In this document: positions 1 through 64,000 of the stretch, piece after piece | How positions within the stretch are numbered: the stretch's first letter is position 1 | Layout: each line of letters starts with the position of its first letter | DNA from: Gammaproteobacteria bacterium | GTDB lineage: Bacteria; Pseudomonadota; Gammaproteobacteria; SZUA-140 | Assembly: GCA_016716465.1 (NCBI GenBank) | Contig: JADJWH010000007.1 | Coordinates: forward strand, 143,427-207,426 | Direction of reading: 5' to 3' | Length of the DNA stretch: 64,000 bases | Position numbers and translations under genes: made by a program | The notes under the pieces: model-generated | Seen by the model: the letters and a program-made list of their open reading frames with translations, nothing else | Told to the model about the DNA's origin: nothing | Databases searched by the model: none

Positions 1-2
1 CG

Positions 3-866
3 GGGAACCGCCCATTGGTCAATGAACCGGTCAAAGTGGTCGGTGATCTCGGTGCGCTGGTCAAGCATGCGCGGGAAGGCAAGATCGACGCCATTTATAT
101 CACCCTGCCGATGCGCGCCGAAGAGCGGATCAAGAAATTGCTCACCCAGCTATCGGATACCACGGTTTCGGTGCATCTGGTGCCGGATTTCTTCGTCTAT
201 AATCTTATGAACGCCGGGCTCAGCAACATCGGTCAGTTCCCCATCGTCAGCATTCATGAGACGCCTTTCAATGGTGTGGACGGTTGGATCAAGCGTCTGG
301 AAGACATCGTGCTGTCCAGCGTCATTCTCACGTTGATCAGCATCCCGATGCTGATCATTGCGCTGGGTGTCAAATTGTCGTCTCCCGGTCCCGTGTTGTA
401 CAAACAGAACCGGTACGGCTTGCGCGGAAACAGGATCGAGGTGTGGAAATTCCGCAGCATGACGGTGTGTGAAACCGAGGGCGAGGTCAAACAGGCCCAG
501 CAATCCGATAGCCGCATCACTGCCTTCGGCGCCTATCTGCGAAGGACATCCCTGGACGAACTGCCTCAGTTCATCAATGTGCTTCAGGGCAGCATGTCCA
601 TCGTCGGGCCGCGTCCTCATGCGGTGATTCATAATGAGGAATACCGCAAGCTGATCAATGGGTATATGCTGCGCCACAAGGTCAAGCCGGGTATTACCGG
701 GCTGGCCCAGATCAATGGTTGGCGAGGGGAAACGGATACCTTGGACAAGATGGAAATGCGCATCGAATACGATCTCGACTATATTAAGAACTGGTCGTTA
801 TGGCTGGACTTCAAGATCATATTCTTGACGGTATTTAAAGGATTTTCCGGTAAGAACGTTTATTGA
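3..866 (+). CDS. Polyprenyl glycosylphosphotransferase (WbaP/EpsB-type bacterial sugar transferase), 5'-truncated at the window edge
   Basis: ORF is open to the window start with no in-frame upstream stop. C-terminal sugar-transferase motifs are present (KFRSM, DELPQF.NVL.G.MS.VGPRP, KPGITGLAQ). A transmembrane helix precedes the catalytic domain. Confidence 0.85.
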   Translation, partial: GNRPLVNEPVKVVGDLGALVKHAREGKIDAIYITLPMRAEERIKKLLTQLSDTTVSVHLVPDFFVYNLMNAGLSNIGQFPIVSIHETPFNGVDGWIKRLEDIVLSSVILTLISIPMLIIALGVKLSSPGPVLYKQNRYGLRGNRIEVWKFRSMTVCETEGEVKQAQQSDSRITAFGAYLRRTSLDELPQFINVLQGSMSIVGPRPHAVIHNEEYRKLINGYMLRHKVKPGITGLAQINGWRGETDTLDKMEMRIEYDLDYIKNWSLWLDFKIIFLTVFKGFSGKNVY

Positions 867-1165
867 TTCTAAAGCGTGCGGGTTCGCTTTGTATCGATAA
901 GCGACAAGCCTCCTGCACGGAGGGAGTGCGTGCGGTAAGCCAAGGACTGGGCCAGATTTCTCTTCTGTCGACTCGCTTCCGAGCGGAAGAAGATCTTGAG
1001 CCTGTGGGTCTTCTCGATTGACATCCAGTCTCGTGCCGATCTGGATGCCTGGTTCCGGAACGGAAAGCACCGAATCTTCCCAGGATATCTTTTAATGACG
1101 CCCCGGCCTACTGGCTCATTTGTTGCTTTATTATGTCAAAACACAGCTTGTGACAGGTGGATATT

Positions 1166-1783
1166 ATGCGTGCTGAATGGGTAAGAGAGTCGCGCTACCG
1201 GAGAGTTGGCACATGGACGGTGGTGTTCCTGTGCGTGATGCTGGGTCTGGCAAGCCCCGGATTTACTCAGGAGCGGACGATAGTCGCCGGTGAGCTCAGC
1301 GGAGATTACCTGATCGGTCCGGATGATCTGTTGGACATAAGCGTATGGAAGGAAGATACGCTGCAACGCAAGGTTGTGGTGAGGCCGGATGGAAAGATCT
1401 CATTTCCATTGATAGGCGAGATTCCCGCCGCGGCCCGCCCCGCGGAGGAAATTCAGAAGGAAATAACGCAGCGGTTGAAGAAATATATCCCCGAGCCGGT
1501 AGTGACCGTGGTGGTTGAGAAAGTCGCCTCCTACAAAATATACGTGATTGGTGAAGTGAAGAACTCCGGTCAATACCAGGTGGGTCATTATCTGGACGTC
1601 GTTCAGGCCTTGGCGTTGGCGGGCGGATTGACCGCATATGCCGCCGAAAACAAGATAAGGATATTGCGTCGCGAGAATGGCGTCGAGATCGCCATTCCGT
1701 TCGAGTACGCCAAAGTAAAATCAGGGACCGATCTCAAGCAGAACATCATCCTGAGGCGTGGTGATGTGGTTGTTGTTCCCTGA
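1166..1783 (+). CDS. Polysaccharide export protein, Wza/EpsE-like (Poly_export + SLBB)
   Basis: Signal peptide (VVFLCVMLGLASPGF). Motifs typical of Wza N-terminal and SLBB domains (Y.IGPDDLL.ISVW, VRPDG.ISFPLIGEI, G.Y.V.HYLDVVQALALAGG). SD-like aggtgg lies 5 nt upstream of the ATG at 1166. Confidence 0.8.
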   Translation: MRAEWVRESRYRRVGTWTVVFLCVMLGLASPGFTQERTIVAGELSGDYLIGPDDLLDISVWKEDTLQRKVVVRPDGKISFPLIGEIPAAARPAEEIQKEITQRLKKYIPEPVVTVVVEKVASYKIYVIGEVKNSGQYQVGHYLDVVQALALAGGLTAYAAENKIRILRRENGVEIAIPFEYAKVKSGTDLKQNIILRRGDVVVVP

Positions 1784-1878
1784 TGCCGAATCGTATCTCA
1801 TGCGCGGGGGCGGCCTTGGCCATCTGAGTGGGGCTTATTCACGTGCCATCGGGTAGAAGGTTGATGTTTGGGGAGCGC

Positions 1879-3105
1879 ATGGGAGGTCGCGGTGGGAGTT
1901 TGACATGGCGGTGTGCCCGGATTGTCCTGGTTATACCGGTATTATTCATGTCATTTCCAATCCAGGCGGATCAGTGGGCGGTGACGCCATCAGTGCAGAT
2001 GCGGGCATCGCATGATGACAATATCAATTTGAGCGTCGATAACCCGATCTCAGTATGGGGCAGCTCCATATCGCCCCTCTTGGATTTAAGCAAGCGCAGT
2101 GCCGCCAGTTCGTACGGAATCGGTGGCAGGCTGATATTCAACCGCTATTCAGAGGAAAGCGTTCAGGACACGAATATCCAGTTATTGACGTTTTCAGGTC
2201 GTACCGCTACCCGGCTGAGCAGGTTTGGATTGTCCGGATCATATAAGCGTGACACCACGTTCGCGACGGTTACGGATACCTCCAGCGATGACGATGACGG
2301 GCAGCTAGCAGGTGATGTCGATGCCGGTCTGGTGCGGACTCAGGTGAGGCGCAATCGTCTTCTGCTGCGCCCAAGCTGGAGATATACCCTGTCTGAGGTT
2401 ATGTCGATCGATATGCGGTACATGTTCAATGACACTACGTATAGCGGAGACGGTAGCGAGGTGCTGACGGATTATCTTCGTCAGAGCGCCGAACTTACCG
2501 TGATCCGCAGGCTGTCCGAGCGGTCAAACATAACGGCTACTGCCGGCGCCGGACGATATACCACCTCCGGAGAAGGTACCGACACCGACGATTACAGCCT
2601 GAGCGCGGGATTCAGGCACGAATTCTCGCCGATGCTGACGATGCAGGTGGGCGTGGGGGTTCGGTCCGCCATATCAACCGTCGACAATTCGGACGTGGAA
2701 ACAACCGGGGCGTTGATAAATGCCAGTCTGAGCGGAAACCTCTCCGAGTTGACAACCTACCGCATAACCGCCAGCGAGAACTTTCAGCCGAGCGGTATCG
2801 GCTCGCTTGTGCTGAGTGACAGCCTGAGCTGGGACATGTCCCATGATCTTTCGCAGAAATTGTCCGTTTCACTCTGGGCAACCGCGTTCAGGAATCAATC
2901 CGTCGATTTCAACAGGGCCGCGTCGGACCGGACTCATTATGATGTCGAGCCGGGCTTTCGCTGGAAGCTGGGCAGGGAATGGAGCATGGACGGCTCCTAT
3001 CGTTACCGGTGGCAGAAGTATCGGGATGATGACGAGGCGGCAAGCAGCAACGCGATATATCTGGCCGTCAACTATGCCTGGCCGAGGATGGCGGTTTCGC
3101 GTTGA
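1879..3105 (+). CDS. Outer-membrane beta-barrel protein of the type associated with PEP-CTERM/EPS loci
   Basis: Signal peptide (ARIVLVIPVLFMSFPIQA). Alternating amphipathic strands and Y/R-rich repeats (SYRYRWQKY) along the length. Sits between the Wza-like and Wzz-like genes. ggggag SD lies before the ATG at 1879. Confidence 0.5.
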   Translation: MGGRGGSLTWRCARIVLVIPVLFMSFPIQADQWAVTPSVQMRASHDDNINLSVDNPISVWGSSISPLLDLSKRSAASSYGIGGRLIFNRYSEESVQDTNIQLLTFSGRTATRLSRFGLSGSYKRDTTFATVTDTSSDDDDGQLAGDVDAGLVRTQVRRNRLLLRPSWRYTLSEVMSIDMRYMFNDTTYSGDGSEVLTDYLRQSAELTVIRRLSERSNITATAGAGRYTTSGEGTDTDDYSLSAGFRHEFSPMLTMQVGVGVRSAISTVDNSDVETTGALINASLSGNLSELTTYRITASENFQPSGIGSLVLSDSLSWDMSHDLSQKLSVSLWATAFRNQSVDFNRAASDRTHYDVEPGFRWKLGREWSMDGSYRYRWQKYRDDDEAASSNAIYLAVNYAWPRMAVSR

Positions 3106-3189
3106 TGGAAATTAATGTTGTAGAATGGGCGGCACCTGGGCGGATTCTGGCTCGAGTATGCCCTAGTCCGTGTTTGGAGTAGTGTAATT

Positions 3190-4878
3190 ATGGAACGTTC
3201 AGGCCTCGATATTGGCGATTATGTGGATGTGCTGCGCAGGCGTAAGGCGCAGTTGCTCATCCCCATGCTGGCCGTGTTCGCGATCGCCGTTGCCATCGCC
3301 TTCGGCCTGCCGCCGGTATATCGTTCCACGGCGACTATCCTGATCGAACAGCAGGATATTCCGCAGGACCTCGTGCGGTCCACGGTCACGAGTTACGCGG
3401 CAGAGCGGATCCAGACGATCAGCCAGCGGGTGATGACGCGCGAGAATCTGTGGTCGATCGTCGAAAAGTACGATCTTTTCCCCGAGGAAAGACGTTCCGG
3501 GAATATCGATATCATCCTGCCGCACATACGGCAAAACATCGAAGTCGAAATGGTGAGCGCCGATATCGTCGATCCCAGAAGCGGCCGACAGAGCAAGGCT
3601 ACTATCGCCTTTGATCTTTCCTTTTATTACAGCGAAGCGACAGCCGCGAAAGAGGTGGTTGACGAATTGGTCTCGCTGTATCTGGAGGAGAACATACGAA
3701 TCCGGGAGCAGATGGCCTCGGAAACCTCCAGCTTCCTGTCCGAGGAAGCCAGCAGGCTGAGCGCTCATATCACCGAGCTGGAGGCCGTGCTGGCCAGCTT
3801 CAAGGAGAAGAATGTCGGCCAGATGCCGGAGCTGATGACGCTTAACATGAATCTGATCGAGCGTACTGAGCGGGAGCTGGAAGATACACGACGTGAAATA
3901 TCCTCCCTGGAGGAGCGCAAGGTCTTTCTCGAGTCTCAACTCGCGCAACTGGAACCCAATACCGGCGACAGCCCGGAGGGCCGGCTCAGATCCTTGCAGA
4001 TGCAGTTGTTGCGCGCCTCGTCGATCTACGCCCCCGATCACCCCGACATCGTCAATCTGCGGCGCGAGATCGAGGTGCTCAAGGCGCAGACGGGTAGCGG
4101 TACCAACAGAAAAGGTATCGAAGCGCAGATCTTGCAGCTCCAGTCCGAGCTGGCGTCGGCTCGTCAGAAATATTCCGATGATCACCCCGATATCATTGCG
4201 TTAAAGAAGTCTCTGGCGAACCTGAATGACGAGTTGAGGAACTCGACGTCGGGTGGTCTTATCTCGACAGACGGATTCCAGCCCGATAATCCGGCCTATG
4301 TCGCCACCAAGACCCAGCTCGAGGCGATAAAAATCGGCCTTAGAACGGCGCAGGAAAAGACGGATCGCTTGAAGGCCAAACTGGCTGAATACGAGGATCG
4401 CATCGTTCAGATGCCGCGCGTCGAGCAAGAGGGCGTCGCCATGCGCCGCGAATACGACAATGCGGTGCAGAAATACCATGAGATCAAGCAGAAATTGCTT
4501 GAGGCACAGGTCTCGGAACAGCTTGAAAAGGATCAGAAAGGCGAGCGGTTCTCGCTCATAGATCCTCCTATCATTCCAAGTGAGCCATACCAGCCGAATC
4601 GGATCGGGATCCTGTTGCTCGGAACCGTGTTGGCGATGGTAATTGGGCTCGGCGTCGCTTCGGTTGCCGAATATATGGATCAGACGGTGCGCGGCTCCCG
4701 CGGTGTCTCAGTTCTGCTCGGTTCTCCGCCGATAGCTACAATACCGTACTTCAAGGCCGATGGAGAGGAAGGACATCCCCAGCGCCGTATGCTGTTGGTC
4801 GGTACGATTATTCTTACCGTATTGATTCTTGGGGTTTTGGCCATAAAGGCTTTGTTCATGTCAGCGGATAATCTGTGA
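3190..4878 (+). CDS. Polysaccharide chain-length determinant (Wzz/Wzc N-terminal type, EpsF-like); no kinase domain in this ORF
   Basis: N-terminal TM (LLIPMLAVFAIAVAIAFGL). Long coiled-coil periplasmic region. C-terminal TM (IGILLLGTVLAMVIGLGVASV). Classic Wzz topology. Confidence 0.8.
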   Translation: MERSGLDIGDYVDVLRRRKAQLLIPMLAVFAIAVAIAFGLPPVYRSTATILIEQQDIPQDLVRSTVTSYAAERIQTISQRVMTRENLWSIVEKYDLFPEERRSGNIDIILPHIRQNIEVEMVSADIVDPRSGRQSKATIAFDLSFYYSEATAAKEVVDELVSLYLEENIRIREQMASETSSFLSEEASRLSAHITELEAVLASFKEKNVGQMPELMTLNMNLIERTERELEDTRREISSLEERKVFLESQLAQLEPNTGDSPEGRLRSLQMQLLRASSIYAPDHPDIVNLRREIEVLKAQTGSGTNRKGIEAQILQLQSELASARQKYSDDHPDIIALKKSLANLNDELRNSTSGGLISTDGFQPDNPAYVATKTQLEAIKIGLRTAQEKTDRLKAKLAEYEDRIVQMPRVEQEGVAMRREYDNAVQKYHEIKQKLLEAQVSEQLEKDQKGERFSLIDPPIIPSEPYQPNRIGILLLGTVLAMVIGLGVASVAEYMDQTVRGSRGVSVLLGSPPIATIPYFKADGEEGHPQRRMLLVGTIILTVLILGVLAIKALFMSADNL

Positions 4879-4954
4879 TCGAGACCATCATGATGGGAAA
4901 TTATTCTGTAAAATCATATGATTGTCAGCCCGGCATCCTGGCTTGCGTGGGTGG

Positions 4955-5755
4955 ATGATGTTCATGGACCGGATTACCAAGGCGGTTGAACGAACGCGGC
5001 AGGAAAAGGAAACGGCCCTCCAGCCAGGCGATGTCCTCATTGGCAATACACAGGACGCGAGCGAGATTTCCCGTATCGAGGTTTCGCAGGAGCTATTGCG
5101 CCAGAACCGTATTTTCCTAGGGAGTGAGGCTGGTGATTATGCCCATGCCTATAAAGTCCTGCGGACGCGCGTATGGCATCAGATGCGCACCAACGGCTGG
5201 CATAGCCTTGGAGTGACCAGTGCCAACCCCGGGGAAGGCAAAACGCTGACGGCAACCAATCTGGCAATAAGTCTGGCCAGGATGGAAATCGGCCGCAAGG
5301 TGGTCCTGGTCGATCTCGATATGCGGAGACCCAGTGTTCACAGGTACCTGGGGTTTCGTCCCGAATACGGGATCAGTGATTTCCTGCTCTCCGGTATGTC
5401 CCTCGGCAAGATACTAGTCGACATCGGAATCGAGAGATTCGCGGTATTGCCGGGTTGCGCCTCGTTTGCAAATTCATCCGAGATCCTGTCCTCGGGCAGG
5501 ATGGTGCAGCTGATGAATGAGATAAAGCGGTATTTCCCCTCGCGCGTGGTGATCTTTGACCTGCCCCCCATCCTCGCGGCGGACGATGTACTGGTCGTTG
5601 CTCCCCATATAAACGCCTTTCTGCTCGTGATCGAGGAAGGCAGGAGTCCCGCCAAAGACGTCGGCAAGGCGGCCGAATTGCTCAAGGATTCAAATATAGT
5701 CGGCACCGTGCTCAATAAGACCCCGGAAGCCGTTCAACAGTATTACGGTTACTGA
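4955..5755 (+). CDS. BY-kinase / ParA-MinD-like ATPase domain protein (EpsG-like tyrosine autokinase partner of the chain-length determinant)
   Basis: Walker A (SANPGEGKTLTATNLAIS), Walker A' (VVLVDLDMRRP) and Walker B (VVIFDLPP). In-frame start alternatives at 4922 (TTG), 4955, 4958 and 4964. Confidence 0.8.
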   Translation: MMFMDRITKAVERTRQEKETALQPGDVLIGNTQDASEISRIEVSQELLRQNRIFLGSEAGDYAHAYKVLRTRVWHQMRTNGWHSLGVTSANPGEGKTLTATNLAISLARMEIGRKVVLVDLDMRRPSVHRYLGFRPEYGISDFLLSGMSLGKILVDIGIERFAVLPGCASFANSSEILSSGRMVQLMNEIKRYFPSRVVIFDLPPILAADDVLVVAPHINAFLLVIEEGRSPAKDVGKAAELLKDSNIVGTVLNKTPEAVQQYYGY

Positions 5756-5772
5756 ACTGCCCGGCCAATTTT

Positions 5773-6678
5773 ATGTACGAATCGTTTTACAAACTGAGGG
5801 AAAAGCCTTTTTCCCTGTTGCCTGATCCGGGTTTCCTGTACATGAGCAGGAATCATCGCATGGCGTTGGCCATGCTGGAATATGGATTCATGAATCAGGC
5901 CGGATTTACGGTGATTACCGGAGAAATCGGCTCCGGCAAAACCACGCTGATCCGCCGCCTCATGGGTCAGATCGAGAATAACGAGAATTACAAGGTCGGG
6001 CTCGTTTCCAATACCCACCGCTCGTTCGGTGAATTGCTGCAGTGGATCCTGCTGGCCTTCAAGCTCGAATACCGAGGCAAGGAGAAGGTCGAGCTGTACC
6101 AGACATTGTCCGAGTTCCTTCTGCGCGAATATGACCTTGGGCACCGCACCATTCTGATCATCGACGAGGCGCAGAACCTTGATATCGAGTCGCTCGAACA
6201 GTTGCGCATGTTATCCAATATCAACGCGGGCAAGGACCAGATCCTGCAGTTGATGTTGATTGGCCAGCCCGGTCTGCGCGACATGCTCAGGCAGCCCGAG
6301 CTGGAACAGTTCGCGCAGCGTATCGCGGTGGATTTTCACCTGCGCCCTCTCGATATGCAATCGACAAGTGATTACATCCGGCACCGCCTGACGGTGGCGG
6401 GTGGAGATCCGGATCTCTTCGAGGCTGCCGCATGTGTCTCGGTTTATTACTATACGAGGGGAATACCCAGGCTCATTAACGTTCTGTGCGATACCGCCTT
6501 GATCTGTGGCTATGCCGATCAAAAATCCAGGATTGATGCCGATCTTATTCATGATGTGGTACGAGACAGGAGCGTAGGCGGGATCCTGCCGGTGTGGGAG
6601 GGCGACCAGGAAGAGCGCAGTGTGGTTCTCGATATCCACGCGGCGAAGAGCAAGAATCAGGGCGGCGGTGCTGAATAA
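5773..6678 (+). CDS. AAA ATPase, ExeA/GspA-like (EpsI-type ATPase of PEP-CTERM-type EPS loci)
   Basis: P-loop TGEIGSGKTTL and Walker B ILIIDEAQNL. Overall ExeA-like architecture of about 300 aa. Confidence 0.75.
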   Translation: MYESFYKLREKPFSLLPDPGFLYMSRNHRMALAMLEYGFMNQAGFTVITGEIGSGKTTLIRRLMGQIENNENYKVGLVSNTHRSFGELLQWILLAFKLEYRGKEKVELYQTLSEFLLREYDLGHRTILIIDEAQNLDIESLEQLRMLSNINAGKDQILQLMLIGQPGLRDMLRQPELEQFAQRIAVDFHLRPLDMQSTSDYIRHRLTVAGGDPDLFEAAACVSVYYYTRGIPRLINVLCDTALICGYADQKSRIDADLIHDVVRDRSVGGILPVWEGDQEERSVVLDIHAAKSKNQGGGAE

Positions 6679-6777
6679 CCGGTTCCGGCTAGGGATCTCC
6701 CTCGATATTGCGCTTGATCGATATATCCTCCGTACCATCCCGTTTCGCAGGACAACAGACTCATCAGGAGTGCATCA

Positions 6778-7545
6778 ATGAAGGTCGTGATCTTGGCTGG
6801 AGGACTGGGTACCCGTATCAGCGAGGAGACACAGCTGAAGCCAAAGCCCATGGTGGAGATCGGTGGCAAACCGATCCTGTGGCATATCATGAAGATTTAC
6901 TCGAGTCATGGCATCCACGATTTCATCATCTGTTGTGGCTATAAGGGGTACGTGATCAAGGAATATTTCGCCAATTACGTACTGCACTCCTCCGATGTCA
7001 CCTTTGACCTGAAGAATAACCGCATGGAGATGCACCAGAATGGAACGGACCCATGGCGGGTGACCCTCGTGAACACGGGAGACAACTCGGGGACGGGTGG
7101 GCGTCTGCGACGGGTGCGGGCCTACATCGGTGATGAGGATTTTTGTTTCACCTACGGTGACGGTGTCAGTAACGTCGATATCACCCGCTTGATCGCCTTT
7201 CACAAGAGCCGGGGCAGGCTGGCGACCCTGACGACGGTACAACCCCCCCATCGGTTCGGTGCCCTGGATTTCGATCAGGATTCCGTTATCAAGAGTTTTG
7301 AGGAAAAGCCTCATGAAGGCGGATGGATCAATGGTGGATTCTTCGTGCTTTCGCCCAAGGCGATCGACTACATCGAACAGGATGAGGTGATGTGGGAGCG
7401 TGAACCCATGCAGCGCCTGACCCGCGAGGGTAATCTATCGGCCTACCGCCATGAGGGCTTCTGGTATTCGATGGATACCCAGCGCGACAAAAACCGTCTG
7501 GAAGAGCTGTGGAATACCGGCAAGGCTCCATGGAAGATCTGGTAA
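6778..7545 (+). CDS. rfbF: Glucose-1-phosphate cytidylyltransferase
   Basis: N-terminus [34 protein letters not shown] and length 255 aa are characteristic of RfbF/DdhA. Confidence 0.9.
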
Positions 7546-7549
7546 ATTT

Positions 7550-8749
7550 GTGATCAATACGGATTTTCTTGTAATCGGCGGAGGGGTCATTGGGGTCAAT
7601 ATCGCCCGCACCATGAAGCGCCGATATCCCGATTCCCGGGTTGTCGTGCTCGAGAAGGAGCCGGGCTGCGGTTTGCACGCCAGCGGACGCAATAGCGGAG
7701 TCCTGCACGCCGGGTTCTACTATAGCCCTGACAGCCTGAAGGCGCGCTTTACTCGCATGGGTAACATCGCTATGACTGAGTACTGTCGCGACAGAGGCAT
7801 CAGGATCAACGCCTGTGGAAAACTGGTCGTGGCGCGGGACGAGGAGGATCTGCCCCAGATGGACGAGCTCCTGAAAAGAGGGCGGGCCAATGGGGTGCCA
7901 CTGGACGAGCTCTCCGAGTCCGATGCCCGGTCCATTGAACCTCGAGTGAAGACCTGCGGCAGGGCGTTGTATTCCCCCACCACGGCGTCCGTGGACCCAA
8001 CGGAAGTCATGCGCCGGATGGCCGAGGATGCCGCGCAAGAGGGGGTCGAGATACATACGGGGGTCGGCTATCTGAAGGCGGAAAACGGATCCGTCATGAC
8101 GTCCGCGGGCCGCTACGGCGCGGGTTATGTCATCAACGCCGCCGGGCTCTACGCGGATAAGGTCGCGAAAGATTTCGGCTTCTCCCAGCACTACAGCATC
8201 CTGCCCTTCAAGGGGCTATACCTCTATTCGGATGAACCCAGGGGTTCGATTCGCACCAATATCTACCCTGTCCCGGACCTGAGAAACCCATTTCTGGGCG
8301 TCCACTATACGTTGACGGTAAACAACGACGTGAAAATCGGGCCGACCGCCATCCCGGTGCTTTGGCGCGAGCAGTATCAAGGTCTGGAGAATTTCAGTTC
8401 GCGGGAATTTTTCGAGATCGTCTACCGTCAATTGGGGCTGTTCGCGCGCTCTAATTTCGATTTCAAGAAGCTCGCCATGGAGGAGATCAGGAAATATTCT
8501 CGCTCCCGGATGGTCGAACTCGCTTCTGTCCTTGTAGAAGGCGTCGACTCCGGCCGATACAGGCGGTGGGCCAAGCCCGGCATCCGGGCCCAGCTCCTGG
8601 ACCACAGGACAAAAAAACTGGAGATGGACTTCGTGATCGAGGGCGATGCGAAGTCACTGCATGTCCTCAACGCCGTGTCGCCGGCGTTTACCTGTTCCAT
8701 TCCGTTTTCGGAACATGTATGTAACGAGATTGATAGATTATTGCATTGA
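7550..8749 (+). CDS. FAD-dependent oxidoreductase (DAO / L-2-hydroxyglutarate-oxidase-like family)
   Basis: Rossmann FAD motif VIGGGVIGVNIA followed by LEKE.G.G.HASGRNSGV.HAG. The ORF track starts at 7451, but that stretch overlaps rfbF in another frame. GTG 7550 immediately after the rfbF stop is the likely start. Confidence 0.7.
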   Translation: MINTDFLVIGGGVIGVNIARTMKRRYPDSRVVVLEKEPGCGLHASGRNSGVLHAGFYYSPDSLKARFTRMGNIAMTEYCRDRGIRINACGKLVVARDEEDLPQMDELLKRGRANGVPLDELSESDARSIEPRVKTCGRALYSPTTASVDPTEVMRRMAEDAAQEGVEIHTGVGYLKAENGSVMTSAGRYGAGYVINAAGLYADKVAKDFGFSQHYSILPFKGLYLYSDEPRGSIRTNIYPVPDLRNPFLGVHYTLTVNNDVKIGPTAIPVLWREQYQGLENFSSREFFEIVYRQLGLFARSNFDFKKLAMEEIRKYSRSRMVELASVLVEGVDSGRYRRWAKPGIRAQLLDHRTKKLEMDFVIEGDAKSLHVLNAVSPAFTCSIPFSEHVCNEIDRLLH

Positions 8750-8765
8750 GCGGGTTGGAAATAAC

Positions 8766-9809
8766 ATGAATATCTTGATTACCGGAAATATGGGTTACGT
8801 GGGTCCCGTCGTCGTGAAACAGCTCAGATCGAGCTATCCGAAGGCGAGGCTGATTGGACTGGACATGGGCTATTTCGCCCATTGCCTCACGGCGGCGGAT
8901 ACCTTGCCGGAGTGCGACCTCGATGTTCAGTACTTCATGGATGTGCGGGACGTCGGGGTAGAGATGTTGTCCGGGGTCGATGCCATCGTACACCTGGCCG
9001 CGATCTCGAATGATCCCATGGGGAATGCCTTTGAGGAGGTTACCCTGGAGATCAATCACCGGGCCACCGTCGCGCTGGCGGAAAAGGCCAGGAAGGCCGG
9101 TGTCCGGCGCTTCGTTTTTGCTTCCAGCTGCAGCGTCTACGGGTTCGCCGAGGGCGGAGCGAGGGCCGAGGACGCGGAGTTGAATCCGCTGACCGCTTAC
9201 GCGAAATCCAAGGTCTACTCTGAGAAAGACCTGCAAGAGCTTGCCAGCGAGTCATTCATCGTAACCAGCCTGCGCTTTGCCACGGCCTGCGGTATGAGCC
9301 AGAGGCTGAGACTGGACCTCGTCCTGAATGATTTCGTGGCAAACGCGGTCGCGGCGAAGAAGATCGTGATTCTGAGCGACGGCACCCCCTGGCGTCCGCT
9401 GATCACGGTGCAGGATATGGCGCGCGCGATCGACTGGGCCGCGACCCGGCCGGTTGACAATGGCGGCGGTTTCATTGCGCTCAATGTCGGCAGCAATGTC
9501 TGGAACTACCAGGTCAGGGCCCTCGCCGAGGCGGTTGCGCGCGAGATTCCCGGGGTTGAAGTGACCATCAACAAGGATGCCGCCCCCGACAAGCGCTCAT
9601 ATCAGGTCAATTTCGACCTGTTTTCCAGGCTGGCGTCCGCTTATCAGCCCCAGGTTGATCTGCGCGGGGCGATTACGGGGCTGAAGGAAGGTCTGACGGC
9701 AATGCATTTCAAGGATGCCAATTTCAGGCAGTCGTCCTTCATGCGGCTGAAGGTGCTGCAGGAGCACCTCGATCGCGGCAGATTGACCAGGCAGCTGCGC
9801 TGGTCGTGA
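8766..9809 (+). CDS. NAD-dependent epimerase/dehydratase (extended SDR family) acting on a nucleotide sugar
   Basis: ILITGNMGYVGPVVVKQL glycine-rich NAD motif. Catalytic YAKSK (YxxxK). ATG at 8766. Confidence 0.8.
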   Translation: MNILITGNMGYVGPVVVKQLRSSYPKARLIGLDMGYFAHCLTAADTLPECDLDVQYFMDVRDVGVEMLSGVDAIVHLAAISNDPMGNAFEEVTLEINHRATVALAEKARKAGVRRFVFASSCSVYGFAEGGARAEDAELNPLTAYAKSKVYSEKDLQELASESFIVTSLRFATACGMSQRLRLDLVLNDFVANAVAAKKIVILSDGTPWRPLITVQDMARAIDWAATRPVDNGGGFIALNVGSNVWNYQVRALAEAVAREIPGVEVTINKDAAPDKRSYQVNFDLFSRLASAYQPQVDLRGAITGLKEGLTAMHFKDANFRQSSFMRLKVLQEHLDRGRLTRQLRWS

Positions 9810-9832
9810 CAACAAAGAGAGCAGGGTAACCT

Positions 9833-11074
9833 ATGTCTAGCGCAAACTTGTCGTGCCGCTTCTGTGGAGCAGGCCTGCGGCGCACATTCGCCGATCTCGG
9901 CATGTCGCCGGTGGCGAATTCCTATGTCAAACCCGACGCGTTGCATTGCATGGAGCCGTTCTATCCCCTTCATGCCTATGTGTGCGAGTCATGTTTTCTG
10001 GTTCAGCTCGAGGAATTCCAGAGCCCGTCGGAGATCTTCGGCGACTATGCCTATTTTTCCTCCTATTCAGAGAGCTGGCTGAAGCACGCCAGGGATTACT
10101 CGCTGGAGACCATGAAGCGCTTTGGTATTGATGCGAAATGGCAGGTGGTGGAAATCGCGAGCAATGACGGTTACCTGTTGAGGAATTTCAAGGAGGCCGG
10201 CGTCCCGGTGCTGGGTATAGAGCCGGCGGAGAACGTGGCCATGGTCGCGCAGCAGGCGGGCATACCCGCGGTCGTGAAATTCTTTGGCACCCGGACCGCA
10301 TCCGAGCTTGTCGATCAGGGTACCCGCGCGGATCTTCTGATCGGCAACAATGTATTGGCGCACGTCCCTGATCTGAACGATTTCGTCGGCGGGCTCAAGA
10401 TCCTGCTCAGTCCGCGCGGTGTCATCACGATGGAATTCCCGCATCTGCTTCGGCTGATGAAGGAGAATCAGTTCGATACCATTTACCATGAGCATTTTTC
10501 CTATTTCTCTTTCATTACGGTCGAGAAGGTCTTTGCCAAACATGGCCTGACCATTTTTGATGTCAAGGAACTGCCGACTCACGGAGGTTCGCTCAGGATC
10601 TATGCGTGCCATGATGCCGGTTCCGGGCATTTAGTGGGGGAGAGCGTAACTAAACTCAGGGCCGAAGAATTGCGCCAGGGATTTGACCAGCCTGGCACTT
10701 ACAGCAGCTTCAGCGAGCAGGTCAAGGAAACCAAGCGGAAACTTCTGGAATTTTTGATCGAGGCCAAGCGTGACGGTAAATCGGTCGTCGGTTATGGCGC
10801 CCCTGCCAAGGGGAACACGCTGTTGAATTATTGCGGGATCCGTTCCGATTTCATCGATTATACGGTTGACCTCAGCCCGCACAAGCAGGGGCTTTATCTG
10901 CCGGGAACACGCGTGCCGATTCACGCGCCTGACAAGATCAGGGAGACCCGCCCCGACTATGTCCTGATTCTGCCCTGGAATCTGAAGGACGAGATCATGA
11001 AGCAGATGCAGCACATACGCGAGTGGGGTGGAAAATTCGTCGTGCCGATTCCGGAGGTGAAGGTTTATCCATGA
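9833..11074 (+). CDS. SAM-dependent sugar C-methyltransferase family protein (N-terminal Cys4 zinc ribbon + class I methyltransferase + C-terminal C-MT domain)
   Basis: CRFCG..(x28)..CESC zinc ribbon. Methyltransferase motif I VVEIASNDGYLL. C-terminal domain typical of TylC3/NovU-type nucleotide-sugar C-methyltransferases. Confidence 0.7.
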   Translation: MSSANLSCRFCGAGLRRTFADLGMSPVANSYVKPDALHCMEPFYPLHAYVCESCFLVQLEEFQSPSEIFGDYAYFSSYSESWLKHARDYSLETMKRFGIDAKWQVVEIASNDGYLLRNFKEAGVPVLGIEPAENVAMVAQQAGIPAVVKFFGTRTASELVDQGTRADLLIGNNVLAHVPDLNDFVGGLKILLSPRGVITMEFPHLLRLMKENQFDTIYHEHFSYFSFITVEKVFAKHGLTIFDVKELPTHGGSLRIYACHDAGSGHLVGESVTKLRAEELRQGFDQPGTYSSFSEQVKETKRKLLEFLIEAKRDGKSVVGYGAPAKGNTLLNYCGIRSDFIDYTVDLSPHKQGLYLPGTRVPIHAPDKIRETRPDYVLILPWNLKDEIMKQMQHIREWGGKFVVPIPEVKVYP

Positions 11075-11616
11075 TATTCCGTGAGACGGAACTCGCTGGC
11101 GCCTTCATCATCGAGCCGGAGAAGATCGAGGATGACAGAGGATTTTTTGCGCGTAGCTGGTGCCGCAGGGAGTTTGGAGAGCATGGTCTAGAGACCGGCC
11201 TTGAGCAATGCAATATATCGTTCAACAAGATGAAGGGTACTCTTCGGGGGATGCATTATCAGATAGCCCCCCATGAAGAGGTGAAACTGGTCAGATGTAC
11301 ACGCGGGTCGATTTTCGATGTGATAATCGATCTGCGGCCTTCGTCCTCTACCTATGGGCGCCATTTCGGGCTTGTGCTTTCGGAGGATGAGAGAAACATG
11401 CTGTATATACCGGGTGGATTCGCGCACGGTTTTCAGACGCTGGTGGATTCGACGGAAGTGTTTTATCAGATGACCGAGTCATACCATCCGGAATCGGCGC
11501 GCGGCGTGCGATGGGATGATGCGGGATTTGATATCGAATGGCCACCTGCGGCGCCACGGTTGATTTCCGAGCGCGACAGAACCTGGCCTGACTTTACAGG
11601 TCATTCAGGGCGTTGA
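11071..11616 (+). CDS. Cupin-fold sugar nucleotide 3,5-epimerase (RmlC family)
   Basis: Motifs DDRGFF, RGMHYQ, KLVRC..G.IFDV.IDLR, YIP.GFAHGF. The ATGA start/stop overlap with the upstream gene suggests translational coupling. Confidence 0.8.
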   Translation: MIFRETELAGAFIIEPEKIEDDRGFFARSWCRREFGEHGLETGLEQCNISFNKMKGTLRGMHYQIAPHEEVKLVRCTRGSIFDVIIDLRPSSSTYGRHFGLVLSEDERNMLYIPGGFAHGFQTLVDSTEVFYQMTESYHPESARGVRWDDAGFDIEWPPAAPRLISERDRTWPDFTGHSGR

Positions 11617-11639
11617 TACAAAGCGAGAGTTCTATCACG

Positions 11640-12479
11640 ATGGCTAAGGAACAATCCGATAATATTCCCGTTCTGATCATCAAGCCGGACAGCGGCTGGA
11701 AGATGATCGACCTCGGCGAGATCATCAGGTACCGCGACCTGGCGTATAACCTGGTGTGGCGCGATATCACGGTTCAGCATGCCCAGACCGTCCTCGGGTT
11801 CATTTGGGCGATCATAACGCCGCTGGTCCAGATACTTATCTTCTCGATAATCTTCGGCAAGGTGGCCAAGATCAGCACGGACGGGATACCGTATACGCTG
11901 TTTACGACCGTTGCGATCATCCCGTGGACATATATGTCCACGGTCATGCTTCAGTCCAGTCAAAGCCTGATTTCGAACCATAACATGCTGGGTAAGATTT
12001 ACTTCCCGCGTCTGCTCTATCCGTTAACACCGGTCATTTCGAAAATGTTGAATTTCGGGATATCGCTGTTGCTACTGTTGGCGATCATGGTGTACTACAA
12101 GGTCGCGCCCACCTGGCAGTTGCTCTATTTGCCCCTATTCATCCTGATGATGATGATGGTTCCGGCGGGTATCGGCATGTGGATGTCCGCGATGGCGATA
12201 CGTTACCGCGACATAAAATTCATCATGCACTATGTTGTCCAGATGCTCATGTACAGCGCTCCGATCGTATATTCGGCGGCATCGATCCCGGAGAATTACC
12301 GGTTTGTATATTCATTGAATCCCATTGTGGGAGTGATCGAGGGGTATAGAGCCTGTCTCCTCGGCGCCGATATGCCCTGGCAATTCATACTGCCCGGCAT
12401 GTTCACGGCCGTTCTACTGTTCGTTGGGGGCGCCTTTTACTTCAAGCGTATCGAGCGGATATTTGTCGATGTTATGTAA
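11640..12479 (+). CDS. wzm: ABC-2 type polysaccharide export permease
   Basis: Six predicted TM helices, about 280 aa, ABC-2 signature region, directly upstream of the ATPase. Confidence 0.8.
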   Translation: MAKEQSDNIPVLIIKPDSGWKMIDLGEIIRYRDLAYNLVWRDITVQHAQTVLGFIWAIITPLVQILIFSIIFGKVAKISTDGIPYTLFTTVAIIPWTYMSTVMLQSSQSLISNHNMLGKIYFPRLLYPLTPVISKMLNFGISLLLLLAIMVYYKVAPTWQLLYLPLFILMMMMVPAGIGMWMSAMAIRYRDIKFIMHYVVQMLMYSAPIVYSAASIPENYRFVYSLNPIVGVIEGYRACLLGADMPWQFILPGMFTAVLLFVGGAFYFKRIERIFVDVM

Positions 12480-12509
12480 TGTATTCCGCTGCAGCAGAGT
12501 TGACACATC

Positions 12510-13871
12510 ATGCCTATGAACTCAGAAGAGATCGCTATCAGGGTCGAGAAAGTCGCCAAGCGGTTCCGTCTTGGCCTGGAAGACGCCATGCACGATACCT
12601 TCGGGGCGGCCATGCTCGATTTCATCAAAAGCCCCCTCAAGAACTATCGATACTATCGTTCGCTTCATAAATTCGACGACTCCGCCGGCCCGGACGATCC
12701 GTCGAGCGAGCCGTCGGATATCCTGTGGGCGCTCAGAAGCGTTTCATTCGAGGTCAAACGCGGGGAGGTCCTGGGGATAATCGGCACCAACGGCGCTGGC
12801 AAATCCACCCTGCTCAAAATCCTGTCGCGAATCACCCCGCCCACACGCGGCTCGATCGAAATCAGAGGCCGGGTATCCAGCCTGCTCGAGGTCGGCACCG
12901 GTTTCCATAATGAGCTGACGGGCAGGGAAAATATCTATCTCAATGGCACCGTTCTGGGGATGAGAAAGAAGGAAATTGACCGGAAATTCGATGAAATCGT
13001 CGAGTTCTCCGGCGTCGAGCGTTTCCTTGATACTCCGGTGAAGCGCTATTCCAGCGGCATGCGCGTCCGCCTGGCTTTTTCGGTGGCAGCCCATCTGGAG
13101 CCCGAGATCCTGATCATTGATGAGGTGCTGGCGGTGGGTGACGCGGCATTTCAGAAGAAATGCATGAACAAGATGCAGGATGTCGGCGAAGGCGGCCGCA
13201 CGGTTCTCTTCGTCTCCCACAGCATGCCCGCGATCACCCGATTGTGCCATCGAGCGATACTGCTGAATCAGGGTACCGTGCTGAAGGATGGTTTGACGCA
13301 TGACGTGGTGAGCGCCTATCTGGGATCTGGCCAGGGATCGCCATCACACAAACAATGGGACGATCCGGGCACGGCACCCGCAGGTAAAGTGGCGCGGTTG
13401 CTTGCCGTGCGAGCCCTGGATGCCGACCGCAAAATATCGAGCGCGATGAAGATTACTCAGCCGATCGCGATCGAGATTGAATTTGAGGTGATCGAGCCGG
13501 GATATATCCTGATGCCACATTTTCATGTCTTCAATGACGAAGGCGTGCGCCTGTTCGCGGCCTTGGACCAGGATCCGCAGTGGCGCGGAAAACAGCGCCC
13601 GAAAGGCCGCTATATTTGCCGTGGCTGGATTCCGGCGAACCTGCTGTCTGAGGGCTTGCTGTATGTGTCTCCCGCGCTAACGACACTGCAACCGGATATA
13701 CCGCAATTCATTGCCCGGGACGCCATCTCGTTCCAGGTAATGGACAGCCGGCATGAAGGCGCGGAGTCGGCGCGAGGGGACTATGCGAGGAATATCAAAG
13801 GGGTCATCAGACCGATGTTGAGCTGGGAGTCCGAAATCGTGGAGATACCAGGGCGGCGCTCAACCGCTTGA
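12510..13871 (+). CDS. wzt: ABC transporter ATP-binding protein with C-terminal polysaccharide-terminus-binding domain
   Basis: Walker A GTNGAGKST, signature YSSGMRVRL, Walker B ILIIDEV. About 190-aa C-terminal extension consistent with the Wzt_C beta-sandwich. Confidence 0.85.
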   Translation: MPMNSEEIAIRVEKVAKRFRLGLEDAMHDTFGAAMLDFIKSPLKNYRYYRSLHKFDDSAGPDDPSSEPSDILWALRSVSFEVKRGEVLGIIGTNGAGKSTLLKILSRITPPTRGSIEIRGRVSSLLEVGTGFHNELTGRENIYLNGTVLGMRKKEIDRKFDEIVEFSGVERFLDTPVKRYSSGMRVRLAFSVAAHLEPEILIIDEVLAVGDAAFQKKCMNKMQDVGEGGRTVLFVSHSMPAITRLCHRAILLNQGTVLKDGLTHDVVSAYLGSGQGSPSHKQWDDPGTAPAGKVARLLAVRALDADRKISSAMKITQPIAIEIEFEVIEPGYILMPHFHVFNDEGVRLFAALDQDPQWRGKQRPKGRYICRGWIPANLLSEGLLYVSPALTTLQPDIPQFIARDAISFQVMDSRHEGAESARGDYARNIKGVIRPMLSWESEIVEIPGRRSTA

Positions 13872-13928
13872 GTGTGCCGGCCGCGGGGCCGCGCTGCCGG
13901 CAGAATCGGCAATGCAGGATCGAATGAT

Positions 13929-15233
13929 ATGGACGATATGGACTTCTCTGCCAATGTGCCCTCCGTGGGCGATGACATGTACGGACTTGTCCGGCAATTG
14001 TTCCCGATTTGTCGCAGCATCACCGGTGACGGCGTGCGGGAGACACTCGCTCTCCTGAGAGAGCGGCTTTCGATCGAGATCCACGAAGTCGAAACCGGGA
14101 CGCAGGTATTCGACTGGACGATTCCGAAGGAATGGAACATCCGCGATGCCTACATCATGGATTCCCGCGGCCGGAAGGTGATCGACTTCCGGGACAACAA
14201 TCTGCATGTGTTGAATTACAGTACGCCGATACGTGCGCGGGTATCGAATGAGGAATTGAAGAAACACCTGTACACCCTTCCCGACCGGCCGGACTGGATT
14301 CCCTACCGCACCTCGTATTACAGCGAAAACTGGGGGTTTTGCGTCAGCCATAATCAATTCCTGAGCCTGACGGAACCGGAATACGAGGTTGTGATCGATT
14401 CCGATCTGAAGGCCGGTCATATGACCTATGGCGAGTACTACAAGCCGGGAGAGTCCACGGAGGAGGTACTGTTCTCCTGCCATGTGTGCCATCCCTCGCT
14501 CTGTAACGACAATCTTTCCGGGATAGCTCTCGCCGCGCAACTTGCACGCTGGCTGTCCGGTAGAACTACGAGATACTCCTACCGATTTCTCTTTATCCCC
14601 GGTACGATAGGGTCGATTGCCTGGCTGAGCCTGAACGAAGCCATGGTCGGGCGCATCAAGCACGGACTGGTGGTGGTCTGCGTCGGCGACGACGGTGACT
14701 TCACGTATAAGAAAAGCCGCCAGGCGGATAGCGAGATCGATCGAATCGTTTTGAATATACTGAAAAATTCGGGTAAGCCCTACAAGGTGATTGATTTCTA
14801 TCCCTATGGATATGACGAGCGTCAGTACTGTTCGCCCGGGTTCAATCTCGCCGTCGGCAGTCTGTCCAGAACGACCCATGGCGAATACCCTGAATACCAT
14901 ACCTCGGCGGATAATCTGTCATTTGTCAAACCAGTCAATCTGGCCGATTCCTTTGACAAGTATTGCCAGATCGTCGATGCGCTGGAAAACAATTACACCT
15001 ACCGCAATCTCAGTCCGAAATGTGAGCCCCAACTCGGGAAGAGAGGTCTATACGGCGGTATCGGGGCGGAGGACAAAAAGCCCGTGAAGACCATGACCCT
15101 CTTATGGGTCCTCAACCTGTCTGACGGCAAACACAGTCTGCTGGATATCTCGGAACGATCCGGCGTGCCGTTCGATGAGGTCGCCGCCGCTGCCGCTGCG
15201 CTGGCGGGTGCTGGGCTGTTGGCCAAGGTATGA
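13929..15233 (+). CDS. DUF4910 / M28-aminopeptidase-like domain protein associated with polysaccharide loci
   Basis: M28-like metal-ligand motifs (CHVCHPS, YHTSADN). Architecture recalls the DUF2172/DUF4910 proteins found beside wzm/wzt. In-frame GTG 13872 is an alternative start. Confidence 0.45.
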   Translation: MDDMDFSANVPSVGDDMYGLVRQLFPICRSITGDGVRETLALLRERLSIEIHEVETGTQVFDWTIPKEWNIRDAYIMDSRGRKVIDFRDNNLHVLNYSTPIRARVSNEELKKHLYTLPDRPDWIPYRTSYYSENWGFCVSHNQFLSLTEPEYEVVIDSDLKAGHMTYGEYYKPGESTEEVLFSCHVCHPSLCNDNLSGIALAAQLARWLSGRTTRYSYRFLFIPGTIGSIAWLSLNEAMVGRIKHGLVVVCVGDDGDFTYKKSRQADSEIDRIVLNILKNSGKPYKVIDFYPYGYDERQYCSPGFNLAVGSLSRTTHGEYPEYHTSADNLSFVKPVNLADSFDKYCQIVDALENNYTYRNLSPKCEPQLGKRGLYGGIGAEDKKPVKTMTLLWVLNLSDGKHSLLDISERSGVPFDEVAAAAAALAGAGLLAKV

Positions 15234-15967
15234 TGGGCCCGCTTTCGGGAAAGACCGCGGTCATCACCGGTGCCACCGGCGGCATCGGCAGGAGTGTTGC
15301 GCTGGCGCTGGCTCGGGAAGGCGTCAATCTGTGCCTGCTCGGTCGCGAGCGGGCTCGATGTGAGGGTCTCCTCGCGCAAGTGGCGACCGGGCATCCTGGG
15401 CTGCGTACCGCCTTTCAGGCGGTGGATCTTGCGGACGTTACCGGTGTGCGGCGTGCCTGCGAGAGCCTTCTGCGCGATCAGCCTGCTATCGATCTGTTGG
15501 TCCACTGCGCCGGCCTGATCGTTCCGGCCGAGTATGCGAGCGCGAAGACTGAGGATTTCGATGCGCAGTATTTCATCAACGTTCGGGCGCCATTCCTGCT
15601 GACCCAGGGGCTGCTCTCCGCGATCCGTGCCCGGAAGGGGCAGGTGGTATTCGTGAACTCAAGTGCGGCCCAGCAGAAGGCGAGGGGCGGTATGGCAGCC
15701 TACGCCGCCAGTAAATATGCCTTGACGGCGCTGGCCGACAGCCTGCGGGATGAGGTCAATGCGGATGGGGTGCGGGTCATCAGCGTCTACCCCGGCCGTA
15801 CCGCGACGGCCATGCAGGAGCAACTCCATGAGCGGGAGGGCAAGCCTTACCGGTCGAATGTTCTGCTGCAACCGGACGATGTCGCGGAGGCGATTCTTCA
15901 CGCCCTTATGGCCCCCCTCACCGCCGAGATCACCGATATCTCGATTCGCCCCTTTCAGAAGGGTTGA
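15230..15967 (+). CDS. Classical short-chain dehydrogenase/reductase
   Basis: TGATGGIG cofactor motif. NSSAA...YAASK catalytic tetrad region. ATGA overlap with the upstream gene. Confidence 0.8.
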   Translation: MMGPLSGKTAVITGATGGIGRSVALALAREGVNLCLLGRERARCEGLLAQVATGHPGLRTAFQAVDLADVTGVRRACESLLRDQPAIDLLVHCAGLIVPAEYASAKTEDFDAQYFINVRAPFLLTQGLLSAIRARKGQVVFVNSSAAQQKARGGMAAYAASKYALTALADSLRDEVNADGVRVISVYPGRTATAMQEQLHEREGKPYRSNVLLQPDDVAEAILHALMAPLTAEITDISIRPFQKG

Positions 15968-16060
15968 ATGGCGCGATGGATGGAGTGGCCGCATCCTCTC
16001 TTGGCGCGTCCGGATCCGGCGCCGGTGTGACAGGGGGCCAGGTACCGGCGGAGGTGCGGC

Positions 16061-16870
16061 GTGAAGCCCAGTAATCTGCTCGGGATTCTCGGCCATGCCG
16101 CGCCGGATTTTTTCATCATCGGGGTCCAGAAAGGCGGCACCACTTCGCTCTACAATTATCTCGCCCGTCATCCAGCGGTGCTTCCGGCGGTGGAAAAGGA
16201 GATTCACTATTTCAGTGAAAATTTCTATAGAGGCGAAGCGTGGTACAGCAAGCGCTTTCCGACCCGATACCACAAGCTGCGCCGCATGCTGGAGTTGCAT
16301 ACGCGTATCCTGACCGGAGAGGCAACCCCGTATTACATCTTCCATCCCCATGCCGCCCGACGGATCAGGGCGCGTCATCCACGCGCCAGGATCATCCTCA
16401 TGCTGCGCAATCCCGTCGATCGCGCCTATTCGCACTATCGTTATCACGTCAAGCTGGGTGTCGAGTCGCTGAGTTTCGAGGAGGCGATAGCCGCGGAGCC
16501 ACAGCGGCTGGCCGGGGAAATGGAGCGGATGATGGCCGATGAGTACTACTCCAGCGAAGCGTGCAAACTGTTTTCTTACCTGAGGCGCGGGATCTATGTC
16601 GACCAGATCCGGCGCTGGCGCGAATATTTTCCTCGCGAGCAGATGCTGGTCCTGAAAAGCGAGGATTTTTTTGCCAACCCGGCGGAGTCTTATCTGCAGG
16701 TCACCCGGTTTCTGGGCCTGGAGCACCATGATCTTAGCGCTTATGACACGTTCAATGCGGGCGCTGAATCGGCCCTGCGGTCTGACACACGGCAGGGGCT
16801 CGTGGAATATTTCCGGGCGAGTAACGAGCAGCTCTACGACTATCTGGGAGTCGATTTCGGCTGGAATTGA
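16061..16870 (+). CDS. Sulfotransferase (Sulfotransfer_1, heparan-sulfate-sulfotransferase-like PAPS-binding motifs)
   Basis: 5'-PSB loop IIGVQKGGTTSL, very similar to the animal HS sulfotransferase motif IIGV(R/K)KGGTRAL. 3'-PB motif RNPVDRAYSHY. GTG start. Confidence 0.8.
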   Translation: MKPSNLLGILGHAAPDFFIIGVQKGGTTSLYNYLARHPAVLPAVEKEIHYFSENFYRGEAWYSKRFPTRYHKLRRMLELHTRILTGEATPYYIFHPHAARRIRARHPRARIILMLRNPVDRAYSHYRYHVKLGVESLSFEEAIAAEPQRLAGEMERMMADEYYSSEACKLFSYLRRGIYVDQIRRWREYFPREQMLVLKSEDFFANPAESYLQVTRFLGLEHHDLSAYDTFNAGAESALRSDTRQGLVEYFRASNEQLYDYLGVDFGWN

Positions 16871-16893
16871 TGCTATAAATTTGCTCCGTATGG

Positions 16894-19800
16894 TTGGTGC
16901 CATTGATTGGCGGATATAGCTCAGTAAGCATGAATTTTCTCCCGCTCGTCGCCCGAGGTTTCAGCCAGGCCGTCCTGCTGGCCGCCCTCACGCTGTTACC
17001 GTTGACGATCCCCCCCGCGGCGGCGGCCGCGAATGCGCGTGCCGATTTCAACGGCGACGGGCGCACTGACCTGGCGATCGGTGTTCCGGGCGAGGATGTC
17101 GGGAGCATCATCGATGCCGGCGCCGTACGGATCGTTTATGGAAGCGGCAGTGGGGCGCCGGCGGCGGGTACAGAACAGATCTGGCATCTGGACAGCGTCG
17201 GTATACCGGGTACGGCGCAGTCGGGCGATCATTTCGGTGCGGCCATCGCCAGCGGGGATTTCAACCGGGACGGTTATACCGACCTCGCGGTGGGTATGCC
17301 GAACAAGAACGGCAATCGAGGCCAGATGCTGGTCATGTACGGCAGCGGCGCGGGTCTCAGCGCGGCCGGCAGCCAGATCTGGGATCAGGGGGTGCTCGCC
17401 GATGACCCGGAAACAGACGACCGCTTTGCATCCGCGCTCGTGGCGGGGGACTTCAACCGGGACGGATACGACGACCTCGCCGTCGGGGTTCCCGGGGAGG
17501 ATTATCCCGGCATCGGGCCACCTGAAGCCAACCCGCCGACTCCCAATTGCGATCCCTGCGTCAATGCCGGTGTGGTCAATGTGGTTTACGGCGGCCCCAG
17601 CGGCCTGACGGCCACGCGGAACGAGCTTTGGCACCAGGATCGCGGCGTTTCCTACGACGGCTGGGTTGAGCCACAGGACTGCTTCGGTGCAAGCCTGGCT
17701 TCCGCGGATTTCAATGGCGACGGCATAGATGATCTTGCCGTTGGCGTGCCGTGCGAGAACACCGGCGGCGCGGACGTGCCATTTCCGAACAACGGCGCGG
17801 TGAGCGTGTACTACGGTTCGACCGGCGGTCTGACGGGTGTCGGAGCGCAATACCTGCGGCAGTGGGCGGAAGACGTCGTCGATTATCCCCAGGCCAATGA
17901 TGCCTTCGGTTATGCCCTCGCGGCGGGAGATTTCGATGGTGACGGCCGCGCCGATCTGGCGATAGGCGTGCCGGGCGAGGATAGCGGCGGTATCAGCGAT
18001 GCCGGTGGCGTGGCGGTCTTTTACGGGGCTGCCGGCGGCCTGATCAGAAACGAGCTGTGGGGGACACACAGTCCGGATGTCATCGGCGACCCGGTCGCCA
18101 ATGCGCACTGGGGTTATGCGCTCGCCGCGGGAGATTTCAACCATGACGGGCGAGCTGATCTTGCGATCGGGGCACCCGGTGATAGCGTTTCGGCCATTAT
18201 CGAGGCCGGGTCCGTAAGCATACTTTACGGTGCCCCCACCGGACTGAGCGGCCAGTCCAGCCAACTGTTCACCCAGGATACCCCCGGCGTAGACGAGGTT
18301 GCCGAGCAGGTTGACTGGTTTGGACATACGCTCGCCGCTACCGATCTCGACGGCGATGGCGCTCAGGACCTCGTCATAGGCGTGCCATTCGAAGACTACG
18401 GATTCACCGTGGATGCGGGGGCCGTTCATCTCCTCTATGGCTCGGCAGGTACGGGGATTTCAGCAACCGGGAGCCGATTACTCGGTCAGGATGGACCAGG
18501 CAGCCAGGACATCAGCGAGGCAGGGGATCAATTCGGTGGTCGTCTGGTTCCGCGCCTCAACGGCGCGGCGCCCTGGCCGGATGAACCGACGAACTACATG
18601 ATGACGGCGCCGACCGCGGTGAATCTCACCGCGGAGGGTTCGGCGGACTGGGTTCATTGGGGCCGCGCCAGCGTAACAGCGCCGGATCGAAAATCCGGTG
18701 TTGCCCCCCAGATTGGCAACCTGTTTCCTCTGGGCGGGGCGAGTCCCGCGATCACGAACCAGACGAGCTCTGCCTATGCCTGGAGCGACGGCGCGCCACT
18801 CGCGACCCATTCCGGCACCAAATCCGGCGTTCGGGTGTTCAGCGCCGGCAATGGCTTCCAGTTCAGTGTGCCTGCAGATACGGGCTTCCGGACCCTCAAG
18901 GTCTATGTGGGAGCGAATGCCGCAAGAGGCCAATTTACCGCCAGTCTGAGTGATGGCAGTGCTCCGGCGTACACCACCGCGGTCGATCGCCGCAGTGGAC
19001 GCACCAGTCAGGTCATCACACTCAACTACCGCGCGGCATCGCCCGGCCAGACCCTGACCGTCAGCTACGTTTTGAACACGCTCTACCAGGCCAATCTCCA
19101 AAGCTGGATAACCCTCGAGTCGGCGGCACTGCGTGTTGCCGGGGATGATCGCCCGCCGATGCTTGAGCCGATCGGAAATCGAACCTTGCAGGAAGGCGAA
19201 CTGCTGAGTCTGGCCGTGGTCGCAGTGGATTCCGATGGTCCGGCCCCGCTGAGCCTGAGCCAGACCAATACGCTGCCCGGCAGCCCGAACATCCTGACCG
19301 ACAATGGCAACGGCAGCGGCACGCTGAACTGGACGCCGGCCGCGGGCTCCGCGGCCGGCAGCCCCTATTCGGTCACCGTCACGGCCACCGACGGCGCCGG
19401 GACCTCCTCGAGCACCAGCTTCACCGTGACCGTTCTCCCGGTCAGCTCGCACACGCCTTACGGCGGGAGCGCGTGGCCGATCCCGGGGATCATCGAGGCG
19501 GAGAACTACGACCTGGGCGGCTCAGGCGTGGGCTATTTCGACACCACGGCGGGCAACGCCGGCAATCTCTACCGCAGCGACGGCGTCGACATCTGGGTCG
19601 CCTCCGACGTGGATGGCGCCTACATGGTGGGCCAGACCAGCGCCGGCGAGTGGCTGGACTACACAGTCAACGTGGCAGCCGCCGGCAGCTACACGCTCAA
19701 TCTGCGGGTGGCGACGGCGGTGAACAACAAACGGCTGCGTATCCTGATGAACGGCGCCGACATCACCGGCTCGATCGCGGTGCCCAATACCGGCGGCTGG

Positions 19801-20694
19801 ACCGCCTGGACCACCCTCAGCCGGACGGTGACGCTCAATGCCGGCCAGCAGACCCTGCGCCTGCAGGTCGACAGCGGCAGCTTCAACGTCAACTGGATCG
19901 GTTTCACCTCCGGTTTCTCCAATGCCGCGCCCACCCTGAGCCCAATCGGCAATCAGACGGTGAATGAAGGGCAATTACTTGTCGTGCCGGTCTCGGCCAC
20001 TGACGCCGACGGTCCAGCCCCGCTGAGCCTGAGCCAGACCAGTACGCTGCCCGGCAGCCCGAACATCCTGACCGACAATGGCAACGGCAGCGGCACGCTG
20101 AACTGGACGCCGGCCGCGGGCTCCGCGGCCGGCAGCCCCTATTCGGTCACCGTCACGGCCACCGACGGCGCCGGGACCTCCTCGAGCACCAGCTTCACCG
20201 TGACCGTTCTCCCGGTCAGCTCGCACACGCCTTACGGCGGGAGCGCGTGGCCGATCCCGGGGATCATCGAGGCGGAGAACTACGACCTGGGCGGCTCAGG
20301 CGTGGGCTATTTCGACACCACGGCGGGCAACGCCGGCAATCTCTACCGCAGCGACGGCGTCGACATCTGGGTCGCCTCCGACGTGGATGGCGCCTACATG
20401 GTGGGCCAGACCAGCGCCGGCGAGTGGCTGGACTACACAGTCAACGTGGCAGCCGCCGGCAGCTACACGCTCAATCTGCGGGTGGCGACGGCGGTGAACA
20501 ACAAACGGCTGCGTATCCTGATGAACGGCGCCGACATCACCGGCTCGATCGCGGTGCCCAATACCGGCGGCTGGACCGCCTGGACCACCCTCAGCCGGAC
20601 GGTGACGCTCAATGCCGGCCAGCAGACCCTGCGCCTGCAGGTCGACAGCGGCAGCTTCAACGTCAACTGGATCGGTTTTTCGGGCATTAACTAG
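16894..20694 (+). CDS. Secreted FG-GAP (integrin-alpha-like beta-propeller) protein with two cadherin-like Ig modules and two CBM6 carbohydrate-binding modules
   Basis: Signal peptide (the start could instead be ATG 16930, MNFLPLVARGF...). At least seven FG-GAP repeats (DFNGDGRTDLAIGVPGED-type). Ig modules (PIGNQT..EG..L...V.A.D.DGPAPL.LSQT). CBM6 modules (PYGGSAWPIPGIIEAENYDLGG...NTGGW..W.T....V.LNAGQQTLRLQVD.GSFNVNWIGF). Confidence 0.8.
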   Translation: MVPLIGGYSSVSMNFLPLVARGFSQAVLLAALTLLPLTIPPAAAAANARADFNGDGRTDLAIGVPGEDVGSIIDAGAVRIVYGSGSGAPAAGTEQIWHLDSVGIPGTAQSGDHFGAAIASGDFNRDGYTDLAVGMPNKNGNRGQMLVMYGSGAGLSAAGSQIWDQGVLADDPETDDRFASALVAGDFNRDGYDDLAVGVPGEDYPGIGPPEANPPTPNCDPCVNAGVVNVVYGGPSGLTATRNELWHQDRGVSYDGWVEPQDCFGASLASADFNGDGIDDLAVGVPCENTGGADVPFPNNGAVSVYYGSTGGLTGVGAQYLRQWAEDVVDYPQANDAFGYALAAGDFDGDGRADLAIGVPGEDSGGISDAGGVAVFYGAAGGLIRNELWGTHSPDVIGDPVANAHWGYALAAGDFNHDGRADLAIGAPGDSVSAIIEAGSVSILYGAPTGLSGQSSQLFTQDTPGVDEVAEQVDWFGHTLAATDLDGDGAQDLVIGVPFEDYGFTVDAGAVHLLYGSAGTGISATGSRLLGQDGPGSQDISEAGDQFGGRLVPRLNGAAPWPDEPTNYMMTAPTAVNLTAEGSADWVHWGRASVTAPDRKSGVAPQIGNLFPLGGASPAITNQTSSAYAWSDGAPLATHSGTKSGVRVFSAGNGFQFSVPADTGFRTLKVYVGANAARGQFTASLSDGSAPAYTTAVDRRSGRTSQVITLNYRAASPGQTLTVSYVLNTLYQANLQSWITLESAALRVAGDDRPPMLEPIGNRTLQEGELLSLAVVAVDSDGPAPLSLSQTNTLPGSPNILTDNGNGSGTLNWTPAAGSAAGSPYSVTVTATDGAGTSSSTSFTVTVLPVSSHTPYGGSAWPIPGIIEAENYDLGGSGVGYFDTTAGNAGNLYRSDGVDIWVASDVDGAYMVGQTSAGEWLDYTVNVAAAGSYTLNLRVATAVNNKRLRILMNGADITGSIAVPNTGGWTAWTTLSRTVTLNAGQQTLRLQVDSGSFNVNWIGFTSGFSNAAPTLSPIGNQTVNEGQLLVVPVSATDADGPAPLSLSQTSTLPGSPNILTDNGNGSGTLNWTPAAGSAAGSPYSVTVTATDGAGTSSSTSFTVTVLPVSSHTPYGGSAWPIPGIIEAENYDLGGSGVGYFDTTAGNAGNLYRSDGVDIWVASDVDGAYMVGQTSAGEWLDYTVNVAAAGSYTLNLRVATAVNNKRLRILMNGADITGSIAVPNTGGWTAWTTLSRTVTLNAGQQTLRLQVDSGSFNVNWIGFSGIN
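19237..20678 (+). repeat. Direct tandem duplication with a 774-bp period inside the FG-GAP/CBM6 gene; 636 bp are perfectly identical (19269-19904 equals 20043-20678)
   Basis: Aligned by eye at offset 774. Two mismatches in the first 32 bp, then no differences to the end of the CBM6 module. Each unit encodes a partial Ig module plus a full CBM6. Confidence 0.9.
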
Positions 20695-20847
20695 CTCAAC
20701 TGGATTCAAATCCCCGGAATTTTGCCCGATACTCTCTGCATAGACACAGCCTCAAGAGCGCGTCAATTCCGTGGACAGCACCGGGTTTGGGTCGCGATAG
20801 CTTCGTTGGGGCAGGATCATTTTCGATAATTTAGCGGGACAATCGTG

Positions 20848-21789
20848 ATGTCGACCAATGAGCAGCGGCTGATCTTTCTGGGCGGGGCCCCCCGGTCGGG
20901 AACAACCTTGTTACAGAACATCCTCGATATGCATCCGGATATCCTGGGTGGTCCGGAGTTTCTGCATTTGCCGGATATCCTGCAACTTCGCGGCAAGCTG
21001 CGCGACTCCGTTGCCCGCGGATGGATCGATCTGATCTGCTCAGCGGAGGAGGTCGATGAACGCATGCGTAATCTCATTGGCGGATTTCTGTTGACCTTCG
21101 CCGACAGGCACGGCGCCAAATTGCTCAGCGAGAAGACACCCGAGAATGTCCTGGTCTTTCCCAAATTGGTGGAGTTGTTTCCGGGTTCGAAGTTCATTCA
21201 CATCGTGCGCGATCCACGCGCAACCGTGGCTTCTTTGCTGGAAGTTGGGAAAAAGGCCCGGCGTAAAGGTGAAACCCCGGCGTTGTTCACACGTGACGCA
21301 CAGTCCGCGATCAGGCATGTGCGACGCTGCCTGGATTCCGGCTTTTCGGCCTCCCGTACCGCGCCGGACAAGGTGTATACGCTGGTTTATGAACGATTGA
21401 TCCGGGACCCGGAGGCCGAGGGACGCCAGATCTGCGGTTTCCTCGGTGTGTCATGGGCGCCGGAGATGTTACGGCCCGGCGAGAAGCGCCACATGGGTGA
21501 GAGCGCCATTACCGTCAACTCAAAAGAGATCTGGTATGACGCCAAAACGTACAACTCCAATCCTCAACCGGACAGCCTGGAGAAATGGCGCGAAACGCTG
21601 GCGGCGCACGAAAAGCTGATGATTGCGCGCGCGTTCTCCGATTCAGAGGATTTGAGCCGGCTGGGGTACGATTTCACGCTCAGCGATATGGGGACGATGG
21701 ATCGCGCGCGCGGCGCCGTGGTAACGTGGCTGCGGGGGCTCCGTCGCCGGCTCGGCGGCGGGCTGCGCCGGCTTGCCGGAGATAAATGA
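20848..21789 (+). CDS. Sulfotransferase family protein (Sulfotransfer_3-like)
   Basis: 5'-PSB P-loop LGGAPRSGTTLL near the N-terminus. IVRDPRATVAS 3'-PB-like motif. Confidence 0.8.
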   Translation: MSTNEQRLIFLGGAPRSGTTLLQNILDMHPDILGGPEFLHLPDILQLRGKLRDSVARGWIDLICSAEEVDERMRNLIGGFLLTFADRHGAKLLSEKTPENVLVFPKLVELFPGSKFIHIVRDPRATVASLLEVGKKARRKGETPALFTRDAQSAIRHVRRCLDSGFSASRTAPDKVYTLVYERLIRDPEAEGRQICGFLGVSWAPEMLRPGEKRHMGESAITVNSKEIWYDAKTYNSNPQPDSLEKWRETLAAHEKLMIARAFSDSEDLSRLGYDFTLSDMGTMDRARGAVVTWLRGLRRRLGGGLRRLAGDK

Positions 21790-21797
21790 GCGATGTT

Positions 21798-22205
21798 TCA
21801 GTATTCCGCGTCGATCCCGTATCCACGGCCATCAGTAGGTGCCACGAGGAAGCGGACGTGCATCATTCCACCGTCCTGCAGATGGATCTCGGCATCGACC
21901 TCGACCTTACCTTCGGTGGTCTCTCTTGCATCCGAGATGCTGAACGTCGCGCCTGCGTAGGAATTCAACAATACCTGGCCATAGCCCGGACTTTCCAGCA
22001 GGGACTGACGTTCCTTGCGGAAGTCGGGCGTGATGAACTTGCTCAACTCGGCCGTATTTCCGCTGATCAGGCCGGCCATGTATCCCTCGACCGTTGCGCG
22101 CGCCATGGATTCGGCGGTCGTCATGGGCGCGGCGCCCAGCGCGGGGTGCGCGGTGAAGACCAGGAGTGCCAGGACGGTTGCCGTAAATGGGTGCATCGAT
22201 CTCAT
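21798..22205 (-). CDS. Small secreted/periplasmic hypothetical protein (135 aa), co-oriented with and directly downstream of the giant gene
   Basis: Clean signal peptide MRSMHPFTATVLALLVFTAHPALGA. 38-bp gap to the upstream gene. Confidence 0.5.
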   Translation of the reverse strand: MRSMHPFTATVLALLVFTAHPALGAAPMTTAESMARATVEGYMAGLISGNTAELSKFITPDFRKERQSLLESPGYGQVLLNSYAGATFSISDARETTEGKVEVDAEIHLQDGGMMHVRFLVAPTDGRGYGIDAEY

Positions 22206-22242
22206 GGCTCGTGTGCTCTATGGGTTGAATATCGTCCGGATC

Positions 22243-25200
22243 TCAATTCTTGACCACGATCGCAATGTAATTTGCCGCGGCACCGGTCGCCGCGGCGTTG
22301 GCGCCTCCTAGGAGGATGGTCCCCGACGCATTGTCCTTGCGATAGAGCTTCATCTGCGGCGTGGACGGGTTGCTGGTGTAGATCCGCAATCCGGAATCCA
22401 CGAATCCGGAGGATAGCCAGGAGGGCAGCGTGGCGGCATTGGCATCATACGCCACGTACAGCGTCGCGGGCGCCGGAATGTTGAACGACAGGTAATCGCT
22501 GTTGGCGGCGTTCTTGTCCAGATTGCCGGTCAGTATCCAGCGCCCATGCGCGAGCGCCGCCGGAATCGGGCTGTTGATCGTGTAGGTTTGATCGACATAG
22601 TACGGATCGCCGGGCTCCATCAGGTTTTCTTTGTAGGGAAGCGGGCTTGCGCACGAGCCGCCCTGGGACAAGCGCAGGCACAGGGCGCTGGCGACGAATG
22701 GCGGCGTCGAGTTTCCGGTCAGCGCGTTGGCGATCAGGCGCGCCATGACCTCGTAGCCGAGCGCGTTCGGATGAAGGTTGGTGGCGTACAGGTAGAATTT
22801 GTTCTCGCTGCCGAGGAAATAATCGTACAGATTCGCCCCCAATTGTCGGTCCGTGAGCTCATTGGCGATCACGGCATTGTATCCGTCACGAATCAGCAGA
22901 TTGCGTGCATGATTCGCCGGATCCGCATAGGGCGCCTGGAATGGATCGCCGAACCGGGGCGGCGCCCGGTTGACGACGACGGTTTTTCCCGCGGCGGTGA
23001 GCTGGTTGATAGTTGCCTGCAGATTACCCTTGAAGGTGCCGTTGCACTGGCTGCCGTTGCAGCCGAGGCCACTCGGTGTGAAGAGCGTTCCATTGGCGTC
23101 GTTGACGCCGATGGTTACGATGAATCTGTTGGAATCCGGATAGCCCTCGAGCACCGAGGCGAGCCTGTCGTTCAGCAAGTTGGCCGACGTGTCGCCGGGG
23201 ACGCCGGCGTTGTTCACGAGCGACGGATAGGGTTGTTGCGAGTTGAGCAAATCGGTCAGGGCGGCTTCATAACCCTGTGAGGAGATCACCCAGCCGCCCT
23301 GCGAAATACCGTCGCTGGAAGTGCTGTCGTCCAGCCCGTTGGTGATACTGTCGCCGAACGCCACATGGTTATCGCCACCGGAGCTTATGGAGGTATTGGT
23401 GTCGCTGTCCAGCTGGACATTGAACTGATCGCGCAATACCGCGCTCAATTGATAGACCCCCTGGGCCGGCGCGGTGCAGGAGGCGGTGAACAGGCCGGCA
23501 TGTCCCGTCTCGCTCGCGACGGTACAGGAGTTGAGCAGGCTGTTCAGCTGGAATTCGACCGTGGCTCCGGCGGGCTTGTTCATCACGACGGCGCCCACGT
23601 CGAACGTGGTGCCCGGAGAGACCGAGTAGGACACGGGCGCGGATATCGCGACGGCCGGAACCGTATCATTGTCCTGGATGTAAACATCGTCGAAGGCGCA
23701 CTGGTCGCGGCAGTAGAGTCCCACGGTGCCGCTGCTCAGGCTCGTGTCGTAAGCCCCGAACAGTTTCTCGCCGTTGACGCTGGCGATGACGACCGGTCCC
23801 TGGGCCTTCATGGTGACGTTCAGGGGCGTGCCGGTCAGATAGCCCCTGGCGTTTTTGGCCAGGGTATGGAAGGTGCCTCCGGCGCGGGTTTCGAGCCGTG
23901 CGAAGCCGTTCGCCGCGCTGTACGAGAGACGCGTATAGCTGTTGTCGTTGGGGTTGACGCGGATCATGACACCGATGTCCTGTCCCGAGGCCGCCGTCGG
24001 TAGAGCTTTGACGCTGAATGTGTAGTCGCCGAGCGTTATCCCTGGGACCAGATAGGAATAGGTGCCGCGATGGTATCCGCCCTGCAGGGCGCTTCCATTG
24101 AAGCCGACGAAGTTGTTCTGGCGGTATTCGCCGGCGGTCACGCCCCAATTCGGGTCTTGTCCGGAGTCATTGACGACCTGCCAGTTGGTGGCGAAGCCGC
24201 TGGAGAAATCCTCGGAGTAGGGAAGCGGCAACGCTCCGGCCGCCGTGAAGCTGATCCAGTTGACGTTGAAGCTGCCGTTGTCGATCTGGAGGCGCATCAC
24301 CTTCTGGCCCGCGCTGCCGATGTTGACCGGGATGCTGACGGTCTGCCAGGTGATCCAGCCGCCGGTATTCGGAATGGCGATCGGTCCGGCGATATCGTTG
24401 CCATTCATCAGTACGCGCGCCTGTTTGCCATTGGCCGCGGTCGCCACCCGCAGGTTCAACATGTAGGAGCCGGCGCTTTGCACCTCGACCGTGTATTCCA
24501 GCCACTCACCCGCCTTGGTCGAGCCCACCATATAGGCGCCGCTGACATCGGAAGCATTCCAGATGTCGACGTTGTCGCTCCGGTACAGATTGCCGTCGTT
24601 GCCGACGGTGGCATCCTGGTAAGCGATACCGGGCCCACCGAGGTCGTAGTTCTCCGCCTCTATGACCCCGGGGATCGGCCAGGGCGTGCCGCCATAGGGG
24701 GGCTGCGTGCTGGAAATGACTGTGACCTTGAAGCTCGCGCTGGAGAAGGCGCCGTCGCCATCGGTGGCCGTGACGGTGACCGAGTAGGGACTGCCGGCGG
24801 CCGCGCCCGTGGACGGCGTCCAGTTCAGCGTGCCGGTACCGTTGCCGTTGTCGGTCAGGATGAAGGGGTTGCCGGGCAGGGTGTTGGTCTGGCTCAGGGT
24901 CAGGGGCGCCGGGCCGTCGGTGTCGGAGGCCGAGACCGGCACGACGAGCGGCTGGCCTTCAGTTACGACCTGATTTCCGATGGGACTCAGGGTCGGTGGC
25001 AGGTTGTCGGTCACCGTGACTGTGAAGATCATGCTGGAGAAATGGCCGGCGCCGTCGGTGGCGGTAACGGTGATTGAATAGGGACTCCCGGCGGAGGAGC
25101 CAGCGGGAGGCGTCCAGTCGATGAACCCGTTGCCGCTGCCATAGTCCGTCAGGATGTTCGGGTTGCCGGGCAGGGTGTTGGTCTGGCTCAGGGTCAGGGG

Positions 25201-28200
25201 CGCCGGGCCATCCGTATCAGACGCGGTGACCACCAGGCCCAGCGACTGCCCCTCAGAGATCGCCTGGTTGCCGATCGGACTCAGTACGGGCGCCTGATTC
25301 CCAGCGACCGAAATGGTGAAGCTGGTGCTCGAGGAGGCCCCGGCACCATCGGTGGCCGTGACGGTAACGGAATAAGGGCTGCCGGAGGAGTCCCCTGTTG
25401 CGGGCGTCCAGTTCAGCGTGCCGGTGCCGTTGCCGTTGTCGGTCAGGATATTCGGACTGCCGGGCAGGGTGTTGGTCTGGCTCAGGGTCAGGGGCGCCGG
25501 GCCGTCGGTGTCGGAGGCCGAGACCGGCACGACGAGCGGCTGGCCCTCGGTCACGGTCTGATTGCCGATCGGATTCAGGGTCGGTGGGGCATTGGAGGAC
25601 CCGTCCGAGGTGAAACTGATCCAGTTGACGTTGAAGCTGCCGTTGTCGACCTGCAGGCGCAGGGTCTGCTGTCCGGCATTGAGCGTCACCGTCTTGCTGA
25701 TCGTCTGCCAGGTGGTCCAGCCCCCGGTGTTGGGCACCGTGATCGGACCGGTGATGTCGGCCCCGTTCATCAGAAAGCGCAGCCGCTTGCCGTTCGCCGC
25801 CGTCGCTACCCGCAGATTGAGCGTGTAGCTCCCGGCGGCCGCCACGTTGACCGTGTATCGCATCCATTCGCCTGTGCTGGTCTGGCCCACCATATAGGTG
25901 CCACCGGTGTCACCGGAATTCCAGATGTCGATATCGTCGCTGCGGTACAGGTTGCCGGCATTGCCCGCTGTGGTATCGAAATAGCCCACGTCCGAGCCGC
26001 CCAGATCGTAGTTCTCCGCCTCGATGAGGCCAGGGATCGGCCAGGGGAATCCGCCGTAGGGCGCCTGTCCGTTGGTTTGTATGGTGAACGTCCGACTGAT
26101 GACGGCGCTGTTGTTGTATCCGGTCCGTATCGCGATGGCCTTGACTGTGGTGGTAGCCGTCAAGGTGAATGGCGCCGTGTACAGCGTGGAGGTGGCGTTC
26201 GGCGTACTGCCATCCGTGGTGTAATGGATCGCTGCCCCCGGCGTGGTGCTGGAGAGTTGCACATCGACCGAGTTCTGGAACGTGCCTCCGTCCGGCACGA
26301 AGGCGGGTTCCGCGACGGCCGGCGCGCCGGCCTGCGAGTCGAACACCAGGTAGGCGACCTGCTCGGCTGAGAGATGCGAGCGTTCCACATCCAACTTCTG
26401 GTCTTCGTCGATCGCCACGGCGAGCTGGCTGGGCGAGACGGCGCCGGGTCCGTACTGTACCACCCAGCCGCCGTTGGTCCCTTTCATCCCGGCCTGGCTG
26501 ACGATGGCTATCTCAGGCTGGGTCAGGCCGCTGATCGGGATATTGAATGGCGGGCTGTCCTCGATCCCCTGCGCCACGGCGGAACTGAGTCCGGCCAGCG
26601 CCGTATCTCCATCGAGCGTGCTGATTCCCGCGTTCATGACCACATAGCCGAGCGTTTCCGCGCTGCGGGTCTTGTCGGGGTCTTCGCCGACGTGTTTGCC
26701 TATATAGAGGGTGTTGGTGTTGGGTGGATTCTGCGCCGAGCTGCCACGGCTCCAGAAGGTGGAGAAGTCGGCATCGTTATACGACATGACCTGTCCCAGC
26801 ACGACCGGTTGGGCGTACGAATTGGCGTAGGGCCGTTGCGTACCCACCCAGCTCGACGCATTGTCCGTCCGGTTTGTCCTCAGGCGCAGCGCCTCCAGGT
26901 CCACGCCGTGATGGGCCTGGTTATACACTCCCGCTTCGACCACCAGGTACTGGACGGTGGCCGGCGTGATCGCCGTGCCCGAGTTGTCGGCCCGCTCCAG
27001 CCGGATGTCGAAGCTGGCATGATCGACGGTGAGGTCATCGGCGTTGCGGATCCGGGTGACCACCGGTGGCATGGCGGCATCGGGATATTGCACACTGGTC
27101 AGTACGATTGGCGCGCGATAGGGATGACTCAGATTGATCGTGCGCCAGGCGCCGTCGACGTTGTTGAGTACCCCGCGCTCCAGGTCCAGCGGAGGCTGCC
27201 ACGGCACCAGACTTTCTTCCGCCTTGTAACCATTCAGTACCGCCATCAGTTCGGTGACCTTGGTCGGGTTGGAAGCGGCGAGATTCTGCGTCTCGTAGGG
27301 GTCACTGGCAAGGTTGTACAGTTCGAAGGTGCCGCCGGGCGCGTTCTGCACCAGTTTCCAGTCCTGTCTCCGCACCGCATAATGCGTCTTCCAGAGCGTG
27401 TCGGTGAAGGTGGAGCGGTTCTCGAAGAAAAGATCACGCGCGGGATACTGCGGGCTTTGTCCAAGCAATGTCGGCAGTATGGATCTGCCCTCGATCGGAT
27501 GTTGGATGGTAACGCCCGCGGCCTCGGCGATCGTTGCGTAGAGGTCCATGGTCAAGGCGATTTCCGCGCTTTGGGTGCCGGGCTGGATCCTGCCTGGCCA
27601 CACCGCTGCCATGGGTACGCGGAGGCCGCCCTCGTAGAAATCGAGTTTTCCACCCCGATACGGGCCATTATTGGCGTTATGCAGCAGGTACCCGCCGTTG
27701 TCGGACGTATAAATAATGAGCGTATTGTCGTAGATGCCGTTGTCTTTCAACTCCTGCACGACTTGACCGATGCTGTCGTCGAGGTGTTCGATGAGCGCGA
27801 CAAGCTTCGCCCGCTCGGGGTCAATGCCGGGTTCACGCGCCAGTACCTGATTCAGATAGGATTGCGGCGGCTGCACCGGGTCGTGAGGCGCACTGAAGGC
27901 CAGATACATCATGAACGGCTGGGATGAGCCCGCTCGTTCCTGGATGTAGTCCTTCGCCCATTGAGTCAGCAGGTCGGTCGTATGGATGCCCTGCAGTGAC
28001 GCCGGATCGAGCACCGTGTCATTGAGCATCAGCAGGTTGTCGCCCGGCCATCCATAGCTGGATCCGTCATGTGTGTAATAATCGCCCGCGGCCCCGATGA
28101 ATCCGTGAAAATGGTCGAAACCCCGGTGCGTCGGCAGGTTGTGCGGATCCCCACCCAGGTAGTCACCCAGGTGCCATTTACCAATCAGACCGGTGGTATA

Positions 28201-29373
28201 GCCGGCGGATTTGAGCAATTCCGGCAGGGTGGGGCCCGTGGGGGAAAAGTACCCCATGTTGGTGACCGGGTCGCGGGCCACGGTACCGGGTACGCCCACC
28301 AGCGCGGGATAACGCCCCGTCATCAGCGCGGCCCGGGTGGGGGAACAGACACTGCTGTTGGCGTAAAAATTATTGAAACGCATGCCATGCGCGGCGAGGT
28401 CGTCGAGATTCGGCGTCTCCAGGTCGGCCGCGAGCCCGGTGTAGGCAACGTCGCCATACCCCTGATCGTCGGTGAGGATTACGACGATATTGGGCGGTGG
28501 GGCGGACTGTATCGTCACCGCGAAGCTCAGGCTGGAAAACGCGCCGGCGCCATCGGTCGCGGTGACGGTAACCGAATAAGGGCTGCCCGCGGCGCTGCCC
28601 GCGGGGGGCGTCCAGTTCAGCGTGCCGCTACCATTGCCGTTGTCGGTCAGGATGTTCGGGTTGCCAGGCAGGGTGTTGGTCTGGGTCAGCGTGAGTGGGG
28701 CGGGACCGTCGCTGTCGGAGGCTGTAAAAGGGAGATTCCAGGATATCCCCTCGGTGACCATCTGGGTACCGATGGGGTTTATCACAGGAGCGGCATTGTT
28801 GGCGGTAAAGCTGATCCAGTTGATGTTGAGGCTGCCGACGTCGATCTGCAGCCGCATCACATGTTGTCCGGCGCTCAGATTGACCGTTCTGCTGACGGTC
28901 TGCCAGGTGGTCCAGCCGCCGGTGTTGGGTATCGCGATGGGGCCGGTGATATCCACCCCATCCATCAGGACGCGCGCCTGTTTTCCGTTCACGGCGGTGG
29001 CCGTTCGCAGGTTCAGGACATAGCTGCCGGTAGCCGCGACGTTGACTGTGTATGCCAGCCACTCTCCGACTTTGGTCGAGCCGACCATGTAGGCGCCGCT
29101 GACGTCCGCGGAGTTCCAGATGTCGACGTTGTCGGTTCGGTAGAGCCCGCCCTCGTTGCCCGAAGTGGCGTCCTGGTAGCCGACACCGGAGCCACCCAGA
29201 TCGTAGTCTTCCGCCTCGATCAGCCCGGGTACGGCCCATGGGGTACCGCCAAAAGGCGTTTGCACGGCCTCCGCATGCGGAGACAGCCCAAGAACCAGAA
29301 AGAAGGTACTGAGAAGAAGGTACTGCTTGGTTAACCTAAGATGCACCCAGGCGTCCGGCGTTTTATTGAACAT
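22243..29373 (-). CDS. Giant secreted multi-modular polysaccharide-modifying protein: CBM6 - Ig - Cys-type sulfatase - unknown beta region - CHB_HEX_C-like - CBM6 - 3x Ig - CBM6 - ConA/LamG-like - SGNH/GDSL hydrolase - C-terminal domain
   Basis: Signal peptide. Sulfatase signature NIVVILTDDQGYGD...CSPTRAALMTGRYP, with the FGly Cys at codon 343 (28345-28347). GDSL block VAFGDSITNG (about 23341-23370). Three CBM6 modules matching the IEAE(N/D)YDLGG...NTGGW...NWISF consensus. Four PIGNQ...DGPAPLTLSQTNTLPG Ig modules. Confidence 0.85.
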   Translation of the reverse strand: MFNKTPDAWVHLRLTKQYLLLSTFFLVLGLSPHAEAVQTPFGGTPWAVPGLIEAEDYDLGGSGVGYQDATSGNEGGLYRTDNVDIWNSADVSGAYMVGSTKVGEWLAYTVNVAATGSYVLNLRTATAVNGKQARVLMDGVDITGPIAIPNTGGWTTWQTVSRTVNLSAGQHVMRLQIDVGSLNINWISFTANNAAPVINPIGTQMVTEGISWNLPFTASDSDGPAPLTLTQTNTLPGNPNILTDNGNGSGTLNWTPPAGSAAGSPYSVTVTATDGAGAFSSLSFAVTIQSAPPPNIVVILTDDQGYGDVAYTGLAADLETPNLDDLAAHGMRFNNFYANSSVCSPTRAALMTGRYPALVGVPGTVARDPVTNMGYFSPTGPTLPELLKSAGYTTGLIGKWHLGDYLGGDPHNLPTHRGFDHFHGFIGAAGDYYTHDGSSYGWPGDNLLMLNDTVLDPASLQGIHTTDLLTQWAKDYIQERAGSSQPFMMYLAFSAPHDPVQPPQSYLNQVLAREPGIDPERAKLVALIEHLDDSIGQVVQELKDNGIYDNTLIIYTSDNGGYLLHNANNGPYRGGKLDFYEGGLRVPMAAVWPGRIQPGTQSAEIALTMDLYATIAEAAGVTIQHPIEGRSILPTLLGQSPQYPARDLFFENRSTFTDTLWKTHYAVRRQDWKLVQNAPGGTFELYNLASDPYETQNLAASNPTKVTELMAVLNGYKAEESLVPWQPPLDLERGVLNNVDGAWRTINLSHPYRAPIVLTSVQYPDAAMPPVVTRIRNADDLTVDHASFDIRLERADNSGTAITPATVQYLVVEAGVYNQAHHGVDLEALRLRTNRTDNASSWVGTQRPYANSYAQPVVLGQVMSYNDADFSTFWSRGSSAQNPPNTNTLYIGKHVGEDPDKTRSAETLGYVVMNAGISTLDGDTALAGLSSAVAQGIEDSPPFNIPISGLTQPEIAIVSQAGMKGTNGGWVVQYGPGAVSPSQLAVAIDEDQKLDVERSHLSAEQVAYLVFDSQAGAPAVAEPAFVPDGGTFQNSVDVQLSSTTPGAAIHYTTDGSTPNATSTLYTAPFTLTATTTVKAIAIRTGYNNSAVISRTFTIQTNGQAPYGGFPWPIPGLIEAENYDLGGSDVGYFDTTAGNAGNLYRSDDIDIWNSGDTGGTYMVGQTSTGEWMRYTVNVAAAGSYTLNLRVATAANGKRLRFLMNGADITGPITVPNTGGWTTWQTISKTVTLNAGQQTLRLQVDNGSFNVNWISFTSDGSSNAPPTLNPIGNQTVTEGQPLVVPVSASDTDGPAPLTLSQTNTLPGSPNILTDNGNGTGTLNWTPATGDSSGSPYSVTVTATDGAGASSSTSFTISVAGNQAPVLSPIGNQAISEGQSLGLVVTASDTDGPAPLTLSQTNTLPGNPNILTDYGSGNGFIDWTPPAGSSAGSPYSITVTATDGAGHFSSMIFTVTVTDNLPPTLSPIGNQVVTEGQPLVVPVSASDTDGPAPLTLSQTNTLPGNPFILTDNGNGTGTLNWTPSTGAAAGSPYSVTVTATDGDGAFSSASFKVTVISSTQPPYGGTPWPIPGVIEAENYDLGGPGIAYQDATVGNDGNLYRSDNVDIWNASDVSGAYMVGSTKAGEWLEYTVEVQSAGSYMLNLRVATAANGKQARVLMNGNDIAGPIAIPNTGGWITWQTVSIPVNIGSAGQKVMRLQIDNGSFNVNWISFTAAGALPLPYSEDFSSGFATNWQVVNDSGQDPNWGVTAGEYRQNNFVGFNGSALQGGYHRGTYSYLVPGITLGDYTFSVKALPTAASGQDIGVMIRVNPNDNSYTRLSYSAANGFARLETRAGGTFHTLAKNARGYLTGTPLNVTMKAQGPVVIASVNGEKLFGAYDTSLSSGTVGLYCRDQCAFDDVYIQDNDTVPAVAISAPVSYSVSPGTTFDVGAVVMNKPAGATVEFQLNSLLNSCTVASETGHAGLFTASCTAPAQGVYQLSAVLRDQFNVQLDSDTNTSISSGGDNHVAFGDSITNGLDDSTSSDGISQGGWVISSQGYEAALTDLLNSQQPYPSLVNNAGVPGDTSANLLNDRLASVLEGYPDSNRFIVTIGVNDANGTLFTPSGLGCNGSQCNGTFKGNLQATINQLTAAGKTVVVNRAPPRFGDPFQAPYADPANHARNLLIRDGYNAVIANELTDRQLGANLYDYFLGSENKFYLYATNLHPNALGYEVMARLIANALTGNSTPPFVASALCLRLSQGGSCASPLPYKENLMEPGDPYYVDQTYTINSPIPAALAHGRWILTGNLDKNAANSDYLSFNIPAPATLYVAYDANAATLPSWLSSGFVDSGLRIYTSNPSTPQMKLYRKDNASGTILLGGANAAATGAAANYIAIVVKN
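22750..23375 (-). other. SGNH/GDSL esterase-like domain within the giant protein
   Basis: Block I GDSITNG, later GVND-like block (TIGVNDANG). D-x-x-H-like C-terminal block (NLHPNALGY). Confidence 0.6.
27214..28506 (-). other. Sulfatase catalytic domain within the giant protein (approximately aa 290-720)
   Basis: C-x-P-x-R formylglycine motif and the N-terminal metal-binding DDQGYGD block; KWHLG, YTSDNGG-type sulfatase blocks downstream. Confidence 0.8.
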
Positions 29374-29442
29374 AGCTTGTCCATGATGTATCTGGCCACA
29401 CTGTGTCCTTACAGGCAGAGGCTAGGGTACGAACAAGCCAAA

Positions 29443-29471
29443 ATGATAGAGAAAACCGCCTGGTTTCTCAA
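29443..29471 (-). promoter_or_regulatory. Candidate sigma70-like promoter for the giant gene (minus strand: TTGAGA - 17 nt - TATCAT)
   Basis: Hexamers read on the minus strand in the AT-rich 190-bp region upstream of the ATG at 29373. Confidence 0.25.
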
Positions 29472-29566
29472 TGGGCTTGAGGCGGTGCGAACAGGGCAAA
29501 AAAGGTTAAGTGATTGAAATTAATAAATAAATAATTTTTGGTTATGTGACGGATTTTTGGCGATTC

Positions 29567-31651
29567 TCAAGGGGGGCTGTCGCCGGTCTCTTCCCGGGCC
29601 CGGAGGACACGGTCTGCCTGGACATCATGGAGGGTTTGAACGGTACCACTGGGCCAATGGATCGTGATCTCATCCGCCTGGACATTCGCGCCCAGGCCGA
29701 AGTGGAGGCGGGGGAAATTTTGCGCGATCCGGTGCATGCCGCCAGTCTGTACCCGGGTCTGGGTTACCCCTCCGGCCGTCAGGCTGACGACAGCCCCGAT
29801 GCCGTCGCGGTTGGAGCGGACCCCCTCGAGGTCGATCTCGAGCCAGTGGTTTCCATTGCCGAGATTCCGGAACAGCTGGTGCGGTCCATCCGCCACGAAG
29901 GGCGAGGTCGGATCCATCCCGTTGGTGACGAACAGATCGAGGAAACCGTCGCGATCGTAGTCAGCCACGGCGACGATGTCGCCGCGTCCAAGCGGGCTTC
30001 CCGCCGCGCCGCCCGCGTCGGAGACCAGAGTGAAGTTTCCCTTGCCGTCATTTTCCAGCAAGCGGTTCGGCAGATTTTCGACGGCACCGGAGCAAACCAG
30101 ATACAAGTCGATATCCATGTCATTGTCGAAATCGCCGGCGGCGACGGAATGACAGGCGGTATCGGCGCCGGCCGCGCCGGATAGCTTGTGTCGGATATAT
30201 CCGCCTTCTCCGCGCATCAGCAGGGCGTCGATACCCTGTTCGCGAAAGGGCTCGAATCCTTCCTGCTTCAGCCCGGTGATGGGCGTGGATGAATTGATGA
30301 TGAGATCAACGAACAGTCCATTCGAGATATTGCTGAAAACCCAGTCGCCAGATTCGCGATCGAAGGTGATCGAGAAGCCGCCGTTGCGAACGACTTCCGC
30401 GGATGGGGCTCCGTTAACCGCGGGGTCATCGCTGGATAAGGAAAACGAGCGCGAATCGGGATGGATGCCTTGCGTCCCGATATAGACGGTCGAGAGGTCA
30501 ATGAACGCGGGGAAGATCCGTACATCCAGGTGTCCCGGCGCATGGAATCGAACAGTTCTGGCTGCTTCATCCTTATTGCTGGTCAGCGTCGCCTTGATCG
30601 AATCAGGAGCGGTCTGAATCACATCCGACAGCAACCATGGACCGATCGTCAGATAGATATCGGGTTTTCCATCATTGTCGAAATCCGCGATCGCCGCGTC
30701 GCTGATATTGTCGAGCGCGGGAAAGCCCATCATCGCGGTTTCATCGCTAAACGGGACGTCATCGATCGAGTAAACCCTGGTCGGCGATGACAACAGAACC
30801 AGAGAGGCTTCCTGATCGCTCAGTAAGTCGGAAAGCTGGGCGGATTCCAGGTGTTTGTGCATATTGACCAGGCTGATTCGTCCGAATTTGAACCGCAGCG
30901 CGTTGCGCGCCATCCCCAGGTAGTCATCACGGCGAGACCAGCGGTCATCGCGGAAGCCGAATATTTTGTTCGCTTTCTCGAAGGAGTGATCGTCCTTCTG
31001 GCGAAAAATCCAGGAAGGCGTGGTGCCGCCACCGAGCCGTGTATTGGCCACCACCAGGTCGAGTCTGCCGTCCCGGTCAGCGTCGAGCCAGAGCGGGGTG
31101 CGCGCGAATCCTGTCGCGGCGAGGCCATATTTTTTCGCGCTTTCGACCAGTTTTCCCCCCTCGTTCACGAACAGATGATTGAGGCCGCACCCGAAACAGA
31201 ATGTGCCATCGATGTTCTGCATCGCCCCGACGACCTCGACCATATCCTGGTCGCCATCGTTGTCGAAATCGGCCCAGGCCGCCCCGTGGGTATCGGCGTG
31301 GGGATTGGTCGACCATACCTGGTCGATCACGTTGGAGAAACCGCCGCCCTGAAGATTGAGATAGAGCGTGGGTTTGCTGTCATGGTTGCCGACCCAAAGG
31401 TCGGGCCAGCCGTCGCCATTGAAGTCTCCCCACGAGGCGCCATAGCTCTGTCCCGCATGATCGATGCCCATCCGCTGGCTGGCATCCTCGAACCGGATGG
31501 CCGCCGGAAGCGACTGAACCGTGACCAGGCATAGCAGGGCGGACAGACGCGCAAGCCGGTTGGCCACGAAAGCGGGGCGGAAATCGTTCATCGGCCGAAC
31601 TCCCATCGAGAGCCGCTTGCGCGATATGTTGAGCGTCGAATCCAGGGTCAT
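29567..31651 (-). CDS. CRTAC1-like secreted protein: FG-GAP/VCBS repeats + C-terminal ASPIC/UnbV domain
   Basis: Signal peptide. FG-GAP repeats (GASWGDFNGDGWPDLWV, GAAWADFDNDGDQDMV, LDADRDGRLDLVVAN). C-terminal NHWLEIDLEGVRSNRDGIGAVV...HFGLG.....ITIHWPSG ASPIC/UnbV signature. Confidence 0.8.
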   Translation of the reverse strand: MTLDSTLNISRKRLSMGVRPMNDFRPAFVANRLARLSALLCLVTVQSLPAAIRFEDASQRMGIDHAGQSYGASWGDFNGDGWPDLWVGNHDSKPTLYLNLQGGGFSNVIDQVWSTNPHADTHGAAWADFDNDGDQDMVEVVGAMQNIDGTFCFGCGLNHLFVNEGGKLVESAKKYGLAATGFARTPLWLDADRDGRLDLVVANTRLGGGTTPSWIFRQKDDHSFEKANKIFGFRDDRWSRRDDYLGMARNALRFKFGRISLVNMHKHLESAQLSDLLSDQEASLVLLSSPTRVYSIDDVPFSDETAMMGFPALDNISDAAIADFDNDGKPDIYLTIGPWLLSDVIQTAPDSIKATLTSNKDEAARTVRFHAPGHLDVRIFPAFIDLSTVYIGTQGIHPDSRSFSLSSDDPAVNGAPSAEVVRNGGFSITFDRESGDWVFSNISNGLFVDLIINSSTPITGLKQEGFEPFREQGIDALLMRGEGGYIRHKLSGAAGADTACHSVAAGDFDNDMDIDLYLVCSGAVENLPNRLLENDGKGNFTLVSDAGGAAGSPLGRGDIVAVADYDRDGFLDLFVTNGMDPTSPFVADGPHQLFRNLGNGNHWLEIDLEGVRSNRDGIGAVVSLTAGGVTQTRVQTGGMHRIAQNFPRLHFGLGANVQADEITIHWPSGTVQTLHDVQADRVLRAREETGDSPP

Positions 31652-33801
31652 CTGGCCGCTTCCGTGACAGTCACTATCCGGTCGGCCTGGAGGTTCCTCA
31701 GTTCCTGTACGGTGCCGCCCGGCCAGCGGATCGTGAGCCTGTCGACCGTGCTGTTGGCGCCCAGCCCGAAATGGATGCGTGAATGGTTCTGCGAGAAACT
31801 GTGCATGCCGCCGCCCTGGGTCCGGGTCTGGCTCTTGCCGCCGGTCTCGAGCGTGAGCAGAGCCCCGATGCCGTCGCGGTTGGAGGTCGTGCCTGCGAGG
31901 TCGATTTCGATCCAGTGGTTGTCGTTGCCGAGGTTGCGGAACAACTGATGTGGGCCATCGGCGAATGGCGGAGGTCCCAGGCCGTTGGTCACAAACAGAT
32001 CGAGAAAGCCGTCACGGTCGTAATCCGCGACGCTCACCTGATTCCCGCGACCGCGCTCGCTGCCCGCCGCGCCGCCGGCCTGTTCTATCCGGGTGAAGTT
32101 GGCCTTGCCATCGTTTTCGTAGAGTATGTTGGGCTGATTCTGTGTGGGATCGGAACAGACCAGATACAGATCGATGTCCATGTCGTTGTCGAAGTCGCCG
32201 GCGGCGACCGAACTGCAGGCGGCGGGATTTCCGCTATCCGGGCCCTTGCGTGCCGTGAACTTTTTCCCGTCATTGATCAGGAGTCTGTCCTCGAGTCGGC
32301 CATTCGAGGGTTTGAAGCCCTCGGTGTGAATGGATGAGACAGGTTCGGTCGACGCCAGCTTGTATCCGATGGAGGCGATGGAGCTCCTCAGCGTCCAGGT
32401 TCGCGCGGCGCGGTCATAATGCAGAAAAATGCCCTCGCCCGCTCCCGCCGGAGGAAGAGCGCCAATCGATTCGTCATCGGGCGAAACGGTCAGCGCCTCT
32501 TCGGGCAGTTCCTGTTGCCGTTCCCCGAGATACAGCATGGGCCGGTTCGCCGATGCGGGATCGGAGGGGTCCATCCAGGGCCGGTGAATCTCGACCGTGA
32601 TCGAACCCTCGGAGATGAAAGCGATGGTGGAGGACTCGCCGGGTTTGTTGGCCAGATTGCCTTGCAGATGCGTCGCGTCGGTCTGGACCACATCCGTCGC
32701 CCAGGGCCTGGAACGTACCAGGTACCAGTCCGGTCTGCCGTCCCCGTTCAGATCTTCGAGGACGGCGTCCTGCACGGAGCTGACGTTGGGGAGCGATATC
32801 GTCCCATCCGCGTTCCGCAGGCCGGTGGAAGTCATGCCATAGATCCGCCCGGGCCGCATGTAGGCGATCAATTCGGGGTGGCCGTCGCCCGTCAGGTCAG
32901 CCAGTTGCGCGAATTCATCGGTGGATTTGATGGCGCCGGGCTTTTTATAACCCAGGGCCACGGCGTAGTCTCTGACGCGATTCATGGCCCGTGACAGAAA
33001 CGACTCTTCGGGCTGCGGGAAACCCAGGACCTTGTTGGCGAGAGAAAATCCGCCGGATGTCTGCAGGAAAATCGCCGACGGCGCCTCCACGCGGGGATGG
33101 TTCATCAACAGGAGGTCGAGTTTCCCGTCCTGGTCGATGTCGAGCCAGAGCGGTGTTCTGCCCCGGCCCAGCGAGTAATCCACCCCGTACTTCCCGGCCA
33201 GGTTGGTCAGCTTGCCGTCTTCGTTGATAAACAATCTGTTTGCACTGGCCCCCCGCCCCGCGCCTCCACCGGTGACCACAACCAGATCCTGGTCGCCATC
33301 GCCGTCGAAATCGGCCCAGGCCGCGCCATGGAAATCGGGCGCCGGAGCGGTCGGCAGACGTTTTCCGTTCGGCCCCAGGAAACCGGATGCGGCATCATCG
33401 ACGAGGATGTCGGCCGCGCGGTTTGCGAACGTGCCGTCGTGCAGGTTCAGATAGAGCGAGGGCCGGATGCCATGGTGGTTCGAGACCCACAGATCCGGCC
33501 ATCCATCGTTGTCGAAATCGCCCCAGGACGAGCCGGCCGACGGGCCGGTGAAATGGATACCGGCGGCGAGTGAAGACTCTTCAAACCGGATGTCGGCCAG
33601 CGCGGCAAAGGGGATCACGCATGCCAATAGCAGGCCGGTAAGGCGGTAAAGCCTGTCTGGCTGCGGGGAATTGTCAAATATGCGCATGCGGCTTGTTCTT
33701 TGTTCGAGGCAATAGTTTAATACGGGGCGGGAAATCCTGTGCAACATATGCGGTATTATCGATCTATTCAAGGCGAGCGTACAACATCCGCCGCGCATCA
33801 C
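31648..33801 (-). CDS. CRTAC1-like secreted protein (FG-GAP repeats + ASPIC/UnbV), paralog of the downstream gene
   Basis: Same repeat and C-terminal signature (NHWIEIDLAGTTSNRDGIGALL...HFGLG...LTIRWPGG). 4-bp ATGA-type overlap with the downstream paralog. Confidence 0.8.
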   Translation of the reverse strand: MMRGGCCTLALNRSIIPHMLHRISRPVLNYCLEQRTSRMRIFDNSPQPDRLYRLTGLLLACVIPFAALADIRFEESSLAAGIHFTGPSAGSSWGDFDNDGWPDLWVSNHHGIRPSLYLNLHDGTFANRAADILVDDAASGFLGPNGKRLPTAPAPDFHGAAWADFDGDGDQDLVVVTGGGAGRGASANRLFINEDGKLTNLAGKYGVDYSLGRGRTPLWLDIDQDGKLDLLLMNHPRVEAPSAIFLQTSGGFSLANKVLGFPQPEESFLSRAMNRVRDYAVALGYKKPGAIKSTDEFAQLADLTGDGHPELIAYMRPGRIYGMTSTGLRNADGTISLPNVSSVQDAVLEDLNGDGRPDWYLVRSRPWATDVVQTDATHLQGNLANKPGESSTIAFISEGSITVEIHRPWMDPSDPASANRPMLYLGERQQELPEEALTVSPDDESIGALPPAGAGEGIFLHYDRAARTWTLRSSIASIGYKLASTEPVSSIHTEGFKPSNGRLEDRLLINDGKKFTARKGPDSGNPAACSSVAAGDFDNDMDIDLYLVCSDPTQNQPNILYENDGKANFTRIEQAGGAAGSERGRGNQVSVADYDRDGFLDLFVTNGLGPPPFADGPHQLFRNLGNDNHWIEIDLAGTTSNRDGIGALLTLETGGKSQTRTQGGGMHSFSQNHSRIHFGLGANSTVDRLTIRWPGGTVQELRNLQADRIVTVTEAAR

Positions 33802-33926
33802 ACGAAGTATCCGTCACCCGGGCGGCCCCGCCAGGTGCCGTGTCGAGGTGCGGGCGCGGAAAAACCGCCCGTGACGGGTGGTTCCGGTCCGTGGCCGGTG
33901 CTGAGCGCTCCTGTTCGGGATAAACA

Positions 33927-34916
33927 ATGAATCAAAGTCCCACTCTGGTCAGTATCGTCACGCCCGTCTACAACGGCGAGGCTTATCTGGCGCAATGCAT
34001 CGAAAGCGTGCTCGGGCAGACCTACCATAACTGGGAATACATCATAGTCAATAATTGCAGCACCGACGGCACGCCTGCCATCGTGGAGCGTTATGCGCGG
34101 CGGGATTCGCGCATCAAGGTTCACGGCACCGACAGCTTGCTCTCGGCGGTGGAGAACCATAATTTCGCGGTAGCCAGGATGGATCCCGCGAGCGTGTACT
34201 GCAAAATCCTTCATGCCGACGACTGGCTGTTCCCCGAATGCCTGGAGCGCATGGTGGGCGTGGCGGTTTCGAACGCATCAGTGGGTATCGTCGGTTCCTA
34301 CAACCTGGTCGGGAAGACGGTGCGTTGCGACGGGCTGCCTTATCCGGACGCGGTGATTCCGGGACGGGAGGCCGGCCGCCTGGCTCTGTTGGGGAAGGCC
34401 TACCCGTTCTATTCACCTTCCTCCACGATGATCCGGTCGGATCTTGTCCGAGCCCGGGCCTCGTTCTACGACCCAACCAAGATGCATGCGGACGTCGAAC
34501 TTATGTACGAATTGCTCCAGGAACAGGATTTCGGCTTTGTACATCAGGTGCTGACGTACGTCCGTGAACACGCCGCGTCGGAAACCTCCCGGTCGGCTCA
34601 GCCGCTGAACAGGATTCTGTGGTCCAATTTCGATCTTCTGGTGAGATACGGCCCCATATTTCTCGAGGCAGGCGAGTTCAAGGCCAGGACCCGGGCCTAT
34701 GAGCGCAACTATTACAAATTTCTGGCCCGGGGCCTGTGGGAGCTGCGCGACCGGGAATTCTGGCGCTATCACGCGCGAGGATTGCGATCGCTCGGCTATC
34801 CGATCAATCCGGTGCGGCTGCTGGGTCGGGCCCTGGGCGAGGCCGTGTGTAGTCCACGGAACACCCTGGCGCGGCTGTTGCGCGGTTCAGGAATGACTCG
34901 CGGCGGCGCCCGCTGA
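33927..34916 (+). CDS. Glycosyltransferase family 2
   Basis: N-terminal VSIVTPVYNGEAYL and DxD region (ILHADD) typical of GT2. Confidence 0.8.
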   Translation: MNQSPTLVSIVTPVYNGEAYLAQCIESVLGQTYHNWEYIIVNNCSTDGTPAIVERYARRDSRIKVHGTDSLLSAVENHNFAVARMDPASVYCKILHADDWLFPECLERMVGVAVSNASVGIVGSYNLVGKTVRCDGLPYPDAVIPGREAGRLALLGKAYPFYSPSSTMIRSDLVRARASFYDPTKMHADVELMYELLQEQDFGFVHQVLTYVREHAASETSRSAQPLNRILWSNFDLLVRYGPIFLEAGEFKARTRAYERNYYKFLARGLWELRDREFWRYHARGLRSLGYPINPVRLLGRALGEAVCSPRNTLARLLRGSGMTRGGAR

Positions 34917-34954
34917 ACGCGGCGGACTGATCGGTCATATCTTGACCGGGCGGT

Positions 34955-35899
34955 TCAGGCCCAGTCGGCGTCGGAATAAAACTCGCGCGCGACGTCCTCG
35001 ACGTAACCCCGAATTCTCAGGATCTCTTCGCCCGACAGCCGGTGTTTCCAACTGGAAATGTTCTGCTGGCTGTCGAGTTTGAGAGTTTTCTCGGTGCCCG
35101 ATGCCCGTTCGGGGTTGGACTTCCCAGTGTGTTCGGCGATCACGGAGCGCGCTTTGTCCGTGTAGGGCAGCTCCAGTTTTTTGTACAGATCCGCGAAGGA
35201 CCGGGCGGGGTCGAGCGAGATGTCCTCATGGCGCAGGAAGGTCCAGTCAGGATGCCGTTTTTTGTAGGTTGAAATCACATGGTGATGCATCGCCCAGGCC
35301 AGCGACGCGCGCTCGATCAGGTCGTGCTCGCCACCGCTCATCTCACGTATTCGCCGTTCAAAGGGGCCGAGATAATCCCGCATCAGCAAGGTTTGCGGCA
35401 ACGCCCATTTTTCAGGATGGGAGGCCCATCCCAGCCGCTTCATGCTCGCGACGAATGCCGCGGGGTGGCGGATCATGACGATGCAGTGCATGTCGAAGTG
35501 GCCGCACAGCCACTCGGCCGACATCAGGGCGATCGGGTCCTTGATCAGGGGACGCCCTCCACCACGACGCAGCTCGCGGGATGCGCTCAGGTTGCGCGCG
35601 ATGCCCAGCAGGTCCCGGGGCGAGCGCGCGGAGCGCAGCCCATGCCTCCAGTCGTATCGCCCTTCGAGCAGTCGTTGCACCGCGGCGTGATATTCGTCGC
35701 CGTTATCCTCGCAGATATGAATGAAGTAGTGAGGCACCTTGAGCCCGTAAAGTTCCTCGCTCGCCTTGACGAGCGGGTTGAACGGTTCATGTACGTAGTA
35801 CAGCGCGGGATCGATGGTGAGCATGCGTCCGAGCCAAGTGGTGCCCGAGCGCGGGGCGCCGGTGACCAGGACGGGCTTGATCATTGCGGTGGCGTTCAT
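34955..35899 (-). CDS. Sulfotransferase family protein (Sulfotransfer_3-like)
   Basis: 5'-PSB P-loop VLVTGAPRSGTTWL. Overall similarity to the gene at 20848. Confidence 0.75.
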   Translation of the reverse strand: MNATAMIKPVLVTGAPRSGTTWLGRMLTIDPALYYVHEPFNPLVKASEELYGLKVPHYFIHICEDNGDEYHAAVQRLLEGRYDWRHGLRSARSPRDLLGIARNLSASRELRRGGGRPLIKDPIALMSAEWLCGHFDMHCIVMIRHPAAFVASMKRLGWASHPEKWALPQTLLMRDYLGPFERRIREMSGGEHDLIERASLAWAMHHHVISTYKKRHPDWTFLRHEDISLDPARSFADLYKKLELPYTDKARSVIAEHTGKSNPERASGTEKTLKLDSQQNISSWKHRLSGEEILRIRGYVEDVAREFYSDADWA

Positions 35900-36010
35900 G
35901 TGTTATCCATAAATGGGCGGGGATGGCTGGCCTTACATCGAAGCAAATCCTGTGCCACCGGGGTCTCATGGGCAGGATGTGTGCGATCGGTGAACAGCTC
36001 CGGGGCTCAG

Positions 36011-36016
36011 TATAAT
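36011..36016 (+). promoter_or_regulatory. Perfect TATAAT -10 hexamer upstream of the FG-GAP/ASPIC gene (weak -35)
   Basis: Sequence read directly. Lies in the divergent intergenic region about 80 nt upstream of ATG 36097. Confidence 0.2.
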
Positions 36017-36096
36017 CCGGGCCCGTGTAAACACACAGCCGCCCTCCGCACGTGGTCTGGCATGCTATCAGTGAAATAGCGGATAATGATATCTCA

Positions 36097-38154
36097 ATGA
36101 AGCCCGCCGAACATCTCGACTCCGACCATCACCTTGCCCAGGCGATCCGCGAACCAGGAATCTTCGCCCGGCGGCGCGGATTACAGCGGGCGTGCGTCGG
36201 GAGTATCTCCGGACGTCGCCTGCGGTCATGGGGACGTTTGCTGACGCTGGGCTGGGCAATCGCCACGATCTCCGCATGTTCTCCTTCGCTGCAGGGTGGG
36301 GAGGGGTTCAAGCCCGAACCCCTGGCGGTTGCCGACTATGGCATCTTCGATCTCGGAATCGCCGATATCAACGATGACGACCGCCTGGATGTCTTCACCT
36401 CGAATCATTCCGGCCCGCAAAGCATCTTGCTGAATCAGGGGGGCGGCGTGTTCAGTGATGGATTCTCAAACCTGAGGTTCGATCAGGATGCGAAATTTCC
36501 CGGGCTGGCCGTCGTCGCGCACGAGCCGGCGATAGACCGCCCCGGGCTCTTCATCAACTGGCGCGGTCCCAAGATTGTCATCCGTGCGCACGACCTCGAT
36601 CGACTCGACGGCACGGTATCCGGGACGATTCGGCTGCTCGACCCGGAGAAAGTGATTATCGAGGAAAAAAAGAACTTCGATGTATCGACCGAGTCCGCTC
36701 CCGGCGCGAATGGCATCTCCGATATGGTGATCCGGTTTACCGGCCGGGGGGAGGGTTACTTCGCCTTCAAGCCGAACATCCATGCCCAGTCCATCCACTT
36801 CCGAATCGATCCGGAAGTTACGCCCCGGGATATCCATGTCGGACCCGGGTACGCGTCACCGGCCGCGAATGAATTCTCGATGGATATGCGCGACCGCCAT
36901 GGCATGGCCTGGGCCGATTACAACGGCGACGGTCAAACCGATGTCTTCGTCACGCGCGGTGGACAGAGCGGCATGATGTGGATAATGCCGGGGGATTACT
37001 GGGACGAATTGCTGATCCGCGGGCGGACGGGTTTCGAGGATCGGGGAAAGTCGCTGGGCCTGGTAAAGCATGGCTGTTCGGGCAGACAGGCGGCATGGGT
37101 CGATTTCGACAATGACAACCGCCTGGATCTCTACATTGTCTGTGGGAGGGGCTTTCAGCGTCAGCTCAATCAGCTTTACCGCCAGAAAGAGGATGGCGCC
37201 TTTGTCGATGTCGCTCGGGAAACGGGGCTCGACATCGCCGATGACGGCATCTTCGAGTGGGTGGATGCCGACGGCGATGGAGACATGGATCTCGTCTGGG
37301 CCAGTCGCGACAAGTTTCTATTGTACGTCAACGACGGGGGCCGGTTCTCGGCGCGTGAAATCGGGGCCAATCCGGCGCGGCGTATTCCCACCGAGTTGGC
37401 GCCCTCGGATTTCGACAGTGATGGGGATATCGATATCTTTGCGGCCGCCCGGGGTGGGAATGCGCTCCTGATTAACCAGGGTGGAACGTACGTGGTGACC
37501 GATCTGAAGCCGCTGGGTTTGCCGCGGAAAAGCATGGCCGCCAACTGGGTGGATGTCGACAATGACGGGCGTGATGAGCTGCATCTCATGCCGGGCGGAC
37601 TGTATCGCCGGGTGGATGGGGTGTTCCGCCATGTCGGGGGGCCGGATCTCCGGATCAGGGAGCGCTTGTCGCCGGTCAATCTGACCGATGCCCGCGTTTC
37701 ATGGTTCGATGCCGATGACGACGGGACCCGCGACGTCATCGTGGCCGTGAATTATGTGGTCAAAAAGCAGAAATGGGCGAATTGGTATGCCGGTGTATCC
37801 GGTATTGAGGACCGCCTTGGCGGACTCAAGGATTATTGGGACGTCGGTTATTTCCATGTTGACCCGCCGGCTGCAAATCACTGGCTGCAGGTACGGCTTG
37901 TCGGTCCGGCCGGTAACCGCCCGGCCATCGGCGCGAGCGTGACGGTTACGACGTCGCGGTCCACGCAGATGAGGCAGGTCGGTTCCGCGGAAGGGTCGCG
38001 GTATTCACAGGGGCATTACCGCCTCTATTTCGGGCTGGGCGACGCGGACCGGGCCGAAAAAGTGGAAGTGCGCTGGCCTGACGGTCGCAGACAGGAAATC
38101 CGTGATCCGCGAGTCGATCGCCTCCTGGTGGCCGACTGGGACGCCGCGCGCTAG
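36097..38154 (+). CDS. CRTAC1-like protein (FG-GAP/VCBS repeats + ASPIC/UnbV C-terminal domain), third paralog; possible lipoprotein
   Basis: FG-GAP repeats (AWVDFDNDNRLDLYIV, WVDADGDGDMDLVWA, DFDSDGDIDIF). C-terminal GNRPAIGASVTV...YFGLG...VEVRWPDG. Possible lipobox ATISAC. Start uncertain: in-frame GTG 36052 or ATG 36097. Confidence 0.75.
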   Translation: MKPAEHLDSDHHLAQAIREPGIFARRRGLQRACVGSISGRRLRSWGRLLTLGWAIATISACSPSLQGGEGFKPEPLAVADYGIFDLGIADINDDDRLDVFTSNHSGPQSILLNQGGGVFSDGFSNLRFDQDAKFPGLAVVAHEPAIDRPGLFINWRGPKIVIRAHDLDRLDGTVSGTIRLLDPEKVIIEEKKNFDVSTESAPGANGISDMVIRFTGRGEGYFAFKPNIHAQSIHFRIDPEVTPRDIHVGPGYASPAANEFSMDMRDRHGMAWADYNGDGQTDVFVTRGGQSGMMWIMPGDYWDELLIRGRTGFEDRGKSLGLVKHGCSGRQAAWVDFDNDNRLDLYIVCGRGFQRQLNQLYRQKEDGAFVDVARETGLDIADDGIFEWVDADGDGDMDLVWASRDKFLLYVNDGGRFSAREIGANPARRIPTELAPSDFDSDGDIDIFAAARGGNALLINQGGTYVVTDLKPLGLPRKSMAANWVDVDNDGRDELHLMPGGLYRRVDGVFRHVGGPDLRIRERLSPVNLTDARVSWFDADDDGTRDVIVAVNYVVKKQKWANWYAGVSGIEDRLGGLKDYWDVGYFHVDPPAANHWLQVRLVGPAGNRPAIGASVTVTTSRSTQMRQVGSAEGSRYSQGHYRLYFGLGDADRAEKVEVRWPDGRRQEIRDPRVDRLLVADWDAAR

Positions 38155-38179
38155 ATTCGCGTGGTTCGCGCGCGAACTC

Positions 38180-38860
38180 TCAGGATGTGGCGGTTCGGAT
38201 TCTGACCACCCTGGCGGGATTGCCGACCGCGATGGCCATGGCCGGGATGTCACGTGACACCACGCTTCCGGCGCCCACGATGGCCCCTTCACCGATGGTT
38301 ACGCCGTCGAGCACGATGGTGCCAACTCCCAGCCAGACATCATCACCGATGACAATACCGCCTTTCGTCTGTACCGGCTGTTGTCTCAGTGGCTGATCAG
38401 ATGACATCCCGTGGTTATATGGGTAGAACGAACAGTTCGGTGCGATTTCCACCCGGCGGCCGATCCGAATCGAACCCACGTACGCCGACAACTGGCAGCG
38501 CGGCTGGATATGGCTTTCATCCCCGATGATGATCTTTCCGTCTGTGCCGGTTTGCAGGAAACAGTCCCGGTGGATATGTACCCCGGCGCCGAGTTCGATC
38601 TGTCCTCCGCCGTGATCCTCATAGATGAGCGCCTGTTCACCAATGAAGACCCGTGCATTCAGTCTGAGGTTCGAGTGGTGCAGGGTCGCGCAGGGGGATA
38701 TGTAGCCATTTTTGCCCATGGCTGCCAGCGGTAGACGGCCGTAGAAAGGAGGCCAGCCGAGTCCCGCAAGCCCGCATGCCGCGCGTCCCAGCGGTCCCTG
38801 TCCGGAGAATTTCATCCAGAACCGCGTCCAGCGGTTTCTGATGCGGGTCTTTATCGACAT
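38180..38860 (-). CDS. Hexapeptide-repeat (left-handed beta-helix) O-acetyltransferase, WcaF/Mac-like
   Basis: Tandem hexapeptide repeats (IGD.VWLG.G..V..GV.IG.GA.VGAGSVV). N-terminal region aligns with WcaF. Start chosen at the internal Met (MSIKTRIRN). Confidence 0.75.
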   Translation of the reverse strand: MSIKTRIRNRWTRFWMKFSGQGPLGRAACGLAGLGWPPFYGRLPLAAMGKNGYISPCATLHHSNLRLNARVFIGEQALIYEDHGGGQIELGAGVHIHRDCFLQTGTDGKIIIGDESHIQPRCQLSAYVGSIRIGRRVEIAPNCSFYPYNHGMSSDQPLRQQPVQTKGGIVIGDDVWLGVGTIVLDGVTIGEGAIVGAGSVVSRDIPAMAIAVGNPARVVRIRTATS

Positions 38861-39014
38861 GGATGTGTGTCTTTTATCGGTTCGGATAAACGGAAACCGC
38901 ATTATATCGCAGTTCAAGCAGGGTGCCCGGTTTCGCGGCTTGACTGGGCTCCTCGGTTGGGCATACTGGCGGGAAAGGCCGGAAGAGCCGAATCAGACGT
39001 GCCAGGGAGGCGTG

Positions 39015-39845
39015 ATGGTATCCGCTATCGCGAAGGCGGGCAGGAGAATCCGATCCAGGTTCAGCGGAGGCCGCTTCGGGGCAGTGTCCCTCCGCGCGCA
39101 GCCCCCACCGTTCAAAATCCTCGTCGGAACGCATCACAAGACGGGATCGTCCTGGATGCGCGGGATCTTCTCGAAGTTGTGCGAGACTTTCCAGTGGACC
39201 TTCTATGCCGGTGAACAGGAATTCCTTCCGCGGCAATTCGAGGTGTTCTTCAATAACCACAGTCGATTCGCGCCGGCGGACATTCACGAACCCTGCAGGG
39301 GAGTGCATGTGATCCGTGATCCGCGCGACCGCATCGTTTCGGGTTGTTTTTACCATCAAAAGTCTTCGGAAGGATGGCTGCACGTCAAGCGGCCCGAGTT
39401 CGGAGGGCTGACGTACCAGGAAAAGATCAACAGCTATGCAACCCTCGACGAGCAGCTTCTGTTCGAGATGGAGCATGCCGGTCGCAGGGGTATTGAGGAG
39501 ATGCTGTCCTGGGAATACCATCAGCCGGGGTTCTATGAGGCCAGGTACGAGGATCTCATACAGGACTACGACCTCCGAAAATTCCACGACATCTTCGCCT
39601 TTCTGGGTATCCCGGGCGAGATTCTTCCGGAATCCCTCCGGATCGCCTACGACAACAGCCTGTTTTCGGGGAACCACCGACGATCCGTCCATATCAGGTC
39701 AGGGCAGCCGGGGCAATGGGTTTCATACTTCAAATCGCGCCACCGGGAGAGATTCCGGGAACTGTTCGGGGACGCGCTGACGATTCTCGGTTATGAGCCC
39801 GATCATGCATGGGTGTCCGATGAGCGGGCCGGGGGTATGTCCTGA
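39015..39845 (+). CDS. Sulfotransferase (Sulfotransfer_1-like)
   Basis: 5'-PSB-like GTHHKTGSSW. 3'-PB RDPRDRIVS. C-terminal GQPGQWVSYF (R-G-x-x-G-x-W-x-x-F-type motif). GGGAGG SD before ATG 39015. The 5' part of the ORF in the track (38841-39014) overlaps the acetyltransferase. Confidence 0.75.
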   Translation: MVSAIAKAGRRIRSRFSGGRFGAVSLRAQPPPFKILVGTHHKTGSSWMRGIFSKLCETFQWTFYAGEQEFLPRQFEVFFNNHSRFAPADIHEPCRGVHVIRDPRDRIVSGCFYHQKSSEGWLHVKRPEFGGLTYQEKINSYATLDEQLLFEMEHAGRRGIEEMLSWEYHQPGFYEARYEDLIQDYDLRKFHDIFAFLGIPGEILPESLRIAYDNSLFSGNHRRSVHIRSGQPGQWVSYFKSRHRERFRELFGDALTILGYEPDHAWVSDERAGGMS

Positions 39846-39956
39846 CGTTCAGTGAAATAGCTCCCCCTAGTGGCCAACCCGCAGGGGATGTAGGAATCGA
39901 TCGGCTTTCTTTATACACTACGTCTATGTGCCGATTGATCGAGATGCGTCAGGTTT

Positions 39957-41153
39957 ATGGAGCCAAGCGGTAGTAAAAAGAAGATACTGGTTATATCTCC
40001 CACACCGACCCACCCTCACAGCGCCGGCAACCGGGCGAGAATACATACCCTGATGACCAGCATGCTTTCTTTGGGGCATGAGGTCCACTTCCTGCACATC
40101 GAGAAAGAGGCGGGTGATCGTCAAGCAATGCTGGCCTGTTGGGGGGGAAGATTTCATTCCCTGTCTTTCCGTATGCCGGAGAATCGTTTCTCGAGACTGC
40201 GACGCAGGGTCCGCAAATGGCTGGGTTTGGAGACACAATATATTTACGGTGTCGATGAATGGTACGATCCGGCCGCGGATGCCTTCATTCGCGATCTGGC
40301 CGCGAGGATCGGTTTTGATGCCGTGATCGTGGAATACGTGTTCTTTTCCAGGGCGCTGCGTTGTTTCGGCGGCGACGTATTAAAGCTTGTGGATACACAC
40401 GATGTTTTTGCGGATCGCCACCGGCGCTATCTGGCCGAGGGAAAAAAACCGCAATGGTTTTCCACCTCCAGGCGTGAAGAGGCGCGTGGCCTGGCGCGCG
40501 CGGATGTCGTTATCGCGATCCAGGAGAACGAGGCGCGCTTCTTTCGCGAAACAACGCCCCAACGGGTGATCACCGTTGGTCATATCGTGCCCGTGGATGA
40601 GGCGTCCGAAGACGAGGCGCGAACCTCCGGGATGTTGTACGTGGGGTCGGGTAATGAAATCAATGTGCATGCCGCTAAATATTTCATTGACGGCATATTG
40701 CCCGCCATCCGGCAACACATCCCCTCGGCGATATTGACAGTGGCCGGTGGTGTCTGCGACAGGCTCGCCGACACCCCGGGCGTCCGCCTGCTGGGGCAGG
40801 TCGAGGATCTCGCGCCTTTGTACCGGTCCGCCGCGGTCGTGGTCAATCCGATCCTGTTCGGGACCGGATTGAAGATCAAAACGGTGGAGGCCCTCGGGTT
40901 CGGCCGCCCACTGGTGACCACGCCAGCGGGCGCGGAAGGGCTGGAGGAGATGGCGGGCAAGGCGTTTGTGATAGCCGACTCGGAGTCCGCCTTTTCCAGC
41001 GCCGTGATCGACCTGCTCTCGGATCACCACGCCAGACAGGCGCTAGGGCAAAATGCCCGCGAGTGCGCCACGGATTGGAATCGGCATTGTCTGTCTGAGC
41101 TGGCGGCGGTGCTGAGCGGCCGATTGCCCGGTGCGCGCGATCGAATGGTGTAA
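39957..41153 (+). CDS. Glycosyltransferase family 1 (GT4-type)
   Basis: C-terminal GT1 motif (VVNPILFGTGLKIKTVEALGFGRPLVTT). Confidence 0.8.
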   Translation: MEPSGSKKKILVISPTPTHPHSAGNRARIHTLMTSMLSLGHEVHFLHIEKEAGDRQAMLACWGGRFHSLSFRMPENRFSRLRRRVRKWLGLETQYIYGVDEWYDPAADAFIRDLAARIGFDAVIVEYVFFSRALRCFGGDVLKLVDTHDVFADRHRRYLAEGKKPQWFSTSRREEARGLARADVVIAIQENEARFFRETTPQRVITVGHIVPVDEASEDEARTSGMLYVGSGNEINVHAAKYFIDGILPAIRQHIPSAILTVAGGVCDRLADTPGVRLLGQVEDLAPLYRSAAVVVNPILFGTGLKIKTVEALGFGRPLVTTPAGAEGLEEMAGKAFVIADSESAFSSAVIDLLSDHHARQALGQNARECATDWNRHCLSELAAVLSGRLPGARDRMV

Positions 41154-41180
41154 GATCGGAACCTACGGCGAAGATAGCGC

Positions 41181-42293
41181 ATGCATCCCCAGTCCTGGCC
41201 CCCGGCAACGCGGATCGTCCCGGCCCATGTCAAGGCCATCCCCCCGGCCACGCTGATCACGCTGCGCATGAGCGGTCATGCCGGCGCCTCCGGATATGAT
41301 CGTCTGCAGGAATTCACGGGTGGGGGACTGATCAGGCTGAATGATCATTGGACGCTGGGCCGGCGCGCCGTGGCCCGCTCGCTGCGCTTCATGATCCGGG
41401 GCTCGGGATCGCTCTGGTACCAGCGAGCGAACCTGGTCAGCGAACTGCAGGCGGCCCGGCAGTGGCTGGCGCGAAAAGGACAGGTGTTTCATTATCTGTA
41501 CGGCGAGAATTCGTATCGTTACCTGGGAGGGATGAAATCAGTGCGTCCCGGCAACGCCATCGTATGCACATATCATACCCCTCCCGACAGATTCAGGCAG
41601 GTGGTTACCGATCATAAGCACATCGCCCGTCTGGATGCCGTGATCGTCATGTCGACCGTTCAGTTGGAGCTCTTTACGGATCTGCTGGGCGGTGAGCGGG
41701 CATTTTTTATCCCGCACGGCATCGATGTCGATTGCTATGCGCCGGGCGCGGCGCCGCGGACGCGAGGCGGGATATTCCGCTGTCTCTTCGTCGGATCCCA
41801 CCTGCGCGATATCGATACCCTGGTGGCCACGGCGAGGGCGCTGCGACCGCGCGGAGATATCCGATTCACGGTGGTTACCCGGCCGGCCAATCTGCCGAAG
41901 CTTGAAGGCCTCGACAATATCGATATCCGTTCAAATCTCGATGACCGCCAATTATTGTCCCTGTATCAGGAATCGGATCTCTTTGTGATGCCTCTGCTCG
42001 ACAGCACGGCCAACAACAGCCTGCTGGAAGCCATGGCCTGCGGCATGCCGATGGTCACCACTGATCTTCAGGGGGTCCGGGATTACACTGACCCGGAGTG
42101 TGCCGTGCTCACGAAAAAAGGCGATGCGCGCGCAGTATCGGAGGCAATCGAATGGCTGGAGCGGGATGATGCCGCCCGCGAGCGAATGGGCCGGGCGAGC
42201 CGCGATCGTGCCCTGGCATTCCGCTGGGAAACGATCGCCGAACATACCCGCGATGTGTACTGCTTCGCGGGATTGAATCTTGCATCGGGATAA
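41181..42293 (+). CDS. Glycosyltransferase family 1 (GT4-type)
   Basis: E-x7-E region (LFVMPLLDSTANNSLLEAMACGMPMVTTD). Confidence 0.8.
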   Translation: MHPQSWPPATRIVPAHVKAIPPATLITLRMSGHAGASGYDRLQEFTGGGLIRLNDHWTLGRRAVARSLRFMIRGSGSLWYQRANLVSELQAARQWLARKGQVFHYLYGENSYRYLGGMKSVRPGNAIVCTYHTPPDRFRQVVTDHKHIARLDAVIVMSTVQLELFTDLLGGERAFFIPHGIDVDCYAPGAAPRTRGGIFRCLFVGSHLRDIDTLVATARALRPRGDIRFTVVTRPANLPKLEGLDNIDIRSNLDDRQLLSLYQESDLFVMPLLDSTANNSLLEAMACGMPMVTTDLQGVRDYTDPECAVLTKKGDARAVSEAIEWLERDDAARERMGRASRDRALAFRWETIAEHTRDVYCFAGLNLASG

Positions 42294-42299
42294 GGGGCC

Positions 42300-43493
42300 A
42301 TGAACATCATTCTCTATGTGAACAGTTTTCTTCCCACGTTGGGTGGGCGCGAGTTCGTCGTCCACTATCTGGCAGACGCTCTGTGCAAGCTGGGCCATCA
42401 GGCGCGGGTCGTGGGGCCGGCTGGCTTCTGGCGGCATCGCCACGAGCGATTCAGTTATCCCGTGCACCGTTGGCCAACCTTGCGGGGGTTGATGAGTGAT
42501 CAGGTCTCGCTGGCCAAAATCGCGCTGGATACCGCATTGTGGGGCGCTGATGTTATTCATGCCCACAACACCTGGCCGACCGGCTATCATGCGATCCGGT
42601 TGCGCAAGCTGCGGCGCTATCCGCTGGTGATCACACCACACGGCGCGGATATCCAGTCCATCCCTGAGATCGGCCACGGTCTGCGCCTTGATCCGGTAGT
42701 AAATCAGAAAATCATGTATGCGGTGAAGAACGCCGACATCGTCACCGCGATCAGTGACAACATCAAGTCAGCCCTGCTCGATGCCGGGGCGGTGCCGGAG
42801 CGCATCCGCATGATCCCCAACGGGGTCGATCTCATGCGTTATCAGCGACCATCCACGACGGACATACGGAGCTGGCTTGGCGTAGAGCCAGATTCCCGCC
42901 TGATCGTTACCATCGGCCGCTACAATCCCCGCAAGGGCCAGGATTATCTCATCCGCGCCATGCCAAAGATTCTGGCGCGCGAGCCGCGGGCGCGGCTGGT
43001 TATTGTGGGCAACAAGACTGAAGCGCTGGCTCCGCTGATCATAGAGCTTGGCTTGGAGAAAAAGGTCGTGCTGACTGGTGGCATCAGTCCATCACGCGCC
43101 ATCCTGGAGGCGGGCAGCGGGCCAACAGTTGAACCAGACTATCTGGCCGAATTGCTGCGTGCTGGCGAGCTGTATGTGTCCGCCGGTATTCAGAACAACG
43201 CTGAGGGGTTGTCACTCGCCGTATTGGAGGCGATGGCGTCCGGCCTTCCCATCGTGGCGACGGCCATCTCCGGCAATACCGATGTCGTTGCTCATGGGGT
43301 CAACGGTTTCCTGGTCGAACCCGCCAATGAGTCCATCCTGGCGGATGCGATCGTGGATGTGTTGCGGCAGCCCGGAGTTCAGAGCGAGATGCGGGAAAAA
43401 GCGCGCGAGACCGCGGCGAAATACGCCTGGGTCAATATCGCCCGCCAGTACCTGGATGTTTACCAGGAGGCGGTCGCGCTGGCGCGCAAATAA
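42300..43493 (+). CDS. Glycosyltransferase family 1 (GT4-type)
   Basis: EGLSLAVLEAMASGLPIVATAISGNTDVV E-x7-E motif. Confidence 0.8.
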   Translation: MNIILYVNSFLPTLGGREFVVHYLADALCKLGHQARVVGPAGFWRHRHERFSYPVHRWPTLRGLMSDQVSLAKIALDTALWGADVIHAHNTWPTGYHAIRLRKLRRYPLVITPHGADIQSIPEIGHGLRLDPVVNQKIMYAVKNADIVTAISDNIKSALLDAGAVPERIRMIPNGVDLMRYQRPSTTDIRSWLGVEPDSRLIVTIGRYNPRKGQDYLIRAMPKILAREPRARLVIVGNKTEALAPLIIELGLEKKVVLTGGISPSRAILEAGSGPTVEPDYLAELLRAGELYVSAGIQNNAEGLSLAVLEAMASGLPIVATAISGNTDVVAHGVNGFLVEPANESILADAIVDVLRQPGVQSEMREKARETAAKYAWVNIARQYLDVYQEAVALARK

Positions 43494-43523
43494 AAAAACG
43501 GGGACAGATTCAAATCCGTCCCC
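43491..43523 (-). terminator. Rho-independent terminator (minus-strand orientation): imperfect 10-bp stem GGGGACAGAT/ATCCGTCCCC followed on the minus strand by a T7 run
   Basis: Read directly. Overlaps the TAA stop of the plus-strand GT gene, so it may act bidirectionally. Confidence 0.4.
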
Positions 43524-43548
43524 ATGCCCATGTGCAATAAAAAAGGGG

Positions 43549-43580
43549 ACAGATTTTTCAATCTGTCCCCGTGTATGCCA
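43549..43580 (-). terminator. Rho-independent terminator for the minus-strand CBM gene: perfect 11-bp stem GGGGACAGATT/AATCTGTCCCC, loop TTTC, followed on the minus strand by TTTTTTATT
   Basis: Read directly. Lies 18 nt downstream of the stop at 43598. Confidence 0.6.
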
Positions 43581-43597
43581 GAAAGAGCTGGCGCGGC

Positions 43598-46324
43598 TTA
43601 CTGCGTCACACTGATCCAGTTGATGTTGACGCTGCCGCTCTCGATCTGCAGGCGCAGCACCTGCTGGCCGGCGCTGAGATTCACGGCCTTGCTGATCGTC
43701 TGCCAGTTCGTCCAGCCGCCGGTATTCGGCACCGCGACCGCGCCGGAGACGTCGGCGCCGTTCATCAGGACGCGCAGGCGCTTGTTATTAGCCGCGGTGG
43801 CGACCCTGAAATTCAGGGTATAAGCGCCCGCTTGCGCCACGTTGACCGTGTACTCCAGCCATTCGCCCGAGGTCGTGGCGCCCACCATGTACGCGCCGTT
43901 CACATCCGACGCGCTCCAGATATCCACGTCATCATCGCGGTAGATATTGCCCGCGTTGCCGCTCGTGGCGTCCGCGTAGGCGATGCCGCCGCCGCCGGTG
44001 TCGTAATCCTCGGCCTGAATGACGCCGGGCAAGGCCCAGGCGCTGCCGCCGAACGGCGCCTGACCGCTTGGCGGCGGGGTCGAGGTTCCCTGCAGCTCCA
44101 GATAGTCGATATTGAAGCTGCCGCTATCGACCTGCAGGCGCAAGACCTGCTGGCCGGCGCTGAGATTCACGGCTTTGCTGATCGTCTGCCAGGTCGTCCA
44201 GCCGCCGGTGTTCGGCACCGCGACCGCGCCGGTAAGATCGACTCCGTTCGACAGTACGCGCAGCTGCTTGCCATTGGCCGCGGTGGCGACCCGGAGATTC
44301 AGGGTGTAAGCGCCCGCTTGCGCCACGTTGACCGTGTACTCCAGCCATTCGCCGTTGGACATGGCGCCGACCATGTAGTTGCTGTCGCCCGTGATGGACC
44401 ACATATCCACGTCGTCATTGCGGTAGATGTTGCCCGCATTGCCATTGGTGCTGTCGGAGTAGGCGACGTCGCTCCCGCCCGTGTCGTAATTTTCCGCCTG
44501 GATGATGCCGGGCACGGCCCACGGCGTACCGCCAAACGGCGCCTGTCCACCGCTGGGCGGCGGCGTGGAGCTGCTCTGGAATTGCATGTAGTCGATGTTG
44601 AAGCTGCCGTTGTCCACCTGCAGGCGCAGAACCTGCGGGCCGGCATTCAGGGTGACCGGCATGCTCACCGTCGTCCAGTTTTCCCAGTTGCCGGTATTGG
44701 GTACCGATATCGTGCCGGTGATGTCGGCGCCATTCATCAGAAGGCGGAACTGCTTGCCGTTGGCTGCCGTCACGACGGGCATGGTCAGGGTATACTGGCC
44801 CGACTGCGCGACATTGACGCTGTATTCCAGCCATTCCCCCGTCTTGGTCGTGCCGACGTAGAGGGCGCCGTCCGCGGCCCGGGTCCAGATATCCACGTTG
44901 TCGCTGCGATAGACGCCGCCGGCGTTGCCGTTGGTGGTGTCGTTGAACGCCACGCCGGATCCGCCCAGATCATAGTTCTCGGCCTCGATCTTGCCCGGGA
45001 TCTGCCACACCGAGCCACCGTACGGCGACTGCTGAGCCCCGCCACCGCCGGTATCGATCGTAAAGGTCCGGGAAACCACCGAGCTGTCGTTATATCCGTC
45101 CAGTTTGGCGATGGCCCTGACCGTGGTGGTCGAGGTCAAAGTGAACGGGCCGCCGTAGGGCGTGGAGCTTCCGGTCGGGGTACTGCCGTTGGTGGTGTAA
45201 TAGATCGTCGCGCCCGGTGTCGAGCTTGTGAGCTGCACGGTGACGGAATCCTGGTGCGTGCCGCCATTGGGGTTGAAGCTGGGGTCGCTGACCGTAGGGG
45301 TCTCGCCGCCGCCCGAACCGGCCCTGGAGTAGACATCGATCTTGTCGAACAGGGGGCCGGCTGTGTATTCCACCGCGCGCAGGCGCACGGTATTGTTGCC
45401 GGGGTTCAGGTTTACCAACCAGTCATGGCTGGCCCAGCTCGAAACGCGCCCGGTAGCGGCCGGCTTCACCAGGCCCTGGCTGACCCCGTTTACCAGAAGT
45501 TCGACGTTCTTAACGTTACCCTCGTGAGCGTAACGCATGGAGATAACGCGTTGGCCACCGGAAGTTCCGCCGCTGACATTGGTCCACTGGACATAGCCGT
45601 TGTTATTCGGCTTGAAGAACCCACTGCCGGTATAGTCGGGTTCATTGGTCTGGATGGCGCCATTTGAAATCGTGCCGTTTTCCGCCTGGTAGGAGGCGAG
45701 CAGACTGCCGCGATTGGGGAATTCGCGCAGCGTCAGGGAGGCGTCGTCCCAGTAGCTGACACCGCCTGTTACATCCCACCAGATTCTGAACCCGGCGTCG
45801 ACCTTCGAGGCCGTGGAGGGCGCCTGGAGGTGGATGGTCGAAGGGAACCAGTCATAGGTTCCATACGGCCCCCACATATACATCTCTTTTGCCAGCGCGG
45901 CATTGGAGGCATCCCTCCAGCGCACCACCGCGAGTGGTTTCCCACCCGCGCCATTGCCCGCGACGTTATCGCCTTTGACATATACGGTGTAGACATACTC
46001 GGCGCCGGGGGTGATCCCGGGAATGCGCGCCTGAGTGATGTTCGTCTGGGTCTGCGAGGGGTTGCTGTTACCATTGTGGGTCAGCTTTATCGAGCGGTTC
46101 CCGCTGTGCGCGACTCCGTTGACCACGGCCCCGTTGGCGGTATTGGAAACCCACGCTGTACCGGTTTCCATTGAAGCATCGGGGATGATGTTGGCCGGGG
46201 CCGCGCCATGGGCGGGAAGCGCGATCAGCCCTAGGAGAATAGCGGTGGTCCCCAACCCCATCAGAGGACGGGAGAGATCCTTCCGCAGGCTCCGGATATA
46301 TTTCAACATGATTGTTATCCTCAC
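43598..46324 (-). CDS. Secreted multi-CBM lectin-like protein: CBM4_9-like N-terminal module, divergent CBM6/35-like module, CHB_HEX_C-like Ig module, four tandem CBM6 modules; no catalytic domain recognised
   Basis: Signal peptide. Four repeats of the PFGG(T/S)(P/A)WA.PG.I.AE.YD.GG...NTGGWT.WQTIS..V.L.AGQQVLRLQ consensus. Confidence 0.8.
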   Translation of the reverse strand: MRITIMLKYIRSLRKDLSRPLMGLGTTAILLGLIALPAHGAAPANIIPDASMETGTAWVSNTANGAVVNGVAHSGNRSIKLTHNGNSNPSQTQTNITQARIPGITPGAEYVYTVYVKGDNVAGNGAGGKPLAVVRWRDASNAALAKEMYMWGPYGTYDWFPSTIHLQAPSTASKVDAGFRIWWDVTGGVSYWDDASLTLREFPNRGSLLASYQAENGTISNGAIQTNEPDYTGSGFFKPNNNGYVQWTNVSGGTSGGQRVISMRYAHEGNVKNVELLVNGVSQGLVKPAATGRVSSWASHDWLVNLNPGNNTVRLRAVEYTAGPLFDKIDVYSRAGSGGGETPTVSDPSFNPNGGTHQDSVTVQLTSSTPGATIYYTTNGSTPTGSSTPYGGPFTLTSTTTVRAIAKLDGYNDSSVVSRTFTIDTGGGGAQQSPYGGSVWQIPGKIEAENYDLGGSGVAFNDTTNGNAGGVYRSDNVDIWTRAADGALYVGTTKTGEWLEYSVNVAQSGQYTLTMPVVTAANGKQFRLLMNGADITGTISVPNTGNWENWTTVSMPVTLNAGPQVLRLQVDNGSFNIDYMQFQSSSTPPPSGGQAPFGGTPWAVPGIIQAENYDTGGSDVAYSDSTNGNAGNIYRNDDVDMWSITGDSNYMVGAMSNGEWLEYTVNVAQAGAYTLNLRVATAANGKQLRVLSNGVDLTGAVAVPNTGGWTTWQTISKAVNLSAGQQVLRLQVDSGSFNIDYLELQGTSTPPPSGQAPFGGSAWALPGVIQAEDYDTGGGGIAYADATSGNAGNIYRDDDVDIWSASDVNGAYMVGATTSGEWLEYTVNVAQAGAYTLNFRVATAANNKRLRVLMNGADVSGAVAVPNTGGWTNWQTISKAVNLSAGQQVLRLQIESGSVNINWISVTQ

Positions 46325-46717
46325 TATATTGATAGCAAATAACTTTCCGGATCGTCTGATGGCGCAGAGAAGATATGCTTGTCAGCCGTTTCTTGAGACG
46401 GGCAAATGAAGGATTCAGTTCCTCACTTTTTGCACGATTGCGACGAGAAAGCCCGATACTTCCACCTCAGGACCCAAAATTGCCAGCCAAAGATACCATG
46501 CGTCGAATTCGTGTGACAACATTCTGACGCCGGATTTTTATGACGATTTTATGGCGATGAATCGGTAAATACGAGGGTTTGCGAGATGGTCTCACGAGTT
46601 TTCGGCAACTGAGTGGAGATCGGGGTTGGATATTCCTTATAGATTTATAGAGGGTGGAGAGCATAAGTTATTATGATTACAGGGAAATGCTTGCATCGAT
46701 CCCGGATTCGGGGAGAA

Positions 46718-46723
46718 TATAAT
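46718..46723 (+). promoter_or_regulatory. TATAAT -10 hexamer in the divergent intergenic region upstream of the sulfotransferase at 46804
   Basis: Read directly. No convincing -35 at 17-bp spacing. Confidence 0.15.
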
Positions 46724-46803
46724 CGGCTCCAGGGCCTTTGAGTTTTCTGGATGCCAGTCTTTACAAGAACAATAAGCAATTAATTATTCAGGGGCTTTTC
46801 GAG

Positions 46804-47751
46804 ATGTCCTTTTTCAACAGAATCAAACGGATTCTCAAGCATGGGCTTGAGGGTGTTCGTGGGGAACAACACCCATTTCTTATCGCATCAGAGCCGATAA
46901 AGGTATCCAGAGAGGCCATCGAGGTAGCGCGGACCATTCGGGGAGAGCGCCCGCCGGCGCTGATCATCCACGGCGTGATGCCAAGGTCCGGAACGGTATA
47001 TACCGGCGAGCTACTGCGTCTGCATCCGGATCTGCACGCCTATCCCAATGAATTATGGGAAGTTCCCTTTCTGGAGCTGACCGGCGATATCCTCAGGACC
47101 CAAGAGCATTTTTTCCGGGCCTACCGGCAGAACATCAGCCGAATGGGTAACAAGGATTTTCTACCCCTGTTCGGTGCCGCGTTCATTGCCTATCTATACA
47201 GCTTCGTCCCCCCCGGCAAGCGCATGCTGCTCAAGATTCCGGATGTGCAGTATTTGAATCATTTCTATACGGTATTTCCCCATGAAACCCCGCTGTTGTT
47301 GCTGCGGGATGGGCGGGATCTGGTGGCCTCGACAATAAACTCCTGGCCGGGTAGACGTTTCGATGAGGTATGTCAATTGTGGGCAAACAGCGCCAGGATG
47401 ATGCTGGCGTTTCAGCGTCAGTATCCGCGGGAGGAATACGAGTACCTGACGATGAAGTACGAAGACGTCGTATTGGCTCCGGAGGCGTTTGTGACCGCCG
47501 CTTGCAAAACTTATGGGCTCGATCAGTCGATATATCCCTATGGCCAGATCAAGGATCTACCGGTCAGGGGATCATCCACGGTAAAGGAATTGCAGAGGGG
47601 GGGCGTGTCCTGGGATCCGATGGATAAGCCGGATAACTTTAAGTCCGTCGGGCATTGGAGCGAGTGGCCGTCAAGCCGGAAGCGTATCTTCAAGGGGATC
47701 TCAGGGCAGGTTCTATTGGAGACGGGTTATTGTAAGGATCTGGACTGGTAA
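46804..47751 (+). CDS. Sulfotransferase family protein
   Basis: 5'-PSB-like loop IIHGVMPRSGTVYTG. LLLRDGRDLVAS 3'-PB-like motif. Start at the internal ATG rather than the track start 46738. Confidence 0.7.
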   Translation: MSFFNRIKRILKHGLEGVRGEQHPFLIASEPIKVSREAIEVARTIRGERPPALIIHGVMPRSGTVYTGELLRLHPDLHAYPNELWEVPFLELTGDILRTQEHFFRAYRQNISRMGNKDFLPLFGAAFIAYLYSFVPPGKRMLLKIPDVQYLNHFYTVFPHETPLLLLRDGRDLVASTINSWPGRRFDEVCQLWANSARMMLAFQRQYPREEYEYLTMKYEDVVLAPEAFVTAACKTYGLDQSIYPYGQIKDLPVRGSSTVKELQRGGVSWDPMDKPDNFKSVGHWSEWPSSRKRIFKGISGQVLLETGYCKDLDW

Positions 47752-48064
47752 TTGATATATAAATGGTGCCGAACAGGCCATGGACAATTTTATCTGCTGG
47801 CTAAAGTTGAGCGGTTTGATATTGATCCAATACTCAGAATCTTTCTCTGTTGAGTTTATAACAAAATAACGCCACGCGTGGTTTCATGTGTTCTATTATC
47901 GCTTTACAACTAATTGATTCCTTTGGCATGTAGTCGGATGCATTAAAGGTTGCCACTGACTAAACGATAGAGGCGGCGTATATGCTATTTGTCGATTATC
48001 CATCCCTCCCAGCACAGCTACATGCTGCGTAACGCATTGGGCTATATAACGTCAGCCTTGTCTT

Positions 48065-48073
48065 GGGGGGGGG
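48065..48073 (+). repeat. Homopolymeric G9 tract in the AT-rich intergenic region upstream of the first island glycosyltransferase
   Basis: Read directly (cttgtcttGGGGGGGGGcactt). It is the longest homopolymer in the window. Confidence 0.9.
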
Positions 48074-48244
48074 CACTTATGTTATGAAAAATGCTCGATT
48101 GATCTGGACACTCTTTGAGGGGAAGGCCACCAGATCATCGGCAAACAGCCAAGTCGTTTTAATGAGTTGAACGCAAGGCATACTTTAAATAGAAGAGTTT
48201 TTCTAAAAGCTTGTGACGAAATTTTCGGAATATGAGACGCTCCA

Positions 48245-49363
48245 ATGCCTTCCAGTGCTAGAAAATTAAAGCTCTGCTTCGTTATTCCCAGCCACTGGGC
48301 GGGAAGTTACGGTGGCGCCGAGCAGCAGGTGCGTCTATTGATCGACGCGCTTATTCAACAAAAGAGGTTCGAGTTAACCTATATCACCAGAAAGGCCAGC
48401 GAGAGCTACAAGCCAGAAGGATACGTCATAGAAAAGGTCAAGTCGGGCTTGCTTGCCGAGAAGCTAGGACTATTTCTCGATGCGCGCGCGCTATTGGCGG
48501 CACTGAACAAGATTAGGCCAGATGTAATATATCAGCGCATGGGGTGTTCATATACAGGAATCGCCGCTTTTTATGCTAAAAAGAACAGCTGCCGAATGAT
48601 TTGGCACATCGCGAACGATGTGAACGTATTGCCATTCCATCTGGATAAAAACAAATCCTATAACATCGTTTCCAGATATCTGGAGAAAAAGATTTTGGAG
48701 TATGGCATAAGGAATAGCGGTGGCATCATCGCGCAAACGAATCAGCAGGCTGAGATGCTCAGGACCTATTATGGTTGTACTGCCGAGCAGGTGATCCCGA
48801 ATTTCCAGCCTATCAGTGTGGCTTCGAGGAAGCGAAATGATTTGATCAAGGTTGTGTGGGTGGCAAATCTCAAGCCTGCAAAACGGCCAGAGCTATTCGT
48901 AAATCTTGCCAATGAATTGCATTCTAATTCCGGGATTGAATTCATAATGATTGGCCGCTCAGGCCATTCGGCCTGGCACAAAGATCTGATGGGCAGGATA
49001 AAGAGCGCCGCCCATCTCAGGTATCTGGGTGAGCTTCCGCAGGATGAGGTCAATGCCATCTTATCGGAGGCACATATTTTCGTGAATACCAGTGAATACG
49101 AAGGCTTCCCCAATACCTTTATTCAGGCATGGATGCGGGAGGTGCCCGTAGTAAGTCTAGAGATAAATCCTGATGGCATTTTTAACGATCGCAGGGTCGG
49201 TTTTTTCTCTGGAAACTATAAGCAGATGTGTGCGGATGTTTTAACGATTGCATCTGATGAGAGGCTGAGATCCGATATGGGGTCGCATGCCAGGAGGCAT
49301 GCCATGAAAAATCATTCTTTGGATAATATTTCCAGAATCATGGAAGTTATCGAGTCTGGATGA
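48245..49363 (+). CDS. Glycosyltransferase family 1 (GT4-type); first gene of the low-GC island
   Basis: VNTSEYEGFPNTFIQAWMREVPVVS E-x7-E motif. Confidence 0.8.
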   Translation: MPSSARKLKLCFVIPSHWAGSYGGAEQQVRLLIDALIQQKRFELTYITRKASESYKPEGYVIEKVKSGLLAEKLGLFLDARALLAALNKIRPDVIYQRMGCSYTGIAAFYAKKNSCRMIWHIANDVNVLPFHLDKNKSYNIVSRYLEKKILEYGIRNSGGIIAQTNQQAEMLRTYYGCTAEQVIPNFQPISVASRKRNDLIKVVWVANLKPAKRPELFVNLANELHSNSGIEFIMIGRSGHSAWHKDLMGRIKSAAHLRYLGELPQDEVNAILSEAHIFVNTSEYEGFPNTFIQAWMREVPVVSLEINPDGIFNDRRVGFFSGNYKQMCADVLTIASDERLRSDMGSHARRHAMKNHSLDNISRIMEVIESG

Positions 49364-49501
49364 ATATTATGGTGATGCCAAAAAGTCTACTGATTCGACT
49401 CTGCCGGTCCGATATCAAGCCCATTACTGGGAATAATCAGAGCACTTAGGGCAAGCACTTTCTAATCGGTCTAGGAAAATGATCGTGGCGGAGTTATTGA
49501 A

Positions 49502-50671
49502 GTGAAGGCAATCTTAAAAAAGATAATATGGATGGACCCAGATCGGTTTGATTTGAAGCCAAATAAAAGTCCGATGATAGAAATGTCGCGGGCTTTGACG
49601 CAGGAGGGATTTGACGTAGTAATCGTGACTGGATACGGAAAGAACCCATATCAGATCAGGGACTCGAGCATTGCTATCGTCAGTCTTTCGTCCATCAATT
49701 TATCCTTTCTGTTCAGATATAGTCTCATGATGAACATGCTGATATGGACGGCTTTCAACGCTAAAAGAGACGATATCTTCATTTTGAACCAGACGACTCT
49801 ACTGCTTTCGCCAGTTTTGCGTCTTCTCGGATTCTCCAATCTTCATCTGGACATTCGCACACTTCCCCTGAGGGCAAATAAATCCTGGAAGAAAAGGATA
49901 GATCGATTCTTGTTCTGGACTTTTCCTCTCATGATGTTTGTTCGATTGGTCAGAAGTTATTCATTTATAACCAACCGATTGAGGCTGGCGATCCAGGAAG
50001 AGTTTAGCATCACATTTGATGATTACGTTATCTGGCAGTCCGGCGTTAATACGAGGGTTTTCAAGCCGATTGAAAATAATAAGGTACGTGCGGCAGATAA
50101 CAGATATACGATTTTTTACCATGGAAGCATCTACGGAAATCGTGGCGTGGATAATCTTATTGATGCGATGTCAATTTTAAGGCCTGCATATAAAGATAAT
50201 GTGCGTCTGGTAATTGTCGGGCCAGTGTTGGATAAGATTGGCTTGGAGGGGCTTATCAATAAGCAAGGATTGAGTGGCACTGTGTTTCTGGAGGGTATGG
50301 TTCCGTATGAAGAAATACCAGAAAGAATAGCGCAGGCGGATTGTTGTGTCTGTCCTTTGCCGGATCTAATCGAATGGAATGTCTCAAGTCCGTTGAAGGT
50401 TTTTGAATACATGGCGTGCGGCAGGCCCATTATATTGACGCCTATCCCCGCGCATAAGGACGTTGCTGATGGCTTGGACTATATCGTATGGGCAAAGGGA
50501 TCTCAGGCCGAGGATCTCAGTAATGCAATAGAGTACGCGTTTGATCACAAGGATGAATTGTCGCAGACGGCTATAAAAGCGTACGACCATGTAAAATCAG
50601 AATATGACTGGGAAGTTCAGGGTAGAAAGTTATCAGAATATCTGCTGAAGCGGCAGCAATTAGATGATTAA
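49502..50671 (+). CDS. Glycosyltransferase family 1 (GT4-type)
   Basis: PLKVFEYMACGRPIILTPIPAHKDV motif. GTG 49502 or ATG 49532 start. Confidence 0.75.
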   Translation: MKAILKKIIWMDPDRFDLKPNKSPMIEMSRALTQEGFDVVIVTGYGKNPYQIRDSSIAIVSLSSINLSFLFRYSLMMNMLIWTAFNAKRDDIFILNQTTLLLSPVLRLLGFSNLHLDIRTLPLRANKSWKKRIDRFLFWTFPLMMFVRLVRSYSFITNRLRLAIQEEFSITFDDYVIWQSGVNTRVFKPIENNKVRAADNRYTIFYHGSIYGNRGVDNLIDAMSILRPAYKDNVRLVIVGPVLDKIGLEGLINKQGLSGTVFLEGMVPYEEIPERIAQADCCVCPLPDLIEWNVSSPLKVFEYMACGRPIILTPIPAHKDVADGLDYIVWAKGSQAEDLSNAIEYAFDHKDELSQTAIKAYDHVKSEYDWEVQGRKLSEYLLKRQQLDD

Positions 50672-52016
50672 CAGGCTAGTTAATTTGATAATTTGCACTG
50701 TATTCTTCTCCAGTTTCCTAGCGTCAAATGTACAGAGAGAGCTTACGCTGCTTCCCGAAGTATTATCCTTCCTTATATTTGTGGTGGTGATTGTTAGGTT
50801 CGCTGCGCACAAGTCGATGTCGCTGAGCCCGAAGTATGTGATACTTGGCATATTGGTTTTTCTACATGTATTGACGGGATTAGTTGTGAACTCGGTTGCG
50901 CCGGGTACCTTGCTAACGGGTCTTCGCCCTTATGTAAAATGGCTGCCAGTGTTTCTTCTGCCAATGGTGTATCCATTTTCAGAAAAGGAAATCAGAAATC
51001 AGCTGAGACTAGTGTTAGTTCTGTCGATAATTCAGTGCCCCATTGCTCTTTATCAGAGATTCGTCCAGTACAGGGGGATGGCTACTGGCGACGTGGTCAC
51101 TGGAACGCTAGGCTTGGGCGCCTCAGGTGTGCTTTCTATTCTTATGCTTTCGGCGATAGCTGTGCTGTTAGCATATTTCATCAGAGAAAAGATACGTGCC
51201 GGGGCATTCGTTATTATATTGTGCATCCTGTTCTTGCCAACGATGATCAATGAAACAAAAGCTACGCTGGTACTTTTGCCTATCGTATTGATTATTCCAT
51301 ATCTATATGCATCCAGAAAAAAACTGTCAGCACTGCAGCTAGTAAGTATATCCGCAATATCCTTGTCACTATTGATTGGGTTCGTATATGTCTATGACCA
51401 GATTTCGGGTCAATTGGGGCGTGGAGCCAGCATTCTAGAATTTATAACCTCAGATCGCAGCACTTCTTATCTTTATAGTCAAAAAGAACTCTACAAAGAG
51501 AAGGACTTGTTGGAGCGTATTCAGATTGGCAGTATGGAACTCCCTAGAGATGTAATAGGTAGCAAAGAAGGTGGTGGTAGGATCGACAAAATACTTCTCC
51601 CGATTAATGTATTTTCTGATCGACCGTTAAAATTGTGGCTCGGACTTGGGGTGGGAAATGTATCGACCTCGATCCTAAATGTATTTTCCGGAGAGTATGC
51701 CGTACGTCTGGGCGCGGTTAGCGGCGAAATGCTGTTAACATTATTGTTGTGGGAAACAGGTGTTGGTGGCGTAATCCTCTTCGTTTTGTTTCTAATTTTC
51801 CTAATCGTTGATGCACATAAATTGTCGAGGTCGGGTGACTCTAGTGCAATTTTGGCATCTGGATGGCTGGGAGTATTGGCAGTTATTCTCATAGCTATGA
51901 CTTATATCAACATGTTTTATTTTAATACGTTGATATTCATGTTTTCTTATTTTTCTGGTTATGTGGCAGCAAAATCCGCATCCTTGAGATACAATTTTCA
52001 CAAAGAGAGCAGATGA
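50664..52016 (+). CDS. Polytopic membrane protein, O-antigen polymerase/ligase-like (Wzy family)
   Basis: About 10-12 predicted TM helices with a large periplasmic loop near the C-terminal third. 8-bp overlap with the upstream GT. Confidence 0.55.
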   Translation: MINRLVNLIICTVFFSSFLASNVQRELTLLPEVLSFLIFVVVIVRFAAHKSMSLSPKYVILGILVFLHVLTGLVVNSVAPGTLLTGLRPYVKWLPVFLLPMVYPFSEKEIRNQLRLVLVLSIIQCPIALYQRFVQYRGMATGDVVTGTLGLGASGVLSILMLSAIAVLLAYFIREKIRAGAFVIILCILFLPTMINETKATLVLLPIVLIIPYLYASRKKLSALQLVSISAISLSLLIGFVYVYDQISGQLGRGASILEFITSDRSTSYLYSQKELYKEKDLLERIQIGSMELPRDVIGSKEGGGRIDKILLPINVFSDRPLKLWLGLGVGNVSTSILNVFSGEYAVRLGAVSGEMLLTLLLWETGVGGVILFVLFLIFLIVDAHKLSRSGDSSAILASGWLGVLAVILIAMTYINMFYFNTLIFMFSYFSGYVAAKSASLRYNFHKESR

Positions 52017-52023
52017 GCGCGTC

Positions 52024-53139
52024 ATGAAAAAATATGCGTTCATCAAGATCAGGTCGAACCATGCCATTATTGACCAGATCATTAAAATCTTGGCGCATAC
52101 ATTTCCTGACTATCAATTGGATGTTATCGATATAAAAGACATTTTAAGGAATAAAATATTTTATGTATTTATTAATTTATTTCACGTTATAAAAATCTAT
52201 GGTTTCTCGACAATATTTGAAAGTAAGAGCGTTATTTATAACCGATTCTTTGGTACTCCCTATATGTATCATGTGATCAGTCGCCTGCTGGATTCTCATA
52301 TAGCGAAGGGTTATGCATTTACTATTCAAGATTGCTCGTTGTTCAACGGGAAGCAGCGTGATATCCCAAATTTCGTATATACAGATCATACGGTTCTAGC
52401 CAATAAAAACTACCCTTCCTATGATGAAAAAAGAGATTTGCTGGCGGAATCGTGGATAAACCTTGAGCGTAATATCTACAGCGAAGCAAGTATGGTGTTT
52501 ACGCGTTCTGAGGCGATCCGTAATTCGGTGATAAATGATTATTCTTGCGACCCTAGTAATGTTGAATGCGTTTATTTTGCGCCATTCATTACAACTAGGA
52601 GCGGGGTTGTAAATGCTGAAAAATACAAGAGAAAGAAGATATTATTTGTCGGCATTGAGTGGGAGAGGAAGGGTGGGCCTCAGTTGGTTGAGGCGTTCAA
52701 GCAGGTGCTGGAGGTCATTCCTGATGCCAGCCTAGTTGTCGTTGGTTGTGCTCCCACCATTTTGTTACCTAACGTGGAAGTGATTGGTCTTGTCGATAAA
52801 GAATACTTACCGCTCTATTATGAAAATGCCTCGGTATTTTGTTTGCCTACCCAACGCGAGCCATTCGGAATAGTCTTTATCGAAGCTATGAGCTACTCAT
52901 TGCCAGTTATAGGAACCAATATCGGTGCTCTTCCAGAGTTCATCCATGATGGCATCAATGGATATAAGGTCAATACTGGCGATGTAGACAGGTTGTCAGC
53001 TCTGCTCATAGAGCTGTTATCTGACCCGATCAAATGCGAACAATTAGGGAAAATGGGCTATGGTATCTACCATGAGAAATTTACGTTGGAAGGAGTTTCA
53101 TCTCTGCTCAACCACCATATAAGTCGGTTTATTGTATGA
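52024..53139 (+). CDS. Glycosyltransferase family 1 (GT4-type)
   Basis: FCLPTQREPFGIVFIEAMSYSLPVIGTNIGALPEFI motif. Confidence 0.8.
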   Translation: MKKYAFIKIRSNHAIIDQIIKILAHTFPDYQLDVIDIKDILRNKIFYVFINLFHVIKIYGFSTIFESKSVIYNRFFGTPYMYHVISRLLDSHIAKGYAFTIQDCSLFNGKQRDIPNFVYTDHTVLANKNYPSYDEKRDLLAESWINLERNIYSEASMVFTRSEAIRNSVINDYSCDPSNVECVYFAPFITTRSGVVNAEKYKRKKILFVGIEWERKGGPQLVEAFKQVLEVIPDASLVVVGCAPTILLPNVEVIGLVDKEYLPLYYENASVFCLPTQREPFGIVFIEAMSYSLPVIGTNIGALPEFIHDGINGYKVNTGDVDRLSALLIELLSDPIKCEQLGKMGYGIYHEKFTLEGVSSLLNHHISRFIV

Positions 53140-53218
53140 TTTCTAAGTGTTTAAATAAGTAAATGTGCGTGTCTCTATTATAATGGCTGAACTTTGAAAT
53201 AAGAATATTTCTAATCCA

Positions 53219-54442
53219 TTGTCGAATCTACTATCAATCAATAATTATTATTACTTCCGCGGCGGTGCGGAAGCGGTATTTCTGAGGCAAAATGCCTTGT
53301 TTGAAAGTATGGGTTGGCGCGTGGCGCCATTCTCTATGCGCCATTCGAATAATATTGATTCTCCTTGGTCGGACTACTTTGTCGAGGAAATTGAGTTCGG
53401 ATCAGAATATTCCCTATGGGGGAAAATTCGGCGTGTTCCGAAGGTGGTTTATTCTCTTGAGGCGCGGAGAAGGGTGCGCAGGCTGCTTGATGTATTTCCT
53501 GCTGATATATGCCATGCCCATAATATTTATCACCATATCTCTCCATCGATATTGCATCTGATCAAGCAGCGTGGCATTCCGATCGTCATGACACTTCATG
53601 ACCTGAAGCTCGCCTGCCCTGCATATAACATGCTTGCCAATGACGGTATTTGCGAGCGCTGTAAGGATGGCCGGATATATAACGTCCTACGTCACAGTTG
53701 CATAAAAGGTTCAGTGACTCTGAGCGCGGTAGTCATGGCCGAAACCCTACTCCACCGAGCATTGAAAACATTCGAGCGGCACATAGACAGGTTTATTGTT
53801 CCCAGTCATTTTTATATGGCTAAGCTGGCTGAATGGGGTTGGGATAAGTCACGGTTTTTGTACATTCCCAACGCACTCGATGTGGAGACATTCAGCGTTG
53901 ATTATGTTCCAGGAAAATCATTTGTATATTTTGGAAGGCTAAGTCGGGAAAAGGGTATTTCGACCTTAATCAAGGCCGCCTCTATTGCTGGCGTGTCTTT
54001 GACGATTGTAGGGACTGGCCCTGACGAACACCTACTACGGAAACTCTCTAAAGATGAAGGGGCAGATGTTACGTTTCTGGGCTACCTGAAGGGGCAGAAG
54101 TTGCATGATGTTGTCCGTTCTGCCCGTGCGGTTGTGCTACCCTCGGAGTGGTATGAGAATGCGCCATTGTCTGTTATGGAAGCCTATGCATTAGGCAAGC
54201 CAGTTATTGGTGCCACGATAGGTGGCATCCCAGAATTGATACAGAATGGGATAACAGGCGCCACGTTTGAATCGGGTTCTATCAGAGAACTAGCGGAAAT
54301 ATTGGCCCGATTTTCCTGTCTTCCGGACTCGGATATGTCCAACATGGGGCATGCTGGACGTTCTTGGATAGAAAGGGAATTCAACATGGACCAGTATGGA
54401 TCTAGGATGCTGAGTTTGTATCGGGAGCTTGGAGTTCAATGA
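53219..54442 (+). CDS. Glycosyltransferase family 1 (GT4-type)
   Basis: N-terminal INNYYYFRGGAE. C-terminal LPSEWYENAPLSVMEAYALGKPVIGATIGGIPE. TTG start as in the ORF track. Confidence 0.75.
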   Translation: MSNLLSINNYYYFRGGAEAVFLRQNALFESMGWRVAPFSMRHSNNIDSPWSDYFVEEIEFGSEYSLWGKIRRVPKVVYSLEARRRVRRLLDVFPADICHAHNIYHHISPSILHLIKQRGIPIVMTLHDLKLACPAYNMLANDGICERCKDGRIYNVLRHSCIKGSVTLSAVVMAETLLHRALKTFERHIDRFIVPSHFYMAKLAEWGWDKSRFLYIPNALDVETFSVDYVPGKSFVYFGRLSREKGISTLIKAASIAGVSLTIVGTGPDEHLLRKLSKDEGADVTFLGYLKGQKLHDVVRSARAVVLPSEWYENAPLSVMEAYALGKPVIGATIGGIPELIQNGITGATFESGSIRELAEILARFSCLPDSDMSNMGHAGRSWIEREFNMDQYGSRMLSLYRELGVQ

Positions 54443-54494
54443 ATATAGTTCTAATAGCAGAAGCTCGCAACGGTGAAAAGGGTTTCAGTAATTG

Positions 54495-55616
54495 ATGCGC
54501 ATAATGGTGCTAGGCCTTCGTGGGTTCCCTAATGTCCAGGGAGGCGTGGAGCAACATGCTGAGCAATTGTATCCTTTGCTAGCTAAGTTGGGTTGCCACA
54601 TCGATGTAATTGCACGTTCACCCTATGTGCCGCGCGAGCTTCGGATGTGGAATGGCATTACTTTTCACCGATTATGGGCGCCAAGGATCAGGGGGCTGGA
54701 AGCGCTGATACATTCCTTGATCGGGGTATTCTATGCCGGCATCAAGAGGCCTGATATCTTGCACATTCATGCTGTTGGCCCTGCGATCATTGCGCCACTC
54801 GGTAGAGCGCTAGGACTTAGGGTTGTGGTCACGCATCATGGTCCGGATTATGATCGCGAAAAATGGGGAAGGTCAGCGCGTTGGTTACTTCGGCTAGGTG
54901 AGAAGTGGGGTATGCTCTGTGCGAATCAGAGGATTGTCATCTCCAAAGTGATTAGAAAGCTGGTGTTCGATAAATATCGTCTCGATTCAGTTGTTATCCC
55001 AAATGGTGTCACTCTCCCAAAAATTCCTGAGACCAAGGAAACGCTGGGGCGATTTTCGCTGGTTGCTAAGAGATATATTTTGTTGGTTAGCCGCTTTGTG
55101 CCAGAAAAGAGGCATCTCGACTTAATTGAAGCCTTTGCCATGTCCAGACTTTTGGATTGGAAGCTGGTGTTGGTTGGAGAGGTGGATCGCCGCGACAGGT
55201 ATTGCATGAAGGTGCTATCTTCCGCCGAGCAGATCCCGGGTGTGGTAATCACAGACTTTCAATTTGGCCAAGCACTACAGGAGTTATATTCGTATGCTGG
55301 TCTCTTTGTATTGCCATCATCGCATGAAGGGCTTCCGATTGCTTTGCTTGAGGCATTAAGCTACGGATTACCCGTGCTGGCAAGTGATATACCCGCCAAT
55401 CTGGAAGTCGGCCTTCCGGAAACTAATTACTTTCCCCTTGGGAATGTCGCCATACTCGCCGGGGTATTGTGCGAGCGGGCTGTTGAGCAGTCAGATGGCG
55501 CACAGCGGGAGAGGTTACGTGCATGGGTTAGTGAGCGTTATTGCTGGACAGAGGTGGCGCAACGTACATTGGATACTTATAAAAAAGTATTAAGAAGGTC
55601 TAAGATATATTGGTAG
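54495..55616 (+). CDS. Glycosyltransferase family 1 with N-terminal DUF1972-type domain
   Basis: MRIMVLGLRGFPNVQGGVEQHAEQL N-terminal signature. PSSHEGLPIALLEALSYGLPVLASD C-terminal motif. Confidence 0.8.
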   Translation: MRIMVLGLRGFPNVQGGVEQHAEQLYPLLAKLGCHIDVIARSPYVPRELRMWNGITFHRLWAPRIRGLEALIHSLIGVFYAGIKRPDILHIHAVGPAIIAPLGRALGLRVVVTHHGPDYDREKWGRSARWLLRLGEKWGMLCANQRIVISKVIRKLVFDKYRLDSVVIPNGVTLPKIPETKETLGRFSLVAKRYILLVSRFVPEKRHLDLIEAFAMSRLLDWKLVLVGEVDRRDRYCMKVLSSAEQIPGVVITDFQFGQALQELYSYAGLFVLPSSHEGLPIALLEALSYGLPVLASDIPANLEVGLPETNYFPLGNVAILAGVLCERAVEQSDGAQRERLRAWVSERYCWTEVAQRTLDTYKKVLRRSKIYW

Positions 55617-55717
55617 TTGCCTAGATCCAAAGCTTAAGAATAAGCTCTGGTCTGCGCGGTTATTCTGATGTGGTCAATCTCTAAGAGGAGCTATGTGAGG
55701 AACACCAAGGGGGTGTT

Positions 55718-57232
55718 ATGGGCCTTGTTTATCGATTTCAGAATAATAAAAAATTTTTTATAGAAAAAGGGCAGTCAGAAAAAAACCATATAAAAGTATT
55801 TTTAGGAAATAAACTATCTTCTGAGCATGATCCAACCGCAGATGGAATATGGGCGGAATGGGAGTGGGATGGGATTGAATTTAGATTTTCCAATGATAGG
55901 CTTGGATTTTACCCGATCTATTATTACAGTTATGAAGGAAAGTTTGGTATCTCCACGTCTATAATTGATCTTGTTGAGAAAGGGGACGTCCCTCTGGATC
56001 TCGACGATCAAGCAGTGGCATTCTTTATAAGAATGGGATTTTTTCTCGCTGATGACACCCCATTTAAATACATTCATAGTGCGCCACCAGCCTGTAGTAT
56101 TAAATGGAAAGATGGGAGAGTGGAGGTATTTACAAAAGGGTGTATATCATCACAGATAGCAGTCGGGTTATCTAGAGGGGCGGCGATCAAAGAGTATGGA
56201 GAGAGATTTCAGAATGCTATTAATAATACAACTCCTGATAAGAACGAAAAGGTTGGTGTCCCGTTAAGTGGTGGAAGGGACTCGAGGCATATTGCCTTGG
56301 CATTATATGAGGGTGGGGTAAATATACATTCGTTTTTGACTGTTAATAAGGGCCAGGATTTGACAGTCTCTCGCCAAGTAGCGCGTGAGTTGGGAATAGC
56401 TCAGTCAGTTATATATCAAAAGGGGTCTAGATTCGGGCAAGAAATTCGTAAGAATTATCTTACCAGTTTTTGTGCTGATGAGCATGCATGGGCTTTAGGC
56501 TTGGCCAATTCTATTGAAGAAAATCGATACACGGTTATTTATGATGGGATTGGTGGTGATGTTTTATCTGCGAGCGCGTTCCTCAATGAAAGGAGATTAG
56601 ATTTATATAGAAAGGAAAAGTTAGAGCAACTGGCAGAGCATCTAATGATAGACGAAGGTTATATACGATATTCTCTGCCAGAGGATTTTTATCAACGATT
56701 TAGCCGTGAACGAGCGGTCAATAAATTAACGGAGGAGTTAAGGAAGCATGTAAACACGCCAAATCCTGTTTCGCAATTCTTTTTTTGGAATAGAACGAGG
56801 AGAGAAATAGCATTATTGCCATGGGGTCTCTATAGGCGGGATATCAAAATTATGGCTCCTTATTTAATGAAAGGTATCTATGACTTTCTAACAGGATTGC
56901 CTGCCGAGTATATGCTCAACCGTCAATTCCATGAGCAAGCTATAAATAATCAATATGCTAAACACAGTCATATCCCTTATGAGGATAAGTCGGTATCTAC
57001 ACAAAGATTGTGTAAGCAATTTATTAAGACATTCAGAGAGGCGAGATTAATTAAAAACTATATTAATTATATTTCTATCTCTGGCGTCAAGAAATTTGAT
57101 ATCGGACTCGGGGCGCATTTCATAAAGCTGATTGGCATGTACTCAATGGCCCGCTCAAATGATCAATTCTTAAATTCCTTGAGAAGGATCATTTGGTTGG
57201 TACAGCTGTTGAGCCTACAGAAAATAAAGTAG
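55718..57232 (+). CDS. Asparagine-synthase-related amidotransferase (AsnB C-terminal synthetase domain; N-terminal domain lacks the Cys2 nucleophile)
   Basis: PP-loop VGVPLSGGRDSRHIA. N-terminus MGLVYRF... instead of MCGI. Similar to WbpS-like O-antigen sugar amidotransferases. Confidence 0.65.
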   Translation: MGLVYRFQNNKKFFIEKGQSEKNHIKVFLGNKLSSEHDPTADGIWAEWEWDGIEFRFSNDRLGFYPIYYYSYEGKFGISTSIIDLVEKGDVPLDLDDQAVAFFIRMGFFLADDTPFKYIHSAPPACSIKWKDGRVEVFTKGCISSQIAVGLSRGAAIKEYGERFQNAINNTTPDKNEKVGVPLSGGRDSRHIALALYEGGVNIHSFLTVNKGQDLTVSRQVARELGIAQSVIYQKGSRFGQEIRKNYLTSFCADEHAWALGLANSIEENRYTVIYDGIGGDVLSASAFLNERRLDLYRKEKLEQLAEHLMIDEGYIRYSLPEDFYQRFSRERAVNKLTEELRKHVNTPNPVSQFFFWNRTRREIALLPWGLYRRDIKIMAPYLMKGIYDFLTGLPAEYMLNRQFHEQAINNQYAKHSHIPYEDKSVSTQRLCKQFIKTFREARLIKNYINYISISGVKKFDIGLGAHFIKLIGMYSMARSNDQFLNSLRRIIWLVQLLSLQKIK

Positions 57233-57243
57233 CTTGACGATTT

Positions 57244-58215
57244 CTATTTGTGAGGCGGCTGGATTTGGCTGCTGCGAGCATAACGCAAATAGCCGAGGCT
57301 TCGCGCGAAAGAATTCTTCAGCCAGCGCGCCTGAACCTCGGGTGCCCGCATTTTTATATTTGGCCCTTCATCAGAGATGAGGTCGTTTCGCACATCGTGG
57401 AGTGTGAGCATTTTCATGATGCCCTGCAAATAGCCTGACTTTTTAATACGAAGAGCTACCAGTTCCTCCAATTGCGGATCATTGATCTGCTTATAGTAAA
57501 TAGTACGTAATTCTTGTGTGACAGCAGTCCGGTTGTTATTGGTTCTTTCTTCAAAATTGGCAGCAGAACTCTGATCTTGAAGGTGTACTCGCGCCGACTC
57601 GTTTCCAAACAGAAGATGGTGTTTCTTGTGCCAGAACTTCTCTTTTCCCTCGAAATAAGGTATGCCTAAGTAGCAACAAATATTCTCAAGCACTGCTGGG
57701 TCTCGTGTATAGTCGGAGTAGGGTACGGAGCGCCAGTCAGCTATCTTGGTTGTATATAGACGAAAATAGTTTATCCACGAACTCTCCCATTTGTCGTAAC
57801 CTTTGCCCCGCTTTTTTAATGAATGCGCGTATTCTAGAGGGGTTTTCCATATAACAATATGCTTGGTTTCAATGCCGGACTTTCTAAGAAGCTTCGACTG
57901 ATAGTTAATCCAAAAGGGATCCTTGCTGGAATCAATGATAAACCTTACCTCAGGTTTAAGTTCGAAGATCTTGTTATAGAGATTCTGCTTCCCCGCGGCG
58001 CGCACTTGTGACCAGAAGTTACAATTTATTTCTCCGCATCCACATATTGGATCTATATGGTGTGCGCGATAGGGGTGAATCAGTGCATTGACTTCCCCGG
58101 TTGAGAACCCAGCAGGATCATTTCCCAGCGTCATGTCAAAAAAGGTAGAACCACTAAATGCGGTTCCCCCAACAAAGATCAGTTTTCTTTCTGTCATTTG
58201 AGTTATTACCATCAA
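57244..58215 (-). CDS. P-loop sulfotransferase-like protein
   Basis: N-terminal LIFVGGTAFSGSTFF loop and overall size resemble Stf0/Sulfotransfer_3 proteins. Weaker motif match than the other five. Confidence 0.5.
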   Translation of the reverse strand: MMVITQMTERKLIFVGGTAFSGSTFFDMTLGNDPAGFSTGEVNALIHPYRAHHIDPICGCGEINCNFWSQVRAAGKQNLYNKIFELKPEVRFIIDSSKDPFWINYQSKLLRKSGIETKHIVIWKTPLEYAHSLKKRGKGYDKWESSWINYFRLYTTKIADWRSVPYSDYTRDPAVLENICCYLGIPYFEGKEKFWHKKHHLLFGNESARVHLQDQSSAANFEERTNNNRTAVTQELRTIYYKQINDPQLEELVALRIKKSGYLQGIMKMLTLHDVRNDLISDEGPNIKMRAPEVQARWLKNSFARSLGYLRYARSSQIQPPHK

Positions 58216-58872
58216 TGGGGATGTTCTTTGGAGGGATATTTTTTAGATAAATCAGCCAGATTTTCCGGAGGCGCTGCCATGGTTGTACTTTTCTGGTTTA
58301 AAGTATTTTTCTATTAGTTTCGGCTGATTTATATGCACTGCATTTATGAGTTGGCGGAAATTGGTTATATAGATTTTTATGCATTTGTGAGGCATATGAT
58401 TATGTTACAGTTTGCTCGATTGGGTTCTATATTTTCTGTGTGGCATATGCGAGTGACTTGTGGTGCTCGATGAAACACAGCTTTGCTCTTGAAAAATTTT
58501 CCGCGATGTTCCTGTAGAGAAATTCGTTATAGATGGGTGGCAAATAATCTCGATAAGGCAGAGCATTGGCGATAACGATCAGAATATCTGTTATTTGAAT
58601 CGGAAGGAAACTTCATCTGGCCAATATAGCGTACAGGAAGGATAAACGCCCCTTTTCGTATCCGTCAACCAGTTATTCACGGGGGGAGTGTTTAGATAGT
58701 TCATTGTTGTTACATCCAAGAAACGGCAACGGGAGCCGAATGTGAGGTGATGACGTACTTGCTTCAATGATGAGTCTGGGGCAGGGTCGGATAGTATTCG
58801 TATGCAGCCCGAGCCAGTTCAAGGAGCTAGTTGTGCTTGTATTATGAAATACCCTTTGAAGCTCCAACAGAC

Positions 58873-60342
58873 TCAGGGTTCATATCCTGGGGGCAGATAT
58901 GGGAAAGCAAATGTTCCTGGTGGCCCGAATGTATCAAGTGCCTGGTGAACCTCTTCAAGAGTCGGCGGGTTATTGTGCCAAGGGGTGTCCCATGATACAG
59001 CAAGATTATGGACGGGCATTATGCCGGGTGGGTCTTCGCCGGCCCGGCCTAGCCCAGAATTCCTCTTTGCCGGATCTGTCGCTTTTGGCGAGCCCGAGAG
59101 CGCCCATACAATATGGGAAAATGTCTGTGGCACAGTTACATTGCTGTAATTCCATGGATTGGGAATGCCAGCTGCAAAGAAAGTGGTTTCTCTCTGTCCG
59201 TTACTTTCAGTCGCCTGCGACAGAAATCTAATATCCTTCTGATAAACGCCATTCAGGTCATTAAACCTGGTCGCGCTAGTGAAATTATCTGTTCCCACCA
59301 TTTTCATGTCAGGGAAGTTCGCACCCATGTGTGGGTTGTTCATATATTGCCAGCGTATATCAAGCCCCCCCCCTACCAGGGTCGACTGTGTTACATAGAT
59401 GCCAGATGCCGCATAAATCTCTGCAATCTTTCTGTTAAGCAGGCTCATGCCATGATAATAGTCTGTTGAGTTGTAATCGCTGGGGAGATTACCTGACGGC
59501 TCCGCTTCTGGACAGCGTATAAACATGACCTTGTTTATATTGCCAGTTGCAACTAAATGGTCATACATTGCTTTGACAAAGATTAAAATCTCATCGATTA
59601 CATATGGCGCAGTGCCTCTGTTTCTTAGTCCTCTAGCATCAGGCCCAGAATATCGATAGAACTTGGGAACCCAATGTGACGTTCCATCAGTGCTCCAAAC
59701 GGCATCATACGGAGCTGCATTTAACCACGCCGGAGTGCTGGGACTGTTTCCCCACGAAACTACTCCTAGATTAAGTACCAGGAGCGCCCCTTCGTTTTGT
59801 ACTGCATTGATTTTAAATGCTGCATCAAGAAGGCTCCAATCATATCCCGGGTCAGTGTGATTTGCCGGATTAGAGGGTCTGATATTCTGGTTGGTGTAAT
59901 ATCTCCACATGCGTAAGGGAAATACTATCCCACCATATACCCCGGGTGGCCGATATGAGGCTTTGCGATTCGGGCTGGTGGTAAATAAGGCCTGCCACTT
60001 AGATTCCATGAGGGAAGGGGAAGGATTTTCTTCCGATGTATCCACCACGATGCCGGGGCGGAATTTCAAATTTGTTCCGGGGAATACTCCGGATTGGCTA
60101 CTTGATACATTTGCAGCAGAGGAATTGCTGGAAGCGGCACATTGAATCCCCTCCGAGTGTTCGATGCATATGTCCGTCGGCGTCGTCGGAGGAGCTGCTG
60201 GGGCCGCTCCAATCGAGCTTGCCAGTAGGAAGATCAGAAGATAGAGGGATTGTTTCAACATGATAGGTTTTGTGCTCGTATCTGGATAAACGAAGGGGTG
60301 TGCGTCGCGGCGCATGGATATGCTCATGTTCTTGTCATGCAT
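58873..60342 (-). CDS. Secreted hypothetical protein (low-GC), possibly a glycan hydrolase; co-transcribed downstream of the CBM6 lipoprotein
   Basis: Signal peptide MLKQSLYLLIFLLASSIGAA (an alternative start is at 60261). No motif recognised by eye. 20-bp gap to the upstream gene. Confidence 0.45.
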   Translation of the reverse strand: MHDKNMSISMRRDAHPFVYPDTSTKPIMLKQSLYLLIFLLASSIGAAPAAPPTTPTDICIEHSEGIQCAASSNSSAANVSSSQSGVFPGTNLKFRPGIVVDTSEENPSPSLMESKWQALFTTSPNRKASYRPPGVYGGIVFPLRMWRYYTNQNIRPSNPANHTDPGYDWSLLDAAFKINAVQNEGALLVLNLGVVSWGNSPSTPAWLNAAPYDAVWSTDGTSHWVPKFYRYSGPDARGLRNRGTAPYVIDEILIFVKAMYDHLVATGNINKVMFIRCPEAEPSGNLPSDYNSTDYYHGMSLLNRKIAEIYAASGIYVTQSTLVGGGLDIRWQYMNNPHMGANFPDMKMVGTDNFTSATRFNDLNGVYQKDIRFLSQATESNGQRETTFFAAGIPNPWNYSNVTVPQTFSHIVWALSGSPKATDPAKRNSGLGRAGEDPPGIMPVHNLAVSWDTPWHNNPPTLEEVHQALDTFGPPGTFAFPYLPPGYEP

Positions 60343-60361
60343 TGGCAGGTTGTTCTCAGTC

Positions 60362-62890
60362 TCAGATGGTCAGGGGGACCATGGTGCATGCGGGCATAGA
60401 CCAGTCTGAGATACCATCGGCATTATAAGCGCGAAGCTTAAAGCAGATATTATCCCCGGGTTTCATGCCTAAATCATACCAGGAGTCATACTGTATAGCC
60501 GGATTCACGGGGTCAAAGCTCCCGGCGAATGCCTGAATATTCGTGGTTTCGGTGGTGACCGCATTTTCGCTGGGGCCGAAATAGACGATATAGCCCTGTA
60601 TGGAATCAGAATTGGGTGACCAGGTGAGCGTTAATGTGGTGTTTGTAACATCAGCCTGATCATCTATGTTGCCAGACAGGATCTCGATCGAGTTGAGATT
60701 GAAGCTACCATTGTCCACCTGCATGCGCAGCACGTGCAGGCCGGCGCTGAGATTGACGGATTTCCTGACGGTCTGCCAGGTTTGCCAGCCGCCGGTGTTG
60801 GGGATGGCAATCGCGCCGGTAAGATCGCTGCCATCCACCAGGATGCGAGCCAGTTTTCCACTGTCGGCGGTGGCCACACGCAGGTTTATGGTATAGGTTC
60901 CGGTAGTGGTCACGTTGACGGTATATTCCAGCCACTCCCCGGCCTGGGTAGTGCCCACCATGTAGCCTCCGCCAATGTCGGTGGAGACCCAGATGTCCAC
61001 ATTGTCGCTGCGCAGATAACCGCCAGAGTTGCCGTTGGTAGTGTCGGAGTAGGCAACCCCGTCACCGCCTTCGTCGTAATACTCGGCCTCGATCAGGCCC
61101 GGAACCGTCCAGGGCGTCCCGCCATGAGGTTTTTGTAGGGGGTCAATGACTACCACCGGCGTCGTTTGCGTCCCATTGGTCTGTCCGCTGGAGCTGTCAG
61201 CCGTGATCTTGATCGAATTGAGGTTGAAGCTGCCGTTGTCGACCTGCACACGCAGGACATGCAGGCCGGATCCAAGATTGACGGATTTTCCTACGGTCTG
61301 CCAGGTTTGCCAGCCGCCAGTGTTGGGGACCGCAATCGACCCGGTAAGGTCGCTGCCGTCCAGCAGGACGCGGGCCAGTTTACCGTCTTCGGCGGAGGCC
61401 ACACGCAGGTTGATGACGTAGGCACCGGTGTTGACCACGTTGACGGTATATTCCAGCCATTCCCCGGTCTTTGTCGTACCCACCATGTAGCCACCGCCTG
61501 TATCGGTGGAGACCCAGATGTCCACATTGTCGCTGCGCAGATAGCCGCCGGCATTGCCGAGGGTGGTGTCGGAGTAGGCGACCCCGTCACCGCCTTCGTC
61601 GTAAAACTCGGCCTCGATCAGGCCCGGAACCGTCCAGGGTGTCCCGCCATAGGCTCGTTGCGCGGAGTCGGTGGCGGGTCCCACGGGGATACTGCTTATT
61701 ACCTGTTCCACAACCGCGGTTTCCTCGGTATTGGCCGGATTGAGGATTTCCGACATGGCATCGTCGAGCAAGCTGGTGTTGTTTGCCGCGGCCAGATTGA
61801 TGGCGATTTCCTGCGCTGTGCTGCCGACTTCAATAGTGGTGATGCTGGTCTGAATATCTGCGAGCCCCGCACTGGGGGCAATGACAGCAGCTACAGCGAG
61901 AGCGGTCTGTACGTTCTGCAAAATTTCCATGTTAACTGGAAGTTCCCCCGTTGTCTCGGTCGCGGTGGGCATAATCGCCTTGATCGAGTCATCCAGTTGA
62001 CTGGTGGCCGGAGCATTATTCACTTGCAGGTTATTGCTAAGGGCTTCAATTAGTACTTGCCCGGAAGCAACTGTTGCAGTTGCAGAAACTGTGGTGTCAG
62101 CCCCTGAGGCTCCCTTGCCATCGAGCACGCCATCCGTCATATCGGCGGCGAGGCTCTCAATCAAGGTGTTTTGAGTAACCTCACTATTGACGCTGGAAAG
62201 GGCGGAATAGTTCCTTCGAATTATCTCCGCGAGCACCTCGCTCGATTTGACGACGGTCGCGACATTCTGCTCGGTTACGGGTGTCGTGATTGGATTCGGC
62301 ATCTTCTTGGTATCCAGGCCGGCATTGAAGCCCGCAAGGATGTTCCGATTGGCCGTGACCAGATTCGCGGGGGTCAGGCCCGAGGGCATTTTCTGCGCCG
62401 TCTTCACGATCAGTGTGGAGAATGGGTTGATGTTCGCCGTGGTCTCCTGCGTGCTCATCACGGTGCTGACCATATTGAAGGTCGGCTCGGCATTGGTGAC
62501 CAGGTCGGTGCCGCCGCTGGAAGAGATCGTCACCGGGAATGCCGTGCCGGCGGGAATGTTGGCGGAGTAGCGGGCCTGGTAGTCGCTGTAGACCTTCGCC
62601 AGTTCCTGCCCTCCGGCGTCCCTGATGGTGATGGCGGCCCCGATCACGGGGCCATCGACGATGCTCCCGCTGATGGTGATCTGGGAATCGCTGCGCGATA
62701 CTCCCTGGATCGTGGCGGTTCCGGTTTGTCCGTTGCTGTCGTTTTCACCATTGGTGGAACCCAGGATGACACCGGTCTCATGGTTTTCGCCCGATGCTGA
62801 ATCATCCCCGCCTCCGCAGGCCGTCAGTGTGCCGACTAGAAATAATATGGAGGAGAGCGAGATCAGCCTGATCTTTGCGGGACGAAACAT
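60362..62890 (-). CDS. Lipoprotein with a roughly 450-aa low-complexity Thr/Ser/Ala/Asn-rich region, two CBM6 modules and a C-terminal FN3-like module
   Basis: Lipobox LVGTLTAC. CBM6 consensus twice (GGTPWTVPGLIEAE.YDEGGDGVAYSDTT.GN.GGYLRSDNVDIWVSTD). C-terminal WSPNSDSIQGYIVYFGP...CFKLRAYNADGISDWS. Confidence 0.75.
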   Translation of the reverse strand: MFRPAKIRLISLSSILFLVGTLTACGGGDDSASGENHETGVILGSTNGENDSNGQTGTATIQGVSRSDSQITISGSIVDGPVIGAAITIRDAGGQELAKVYSDYQARYSANIPAGTAFPVTISSSGGTDLVTNAEPTFNMVSTVMSTQETTANINPFSTLIVKTAQKMPSGLTPANLVTANRNILAGFNAGLDTKKMPNPITTPVTEQNVATVVKSSEVLAEIIRRNYSALSSVNSEVTQNTLIESLAADMTDGVLDGKGASGADTTVSATATVASGQVLIEALSNNLQVNNAPATSQLDDSIKAIMPTATETTGELPVNMEILQNVQTALAVAAVIAPSAGLADIQTSITTIEVGSTAQEIAINLAAANNTSLLDDAMSEILNPANTEETAVVEQVISSIPVGPATDSAQRAYGGTPWTVPGLIEAEFYDEGGDGVAYSDTTLGNAGGYLRSDNVDIWVSTDTGGGYMVGTTKTGEWLEYTVNVVNTGAYVINLRVASAEDGKLARVLLDGSDLTGSIAVPNTGGWQTWQTVGKSVNLGSGLHVLRVQVDNGSFNLNSIKITADSSSGQTNGTQTTPVVVIDPLQKPHGGTPWTVPGLIEAEYYDEGGDGVAYSDTTNGNSGGYLRSDNVDIWVSTDIGGGYMVGTTQAGEWLEYTVNVTTTGTYTINLRVATADSGKLARILVDGSDLTGAIAIPNTGGWQTWQTVRKSVNLSAGLHVLRMQVDNGSFNLNSIEILSGNIDDQADVTNTTLTLTWSPNSDSIQGYIVYFGPSENAVTTETTNIQAFAGSFDPVNPAIQYDSWYDLGMKPGDNICFKLRAYNADGISDWSMPACTMVPLTI

Positions 62891-63272
62891 TCAGTCTTAC
62901 CTTTGGGTTCGCGGCCATGTTCAGGACCTGTTACCTAGCAGCCGTATGTTGCCCGGGTTCGTCGCAGGCTTCCGTGAGGGGGTTCATCGGGGAGCTGTGA
63001 GATCAGTCACAGATCGGGAATCCCATGTGGAAAAGGCCGGGTTTCCAGGGGTGGAACTGCTTGTTCGCACGATGATATGACCGCAAACCCTCCCGTCACG
63101 GGAAGGCGGGGTCATGCTGTGTTAGCGTGTTGAGACCGGAACTGGCGCACACTTTCGCATGGTGTGCGGGAAACCCGGATCGCGTTCAGAGCTGTTTCAG
63201 CCGGCGGGTGTGGAAATGCTGAACTGGCGCGATCGAACGGTATGGCGCCGTTCGTGGAGGAATATCAGGGAA

Positions 63273-63776
63273 TCAGGTGTAGGTGAAGCACACGGCGTCG
63301 GAGAAATCGGAAGTGCCTTCGGCGTTGTAGGCCTTGATCCGGAAGCAGGAGGCGTCGCCGGTATTCAATCCGAGATCCAGCGTGGGGTCGTAATGAACCG
63401 TGGTCTCCAGCGTGATGGCCAGCAAGGCCGTGGCACTCTCCGGCGTGGGTCCGTGAAAGATCATGTAGCCGTCGATGAAGCCGGTGCTCGGGCGCCAGGA
63501 TAGAGTGAGGGTGTACGGTGATTCCTGTTGCTCGGCATCCGAATCCAGATCGGAGTAGTCGTCCAGATCGTAGTCCGAAGAATCGTTCTGGGCCACGTCG
63601 TCCGGATCCTCACGGGTATCCTGGCCGCCGGGCAGCATGACGACACCTGTGCTTCTTGTGCCGGATGTGTTCGGGCTGTTATTGTCGTAGCAACCGGTAA
63701 GCAGTGCGAAAGCGACGAGGATCAGAAGGCCCTGAACGTATGTGGTGAGAGGGTGGTGTGATGACATGCTCAACAA
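63273..63776 (-). CDS. Small lipoprotein with an acidic linker and an FN3-like module paralogous to the C-terminus of the upstream lipoprotein
   Basis: Lipobox ALLTGC. DYDLDDYSDLDSD acidic stretch. FIDGYMIFHGP...CFRIKAYNAEGTSDFS matches the FN3 end of the gene at 60362. Confidence 0.6.
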   Translation of the reverse strand: MLSMSSHHPLTTYVQGLLILVAFALLTGCYDNNSPNTSGTRSTGVVMLPGGQDTREDPDDVAQNDSSDYDLDDYSDLDSDAEQQESPYTLTLSWRPSTGFIDGYMIFHGPTPESATALLAITLETTVHYDPTLDLGLNTGDASCFRIKAYNAEGTSDFSDAVCFTYT

Positions 63777-64000
63777 TTTTTCATCTTTGACGATTTGTTA
63801 AAGTGGGTATCGGCAGGATTGAGAAATCAGCTTAATTCATACAAATCCGTTTGTTCGTAATCCCTGTGTGTCGAGTCGAGGGAATTGCCTGTCGGTGCGC
63901 TGGTCTAACTGGTTGATTTTTGGTGATGTAATTCTATTGGATGTCAGAACCGCTATATATAGTGGTTTAGAAATTGACCACATACTATATACATGGTTAC

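Follow-up and report, generated by a model that had tools for sequence, protein, structure and literature searches.

A single gene was found at positions 16930–20694 (+) of the window (the whole 64,000-nt stretch of DNA that was analysed), encoding a secreted FG-GAP / Ig / CBM6 protein of 1254 aa. The open reading frame may start at 16894 (TTG) or 16930 (ATG) and ends at 20694, and the 1254-aa product exactly matched the NCBI entry MBK9132723.1, 'MAG: FG-GAP repeat protein [Gammaproteobacteria bacterium]'. The domains followed the order signal peptide, seven FG-GAP repeats, unassigned middle domain and Ig–CBM6–Ig–CBM6, the N-terminus (MNFLPLVARGFSQAVLLAALTLLPLTIPPAAAAANA) reading as a probable Sec signal peptide. 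The features of the gene were as follows:

17030–18546 (+): seven FG-GAP repeats (Pfam FG-GAP, seven stretches, 209.9 bits)
18547–19149 (+): middle domain of ~200 aa without family assignment, with conservation limited to the two syntenic orthologues
19150–19231 (+): N-terminal third of Ig module a ('Ig1 type'), 36 of 82 nt differing from its counterpart in module b
19232–19268 (+): left shoulder of repeat copy 1 (37 nt), three mismatches to 20006–20042
19269–19904 (+): identical tract, copy 1 (C-terminal two thirds of Ig module a and CBM6 module a)
19905–20005 (+): unique spacer, comprising the linker TSGFSN (19905–19922) and the N-terminal third of Ig module b
20006–20042 (+): left shoulder of repeat copy 2
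20043–20678 (+): identical tract, copy 2 (C-terminal two thirds of Ig module b and CBM6 module b)
20679–20694 (+): C-terminal tail SGIN and stop codon, the same tail as in the orthologue L001

The seven FG-GAP repeats presumably form a 7-bladed beta-propeller with DxNxDG calcium-loop motifs. D-F-N-G-D-G (DFNGDG-type) motifs recurred in this region with a spacing of ~200 nt, and its dN/dS between the window gene and L001 was 0.08. For the middle domain, no match was found in Pfam or in the PDB sequence search, and the mean column identity was 88% in an alignment of three sequences (window, L001 and L002). The AlphaFold model obtained with this alignment was all-beta, with a pLDDT of 48 that is too low for use, and the domain may be beta-rich. 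Moreover, the Ig modules were Ig-like domains of the He_PIG/Big_9 type, each repeated unit consisting of the C-terminal two thirds of an Ig module and a whole CBM6 module. The family Pfam CBM_6 (PF03422) was detected in two stretches of the protein (151.3 bits, cut-off 28.9), and PDB sequence matches to CBM6 were obtained with 8zvk (8e-42) and with the CtXyl5A CBM6 in 2y8k/5la0 (1e-32, query residues 15–150). These Pfam domains agree with the original prediction, which had described an FG-GAP/CBM6 gene with part of an Ig and a full CBM6 in each unit and two identical CBM6 copies. Purifying selection was observed on all modules (dN/dS of 0.08–0.30). No catalytic domain was recognised beside the FG-GAP propeller in the 1254-aa protein, nor was any recognisable anchor or sorting motif, the chain ending in SGIN.

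The gene lies in an exopolysaccharide locus for polysaccharide synthesis and modification, which was rich in sulfotransferases and in which four secreted proteins carried a total of 11 CBM6 modules. This context (sulfotransferases, glycosyltransferases and a sulfatase) suggests a carbohydrate ligand for the predicted CBM6 binding modules. The closest relatives showed ~76–82% nt identity across the locus and another module architecture, with one Ig and one CBM6 in the syntenic orthologue L001, and three Ig and one CBM6 in L002; these differing counts argue that module-level recombination recurs in the gene. Furthermore, no second assembly of the same gene was found by searching proteins with the C-terminal 521 aa, species-representative genomes and JGI metagenomes, where nothing was closer than the orthologues (77–79%).

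By direct string comparison, the 636 nt at 19269–19904 were identical to those at 20043–20678, with zero mismatches and an offset of 774, and the repeat search gave the same pair; both the length of identity and the 774-bp period originally proposed were thus reproduced. As this offset equals 258 codons, the repeat is in frame, and both copies lie inside a single open reading frame. A longer, nearly identical block of 673 nt (19232–19904 vs. 20006–20678) contained only three mismatches, all to the left of the tract (19236, 19242 and 19268). The last two are those that had been reported in the preceding 32 bp (19237–19268), while 19236 falls just outside. Further to the left, 19150–19231 and 19924–20005 were still homologous, with 36 of 82 nt mismatched (56% nt identity), so the left edge climbs from this level to 100% identity within 37 nt. 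At the right edge, identity ended sharply at 19905/20679, beyond which copy 1 leads into the linker and copy 2 reaches the C-terminus SGIN*. Between the copies lies a 138-bp spacer, which occurred once and was not duplicated. The dS between the two copies was 0, with a 95% upper bound of ~0.018. Chance is no explanation of the repeat, as the nine other CBM6 modules in the window had only 68–85% DNA identity to the repeated CBM6. No repeat was reported by Tandem Repeats Finder, because the 774-bp period exceeds its longest period of 500.

The two parts of Ig module a had different closest relatives. Its N-terminal third was closest to the first Ig of L002 (70–76%), while its C-terminal part shared 99.5% identity with module b, compared with only 67% with the C-terminal part of that L002 module. 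Between the first thirds of modules a and b, dN was 0.42 and dS was saturated. Judged by these affinities, Ig module a is a chimera. Moreover, a neighbouring paralogue, the gene at 22243–29373, encodes a sulfatase, three CBM6, four Ig and a GDSL domain and carries the following block:

25315–26063 (−): CBM6–linker–Ig block of the neighbouring paralogue, colinear with 19454–20199 at 83–85% identity

With its linker, the spacer at 19905–20005 had a homologue in the CBM6–linker–Ig junction of this paralogue at 25612–25473 (79%); it was likewise homologous to the start of the Ig in L001 (79%). The dS values were 0.38 (CBM6) and 0.50 (Ig C-terminal part) against the paralogue, and 0.82–1.27 against the orthologue. 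Since the paralogue has this junction too, at a dS of 0.38–0.50, while the copies differ by ~0.018 at most, the junction long predates the identity. The two-cassette layout is thus old and the identity of its cassettes recent.

On balance, it is considered somewhat probable that non-reciprocal recombination within the gene made the cassettes identical, the layout itself not being new, and we infer gene conversion as the process from the arrangement of these sequences. A tract of ~636–673 bp would have been copied from one Ig–CBM6 cassette onto the other by intragenic gene conversion, probably recurrently, the left end of the conversion tract falling inside the Ig module and the right end where homology stops. 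As expected for gene conversion, the tract of identity stands beside old, diverged homologous sequence on its left flank (the right edge, coinciding with the end of homology, is uninformative), and the duplicated arrangement is older than the identity (dS of 0.38–0.50 vs. ≤0.018). Which cassette was donor and which recipient is indistinguishable because the copies are identical, and the ancestral architecture is not recoverable exactly from three orthologues. Against conversion, copies as diverged as the flanks (~56%) would convert inefficiently, so the model needs either repeated homogenisation or a tract that never diverged. The tufA/tufB genes of Salmonella are the textbook case of gene conversion of duplicated bacterial genes. 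Their concerted evolution is similar in that paralogous sequences share an identity tract whose edge passes sharply into old divergence. However, the partners here are neighbouring modules of the same gene, directly oriented and separated by 138 bp, and for this reason deletion or expansion competes with conversion.

The original prediction had left a very recent duplication and ongoing gene conversion as alternatives for the zero divergence, of which conversion was the better supported. A very recent segmental duplication would have inserted a piece of ~640–670 bp (Ig C-terminal part and CBM6) upstream into a pre-existing Ig module. This would account for the zero divergence across 636 nt, and the single CBM6 of both L001 and L002 makes the second CBM6 specific to the lineage of the window. 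However, a tandem event should have doubled the spacer as well, which is present only once; the upstream counterpart of the spacer is anciently diverged; and the CBM6–linker–Ig junction, homologous to that of the paralogue, is much older than the tract. A one-step route would need two breakpoints, one of them illegitimate, recreating an existing junction by coincidence, and recent duplication is accordingly regarded as improbable. Selection on the nucleotide sequence, by an embedded RNA or a regulatory element holding the identity, is extremely unlikely, given that the tract is ordinary coding sequence, that the orthologues vary freely at synonymous sites (CBM6 dS of 0.82) and that the open reading frames on the opposite strand are what G+C-rich coding DNA commonly produces. 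Nothing in the sequence supported a diversity-generating retroelement or a phase-variable inversion, and both were rejected.

An artefact of assembly or polishing, by which the true copy number differs or the copies differ slightly, is a possibility of low probability. The source is a metagenome-assembled genome, the protein, genome and metagenome collections searched held no second assembly of the gene, short-read assemblers struggle with long exact repeats, and consensus building or short-read polishing could erase a few real differences between copies. The range of the protein accession may match that of a Danish activated-sludge Nanopore MAG set; that set was assembled with CANU, followed by Racon and medaka and then by Racon with Illumina reads (PMC8012365). 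Nevertheless, the spacer is unique, keeps the reading frame and codes for an Ig N-terminus that is well formed and has the conserved residues of the family, so the sample must contain a molecule with the order CBM6→linker→Ig→CBM6, and a contig of 226,430 bp runs through the repeat. In addition, CBM6 modules at least 95% identical were found in five homologues, one of them the window protein. Three of the other four were on contigs named 'contig_N', a naming that we take to be Flye-style long-read, and kept a few mismatches between copies.

Under intragenic conversion, the outcome would be one chain with two identical predicted CBM6 glycan-binding modules, which would be expected to bind a repetitive polysaccharide more avidly, the likeliest ligand being the sulfated polymer made by the locus. 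The 636-bp direct repeat would also be an in-frame substrate for the RecA-dependent loss or gain of one cassette of 258 codons. Gene length may vary between cells, and the copy number given by the assembly is to be trusted only with long reads; the original prediction had reasonably raised both copy-number change and a miscounted assembly. The gene, from an uncultured bacterium, offers a clean, datable case of module-level concerted evolution in a secreted and probably glycan-binding protein, showing that zero divergence does not necessarily equal a new duplication.

The identical pair is a real but fairly ordinary repeat, common in modular secreted proteins, and represents no new kind of system. 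Several CBM6 per chain are common, as 121 of the 126 CBM6-bearing proteins among 240 retrieved homologues had at least two modules; in these 121 proteins, the best module pair within a protein had a median aa identity of 79%. The CBM6 family is shared with multi-CBM6 proteins and enzymes such as AaBglC (8zvk, two CBM6) and CtXyl5A (2y8k). Known multi-CBM6 proteins mostly carry mutually diverged modules attached to a recognised glycoside hydrolase, whereas the window gene joins identical modules to an FG-GAP propeller. A Clostridium stercorarium xylanase reportedly has a triplicate CBM6 with cooperative binding.

Highly identical tandem domain repeats characterise the bacterial surface proteins known as 'Periscope Proteins' (SasG, Rib, alpha C, Esp and CdrA), of which 1,576 were found among 2.5 million proteins from long-read genomes, and for which high DNA identity was proposed to enable intragenic recombination and changes in repeat number (PMC8201768). 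The window gene resembles them in that whole folded domains follow one another at very high DNA identity (here two units, 100% over 636 nt), and the module counts differing between orthologues of other species are no more than suggestive of variable length. In contrast to those proteins, only two copies are present here and the repeated unit holds a binding module instead of a passive stalk. The repeat does not qualify as such a stalk, as there is no evident cell-wall or outer-membrane anchor and the repeated unit includes the CBM6 itself. A broader and rather doubtful idea is that the Ig–CBM6 cassettes of the locus constitute a recombining pool of modules, swapped between inverted neighbouring genes and homogenised within genes. 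Within populations, matrix-binding proteins would then carry varying numbers of identical CBM6 modules, which would tune their avidity for the sulfated polymer of the cell itself. If so, this would be a glycan-binding counterpart of surface proteins with variable length.

The pattern expected of a true recent tandem amplification, with the whole unit repeated, was found in the distant homologue P0004 / L003 (ENA ERZ25039514 contig_3966), which had ~3.3 copies of a 726-bp CHB_HEX_C–CBM6 cassette with three mismatches in total. As in the window gene, an FG-GAP propeller is followed by C-terminal tandem CBM6 cassettes nearly identical in DNA, although the spacer module is CHB_HEX_C/Fn3_assoc and not Ig. 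In two other homologues (L164 and L165), neighbouring CBM6 units were 97% identical, and these proteins, like P0004 / L003, are independent parallels to the window gene. An integrase gene comes after the array of P0004 / L003.

The 636-bp base-for-base identity claimed by the original prediction was confirmed by direct comparison, in which 636/636 positions of 19269-19904 and 20043-20678 matched at an offset of 774 nt (258 codons). The two differing sites it had placed in the preceding 32 bp were also recovered (19242 and 19268), and a further mismatch was found beyond them at 19236, the near-identical block comprising 673 nt with three mismatches (19232-19904 and 20006-20678). To the left of 19232 the units were still homologous, with 36 of 82 nt mismatched, and at the right edge identity was lost abruptly at 19905/20679. 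Tandem Repeats Finder gave no report of the repeat, only because the longest period searched was 500.

Both copies were located within a single open reading frame (ATG at 16930, stop ending at 20694), whose product of 1254 aa was identical to NCBI MBK9132723.1, annotated as 'MAG: FG-GAP repeat protein [Gammaproteobacteria bacterium]' on a contig of 226,430 bp. After a putative N-terminal Sec signal peptide, seven FG-GAP repeats, two Ig-like modules (He_PIG/Big_9) and two CBM6 modules were identified with Pfam, CBM6 scoring 151 bits against a cut-off of 28.9 and matching solved CBM6 structures (8zvk, 8e-42; 2y8k, CtXyl5A, 1e-32). The middle domain of ~200 residues that separates the propeller from the first Ig (18547-19149) had neither a Pfam family nor a PDB relative by sequence, and its AlphaFold model, built from a three-sequence input, was all-beta and unreliable (pLDDT 48). 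Furthermore, all modules were under purifying selection (dN/dS of 0.08-0.30).

The whole window (1-64000) reads as an exopolysaccharide locus, including the following features:

1828-3105, BBP2 beta-barrel porin
3190-4878, Wzz-like protein
11613-13871, ABC transporter
16061-16870 and 20845-21789, sulfotransferase genes directly flanking the studied gene
22243-29373, minus strand, paralogue of 2376 aa with sulfatase, CHB_HEX_C/Fn3_assoc, three CBM6, four Ig-like modules and GDSL esterase
29567-31651 (minus strand), 31648-33801 (minus strand) and 36052-38154 (plus strand), three paralogous FG-GAP_3/UnbV_ASPIC proteins
43598-46324, minus strand, secreted protein with four CBM6 modules of the same subfamily
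60362-62890, minus strand, secreted protein with two CBM6 modules of the same subfamily

The gene content also comprised a DUF4910/HTH_47 protein, an SDR, at least two sulfotransferases and at least five glycosyltransferases, while the large ORFs 50664-52016 and 55718-57232 had no Pfam match. The architecture of the sulfatase/GDSL fusion is unusual, and its product looks like an enzyme desulfating and deacylating polysaccharide. The adjacent genes 29567-31651 and 31648-33801 shared blocks of 71-79% DNA identity. A total of 11 related CBM6 modules appeared in four genes of the window, with 68-85% DNA identity to the studied module, its twin excepted. The tandem CBM6 modules of the two secreted proteins (43598-46324 and 60362-62890) were 66-82% identical at the DNA level; thus, only the studied pair is homogenised.

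A very recent duplication and ongoing gene conversion had both been offered as explanations of the repeat. A fresh tandem duplication would copy a contiguous unit, and the 138 nt at 19905-20042 should then recur either before copy 1 or after copy 2. However, this spacer had no twin on either side: downstream of copy 2 lie the C-terminus and then intergenic DNA, while the upstream counterpart, the homologous N-terminal third of the Ig module, showed 56% identity, a dN of 0.42 and saturated synonymous sites. Over the 37 nt that lead from this flank into the identical tract, synonymous divergence thus falls from saturated to zero. By module-by-module comparison, the Ig module of copy 1 is a chimera. 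Its N-terminal third was closest to the first Ig of the syntenic orthologue L002 (70%), with at most 60% to every other Ig, and its C-terminal part was 99.5% identical to the module of copy 2 and, outside the gene, closest to Ig2 of the paralogue (84%), with only 67% to the C-terminal part of the first Ig of L002. The simplest process for this pattern would be non-reciprocal recombination between the two cassettes, i.e. gene conversion, in which the tract of one cassette would overwrite that of the other, leaving an identical pair. An earlier tract of slightly greater length could account for the three-mismatch shoulder at 19232-19268, which might hint at repeated homogenisation.

The age of the CBM6-linker-Ig junction bears on the same choice. 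The end of the first CBM6, the linker TSGFSN and the start of the second Ig aligned with the CBM6-2/linker/Ig2 junction of the opposite-strand paralogue, the linker itself lying within the alignment, which had one 3-nt indel.

Synonymous divergence (dS) by comparison and region
Studied gene vs. paralogue, CBM6: 0.38
Studied gene vs. paralogue, Ig C-terminal part: 0.50
Window vs. syntenic orthologue L001, propeller: 1.27
Window vs. L001, middle domain: 1.25
Window vs. L001, CBM6: 0.82
Copy 1 vs. copy 2 of the identical tract: 0 (95% upper bound ~0.018)

Sequence exchange has taken place between the CBM6-2/Ig2 block of the paralogue and the studied gene (dS of 0.38-0.50), and the dS series separates three time layers. 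The N-terminal thirds of the Ig modules are ancient, the junction and the exchange with the paralogue are intermediate and later than the split from L001, and the identity of the two tracts is essentially present-day. With a spacer lacking a twin and an old junction, gene conversion is favoured over a very recent duplication.

It is also conceivable that the perfect identity or the copy number of two is a product of assembly or polishing, a few real differences having been erased or the true count being different. No independent assembly of the gene was found in protein, species-representative genome and JGI metagenome collections. The accession range of MBK9132723.1 may point to an activated-sludge Nanopore MAG set. 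Short-read Racon polishing was the last step of the pipeline of that set (PMC8012365). However, a well-formed beginning of an Ig module is encoded in the spacer, which is unique and in frame, so molecules with the order CBM6-linker-Ig-CBM6 exist in the sample and the tandem layout is unlikely to have been invented.

In a set of 121 multi-CBM6 homologues, the amino acid identity of the most similar module pair within a protein had a median of 79%, reaching at least 95% in five, the studied protein included, and 100% in two, one of them the studied gene. Three of the other four were on 'contig_N' contigs of one ENA project, a naming that we take to be that of Flye-style long-read assembly. Of 163 fetched loci (1.94 Mb), only L003, the locus of the distant homologue P0004, contained a direct repeat comparable to the studied one, with 99% identity or more. 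Thus, such arrays recur in the family but are rare in assemblies. At least part of this rarity stems from the inability of short-read assemblers to represent them, and their concentration in 'contig_N' assemblies suggests that short-read assemblies contain too few of them.

Tandem CBMs have higher avidity for a repetitive glycan than a single module, and, by analogy, a similar gain is expected here from the pair of identical CBM6 modules carried on flexible Ig spacers. The locus content suggests the cell's own exopolysaccharide, probably sulfated, as candidate ligand. Moreover, the 636-bp direct repeat could recombine, deleting or adding one 258-codon cassette in frame, the same gain or loss as proposed for variable-length repeat surface proteins through recombination between repeats (PMC8201768). 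The identical cassette pair is a further example of a well-known kind of feature.

Both syntenic orthologues showed the arrangement sulfotransferase–gene–sulfotransferase. L001 (GCA_020845975.1, JADLET010000132.1) had one Ig, one CBM6 and an SGIN tail identical to that of the studied gene, and L002 (ENA k141_602785) had three Ig modules, diverged from one another, and a single CBM6; thus, the module number of this gene is prone to change, with the frame kept in every case. The single Ig of L001 had the 'RPP' start of an Ig1-type module followed by sequence of the copy 2 type, suggesting another recombination within Ig modules. The three tandem Ig modules of L002 (12221-13093) shared 55-74% DNA identity, a diverged state absent from the window's gene. 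In two other homologue loci, L164 (2320-3687) and L165 (1983-3803), both on 'contig_N' assemblies of ENA ERZ25039513/4 from the same project as L003, the first two CBM6 units were 97% identical at the DNA level, and 76-84% identical to the others. In the distant homologue P0004, a 726-bp CHB_HEX_C–CBM6 cassette was repeated ~3.3 times, the whole array showing three mismatches. This near-perfect array (4291-6710 of L003) is truncated within its fourth copy, and the ORF ends in an unrelated 27-residue tail. A phage-type integrase gene (7194-8366) follows, with primase-like and HTH genes, an arrangement suggestive of a mobile element that integrated in the array or next to it.

Follow-up and report, generated by a model that had tools for sequence, protein, structure and literature searches.

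CBM6 and Ig-like modules of a sulfated exopolysaccharide gene cluster: probably old paralogues with local duplication, loss and gene conversion

Four genes, here called gA to gD, carry related CBM6 and Ig-like modules on both strands of the 64,000 nucleotides analysed (the window), which are part of a MAG contig of an uncultured gammaproteobacterium. This raises the question of whether the modules are kept alike by exchange between the genes, as a preliminary description proposed in terms of concerted evolution and possible inversion, or are old copies that have largely stayed in place. The best explanation, which we consider likely, is that they are old CBM6/Ig paralogues in a sulfated exopolysaccharide (EPS) cluster, modified by local duplication, loss and gene conversion and by a single exchange between gA and gB.

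A scan of 43 predicted proteins, covering ORFs of at least 150 aa, showed that the window is a cluster for the synthesis and export of a sulfated exopolysaccharide. It holds six sulfotransferases, about ten glycosyltransferases, sugar-nucleotide genes, an ABC-2 transporter and polysaccharide export genes. The best NCBIfam matches of the export genes are XrtA/PEP-CTERM families, with every score under its equivalog cut-off (296.5 against 324.5, 255.5 against 278.85, 143.3 against 180 and 158.3 against 230.65), and no exosortase gene was found in the window. A genome search with a sulfotransferase alignment gave 17 loci, most of them distant and without modules. L001 and L003 were recovered among these, L009 carries one Ig module at its contig end, and the sole informative addition was the distant MAG L010, where the same combination of sulfotransferases, ASPIC/UnbV FG-GAP genes and CBM6-GDSL esterases recurs. 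A metagenome scan with the same alignment returned one 1.7-kb contig only, without modules, and a scan of the genome collection with gA returned no relative. Exact-sequence look-ups with gA from either start codon, and with gB as predicted here and in its NCBI version, matched no recorded contig.

The four open reading frames lie where they had been placed before, at 16894-20694 (+), 22243-29373 (-), 43598-46324 (-) and 60362-62890 (-). The start of gA is at 16930 according to NCBI, its longest ORF running from 16894.

16930-20694, + strand: gA, from Pfam and an exact match to NCBI MAG protein P0001
22243-29373, - strand: gB, secreted, 2376 aa, from Pfam, motif and PDB sequence searches
43598-46324, - strand: gC, secreted, from Pfam and PDB sequence searches
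60362-62890, - strand: gD, predicted lipoprotein, from Pfam

According to Pfam, gA is secreted and has an FG-GAP propeller of seven repeats, followed by an Ig-CBM6-Ig-CBM6 tail. gB consists of CBM6-Ig, an S1 sulfatase, an uncharacterised region, CHB_HEX_C, CBM6, three Ig modules, CBM6, a second uncharacterised region, a GDSL esterase and a C-terminal region. Its sulfatase domain (residues ~294-703, Pfam Sulfatase 202 bits) has an intact S1 formylglycine motif, CSPTRAALMTGR at residue 343 (CSPTR; C/S-x-P-x-R), and the nearest solved structures are S1_19 carrageenan sulfatases (E 2e-65). By motif and profile, gB thus carries a predicted carbohydrate-type, formylglycine-dependent S1 sulfatase. 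It also carries a predicted SGNH/GDSL hydrolase (residues ~2004-2214), with 66.4 bits to Lipase_GDSL_2 against a cut-off of 32.9 and the Block I motif FGDSITNG, which includes the catalytic serine, at residue 2007. The C-terminal 662 residues had no match in the PDB sequence search. In gC an uncharacterised N-terminal region is followed by a CBM35-like module, CHB_HEX_C and three tandem CBM6, and no catalytic domain was detected. gD has an uncharacterised N-terminal domain, two CBM6 and an fn3-like C-terminus. The N-terminal regions of both gC and gD had no match in Pfam, NCBIfam or the PDB sequence search.

Profile searches, run on the six-frame translation, located the following modules:

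19444-19923, + strand: CBM6 A1 (also Pfam)
20218-20691, + strand: CBM6 A2, ending 3 nt before the gA stop codon
28789-29268, - strand: CBM6 B1
25594-26073, - strand: CBM6 B2
24232-24711, - strand: CBM6 B3
44561-45037, - strand: CBM6 C2
44078-44551, - strand: CBM6 C3
43601-44068, - strand: CBM6 C4
43601-45037, - strand: tandem array of C2, C3 and C4, period 486 bp
61187-61666, - strand: CBM6 D1
60662-61141, - strand: CBM6 D2
60662-61666, - strand: pair of D1 and D2, 83-86% identical at the nucleotide level
45335-45634, - strand: partial, divergent CBM35-like module of gC, matching CBM35 structures
19138-19449, + strand: Ig-like A1 (He_PIG/Big_9)
19909-20223, + strand: Ig-like A2
28498-28809, - strand: Ig-like B1
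25300-25608, 25000-25311 and 24703-25014, - strand: Ig-like B2, B3 and B4 of the central gB array
24703-25608, - strand: the array of B2, B3 and B4 as a whole, period 294 bp (repeat analysis)

At least 11 CBM6 modules had been counted previously. Ten are full CBM6; the eleventh is the CBM35-like module, which resembles none of them at the nucleotide level. Six Ig modules are present as counted, although the label "cadherin-like" barely holds: Cadherin_5 reached 27.8 bits against a cut-off of 26.5, in gA only, whereas the Big_9 and He_PIG scores are clear in gA (50.3 bits, cut-off 23.6, and 48.3 bits, cut-off 24) and in gB (84.7 and 77.8 bits). A PDB sequence search with the Ig module gave no convincing match, protocadherin-15 appearing at E 0.0066. 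All four proteins match CBM_6 (PF03422) far above its cut-off of 28.9 bits, at 139.9-235.9 bits, and both CBM_6/CBM_35_2 and Big_9/He_PIG exceed the Pfam cut-offs.

A nucleotide identity of 85-90% between modules of different genes, estimated earlier by eye, proved to be overstated. In codon-aligned comparisons nearly all intergenic pairs are 63-75% identical, and A1 and A2 against B2 are the only ones at 82-85%. Most intergenic pairs have a dS of 0.7-1.7, with synonymous sites near saturation, and use the same codon at 0.48-0.65 of conserved residues, against 0.44 expected from codon usage. The nucleotide similarity between most copies would mostly reflect protein conservation and GC-rich codon usage. 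Most copies are therefore, as part of the explanation that we consider likely, old paralogues that have kept their positions since before the related lineages split.

The tail of gA contains a perfect direct repeat of 636 bp (19269-19904 = 20043-20678), its copies offset by 774 bp. This repeat is the strongest signal and was overlooked in the preliminary description. It lies within a longer tract that spans both Ig-CBM units:

19232-19904, + strand: copy 1 of the 673-bp tract, 99.55% identical to copy 2
20006-20678, + strand: copy 2 of the 673-bp tract, 99.55% identical to copy 1

Three mismatches are kept near the 5' border. Arranged as X-R-Y-R-Z, the repeat is sharply bordered, and since its flanks are only ~50% identical or unrelated, it is not a simple tandem duplication. 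A single tandem duplication was also rejected as its origin on the ground that neither R-Y-R-Y nor Y-R-Y-R fits the sequence. In its N-terminal third, Ig A1 differs from A2 and most resembles the first Ig of the gA orthologue in L002. Between A1 and A2 the same-codon fraction at conserved residues is 0.99, and the near-identical tract is significant in a GENECONV-style permutation test (p<0.0005), also at third codon positions alone. The two gA units are the only near-identical module pair of the family, the other modules being 63-86% identical.

Signs of homogenisation were also found within the other genes. The perfect 84-bp identity reported inside gB was confirmed, at a full length of 88 bp (24870-24957 = 25458-25545), and joins Ig B2 and Ig B4. 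This pair has a same-codon fraction of 0.76 and p<0.0005, third codon positions alone included, in a permutation test that is inflated by the conserved Ig core, cross-genome pairs also giving p=0 at columns 107-164. The shorter Ig tracts (B3/B2 and B4/B3) may reflect constraint. C3 and C4 are 80% identical at the nucleotide level, with a same-codon fraction of 0.77. D1 and D2 have a same-codon fraction of 0.74 and a protein identity of 79%, against 68-69% in three orthologues. As these orthologues already have two modules at 68-69%, the value in the window would require later homogenisation.

Among comparisons between genes, CBM6 B2 is the nearest partner of the gA modules (dS 0.42, same-codon fraction 0.78 at conserved residues). 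The CBM6-Ig block of gA has a dS of 0.49 to the B2 block of gB in the same genome, against 0.91 to the gA orthologue (bootstrap 95% interval of the difference 0.19-0.74). An NJ tree groups gA with gB B2 of this genome at a bootstrap of 53%. Quartet site counts are mixed, with 16 by genome, 15-23 by position and 8-9 other, so the exchange was either partial, or old and overwritten. Together the data support one older, inverted exchange between gA and gB, in which a CBM6-Ig block of ~750 bp may have been copied once between the two convergent genes. We infer the direction and timing of the exchanges. In the permutation test, no recent intergenic conversion tract survived correction among 45 CBM6 and 15 Ig pairs.

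Our comparison set consisted of three related MAG contigs. L002 and L003 cover both sides of the gA/gB interval, and L003 is the only one that covers all of gB. The gA tail varies among the relatives (Ig-CBM, Ig-Ig-Ig-CBM or Ig-CBM-Ig-CBM), and gB has three or four central Ig modules depending on the genome. In the NJ trees the partners of CBM6 B1 and B3 are the orthologues at the matching positions of L003 (bootstrap 99 and 100, respectively), and with Ig B3 and B4 included the range is 89-100. This pairing by position argues against general concerted evolution, and with most intergenic pairs at a dS of 0.7-1.7 the idea that the whole family evolves in concert is not supported. Paralogues are closer than orthologues only locally, at A1/A2, the A/B2 block and D1/D2. 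On sequence evidence, homogenisation is local, acting between neighbouring modules of one gene, with the one older gA/gB exchange in addition. Ordinary homologous recombination would have acted on the tandem modules within a gene, adding and removing copies and, through gene conversion, making them partly uniform.

It could be argued that the modules are ancient paralogues that never exchanged, their identity being due to protein conservation and codon bias and the close pairs to recent duplications. The high dS of most pairs, a same-codon use barely above the 0.44 expected and the pairing of positional orthologues across genomes all agree with this, and C3/C4 and D1/D2 are adjacent, so that younger tandem duplications could explain both. 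We nevertheless regard divergence without exchange as unlikely. One tandem duplication cannot produce the X-R-Y-R-Z repeat of gA, D1/D2 are more alike here than in the three two-module orthologues, and at synonymous sites the gA block is nearer to gB B2 of its own genome than to its own orthologue. For A1/A2, D1/D2 and A/B2 this alternative is, as far as sequences can tell, already contradicted. An assembly artefact also seems quite improbable, in which the metagenome assembler would have created or smoothed the 636-bp and 88-bp repeats or even gA's second Ig-CBM unit. The window derives from a MAG, in which near-identical repeats may be assembler-smoothed, bubble-popping can remove the minor differences that separate near-identical copies, and the L002 contig breaks off inside a CBM6 module, so that such repeats do trouble assemblers. 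However, two copies are needed to account for the three different unique contexts (X, Y and Z), the three mismatches near the 5' border survive, assemblers usually collapse repeats instead of creating them, and tail architectures differ independently in the related genomes.

The model of the preliminary description, in which inverted gA/gB modules drive recurrent inversion that swaps the C-terminal tails and gives variant surface lectins, is in our opinion very unlikely. The two genes are indeed convergent with stop codons 1.5 kb apart, although the homologous modules themselves are 3.6-5.7 kb apart. The inverted arms are 451-457 nt long, at most 85% identical and 4.9-5.7 kb apart; an in-register crossover between them would preserve both reading frames and, from the gene order, leave each downstream gene behind the promoter-proximal partner, and one past non-reciprocal exchange is supported. 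Yet no exact inverted match exceeds 28 bp, a length at the lower limit for efficient RecA-dependent pairing, and a divergence of 15%, as in the arms, strongly suppresses recombination. Gene order and orientation are identical in the window, L002 and L003, a small sample in which no inversion appeared, and the scan of 43 predicted proteins turned up no integrase, invertase, resolvase or reverse transcriptase. Nor is the exchange ongoing, given the ~16% divergence that the exchanged block has since accumulated. Thus, of the two processes proposed, gene conversion or homogenisation is supported and inversion is not. Shufflons and invertase switches, as is generally known, also have homologous coding segments inverted within a few kb, but the present locus differs from them in being without a site-specific recombinase, short identical crossover sites or an alternative orientation in relatives.

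Old paralogy with local turnover has closer parallels. In the near-identical tandem repeats of bacterial surface proteins and the cohesin repeats of cellulosomal scaffoldins, homologous recombination homogenises copies within a gene and changes their number; the present family likewise has adjacent modules that are more alike than their orthologues and a variable copy number. The family differs from them in having one near-identical pair only and no evident link to antigenic or phase variation, and with the other modules at 63-86% its homogenisation is sporadic and not continuous. Nothing relevant came up in a literature search that combined CBM6 with gene conversion or concerted evolution. 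The module family is a case of ordinary modular evolution, with no new variation mechanism.

The profile of the ten modules matches the CBM6 of Clostridium thermocellum CtXyl5A (PDB 2y8k, E 4e-36), and with CmCBM6-2 of Cellvibrio mixtus cellulase B (1uxz) and beta-agarase 1 (2cdo) the matches range from E 4e-36 to 1e-8. The conserved residues include E20, Y22, N115, W119, W122 and N148, which would be compatible with the loop-site (cleft A) binding pocket of the beta-sandwich lectin fold of CBM6 modules. As in multi-modular CAZymes, one to three CBM6 copies are attached to catalytic domains in secreted proteins; here, however, they accompany a sulfatase, a GDSL esterase and an FG-GAP propeller and not glycoside hydrolases, and the locus is biosynthetic for sulfated EPS and not degradative. 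Through the CBM6 modules, secreted remodelling proteins are probably anchored to the sulfated polymer of the cell itself, with the Ig-like modules as possible spacers. This toolkit would comprise the sulfatase and GDSL esterase of gB, the propeller of gA and the binding-only or uncharacterised domains of gC and gD. The ligand could instead be a foreign (dietary) polysaccharide. The earlier suggestion that the modules are dedicated to one glycan fits the 52 invariant columns of the CBM6 alignment and the EPS-locus context, both of which are compatible with it.

Known gene clusters for sulfated bacterial exopolysaccharides include the synechan (xss) cluster of Synechocystis (PMC8205485) and that for the sulfated glycosaminoglycan-like exopolymers of Pontiella (PMC7356697). 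Both share with the window EPS synthesis and export with several sulfotransferase genes. The present locus, by contrast, lies in a gammaproteobacterial MAG and has XrtA/PEP-CTERM-like export genes, and CBM6-tagged secreted proteins, including a sulfatase, are encoded in it.

The family offers a textbook case of modular secreted carbohydrate-active proteins evolving by duplication, loss and local gene conversion, and a small, clean data set on the variation of module copy number between close relatives. It also flags repeat-rich genes where MAG assemblies break or may smooth differences. The setting is little studied: a sulfotransferase-rich EPS locus that encodes its own CBM6-tagged secreted sulfatase/esterase in an uncultured gammaproteobacterium. 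A tentative and rather doubtful further speculation is that the modules form a CBM6 subfamily that recognises the cell's own sulfated EPS and tethers a post-export editing toolkit, by which the cell remodels the sulfation and acylation of its matrix. If so, avidity would be tuned through the duplication, loss and exchange of modules as alleles of the EPS locus pass between strains. If the native sulfated polymer is what the CBM6 modules bind, they would serve as useful probes for sulfated EPS of bacteria and offer a lead to the extracellular remodelling of such polymers.

Four ORFs of the window, present where the preliminary description had placed them, encode secreted proteins with repeated CBM6 and/or Ig-like modules. 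Their Pfam domains are:

gA, 16894/16930-20694, + strand: seven FG-GAP repeats, then Ig-like (Big_9/He_PIG) and CBM_6 modules
gB, 22243-29373, - strand: sulfatase, CHB_HEX_C, CBM_6 and Ig-like modules, GDSL hydrolase
gC, 43598-46324, - strand: CHB_HEX_C and CBM_6 modules
gD, 60362-62890, - strand: two CBM_6 modules and an fn3-like end

The products of gA, gB and gD are exact matches to NCBI proteins of a 'Gammaproteobacteria bacterium' MAG, encoded on a 226-kb contig. All four proteins have an N-terminal signal-like sequence, with a lipobox in gD. The formylglycine motif (CSPTRAALMTGR) and GDSL block I (FGDSITNG) of gB are intact, and its sulfatase domain comes closest to subfamily S1_19 of the carbohydrate sulfatases (E 2e-65). 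When the window was translated in six frames and searched iteratively with profiles, ten full-length CBM6 modules, six Ig-like modules and a single partial, divergent module (45335-45634) were recovered, none of them outside gA-gD. The counts of eleven CBM6 and six Ig modules proposed earlier are right, but the eleventh "CBM6" has its structural matches in CBM35, and self-BLASTN found no nucleotide similarity between it and the other ten. These ten have 52 invariant columns in common, and their best structural match is the CBM6 of CtXyl5A.

Modules of different genes had been described as about 85-90% identical at the nucleotide level. Self-BLASTN and codon-based alignments gave 63-75% for nearly all intergenic pairs, the sole exception being gA and the second CBM6 of gB (B2), with 82-85%. 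The shared module family does exist; the identity given for it, the key figure, was too high. Synonymous divergence of most intergenic pairs is close to saturation (dS 0.7-1.7), and the same codon is used at 0.48-0.65 of shared amino acids between modules, versus 0.44 expected from codon usage alone. Most intergenic nucleotide similarity therefore reflects protein conservation in a GC-rich genome. Six pairs are far above the same-codon background, all of them intragenic except two gA-gB pairs.

Module pairs far above background (modules numbered by gene) and their same-codon fraction
A1/A2: 0.99, neighbours in gA
A/B2: 0.78, different genes, inverted
C3/C4: 0.77, neighbours in gC
Ig B2/B4: 0.76, same tandem array in gB
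D1/D2: 0.74, neighbours in gD
Ig A2/B2: 0.69, different genes, inverted

The window, itself of MAG origin, was compared with three syntenic loci of related MAGs (L001-L003), which is a small sample.

Modules of gA and gB in the window and related loci (nucleotide identity to the window in brackets)
Window, NCBI MAG: gA tail Ig-CBM6-Ig-CBM6; gB with three central Ig modules
L001, SJ336, GCA_020845975.1 (~82%): gA tail Ig-CBM6; gB outside the contig
L002, ERZ27258551 (~76%): gA tail Ig-Ig-Ig-CBM6; gB partial, contig ends in CBM6
L003, SJ243, GCA_020847075.1 (~79-81%): gA absent; gB with four central Ig modules

The gA tail and the number of central Ig modules in gB differ among these loci, a variation in module copy number. 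The L002 contig breaks off at 17159-17308, within one of the CBM6 modules in its gB orthologue; such repeats break short-read assemblies, and copy numbers from MAGs need verification. In L003, 248 bp (18834-19081) take the place of 3966 bp of the window (16868-20833) between the flanking sulfotransferase genes. gA is thus completely absent from SJ243 and is accessory to the exopolysaccharide (EPS) locus.

In a neighbour-joining tree on codon alignments, window modules join L003 modules of the same position: CBM6 B1 and B3 pair with B1 and B3 of L003 (bootstrap 99 and 100), and Ig B3 and Ig B4 with Ig B4 and Ig B5 of L003 (93 and 89). Quartet sites of the positionally paired modules number 41-50 by position versus 7-12 by genome. 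B1, B3, Ig B3 and Ig B4 have therefore been evolving separately since before the lineages split, which contradicts concerted evolution of the whole family.

Homogenisation is instead found locally. The strongest repeat of the window, absent from the preliminary description, is a 636-bp perfect direct repeat in gA (19269-19904 = 20043-20678), which sits in a 673-bp tract at 99.55% identity. Its layout is X-R-Y-R-Z, where R is 673 bp and Y 101 bp. Neither form of a simple tandem duplication fits the flanks of R: the sequence 5' of the first R is only ~49% identical to Y, and the stop codon and intergenic DNA after the second R are unrelated to Y. Furthermore, in its N-terminal third Ig A1 is nearest to the first Ig of L002, whereas Ig A2 is nearest there to Ig B2 and to the L001 Ig. 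Given the mismatched flanks and differing Ig thirds, one recent conversion tract probably overwrote two older Ig-CBM units.

The perfect identity within gB, first put at 84 bp, is really 88 bp (24870-24957 = 25458-25545). It is common to Ig B2 and Ig B4 and significant in a GENECONV-style permutation test (p<0.0005), also with third positions alone. The test gave spurious significance for cross-genome pairs in the conserved core of the Ig module, and the shorter B3/B2 and B4/B3 tracts were therefore not relied on. In gD the two CBM6 modules are 79% identical at the protein level in the window versus 68-69% in three orthologues, and the window's second module is like 'first-type' modules. The gene conversion proposed earlier for the family is thus local, comprising the gA and Ig B2/B4 tracts, D1/D2 and a single putative gA-gB exchange.

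No intergenic pair passed the permutation test for conversion tracts after correction. The contiguous CBM6-Ig block of gA is 84% identical over 749 nt to CBM6 B2-Ig B2 of gB, and by dS it is nearer to this block (0.49) than to the SJ336 orthologue of gA (0.91), with a bootstrap 95% interval of 0.19-0.74 for the difference. Its distance to B2 is also a little below the one that separates B2 from its L003 orthologue (dS 0.65; 0.02 of bootstraps at or below zero). These distances support one non-reciprocal exchange between the convergent gA and gB, after which ~16% divergence would have accumulated. Quartet counts for A/B2 are mixed, suggesting that the replacement was partial, or was overwritten later.

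Inversion between gA and gB had been proposed from inverted modules lying ~1.5 kb apart. The genes are indeed 1.5 kb apart, but the homologous modules themselves are separated by 3.6-5.7 kb. Both reading frames would survive if CBM6 A2 and B2 crossed over in register, but there is no sign that they do. Identity between the arms does not exceed 85% and exact inverted runs reach no more than 28 bp, and such arms are a poor substrate for RecA-dependent recombination. No recombinase or reverse transcriptase families were found among the 43 predicted window proteins scanned. Every alignment of the related loci is collinear with the window, the convergent gA/gB arrangement is kept in L002, and no inversion was seen in this small set, all of which speaks against inversion.

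A locus of a distant MAG (L010) encodes sulfotransferases, ASPIC/UnbV proteins and two CBM6-GDSL esterases in a differing domain arrangement, and a gD homologue, P0251 (479 aa), has the N-terminal domain and fn3-like C-terminus without CBM6. Over long evolutionary times the modules thus act as cassettes that can be moved between proteins. In other gD homologues, discoidin (F5/8 type C) or He_PIG modules take the place of CBM6. The N-terminal domain of gD (~400 aa) gave no Pfam, NCBIfam or PDB sequence match.

A Logan contig (L022, SRR21707659_46543; 8891-12747 versus window 60140-64000) is 100% identical to the window from 64000 to ~62520, and within gD, around codon 120, identity drops sharply to ~70-86%. 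The genes on the far side of gD are different ones, for a 403-aa protein without assigned function, a GT4 and an rve transposase. This suggests a strain of the same population with another allele of the EPS locus and a recombination breakpoint inside gD. The pattern looks like strain-level locus replacement, not module shuffling, and resembles that of capsule and O-antigen loci, where the same kind of replacement is known.

The window as a whole is a locus for a sulfated EPS. It contains genes for an undecaprenyl-phosphate sugar transferase, Poly_export, Wzz/GNVR, a tyrosine-kinase-like ATPase, an AAA ATPase, dTDP-sugar and other nucleotide-sugar genes, a C-methyltransferase, an ABC-2 transporter, about ten GT2/GT4 glycosyltransferases, six sulfotransferases (16061-16870, 20845-21789, 34955-35899, 38841-39845, 46738-47751 and one more Sulfotransfer_1 match) and three ASPIC/UnbV FG-GAP proteins. 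The export genes have their best matches in XrtA/PEP-CTERM families, yet under curated cut-offs. The three paralogous FG-GAP/ASPIC-UnbV (CRTAC1-like) genes lie at 29567-33801 and 36052-38154; the first two are in tandem (71-72% nucleotide identity over ~520 bp), and this gene type also adjoins sulfotransferases in L010. Just downstream of gB and on the same strand is a 135-aa gene (21798-22205, -) with a signal-peptide-like N-terminus, without family assignment and also found in L002 and L003. A 155-aa ORF at 21786-22253 (+) is probably spurious. The region 46000-60000 has 42-47% GC versus ~60% elsewhere and contains GT4s, an asparagine-synthase-like gene, a 450-aa ORF without Pfam match and two ORFs without family match; this part of the EPS locus was probably acquired horizontally or varies between strains.

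Of the preliminary interpretation, gene conversion and copy-number change are thus partly borne out, and inversion and family-wide concerted evolution are wrong or unsupported. The module family adds one more case to a well-known pattern, in which secreted carbohydrate-active proteins carry binding and spacer modules in several copies. We infer that the CBM6 modules may anchor the secreted proteins to the sulfated polymer made by the locus itself, although their ligand could instead be a foreign glycan. The more interesting lead is a sulfated-EPS locus with its own CBM6-tagged sulfatase/esterase.

Follow-up and report, generated by a model that had tools for sequence, protein, structure and literature searches.

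Several exopolysaccharide (EPS) loci of bacteria encode secreted or periplasmic enzymes that trim or modify the locus's own polymer, such as PelA, PgaB, AlgL/AlgX, PslG and BcsZ. These enzymes are deacetylases, glycosidases, lyases or acetyltransferases, and to our knowledge none of them is a sulfatase. Editing of sulfation after synthesis is performed in animals by Sulf1 and Sulf2, which are secreted S1 formylglycine sulfatases with a polymer-binding region of their own. Bacteria other than cyanobacteria offer very few documented sulfated exopolysaccharides; the authors of the synechan paper knew of no such bacterial polymer outside this group (PMC8205485). Sulfated glycosaminoglycan-like polymers were detected in granular sludge and Pontiella, the machinery for which is not known (PMC7356697). 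In the literature we found nothing specific on a sulfatase encoded in an EPS locus or on a bacterial counterpart of the Sulfs, and no paper that describes an enzyme combining sulfatase, SGNH and CBM6 modules.

The 64-kb window (the whole stretch of DNA that was analysed, from an uncultured gammaproteobacterium) contains the ORF for a protein of 2376 amino acids that the initial annotation had reported (Table 1). The protein was deposited earlier under a generic name as MBK9132726.1; its NCBI gene model starts 36 codons further downstream, at V37, and thereby loses the signal peptide. The signal peptide is predicted from an n-region and the hydrophobic stretch LLLSTFFLVLGL, followed by AEA/VQ, and the secretion signal that had been claimed is thus plausible. 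The N-terminus including this peptide is also kept in P0002, a full ortholog in a second MAG that has the same module order with one He_PIG module more. A putative sigma-70-like promoter lies in the 193-bp gap 5' of the ATG. A frameshift or assembly artefact is ruled out by the collinearity of the ortholog (80-84% identity) in an independent MAG and by dN/dS values of 0.06-0.22 across all modules, which indicate purifying selection on every one of them.

From the N-terminus, the protein consists of the signal peptide, CBM6, He_PIG, S1 sulfatase, a beta domain of 297 aa ('mid' domain), CHB_HEX_C and CBM6, followed by three He_PIG, CBM6, a CBM66/LamG-like module, an Ig-like module, SGNH esterase and a C-terminal beta-sandwich. 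In the whole protein, Pfam recognises three copies of CBM_6 (E 5e-58 overall), which are 70-77% identical to one another, four copies of He_PIG/Big_9, and CHB_HEX_C_1 at residues 1027-1092 (E 1.5e-21). The Pfam scan upheld the sulfatase, SGNH, CBM6, He_PIG and CHB_HEX_C assignments made earlier from the sequence alone. All named domain calls stood, and three modules had been overlooked, i.e. the mid domain (722-1018), the Ig-like module (~1901-1995) and the C-terminal beta-sandwich (2226-2376).

Table 1. Features of the 64-kb window; residue numbers refer to the 2376-aa protein
Feature	Position	Strand	Residues	Remark
Wzm/Wzt-type ABC-2 polysaccharide exporter	11613..13871	+		Permease + ATPase
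Sulfotransferase	16031..16867	+		Strong Pfam match
1266-aa FG-GAP protein	16894..20694	+		CBM6 + He_PIG modules 69-85% identical to those of the 2376-aa protein
Sulfotransferase	20845..21789	+		Strong Pfam match
Small secreted 135-aa protein	21798..22205	-		Directly downstream of the large ORF
Whole ORF, 2376 aa	22243..29373	-	1-2376	Secreted multimodular protein (predicted)
C-terminal beta-sandwich	22246..22698	-	2226-2376	
SGNH/GDSL esterase domain	22699..23388	-	1996-2225	
Ig-like beta-sandwich linker	23389..23673	-	~1901-1995	Model secondary structure; weak Big_1 hint is the only sequence match
LamG/ConA-like jelly roll resembling CBM66/DUF1080	23674..24237	-	1713-1900	Opens unit B
CBM6 module 3	24244..24699	-	1559-1710	
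He_PIG/Big_9 modules 2-4	24712..25599	-	1259-1554	
CBM6 module 2	25609..26061	-	1105-1255	
CHB_HEX_C_1 / Fn3_assoc module	26074..26319	-	1019-1100	
Mid domain	26320..27210	-	722-1018	297 aa, beta-rich, without family
S1 formylglycine sulfatase domain	27244..28503	-	291-710	
He_PIG/Big_9 Ig-like module 1	28504..28803	-	191-290	
CBM6 module 1	28804..29256	-	40-190	
Sec signal peptide (predicted)	29266..29373	-	1-36	...LLLSTFFLVLGLSPHAEA/VQ; read from sequence
Sigma-70-like promoter match (putative)	29443..29471	-		TTGAGA-17-TATCAT, 10/12; consensus match only
Sulfotransferase	34955..35899	-		Strong Pfam match
Hexapeptide-repeat acetyltransferase	38180..38917	-		Closest to WbbJ/WcaF polysaccharide O-acetyltransferases; below curated cut-offs
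Sulfotransferase	38841..39845	+		Strong Pfam match
908-aa protein	43598..46324	-		Three same-type CBM6 (59-68% identical), a fourth divergent CBM6, same CHB_HEX_C
Sulfotransferase	46738..47751	+		Strong Pfam match
Possible sixth sulfotransferase	57244..58215	-		Weak, N-terminal motif only; Pfam E 0.005, custom HMM E 3e-6
842-aa protein	60362..62890	-		Two same-type CBM6; N-terminal half without assignment

The sulfatase domain has the S1 fold, with an alkaline-phosphatase-like N-terminal domain and a C-terminal subdomain, and is matched by Pfam Sulfatase at residues 294-621 (E 1.3e-59) and SGSH_C at 579-703. The claimed CSPTR motif is in place and reads C343-S-P-T-R347, followed by AALMTGRYP. 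It is kept in the ortholog and 27 relatives, whose alignment confirmed the catalytic Cys343 proposed before. The full set of ten canonical S1 residues is present: C343 and R347, the metal ligands D302, D303, D558 and N559, and the catalytic K399, H401, H497 and K576, the last eight being invariant or nearly so in the relatives. Best PDB matches are S1_19 structures (E 3e-66 to 1e-63, 35% identity), and S1_16, S1_15 and ARSB-type structures match nearly as well. Hundreds of uncharacterised stand-alone sulfatases from Planctomycetota and other polysaccharide-degrading phyla are much closer, at 52-55% identity. The S1_19 carrageenan 4-O-sulfatases PsS1_19A (6bia/6b0j) and PsS1_19B (6prm) have the C-x-P-x-R motif and the catalytic and metal set in common with this domain. 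They are single-domain enzymes of about 450-480 aa with a catabolic role, encoded in carrageenan utilisation loci, whereas here the sulfatase is one module among many of a 2376-aa chain that a biosynthetic locus encodes.

The initial annotation had likened the protein to the Sulfs. This holds only as a functional analogy: both combine a secreted S1 formylglycine sulfatase with polymer-binding regions, in our case as predicted, and the 2376-aa protein would edit sulfation after synthesis in the model proposed below. No specific relationship beyond family S1 exists, and the defining feature of Sulfs, a large basic hydrophilic domain inserted in the sulfatase domain, is absent here; residues 291-710 align contiguously with single-domain sulfatases, without an insert. 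Binding would instead come from CBM6-type modules.

The SGNH domain has the three-layer alpha/beta/alpha flavodoxin-like fold and matches Lipase_GDSL_2 at residues 2005-2209 (E 6e-18). The motif VAFGDSITNG is found at 2004-2013 as claimed. In an alignment of 13 family members, the columns of blocks I-III (G2007-D-S2009, G2060, N2091-D2092) and the block V His (H2201) are invariant, so the catalytic Ser of the earlier claim is kept. The initial annotation was right on the Ser and the domain and overlooked that the Asp of D-x-x-H is replaced: Thr2198 stands at the triad Asp position. Thr is also found there in the six closest members (P0121, P0122, P0123, P0127, P0128 and, by its sequence, P0002), whereas more distant members carry Asp or Glu. 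Since SGNH esterases working with a Ser-His dyad are known, activity is possible despite Thr2198. The nearest structural neighbours are carbohydrate or polymer esterases with appended beta-sandwiches, i.e. polyvinyl-alcohol (PVA) esterase (9kqz), PbeAcXE (7toh/7tog), YxiM (2o14) and sialate O-acetylesterase (SIAE, 8f9q). In these, as here, the SGNH domain packs on beta-sandwich binding modules and has blocks I-III and the block V His. Identity is only 12-25%. In the domain described here, Thr replaces the D-x-x-H Asp, block III is followed by an additional disulfide-type Cys-x4-Cys loop, and the flanking modules are a CBM66-like one on the N-terminal side and a beta-sandwich peculiar to this family on the C-terminal side.

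The mid domain has no match in Pfam, NCBIfam or PDB sequences. It shows the conserved motif DEDQxxDxERxHxxEQ, its model has a pLDDT of about 45-89, and 1897 cluster representatives carry it, often in 2-4 tandem copies; 300 full-length copies could be aligned. As an extracellular domain of ~285 aa that occurs in ~1,900 protein clusters and has no family model, it merits annotation.

The full architecture is rare: besides the 2376-aa protein, a search of 5.8 billion protein clusters gave only P0002 and a 92%-identical fragment, P0137, which covers just the sulfatase end. This agrees with the earlier statement that no characterised bacterial protein is known to have this architecture, for which the literature likewise gave no counterexample. 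The protein is a fusion of two independent units, sulfatase + mid (unit A) and SGNH (unit B). Of the 37 species-representative loci that were scanned, mostly from uncultured Gammaproteobacteria, 36 have the SGNH unit as a stand-alone protein. Polysaccharide-synthesis genes lie within 10 kb of the unit in 19 of the 37, a Wzm/Wzt-type exporter is near it in 11 and sulfotransferases in eight; the latter were found with an iterated HMM, since single-sequence phmmer missed known ones. In metagenome locus L009 the stand-alone unit sits among five Pfam-called sulfotransferases, and the product of a syntenic locus in a further MAG is [CBM6-CHB_HEX]n-SGNH, with no sulfatase. MAG P01_B01_bin.5 has a stand-alone SGNH unit and, at a different site, a gene for a sulfatase + mid protein. 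The C-terminal beta-sandwich is always paired with the SGNH domain in this family. The small 135-aa protein, which has no family match, is present in 18 of the 37 loci, and the combination of CBM66-like, Ig-like, SGNH and beta-sandwich modules is a conserved family with a small partner protein that merits annotation. The SGNH half is thus the conserved partner of these polysaccharide loci and the sulfatase half is a lineage-specific insertion. A CBM6-decorated SGNH esterase of such loci would have gained the sulfatase + mid unit in one lineage, and because the fusion is confined to this lineage, desulfation is not general to these loci.

Sulfatases fused to esterases also occur elsewhere. Planctomycetota-type metagenome proteins (P0022-P0056; P0063) likewise combine an S1 sulfatase and a carbohydrate-type esterase in one polypeptide. 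Most of them use an alpha/beta-hydrolase esterase (Abhydrolase_3/BD-FAE) in contrast to the SGNH domain here, their sulfatases are only 32-38% identical, and no CBM6, He_PIG or mid domain is present. P0063, with GDSL, sulfatase and WbsX in one chain, represents an independent fusion event.

In genomic context the protein fits in with PelA, PgaB, AlgL/AlgX, PslG and BcsZ, none of which has the chain of modules seen here. Five of the six sulfotransferases claimed initially have strong Pfam matches and the sixth (57244-58215) is weak. The proposed O-acetyltransferase was recovered as a hexapeptide enzyme nearest to WbbJ/WcaF. Glycosyltransferases are also encoded, and the CBM6 and He_PIG modules of four window proteins share 59-85% identity. 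Four XrtA-type markers have best matches that all stay below the curated cut-off (TIGR03015 ATPase, 296 vs 324 bits; TIGR03007, 255 vs 279; TIGR03018, 158 vs 231; TIGR03027, 143 vs 180), and the window contains no exosortase and no PEP-CTERM tail on the 2376-aa or any other window protein. The locus of P0002 is syntenic, with sulfotransferases, FG-GAP/ASPIC proteins, GT2 and hexapeptide transferase, and also shares the ABC-2 exporter, DUF4910 and a C-methyltransferase.

We propose, with about even confidence and on the basis of sequence, that the protein is a secreted, matrix-anchored bifunctional enzyme that de-esterifies the sulfated, O-acylated polysaccharide of its own locus. The cytoplasmic sulfotransferases, acetyltransferase, glycosyltransferases, Wzm/Wzt exporter and XrtA-type genes for export and regulation would together make a sulfated, acetylated polymer. 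Because the gene lies inside this apparent cluster, its product probably trims the slime polymer after export. Firstly, Cys343 would be converted to formylglycine, followed by Sec export. Neither FGE nor anSME was found by Pfam among the window ORFs scanned, and the maturase would be encoded outside the window. The protein is assumed to cross the outer membrane. Secondly, the three CBM6, the CBM66-like module, the C-terminal beta-sandwich and perhaps the mid domain may hold it on the polymer, with He_PIG and CHB_HEX_C modules as likely spacers; the same CBM6 in three other secreted locus proteins argues for a common ligand. Lastly, the S1 domain, with its catalytic residues in place, would hydrolyse sugar sulfate esters and the SGNH domain would remove O-acyl groups, probably via a Ser2009-His2201 dyad since the triad Asp is missing. 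After export, the matrix could thereby be tuned in its charge and acylation, or loosened for dispersal. The high confidence with which both catalytic domains are recognised speaks for this model, and the catabolic nature of the closest solved sulfatase relatives, the carrageenan sulfatases, speaks against it.

These relatives raise the question whether the protein is rather a foraging enzyme that strips sulfate and acetyl from foreign sulfated polysaccharides (algal glycans or neighbours' EPS) for other enzymes, its site in an EPS locus being incidental. Against such a role, no glycoside hydrolase, lyase, TonB-dependent receptor, or gene for sugar uptake or transport was found in the 64-kb window, and the gene is embedded among biosynthetic genes in an arrangement kept in the ortholog. 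A foraging role would be in line with the nearest sulfatase relatives, which are abundant stand-alone sulfatases of PVC-type degraders, with the solved relatives (carrageenan, GalNAc and mucin sulfatases), with CBM6 as a module typical of glycan-degrading enzymes, and with the sulfatase + esterase fusions common in planctomycete-type metagenome proteins. The more distant sulfatase + mid homologues point the same way: a sulfotransferase locus was found in one of the four contexts read, and P0003, P0007 and P0010 lie outside sulfotransferase or EPS loci. Still, many genomes show synteny between the SGNH half and biosynthesis genes, several locus proteins have the same CBM6 module, and we regard foraging as unlikely.

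It seems improbable that the SGNH domain is an extracytoplasmic O-acyltransferase instead of an esterase, so that the protein would add acyl and remove sulfate during polymer maturation. SGNH-fold proteins that modify polysaccharide or peptidoglycan are often transferases (AlgX/AlgJ, PatB, OatA), the domain here is fused to carbohydrate-binding modules, as in AlgX, and the non-canonical triad with Thr2198 could mean altered chemistry. Such a transferase would be expected with an MBOAT or AT3 membrane acyl carrier, none of which was present among the window ORFs scanned, and the cytoplasmic WbbJ/WcaF-like acetyltransferase already explains acetylation. A mainly structural matrix or adhesin protein, in which (near-)inactive enzyme-like domains cross-link the sulfated polymer as lectins, would fit the binding or spacer modules that make up about two thirds of the length, the mid domain typical of giant adhesin-like proteins, the incomplete SGNH triad and a sulfatase that without maturase would only bind sulfate esters and be inactive, but it is very improbable given that all S1 catalytic and metal residues and the SGNH Ser, Gly, Asn and His are kept in ortholog and family and that the sulfatase is the most constrained module (dN/dS 0.064, vs 0.098 for the SGNH domain).

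Under the proposed de-esterification of the own polymer, the protein might represent the first case of a bacterium that edits its own sulfated exopolysaccharide after export, with a matrix-tethered enzyme removing the sulfate and acyl groups added by the same locus, a claim we put forward only tentatively. If true, this would be a bacterial writer-and-eraser system for matrix sulfation, a functional parallel to animal sulfotransferases and Sulfs, and would imply that a family of sulfated-EPS loci is widespread among uncultured Gammaproteobacteria but has gone unrecognised. A locus type that encodes as many as six sulfotransferases along with an acetyltransferase, an ABC exporter, secreted CBM6 proteins and a lineage-specific sulfatase-esterase is a concrete candidate for making and remodelling a sulfated polymer. 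If its own matrix is indeed what the enzyme acts on, desulfation would join deacetylation, epimerisation and cleavage among the few post-export modifications of EPS, and the protein would be of use as a tool enzyme.

The minus-strand ORF at 22243..29373 is uninterrupted and encodes a protein of 2376 aa. A Pfam scan of the whole product recovered the domains that the initial annotation had read from the sequence, namely Sulfatase (residues 294-621, E 1.3e-59), Lipase_GDSL_2 (2005-2209, E 6e-18), CHB_HEX_C_1 (1027-1092), three CBM_6 and four He_PIG/Big_9 modules, as well as SGSH_C (579-703). The motifs given there were also exact, with C343 within CSPTR and VAFGDSITNG at 2004-2013. Mapping the modules against one another gave the order listed in the table. 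The deposited protein (MBK9132726.1, 'MAG: sulfatase-like hydrolase/transferase [Gammaproteobacteria bacterium]') is a gene model of 2340 aa that starts at V37, directly past the predicted cleavage site, and leaves out the signal peptide. We favor the ATG at 29373 as start because the N-terminus is conserved in an ortholog; a sigma-70-like match lies ~70 nt upstream of this ATG, inside a 193-bp intergenic gap. This ortholog (2479 aa) is encoded in a second MAG, SJ243 (contig JADLCS010000006), in a syntenic locus, and has the same N-terminus and module order plus one He_PIG. Codon-level comparison of the two genes gave dN/dS values of 0.064 for the sulfatase, 0.098 for SGNH and 0.185 for the mid domain; the binding and spacer modules lie between 0.09 and 0.22. 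The ortholog, its synteny and the low dN/dS therefore rule out a frameshift or chimeric assembly.

The whole window is one large polysaccharide region. The best NCBIfam matches of the export and regulation genes at 15-6678 are XrtA/PEP-CTERM-system models, all just under cut-off, and no PEP-CTERM tail was found on the window proteins. The initial annotation counted six sulfotransferases, of which five are well supported and the last is weak, and the O-acetyltransferase it mentioned was found as a WbbJ/WcaF-like gene. Genes for FG-GAP/ASPIC proteins alternate with sulfotransferase genes here, and MAG MFD01721.bin.1.242 and the locus of the ortholog show the same pattern. The long minus-strand ORF 15659-16903 is probably spurious, with no family hit and a sulfotransferase inside it on the other strand. 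GC falls from ~0.61 to 0.42-0.47 over about 46000-60000, and this drop suggests that the block, which encodes GT4 glycosyltransferases, a probable polymerase-like membrane protein and an asparagine-synthase-like protein, is a horizontally acquired sub-cluster. CBM6 modules with 59-83% identity to the copies in the large protein also occur in three further secreted proteins; of these, the 1266-aa one shares the He_PIG modules of the large protein as well (70-85% identity), and the 908-aa one its CHB_HEX_C module. In both the 908-aa and the 842-aa protein, the N-terminal half had no family match and could be an unrecognized enzyme.

Features of the window and modules of the 2376-aa protein
Feature	Window position (strand)	Residues	Remarks
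WcaJ-like priming transferase, then export protein, beta-barrel, chain-length determinant, tyrosine kinase, ATPase	15-6678		
C-methyltransferase, dTDP-sugar epimerase, Wzm/Wzt exporter, DUF4910	9833-15233		
Five sulfotransferases	16031-47751		spread; well supported
Sulfotransferase	16031-16867 (+)		one of the five; Pfam E 8.7e-20; within ORF 15659-16903 (-)
Secreted protein, CBM6 + He_PIG	16894-20694 (+)		1266 aa
Small secreted protein	21798-22205 (-)		135 aa; directly downstream of the large gene
FG-GAP/UnbV_ASPIC proteins	29567-31651 (-), 31648-33801 (-), 36052-38154 (+)		three paralogs, ~700 aa
Many GT2 and GT4 genes	from about 34 kb onward		including low-GC block 46-60 kb
WbbJ/WcaF-like acetyltransferase	38180-38917		
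Secreted protein, CBM6 + CHB_HEX_C	43598-46324 (-)		908 aa
Sixth sulfotransferase	57244-58215		weak
Secreted protein, CBM6	60362-62890 (-)		842 aa
Signal peptide	29266-29373 (-)	1-36	predicted
CBM6		40-190	
He_PIG		191-290	
Sulfatase		291-710	
Mid domain	26320-27210 (-)	722-1018	unannotated
CHB_HEX_C		1019-1100	
CBM6		1105-1255	
He_PIG x3		1259-1554	
CBM6		1559-1710	
LamG-like module		1713-1900	
Ig-like module		about 1901-1995	
SGNH		1996-2225	
C-terminal beta-sandwich		2226-2376	

We propose, with moderate confidence, that the large protein is secreted, held on the polymer of its own locus, and desulfates and deacylates it. It would be exported across the outer membrane, and its beta-sandwich modules, CBM6 and the CBM66-like one among them, would hold it on this polymer, presumably sulfated and acetylated, as its substrate. 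The enzyme domains, residues and locus context in the initial annotation stand, but action on the cell's own polymer is a step that we infer. A foraging enzyme acting on foreign sulfated glycans is unlikely; no glycoside hydrolase, lyase, TonB receptor or sugar transporter was detected in the window.

For desulfation, the sulfatase has the full S1 set (D302, D303, C343, R347, K399, H401, H497, D558, N559, K576). All ten are invariant or nearly so in an alignment with 27 relatives, including C343, on whose conservation, together with that of the GDSL Ser, the initial annotation had made its reading depend. The domain matches solved S1_19 carrageenan 4-O-sulfatases over full length (E 3e-66) and is assigned by sequence to S1, with S1_19 as nearest solved subfamily. 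Cys343 would be matured to formylglycine, which would then hydrolyze sugar sulfate esters; MBOAT/AT3, FGE and anSME were not detected in the window. The SGNH domain carries Ser2009, Gly2060, Asn2091 and His2201, and Ser2009 with His2201 would hydrolyze O-acyl esters. The position of the triad Asp is Thr2198, as in the closest relatives, and distant family members have Asp or Glu. Its residues thus place the esterase half among SGNH hydrolases, as one lacking the block V Asp; that it is instead an acyltransferase variant is improbable. Both catalytic halves are under constraint, and a mainly structural, lectin-like matrix protein is more doubtful still. Residues 1690-2376 were modelled with confidence (pLDDT 90.8, pTM 0.88), and the N-terminal jelly roll of the model resembles CBM66 of the DUF1080 type (TM 0.83), which bears out the earlier LamG/DUF1080 guess although the sequence of this module has no Pfam match. 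Desulfation and deacylation would alter how charged and acylated the matrix is, or loosen it.

Two independent units are fused in the large protein, the sulfatase with the mid domain (unit A) and residues 1713-2376, which comprise the CBM66-like, Ig-like and SGNH modules and the C-terminal sandwich (unit B). Unit B also occurs stand-alone in proteins of ~570-1200 aa (38-63% identity). Scanning a single genome for each species yielded 37 loci, nearly all in uncultured Gammaproteobacteria (Chromatiales, Thiogranum, Thiohalobacter, Competibacteraceae, Woeseiaceae, Pseudomonadales) and a few in Desulfobacterota and Hydrogenedentota. Within 10 kb of unit B, polysaccharide-synthesis or export genes were present at 19 of the 37 (ABC-2 exporter genes at 11, DUF4910 at nine), sulfotransferases at eight, and CBM6, He_PIG or CHB_HEX modules at 24. 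A small secreted protein of ~135 aa was encoded at 18/37, in 11 of these immediately 3' of unit B on the same strand; the window copy had no family match, with faint NTF2-like hints only. A sulfatase or mid domain was found at a single locus, that of the SJ243 ortholog. The locus of MFD01721.bin.1.242 is clearly syntenic (XrtA-type ATPase, FG-GAP/ASPIC proteins, two sulfotransferases, DUF4910, C-methyltransferase) and encodes a 1650-aa [CBM6-CHB_HEX]n-CBM6-unit B protein without sulfatase.

Other large modular proteins (P0003, P0005, P0006, P0007, P0010) contain unit A with 49-62% identity. The gene for P0005 is followed by an arylsulfotransferase-like and then a Sulfotransfer_3 gene; the contexts of P0003, P0007 and P0010 are not exopolysaccharide (EPS) loci. 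Two of these homologs that are unrelated, P0007 and P0003, each have next to them, on the following position, a ~700-760-aa protein (locus L002, 14470-16746; L007, 10661-12781) that shows faint signatures of multihaem cytochrome c and TPR, a pairing that may be conserved. Taken by itself, the sulfatase domain shares 52-55% identity with hundreds of ordinary stand-alone ~465-aa sulfatases, many from Planctomycetota. The most economical history would be that, in one lineage, a CBM6-decorated SGNH esterase of this locus type captured the sulfatase and mid-domain unit. MAG P01_B01_bin.5 (JBCCGT01) encodes the SGNH unit on its own three times (L013, L014, L015) and, on another contig (L004), the 2615-aa sulfatase and mid-domain protein P0010; the halves fused in the window therefore co-occur unfused elsewhere. 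The mid domain is beta-rich, extracellular and ~285 aa long, with conserved acidic motifs (GKHVGEDxD…, DEDQxxDxERxHxxEQ), and had no match in Pfam, NCBIfam or PDB sequences. It is carried by 1897 cluster representatives (50% identity), often as two to four copies in tandem, within giant proteins that also have PKD, Big_9, cadherin-like, Lcl_C or matrixin-like parts, and merits a family model and a structure.

EPS loci that encode enzymes for their own polymer are established (PelA, PgaB, AlgL/AlgX, PslG, BcsZ). To our knowledge none of these is a sulfatase, and searches of the literature did not turn up any account of a sulfatase from a bacterial EPS locus. Little is known of bacterial sulfated EPS outside cyanobacteria, as published work stresses (PMC8205485; PMC7356697). 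Each of the two catalytic halves belongs to a known family. Sulfatase-esterase fusions are common among planctomycete-type metagenomic proteins and P0063 is an independent sulfatase-GDSL fusion, so the concept of fusing the two is in itself not new. The parallel with animal Sulfs drawn initially is an analogy; the sulfatase lacks the hydrophilic insert that defines them. What is new is that ordinary catalytic units have been fused, rarely and in a single lineage, at a type of locus that is of interest and has been little studied. Tentatively, it may be part of a bacterial writer-and-eraser system for matrix sulfation.

Follow-up and report, generated by a model that had tools for sequence, protein, structure and literature searches.

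A strain-variable low-GC cassette, probably horizontally exchanged, in a probably Wzy-dependent exopolysaccharide locus of an uncultured gammaproteobacterium

The 64-kb stretch of DNA analysed here (the window) carries a high-GC exopolysaccharide (EPS) locus into which some 12.6 kb of low-GC DNA, rich in glycosyltransferase genes, is set. How did this block come to lie in this locus: has it always been resident there, was it misjoined in assembly, did a mobile element bring it in, or is it exchanged between strains? We consider it highly probable that the region from ~47.6 to 60.35 kb forms the centre of a Wzy-dependent EPS locus, a cassette that varies between strains and is exchanged horizontally, and that it came from a lower-GC relative by homologous recombination.

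Composition of the block

The region 47752-60361 has a GC content of 44.3% (0.443), against 59.0% (0.590) in the remaining window. Plotted in 1-kb windows, GC runs at 0.57-0.64 between 40 and 46 kb, falls to 0.385-0.50 between 47.5 and 60.5 kb and then returns to 0.57-0.60. The plot confirms the discontinuity at ~47.75-60.35 kb that an earlier, sequence-only reading of this DNA had pointed out, with corrected figures: the drop is from ~59-61% to a mean of ~44%, with a minimum of 38.5%, and not from 62% to 40%. Codon usage also changes sharply. The nine island genes have a third-position GC (GC3) of 0.366-0.552, whereas the other 32 genes of the window range from 0.636 to 0.817; the host-referenced codon adaptation index (CAI) is 0.40-0.54 and 0.60-0.79, respectively, and the Karlin codon bias, with the host gene set as reference, is 0.45-0.76 and 0.19-0.42. 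Host segments differ from one another by dinucleotide signature distances (x1000) of 37-69, but from the island by 115-152; the island signature is nearly the same as that of L093, a related low-GC locus (distance 29). By all three measures (codon bias, CAI against the host set and dinucleotide signature) the island differs from its host and falls beside the low-GC loci L093 and L005.

Low GC might simply come with this class of genes. By this account, which we judge unlikely, the cassette is resident and vertically inherited, and relaxed codon selection, membrane-protein composition or AT-binding silencers made it AT-rich with no horizontal acquisition. Indeed, the cassette core lies below its flanks in GC in 46 of 47 related loci, the alternative cassettes of the close relatives L094 and L096 (see below) are low in GC too, this gene order is the ancestral one in the wider clade, and wzx and wzy often stand lowest in GC, a pattern for which an explanation has been called for (PMC3715488). 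However, the usual GC deficit of the homologous core against its flanks is 0.02 rather than 0.14 (median 0.021 and maximum 0.113 in the 47 loci; 0.138, the most extreme value, in the window). The core tracks local GC across these loci, which span 32-68% GC (for example, 0.680 vs 0.681), and in high-GC hosts the resident cassette is high-GC as well (0.65-0.68). Intrinsic AT-richness is not a trait of the cassette gene family, and the GC3 drop affects the soluble enzymes too, not the membrane protein alone. As the alternative cassettes and nearly all related cores share the shortfall, AT-richness may in part be a general property of such cassettes and not the mark of one recent transfer. We propose that the composition of the cassette has not yet moved towards host values.

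Gene content of the conserved locus and of the cassette

The initiating polyprenyl-phosphate sugar-1-phosphate transferase is encoded in the conserved part of the locus, outside the cassette. It is of the WcaJ type (15-866; TIGR03023, WcaJ_sugtrans, 460 bits against a cut-off of 410.75) and is followed by genes for a Wza-like Poly_export/SLBB (OPX) protein (1157-1783), a Wzz/GNVR (PCP) protein (3190-4878), a tyrosine-kinase-like ATPase (4922-5755) and an ABC-2 transporter pair (11613-13871); three further GT4 genes are found at 39957-43493, where GC is high. The conserved part would supply a glucose-1-phosphate transferase, chain-length regulator, tyrosine kinase and outer-membrane export proteins, and also several sulfotransferases and CBM6 and FG-GAP surface proteins. 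No MOP/Polysacc_synt domain indicative of a Wzx flippase was found in any of the 41 annotated window genes; the flippase may be encoded beyond the 64 kb.

The cassette was described as bordered by CBM6 lectin genes on either side, which holds on the right; on the left a sulfotransferase gene stands between the CBM6 gene and the island. The left CBM6 gene (43598..46324, minus strand; Pfam CBM_6 x4, E 1e-70; GC3 0.817) is conserved host DNA and encodes a secreted protein with four CBM6 modules, whose amino-acid identity is 99.85% in L094 (a short-read contig from another sample), 83% in the sister lineage L096 and 81.5% in the relative SJ243 (L004). The conserved sulfotransferase gene that follows (46804..47751, plus strand; Pfam Sulfotransfer_3, E 4e-14), the left anchor in which the crossover is found, is 95%, 83% and 85% identical at the protein level in the same three relatives; it has intermediate GC (GC3 0.645), and its homologues in relatives are likewise lower in GC than their neighbouring genes. 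The right anchor (60362..62890, minus strand; Pfam CBM_6 x2, fn3) encodes a lipoprotein that combines two CBM6 modules with an fn3 domain, and lectin-like homologues occupy the same position in the related loci L010 (43%) and L093 (40%). Its GC3 is 0.70 overall and goes down to 0.58-0.63 in the last 120 codons, on the island side.

The cassette opens with a 493-bp AT-rich spacer (47752..48244, GC 0.42), which is probably the promoter region of the plus-strand glycosyltransferase operon; its first 110 nt are 84% identical to the DNA after the SJ243 sulfotransferase gene, up to an IS5 insertion in SJ243. The interval holds five GT4 genes, not six as first counted, all on the plus strand. GT4-a (48245..49363; Pfam Glycos_transf_1 and Glyco_transf_4; GC3 0.552) has homologues of 41-54% identity in L005, L010 and L093, and GT4-b (49502..50671; Glyco_trans_1_4, E 1e-20; GC3 0.495) is 67% identical in L093 and 55% in L010. 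GT4-c (52024..53139; Glycos_transf_1, E 3e-30; GC 0.399, GC3 0.435) is an accessory gene, with clear homologues (47-52%) only in L093 and L013 among the fetched loci. GT4-d (53219..54442; GC3 0.48) and GT4-e (54492..55616; GC3 0.507), both assigned by Pfam, belong to the conserved core of the cassette family and reach 54-63% and 54-66% identity, respectively, in the best-matching related loci.

Between GT4-b and GT4-c lies the gene for a polytopic membrane protein (50664..52016, plus strand; GC3 0.443) that had been called Wzy-like. We found no Pfam or NCBIfam match for this protein, Wzy_C models included. Its AF2 model (pLDDT 91.6) agrees with the call: it has the WaaL/Wzy (O-antigen ligase/polymerase) fold, with WaaL as the top Foldseek match in the PDB (7tpg_B, E 1.6e-5, TM 0.54/0.59), followed by FtsW. 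We presume from this model that the protein is the repeat-unit polymerase, although the fold fits a polymerase and a ligase alike.

The gene at 55718..57232 (plus strand; Pfam Asn_synthase, E 7e-6) has the lowest GC3 of the island (0.366) and no homologue in any fetched locus. Its product, taken at first for an AsnB-like amidotransferase, is AsnB-like in its synthetase (ATP-pyrophosphatase) domain only: residues 42-326 match positions 121-412 of TIGR01536, and the N-terminal Cys2 glutaminase domain is absent (the protein starts MGLVY, and position 2 is not Cys). It may be an enzyme that amidates sugar carboxylates. On the minus strand follows a divergent sulfotransferase-family gene (57244..58215), in keeping with the suspected sulfotransferase-like protein. 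Alone, its product matches only Sulfotransfer_3 (E 0.005); a profile built with six homologues matches the CurM sulfotransferase (4gbm, E 4e-17) and TPST1/2 (~1e-10), and all seven members of the family match Pfam Sulfotransfer_3. The copy in the window has WKTP in place of the RDGR motif. The last cassette gene (58873..60342, minus strand), formerly a secreted hypothetical, encodes a secreted protein with a (beta/alpha)8 fold (TIM barrel) like that of glycoside hydrolases of clan GH-A. The family of this protein is very small and undescribed, and its presumed role is to process or trim the polymer. AT-rich spacers had been reported at both ends of the island, and the left one stands. On the right, only 19 bp separate the start of this last gene (60342) from the stop of the CBM6-fn3 gene (60362), and the other long spacer (58216..58872, 657 bp, GC 0.419) is internal; it has no recognisable content, and neither tblastx nor blastn matched it to any of 102 fetched loci.

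We propose that the five GT4 enzymes, the WaaL/Wzy-fold polymerase, the AsnB-like modifying enzyme, the divergent sulfotransferase and the glycosidase-like protein would jointly determine how the repeat unit is built. The cassette would also define the sugar backbone, on which the sulfation and lectin proteins of the host would act, and the product of the locus is probably a sulfated matrix polymer.

Crossover sites and alternative cassettes

The left flank of the window is 99.2% identical in nucleotide sequence to L094 over 3.3 kb, with 27 differences in the 3,344 nt left of position 47667. The 84 nt to the right of this position hold 30 differences (36% divergent; Fisher p = 1.3e-35). The left recombination breakpoint between window and L094 lies within 47507..47667, in the sulfotransferase gene, and we suggest that the left crossover by which the cassette entered fell in the final ~85-245 nt of that gene. 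In its last 88 nt, identity is 58/88 between window and L094, 74/88 between window and SJ243 and 72/88 between L094 and L096; the alleles of this 3' tail cross-cut the relatedness of the flanks, pairing the window with SJ243 and L094 with L096.

Homology of the window with both L094 and L096 ends at 47753. Beyond the sulfotransferase stop, L094 continues into unrelated DNA of 0.43 GC with a methyltransferase-like gene and a Sulfotransfer_1 gene. The sister lineage (80-83% flank identity) has a third arrangement at the same site: in L096-L100 (83% sulfotransferase identity) a Sulfotransfer_1 gene and a GT4 gene come after the same point, and the longer contigs L096-L097 run on into a gene for a Wzy-like protein (34% identity), two further GT4 genes and a transposase of the IS3 type. 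Close relatives thus carry different central gene sets next to a conserved left flank, as expected of the variable, serotype-switch-like cassette that had been proposed from sequence alone. A strain with a near-identical flank and a sharp breakpoint to another cassette argues against vertical residence. On the left side, an exchange of L094-type against window-type cassettes between near-clonal DNA is largely shown.

The same site is where assemblies tend to end. In SJ243, in SJ336 and in the Logan assemblies, contigs stop at or near it; a short-read contig from the source sample breaks at 47653, 15 nt ahead of the first allele difference, and no short-read contig from that sample crosses either junction by more than ~100 nt. 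The source is a metagenome-assembled genome (MAG), and lower-GC relatives with the same locus type exist and could co-occur with it, so assembly or binning might have fused a low-GC fragment of another organism to a high-GC contig, with the homologous sulfotransferase gene as the point of joining. We regard this as extremely unlikely. Two independent false joins would be needed, because host-like high-GC DNA resumes at 60362, and the record contig is 226 kb long. SJ243, a 63%-GC relative, has the same sulfotransferase tail allele contiguous with the first 110 nt of the spacer, and L002 joins the spacer at 47752-48244 to the cassette at 100% identity. Moreover, in L094 and L096-L100, assembled independently from other samples, low-GC cassettes come directly after the sulfotransferase gene.

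The right crossover would lie at or near the CBM6-fn3 lectin gene. As in the sequence-only reading, which had recognised no integrase, tRNA or IS element at the borders, we found no integrase, transposase or IS among the window ORFs scanned with Pfam, no tRNA, tmRNA or Rfam family in the window, and neither direct repeats pairing the two island borders nor terminal inverted repeats at them. The features of an integrase-mediated island (integrase or recombinase, tRNA/tmRNA site, flanking direct repeats) are therefore missing from this block. The island has no phage matches, and its plasmid matches show only weak GT4 similarity. These results make it very unlikely that the block is a mobile element (an integrative element, a phage remnant or an IS-bounded composite transposon) that entered by site-specific recombination or by transposition, although an IS5-type transposase lies 110 nt after the SJ243 sulfotransferase gene, the IS3-type one is present in L096, and an rve fragment adjoins the cassette in L010. 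With no integrase, tRNA or flanking repeat, exchange by homologous recombination is the reading we prefer, and a left border inside a conserved gene with graded divergence is typical of that process.

Donor type and likeness to known loci

The nearest relatives of the island genes are cassettes of lower-GC uncultured bacteria: L093 (0.42), L005 (0.45; named Gammaproteobacteria) and L010 (0.50). In these loci, gene order and flanking gene types are as in the window and composition is uniform, so donors were probably lower-GC relatives with the same locus type. The order common to L005, L010, L093 and a JGI contig, some of which end before one end of the locus, is GT4_42k and/or sulfotransferase, GT4-a, usually GT4-b, Wzy, optionally GT4-c, then GT4-d, GT4-e, a minus-strand gene and a minus-strand lectin. 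Identities to L010 and L005 are similar for island genes (36-63%) and host genes (52-64%), and these two loci alone are therefore no proof of transfer.

The best homologue of the window Wzy, P0001 (80% identity), is encoded on the 17,042-bp JGI contig. The sulfotransferase attributed to this contig, by matching protein length, source and contig size rather than by direct look-up, is 63% identical to that of the window; the two genes are thus very probably neighbours. Judged from these sequences, a Wzy at 80% beside a sulfotransferase at 63% is phylogenetically incongruent, which again speaks against a resident cassette. Wzy is less conserved (36-38% identity) than the sulfotransferase (51-56%) in the vertically related loci L005, L025 and L027. 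Composition, donor-type relatives and variability together support horizontal acquisition.

The cassette is a further case of a well-known kind of exchangeable polysaccharide cassette, and the serotype switching familiar from O-antigen and capsule loci has its counterpart here in an environmental bacterium. O-antigen clusters have a low-GC centre and graded GC in adjoining genes, and are replaced whole by recombination in the flanks without an integrase (PMC3715488). As in the galF-gnd region (rfb) of Salmonella enterica and E. coli, a low-GC block of glycosyltransferase, wzy and modification genes lies between conserved genes, and the sulfotransferase gene takes the role of the graded flank gene. 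Unlike O-antigen, the product here would be an exported, probably sulfated EPS and not LPS. The PCP/OPX export genes are XrtA/PEP-CTERM-like, the flanks are CBM6 lectin-like and sulfotransferase genes, the window holds neither wzx nor a JUMPStart/ops element, and the host is an uncultured gammaproteobacterium known from metagenomes only.

Capsule loci are exchanged whole between lineages, species and even genera (PMC7305143). Like the cps/K loci of Klebsiella, other Enterobacterales, Acinetobacter and Streptococcus pneumoniae, this locus would be Wzy-dependent; its export and initiation genes are conserved while its centre varies, and its cassette is closer across lineages than the adjoining flank gene. 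In capsule loci, however, the variable block usually lies between export and sugar-nucleotide genes, whereas here it is ~40 kb downstream of the export module, past a conserved sulfotransferase/sulfatase/FG-GAP/CBM6 stretch. The best NCBIfam matches of the export, chain-length, kinase, ATPase and several GT4 genes are to families of the XrtA/PEP-CTERM system, whose EPS loci carry EpsB-EpsH-like modules. Apart from the WcaJ-type transferase, these matches stay below the curated cut-offs (bits/cut-off: pepcterm_export 143/180, ChnLen 255/279, TyrKin 158/231, ATPase 296/324), and there is no exosortase in the 64-kb window, nor was a PEP-CTERM protein noticed there.

Serotype-like cassette switching has been worked out in pathogens; these results indicate that it also takes place between strains of an uncultured, metagenome-only bacterium, whose MAG may come from activated sludge. 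Low-GC, strain-variable blocks of this kind will tend to be lost or mis-assigned when such organisms are binned from metagenomes, and EPS chemistry predicted from one MAG may fail for the species; the 3' end of the sulfotransferase gene offers a defined marker for tracking EPS types in communities. We also put forward, tentatively, a wider possibility: that uncultured Gammaproteobacteria 15-20 GC points apart share a common pool of AT-rich cassettes, exchanged at one fixed crossover hot-spot at the 3' end of the sulfotransferase gene, that strains with alternative cassettes co-exist in one community, and that diversifying selection on the sulfated matrix polysaccharide, whether as a phage receptor or as a ligand of the locus's own CBM6 lectins, maintains them. 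The cassette also brings to light two uncharacterised protein families, that of the WaaL-fold membrane protein and the small GH-like family.

Composition of the low-GC cassette

The sequence-only reading had described a drop in GC inside a high-GC exopolysaccharide locus, and this drop is borne out by sliding-window GC, GC3, Karlin's bias, codon adaptation and dinucleotide signature, each of which separates the island from the host genes. In 1-kb sliding windows GC is 0.57-0.64 across 40-46 kb, 0.385-0.50 across 47.5-60.5 kb (rising locally to 0.50 at 54-55.5 kb), and is back at 0.57-0.60 past 60.5 kb, so that positions 47752-60361 have 44.3% GC versus 59.0% in the remaining window. The nine island genes have GC3 values of 0.366-0.552 as compared with 0.636-0.817 in the other 32 genes; measured against the host gene set, their Karlin's bias is 0.45-0.76 (host genes, leave-one-out: 0.19-0.42), and their host-referenced CAI is 0.40-0.54 (host genes: 0.60-0.79). 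Between island and host segments the distance in dinucleotide signature (x1000) is 115-152, versus 37-69 among host segments. An AT-rich spacer of 493 bp (47752-48244) forms the left border, and the right border is very sharp, with the low-GC gene starting at 60342 and the high-GC CBM6 gene ending with its stop at 60362. Pseudogene remnants were sought in the AT-rich spacers and none were found.

It is possible that a low GC content is intrinsic to this class of genes, and a small general effect of this kind is known for O-antigen clusters (PMC3715488). We compared 47 related loci, each with at least 6 kb of flank, and in 46 of these the core is indeed lower in GC than its flank; however, the deficit has a median of only 0.021 and a maximum of 0.113, while that of 0.138 in the window is the largest seen. 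Moreover, the family is found in genomes of 32%-68% GC, and its core follows the local GC (e.g., 0.680 versus 0.681). The small general effect therefore exists but cannot explain the step in the window.

A milder second step is present elsewhere in the window, where GC is 0.52-0.58 in positions 1-15000 and 0.58-0.67 in 15000-46000, with a smaller contrast in GC3 (0.64-0.74 versus 0.68-0.82). These first 15 kb contain the export module, sugar-nucleotide genes and the ABC-2 transporter.

Probable exchange at the boundary sulfotransferase gene

Scanning GTDB species genomes with the high-GC GT4 gene at 42300-43493 gave two close metagenome-assembled genomes, SJ336 (86% amino acid identity) and SJ243 (77%), and the distant L005 (53%). 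The SJ243 contig (L004, GC 0.63) is collinear with the window over 29.5-47.86 kb at 75-88% amino acid identity, and since this collinearity includes the left-flank CBM6x4 gene (43598-46324, minus strand) and the sulfotransferase gene at 46804-47751 (plus strand), the latter belongs to the conserved flank. The GC of this boundary sulfotransferase gene is intermediate, both in the window and in every relative examined. Nucleotide homology to SJ243 extends 110 nt beyond the sulfotransferase stop, where it is followed by an IS5-type DDE transposase gene (L004 18199-19161, minus strand) and the contig end. SJ243 also carries an extra AsnB-like gene of 630 aa (L004 11563-13455, plus strand) between its orthologues of the 42300-43493 GT4 gene and the CBM6x4 gene. 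In the window no more than 104 bp of spacer separate these two genes, so that the 'conserved' flank, too, differs by indels of single genes.

We then used the boundary sulfotransferase as a query and fetched the contigs of its closest homologues. One of these, L094 (SRR21707659), is 98.3% identical to window positions 44324-47753, and its CBM6x4 protein is 99.85% identical. The differences between the two are very unevenly distributed: 27 in 3,344 nt to the left of position 47667 (0.8%), and 30 in the last 84 nt of the sulfotransferase gene (36%; Fisher p = 1.3e-35 in a breakpoint scan). Past the sulfotransferase stop L094 is unrelated to the window; a methyltransferase-like and a Sulfotransfer_1 gene lie there, at a GC of 0.43. 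Five further contigs (L096-L100), from two groups of SRA runs (SRR277103xx and SRR238149xx), have a sulfotransferase of 83% identity, followed in all five by a Sulfotransfer_1 gene and a GT4 gene. In L096, whose DNA is 80-83% identical to the window, homology ends at the same position as in L094, and the shared gene lists place the change at this point in L097-L100 as well. In the two longest contigs, L096 and L097, these are followed by a Wzy-like gene (34% identity), another GT4 gene, an inverted GT4 gene (43% to the first island GT4) and an IS3-type transposase gene. This alternative block is also lower in GC than its flank (GC3 of 0.47-0.67 versus 0.84). The proposed variability of the locus is thus supported on its left side, as L094 and L096-L100 carry other gene sets after the same sulfotransferase.

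Over the last 88 nt of the sulfotransferase gene the window resembles SJ243 (74/88 identical) and L094 resembles L096 (72/88), while in the remainder of the gene the window and L094 are identical at 850 of 860 positions. Because the tail alleles cross the relatedness of the flanks, there are at least two tail-plus-cassette types, distributed across rather than along the flank relationships. Homologous exchange that recurs, with its crossover near the 3' end of the sulfotransferase gene, is expected to give such a distribution.

Short-read (Logan) contigs of SRR11674018 match the window at 99.9-100%, with L002 covering 47653-57658 and L001 covering 41910-43850. L002 starts 15 nt ahead of the first difference between the sulfotransferase tail alleles (47668), which is what a branch in the de Bruijn graph would give if strains with both cassette types co-occur in the source sample.

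A chimeric assembly join is an unlikely origin of the island. It would take two false joins, as host-like sequence resumes at 60362; SJ243 has the same tail allele, with the first 110 nt of the island spacer adjoining its own sulfotransferase gene; this spacer is joined to the cassette on L002; and low-GC cassettes occupy the same site in independent assemblies of other samples.

The sequence-only reading had recognised no integrase, tRNA or IS element at the borders, in agreement with our tRNA search and with the scanned ORFs of the window, among which there was no integrase or transposase. Searches for Rfam families and for repeats pairing the borders were also negative, and no ops/JUMPStart element was found near the island. 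A mobile-element origin was considered and rejected: there were no phage matches, and plasmids gave only weak GT4 similarity (68% matches of the fourth and fifth island GT4 genes to Sinorhizobium megaplasmids, and nothing else). Since none of these elements were found and the left border lies inside a conserved gene, we conclude that the cassette was probably exchanged by homologous recombination.

At the right border, GC3 of the CBM6-fn3 gene (60362-62890, minus strand) goes down to 0.58-0.63 over its last 120 codons, and the adjoining low-GC gene has a GC3 of 0.62 in its first 60 codons. These shifts suggest a right junction near 60.3-60.7 kb. No exact match was found for the sulfotransferase (TTG start), the secreted protein, the CBM6x2-fn3 protein or protein P0002, and the only one for the small fn3-like protein was a contig of the same sample (L102, window ~62160-65564), which stops short of the right junction.

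IS elements occur at or in the variable region of SJ243 and L096 (in the latter an IS3-type element with HTH_Tnp_1 and rve domains, L096 9423-10759, minus strand), and none in the window.

Relatives of the cassette and known systems

Homologues of the island's Wzy-like protein number 50 in the protein collection, and 213 loci were recovered from JGI metagenomes; a metagenome scan for DNA of the closest cassette gave at best only 48% identity. The closest Wzy homologue (80%) is encoded on a JGI contig of 17,042 bp (sample 3300056388), in the order GT4 (398 aa), Sulfotransfer_3 (315 aa), GT4, GT4, Wzy, GT4, GT4, GT4, a 511-aa protein, a methyltransferase, an ATP-grasp protein and two minus-strand genes. 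The order equals that of the window, but the CBM6x4 gene is missing and two accessory genes are different. A JGI sulfotransferase of 315 aa, likewise from a contig of 17,042 bp, shares only 63% identity with that of the window, and we infer that it is the one on this contig, because protein length, source and contig size agree. The opposite pattern is seen in L005, L025 and L027 (sulfotransferase 51-56%, Wzy 36-38%), whose loci look vertically related.

Host-side genes, island genes or both have homologues, in window order and with near-uniform composition, in each of three lower-GC relatives: L093 (GC 0.42, Wzy 60% identical), L010 (GCA_023266115.1, GC 0.50, Wzy 50%) and the Gammaproteobacteria MAG L005 (GC 0.45). 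The dinucleotide signature of the island is nearest to L093 (distance 29, versus 115-152 to the host), and its codon usage to L093 and L005.

O-antigen and capsule loci are known to combine a low-GC glycosyltransferase/wzy block with a gradation of GC in the flank gene next to it and with replacement via recombination in conserved flanks (PMC3715488; PMC7305143), and the locus in the window fits this pattern. The pattern itself is thus already described, but the setting differs: the host, an uncultured gammaproteobacterium, is known from a metagenome alone, many genes of its locus are for sulfotransferases, sulfatases and lectin-like proteins, the crossover site is a sulfotransferase gene, and the Wzy-like and GH-like families (50664-52016 and 58873-60342) are undescribed.

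Genes of the cassette and of the surrounding locus

The cassette encodes five GT4 glycosyltransferases (48245-49363, 49502-50671, 52024-53139, 53219-54442 and 54492-55616) rather than the six initially counted. The membrane protein at 50664-52016 (plus strand) has no Pfam or NCBIfam match, and its earlier designation as Wzy-like is justified at the level of the fold, because the best PDB match of its AlphaFold model (built from 44 homologues, pLDDT 91.6) is the O-antigen ligase WaaL (7tpg_B, E 1.6e-5, TM 0.54/0.59), followed by FtsW. Among the invariant motifs of this family are N196-E197 and a G-x-G-x-G run (G327, G329, G331). Of the 450 codons of the ORF, the NCBI record covers no more than 312, and its 312-aa protein is 100% identical to that part.

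The product of 55718-57232 is AsnB-like, as had been claimed, but strictly speaking is no glutamine amidotransferase: its match is confined to the synthetase half of asparagine synthase (TIGR01536 positions 121-412), and Cys2 is absent. The proposed sulfotransferase-like protein (57244-58215, minus strand) gave a Sulfotransfer_3 match of E 0.005 as a single sequence, and its identification holds up in a profile with six homologues from related loci, which matches the CurM sulfotransferase (E 4e-17) and tyrosylprotein sulfotransferases (~1e-10). The RDGR of this family is replaced by WKTP in the window copy. The secreted protein at 58873-60342 (minus strand) belongs to a family that has a clan GH-A-like TIM barrel and is very rare, with 40 clusters among 1.84 billion representatives, some homologues being fused to Malectin, fn3 or cadherin domains; its conserved 'NEG' (residues ~183-185) and 'TE' (~379-380) are candidate catalytic residues. 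Promoter-like and terminator-like sites were not clearly above shuffled expectation.

The remainder of the window forms a single large exopolysaccharide locus. It encodes a WcaJ-type undecaprenyl-phosphate glucose phosphotransferase whose score exceeds the curated cut-off. Its OPX, chain-length, tyrosine-kinase and ATPase genes are similar to XrtA/PEP-CTERM families, with scores that all fall short of the cut-offs of those families. The locus further contains sugar-nucleotide genes and an ABC-2 transporter pair. ASPIC/FG-GAP proteins, one GT2 and three high-GC GT4 genes are also present, as are four sulfotransferases of the conserved part in addition to the one at the boundary. CBM6 proteins flank the island on both sides, and no Wzx flippase was found within the 64 kb.

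A sulfatase domain occurs together with three CBM6 modules, Ig-like repeats and a GDSL esterase domain in one secreted protein of 2,376 aa (22243-29373, minus strand), a fusion that is unusual in an exopolysaccharide biosynthesis locus and suggests polymer remodelling by desulfation or deacylation. One FG-GAP protein with CBM6 and three ASPIC/UnbV (CRTAC1-like) FG-GAP proteins (within 16894-20694, plus; 29567-33801, minus; and 36052-38154, plus) are interleaved with the sulfotransferases of the conserved part and are kept in SJ243. Long ORFs opposite the CBM6 genes (43571-45667, plus, 698 aa; 61166-62053, plus, 295 aa) overlap genes that have strong Pfam matches and for this reason were taken, on visual inspection, for high-GC shadow ORFs. 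In the right-flank gene, the two CBM6 modules form an 82%-identical direct repeat of 300 nt (60670-60969 and 61195-61494), and short-read contigs of the locus break at such module repeats, both at this pair and at the four modules of the left flank.
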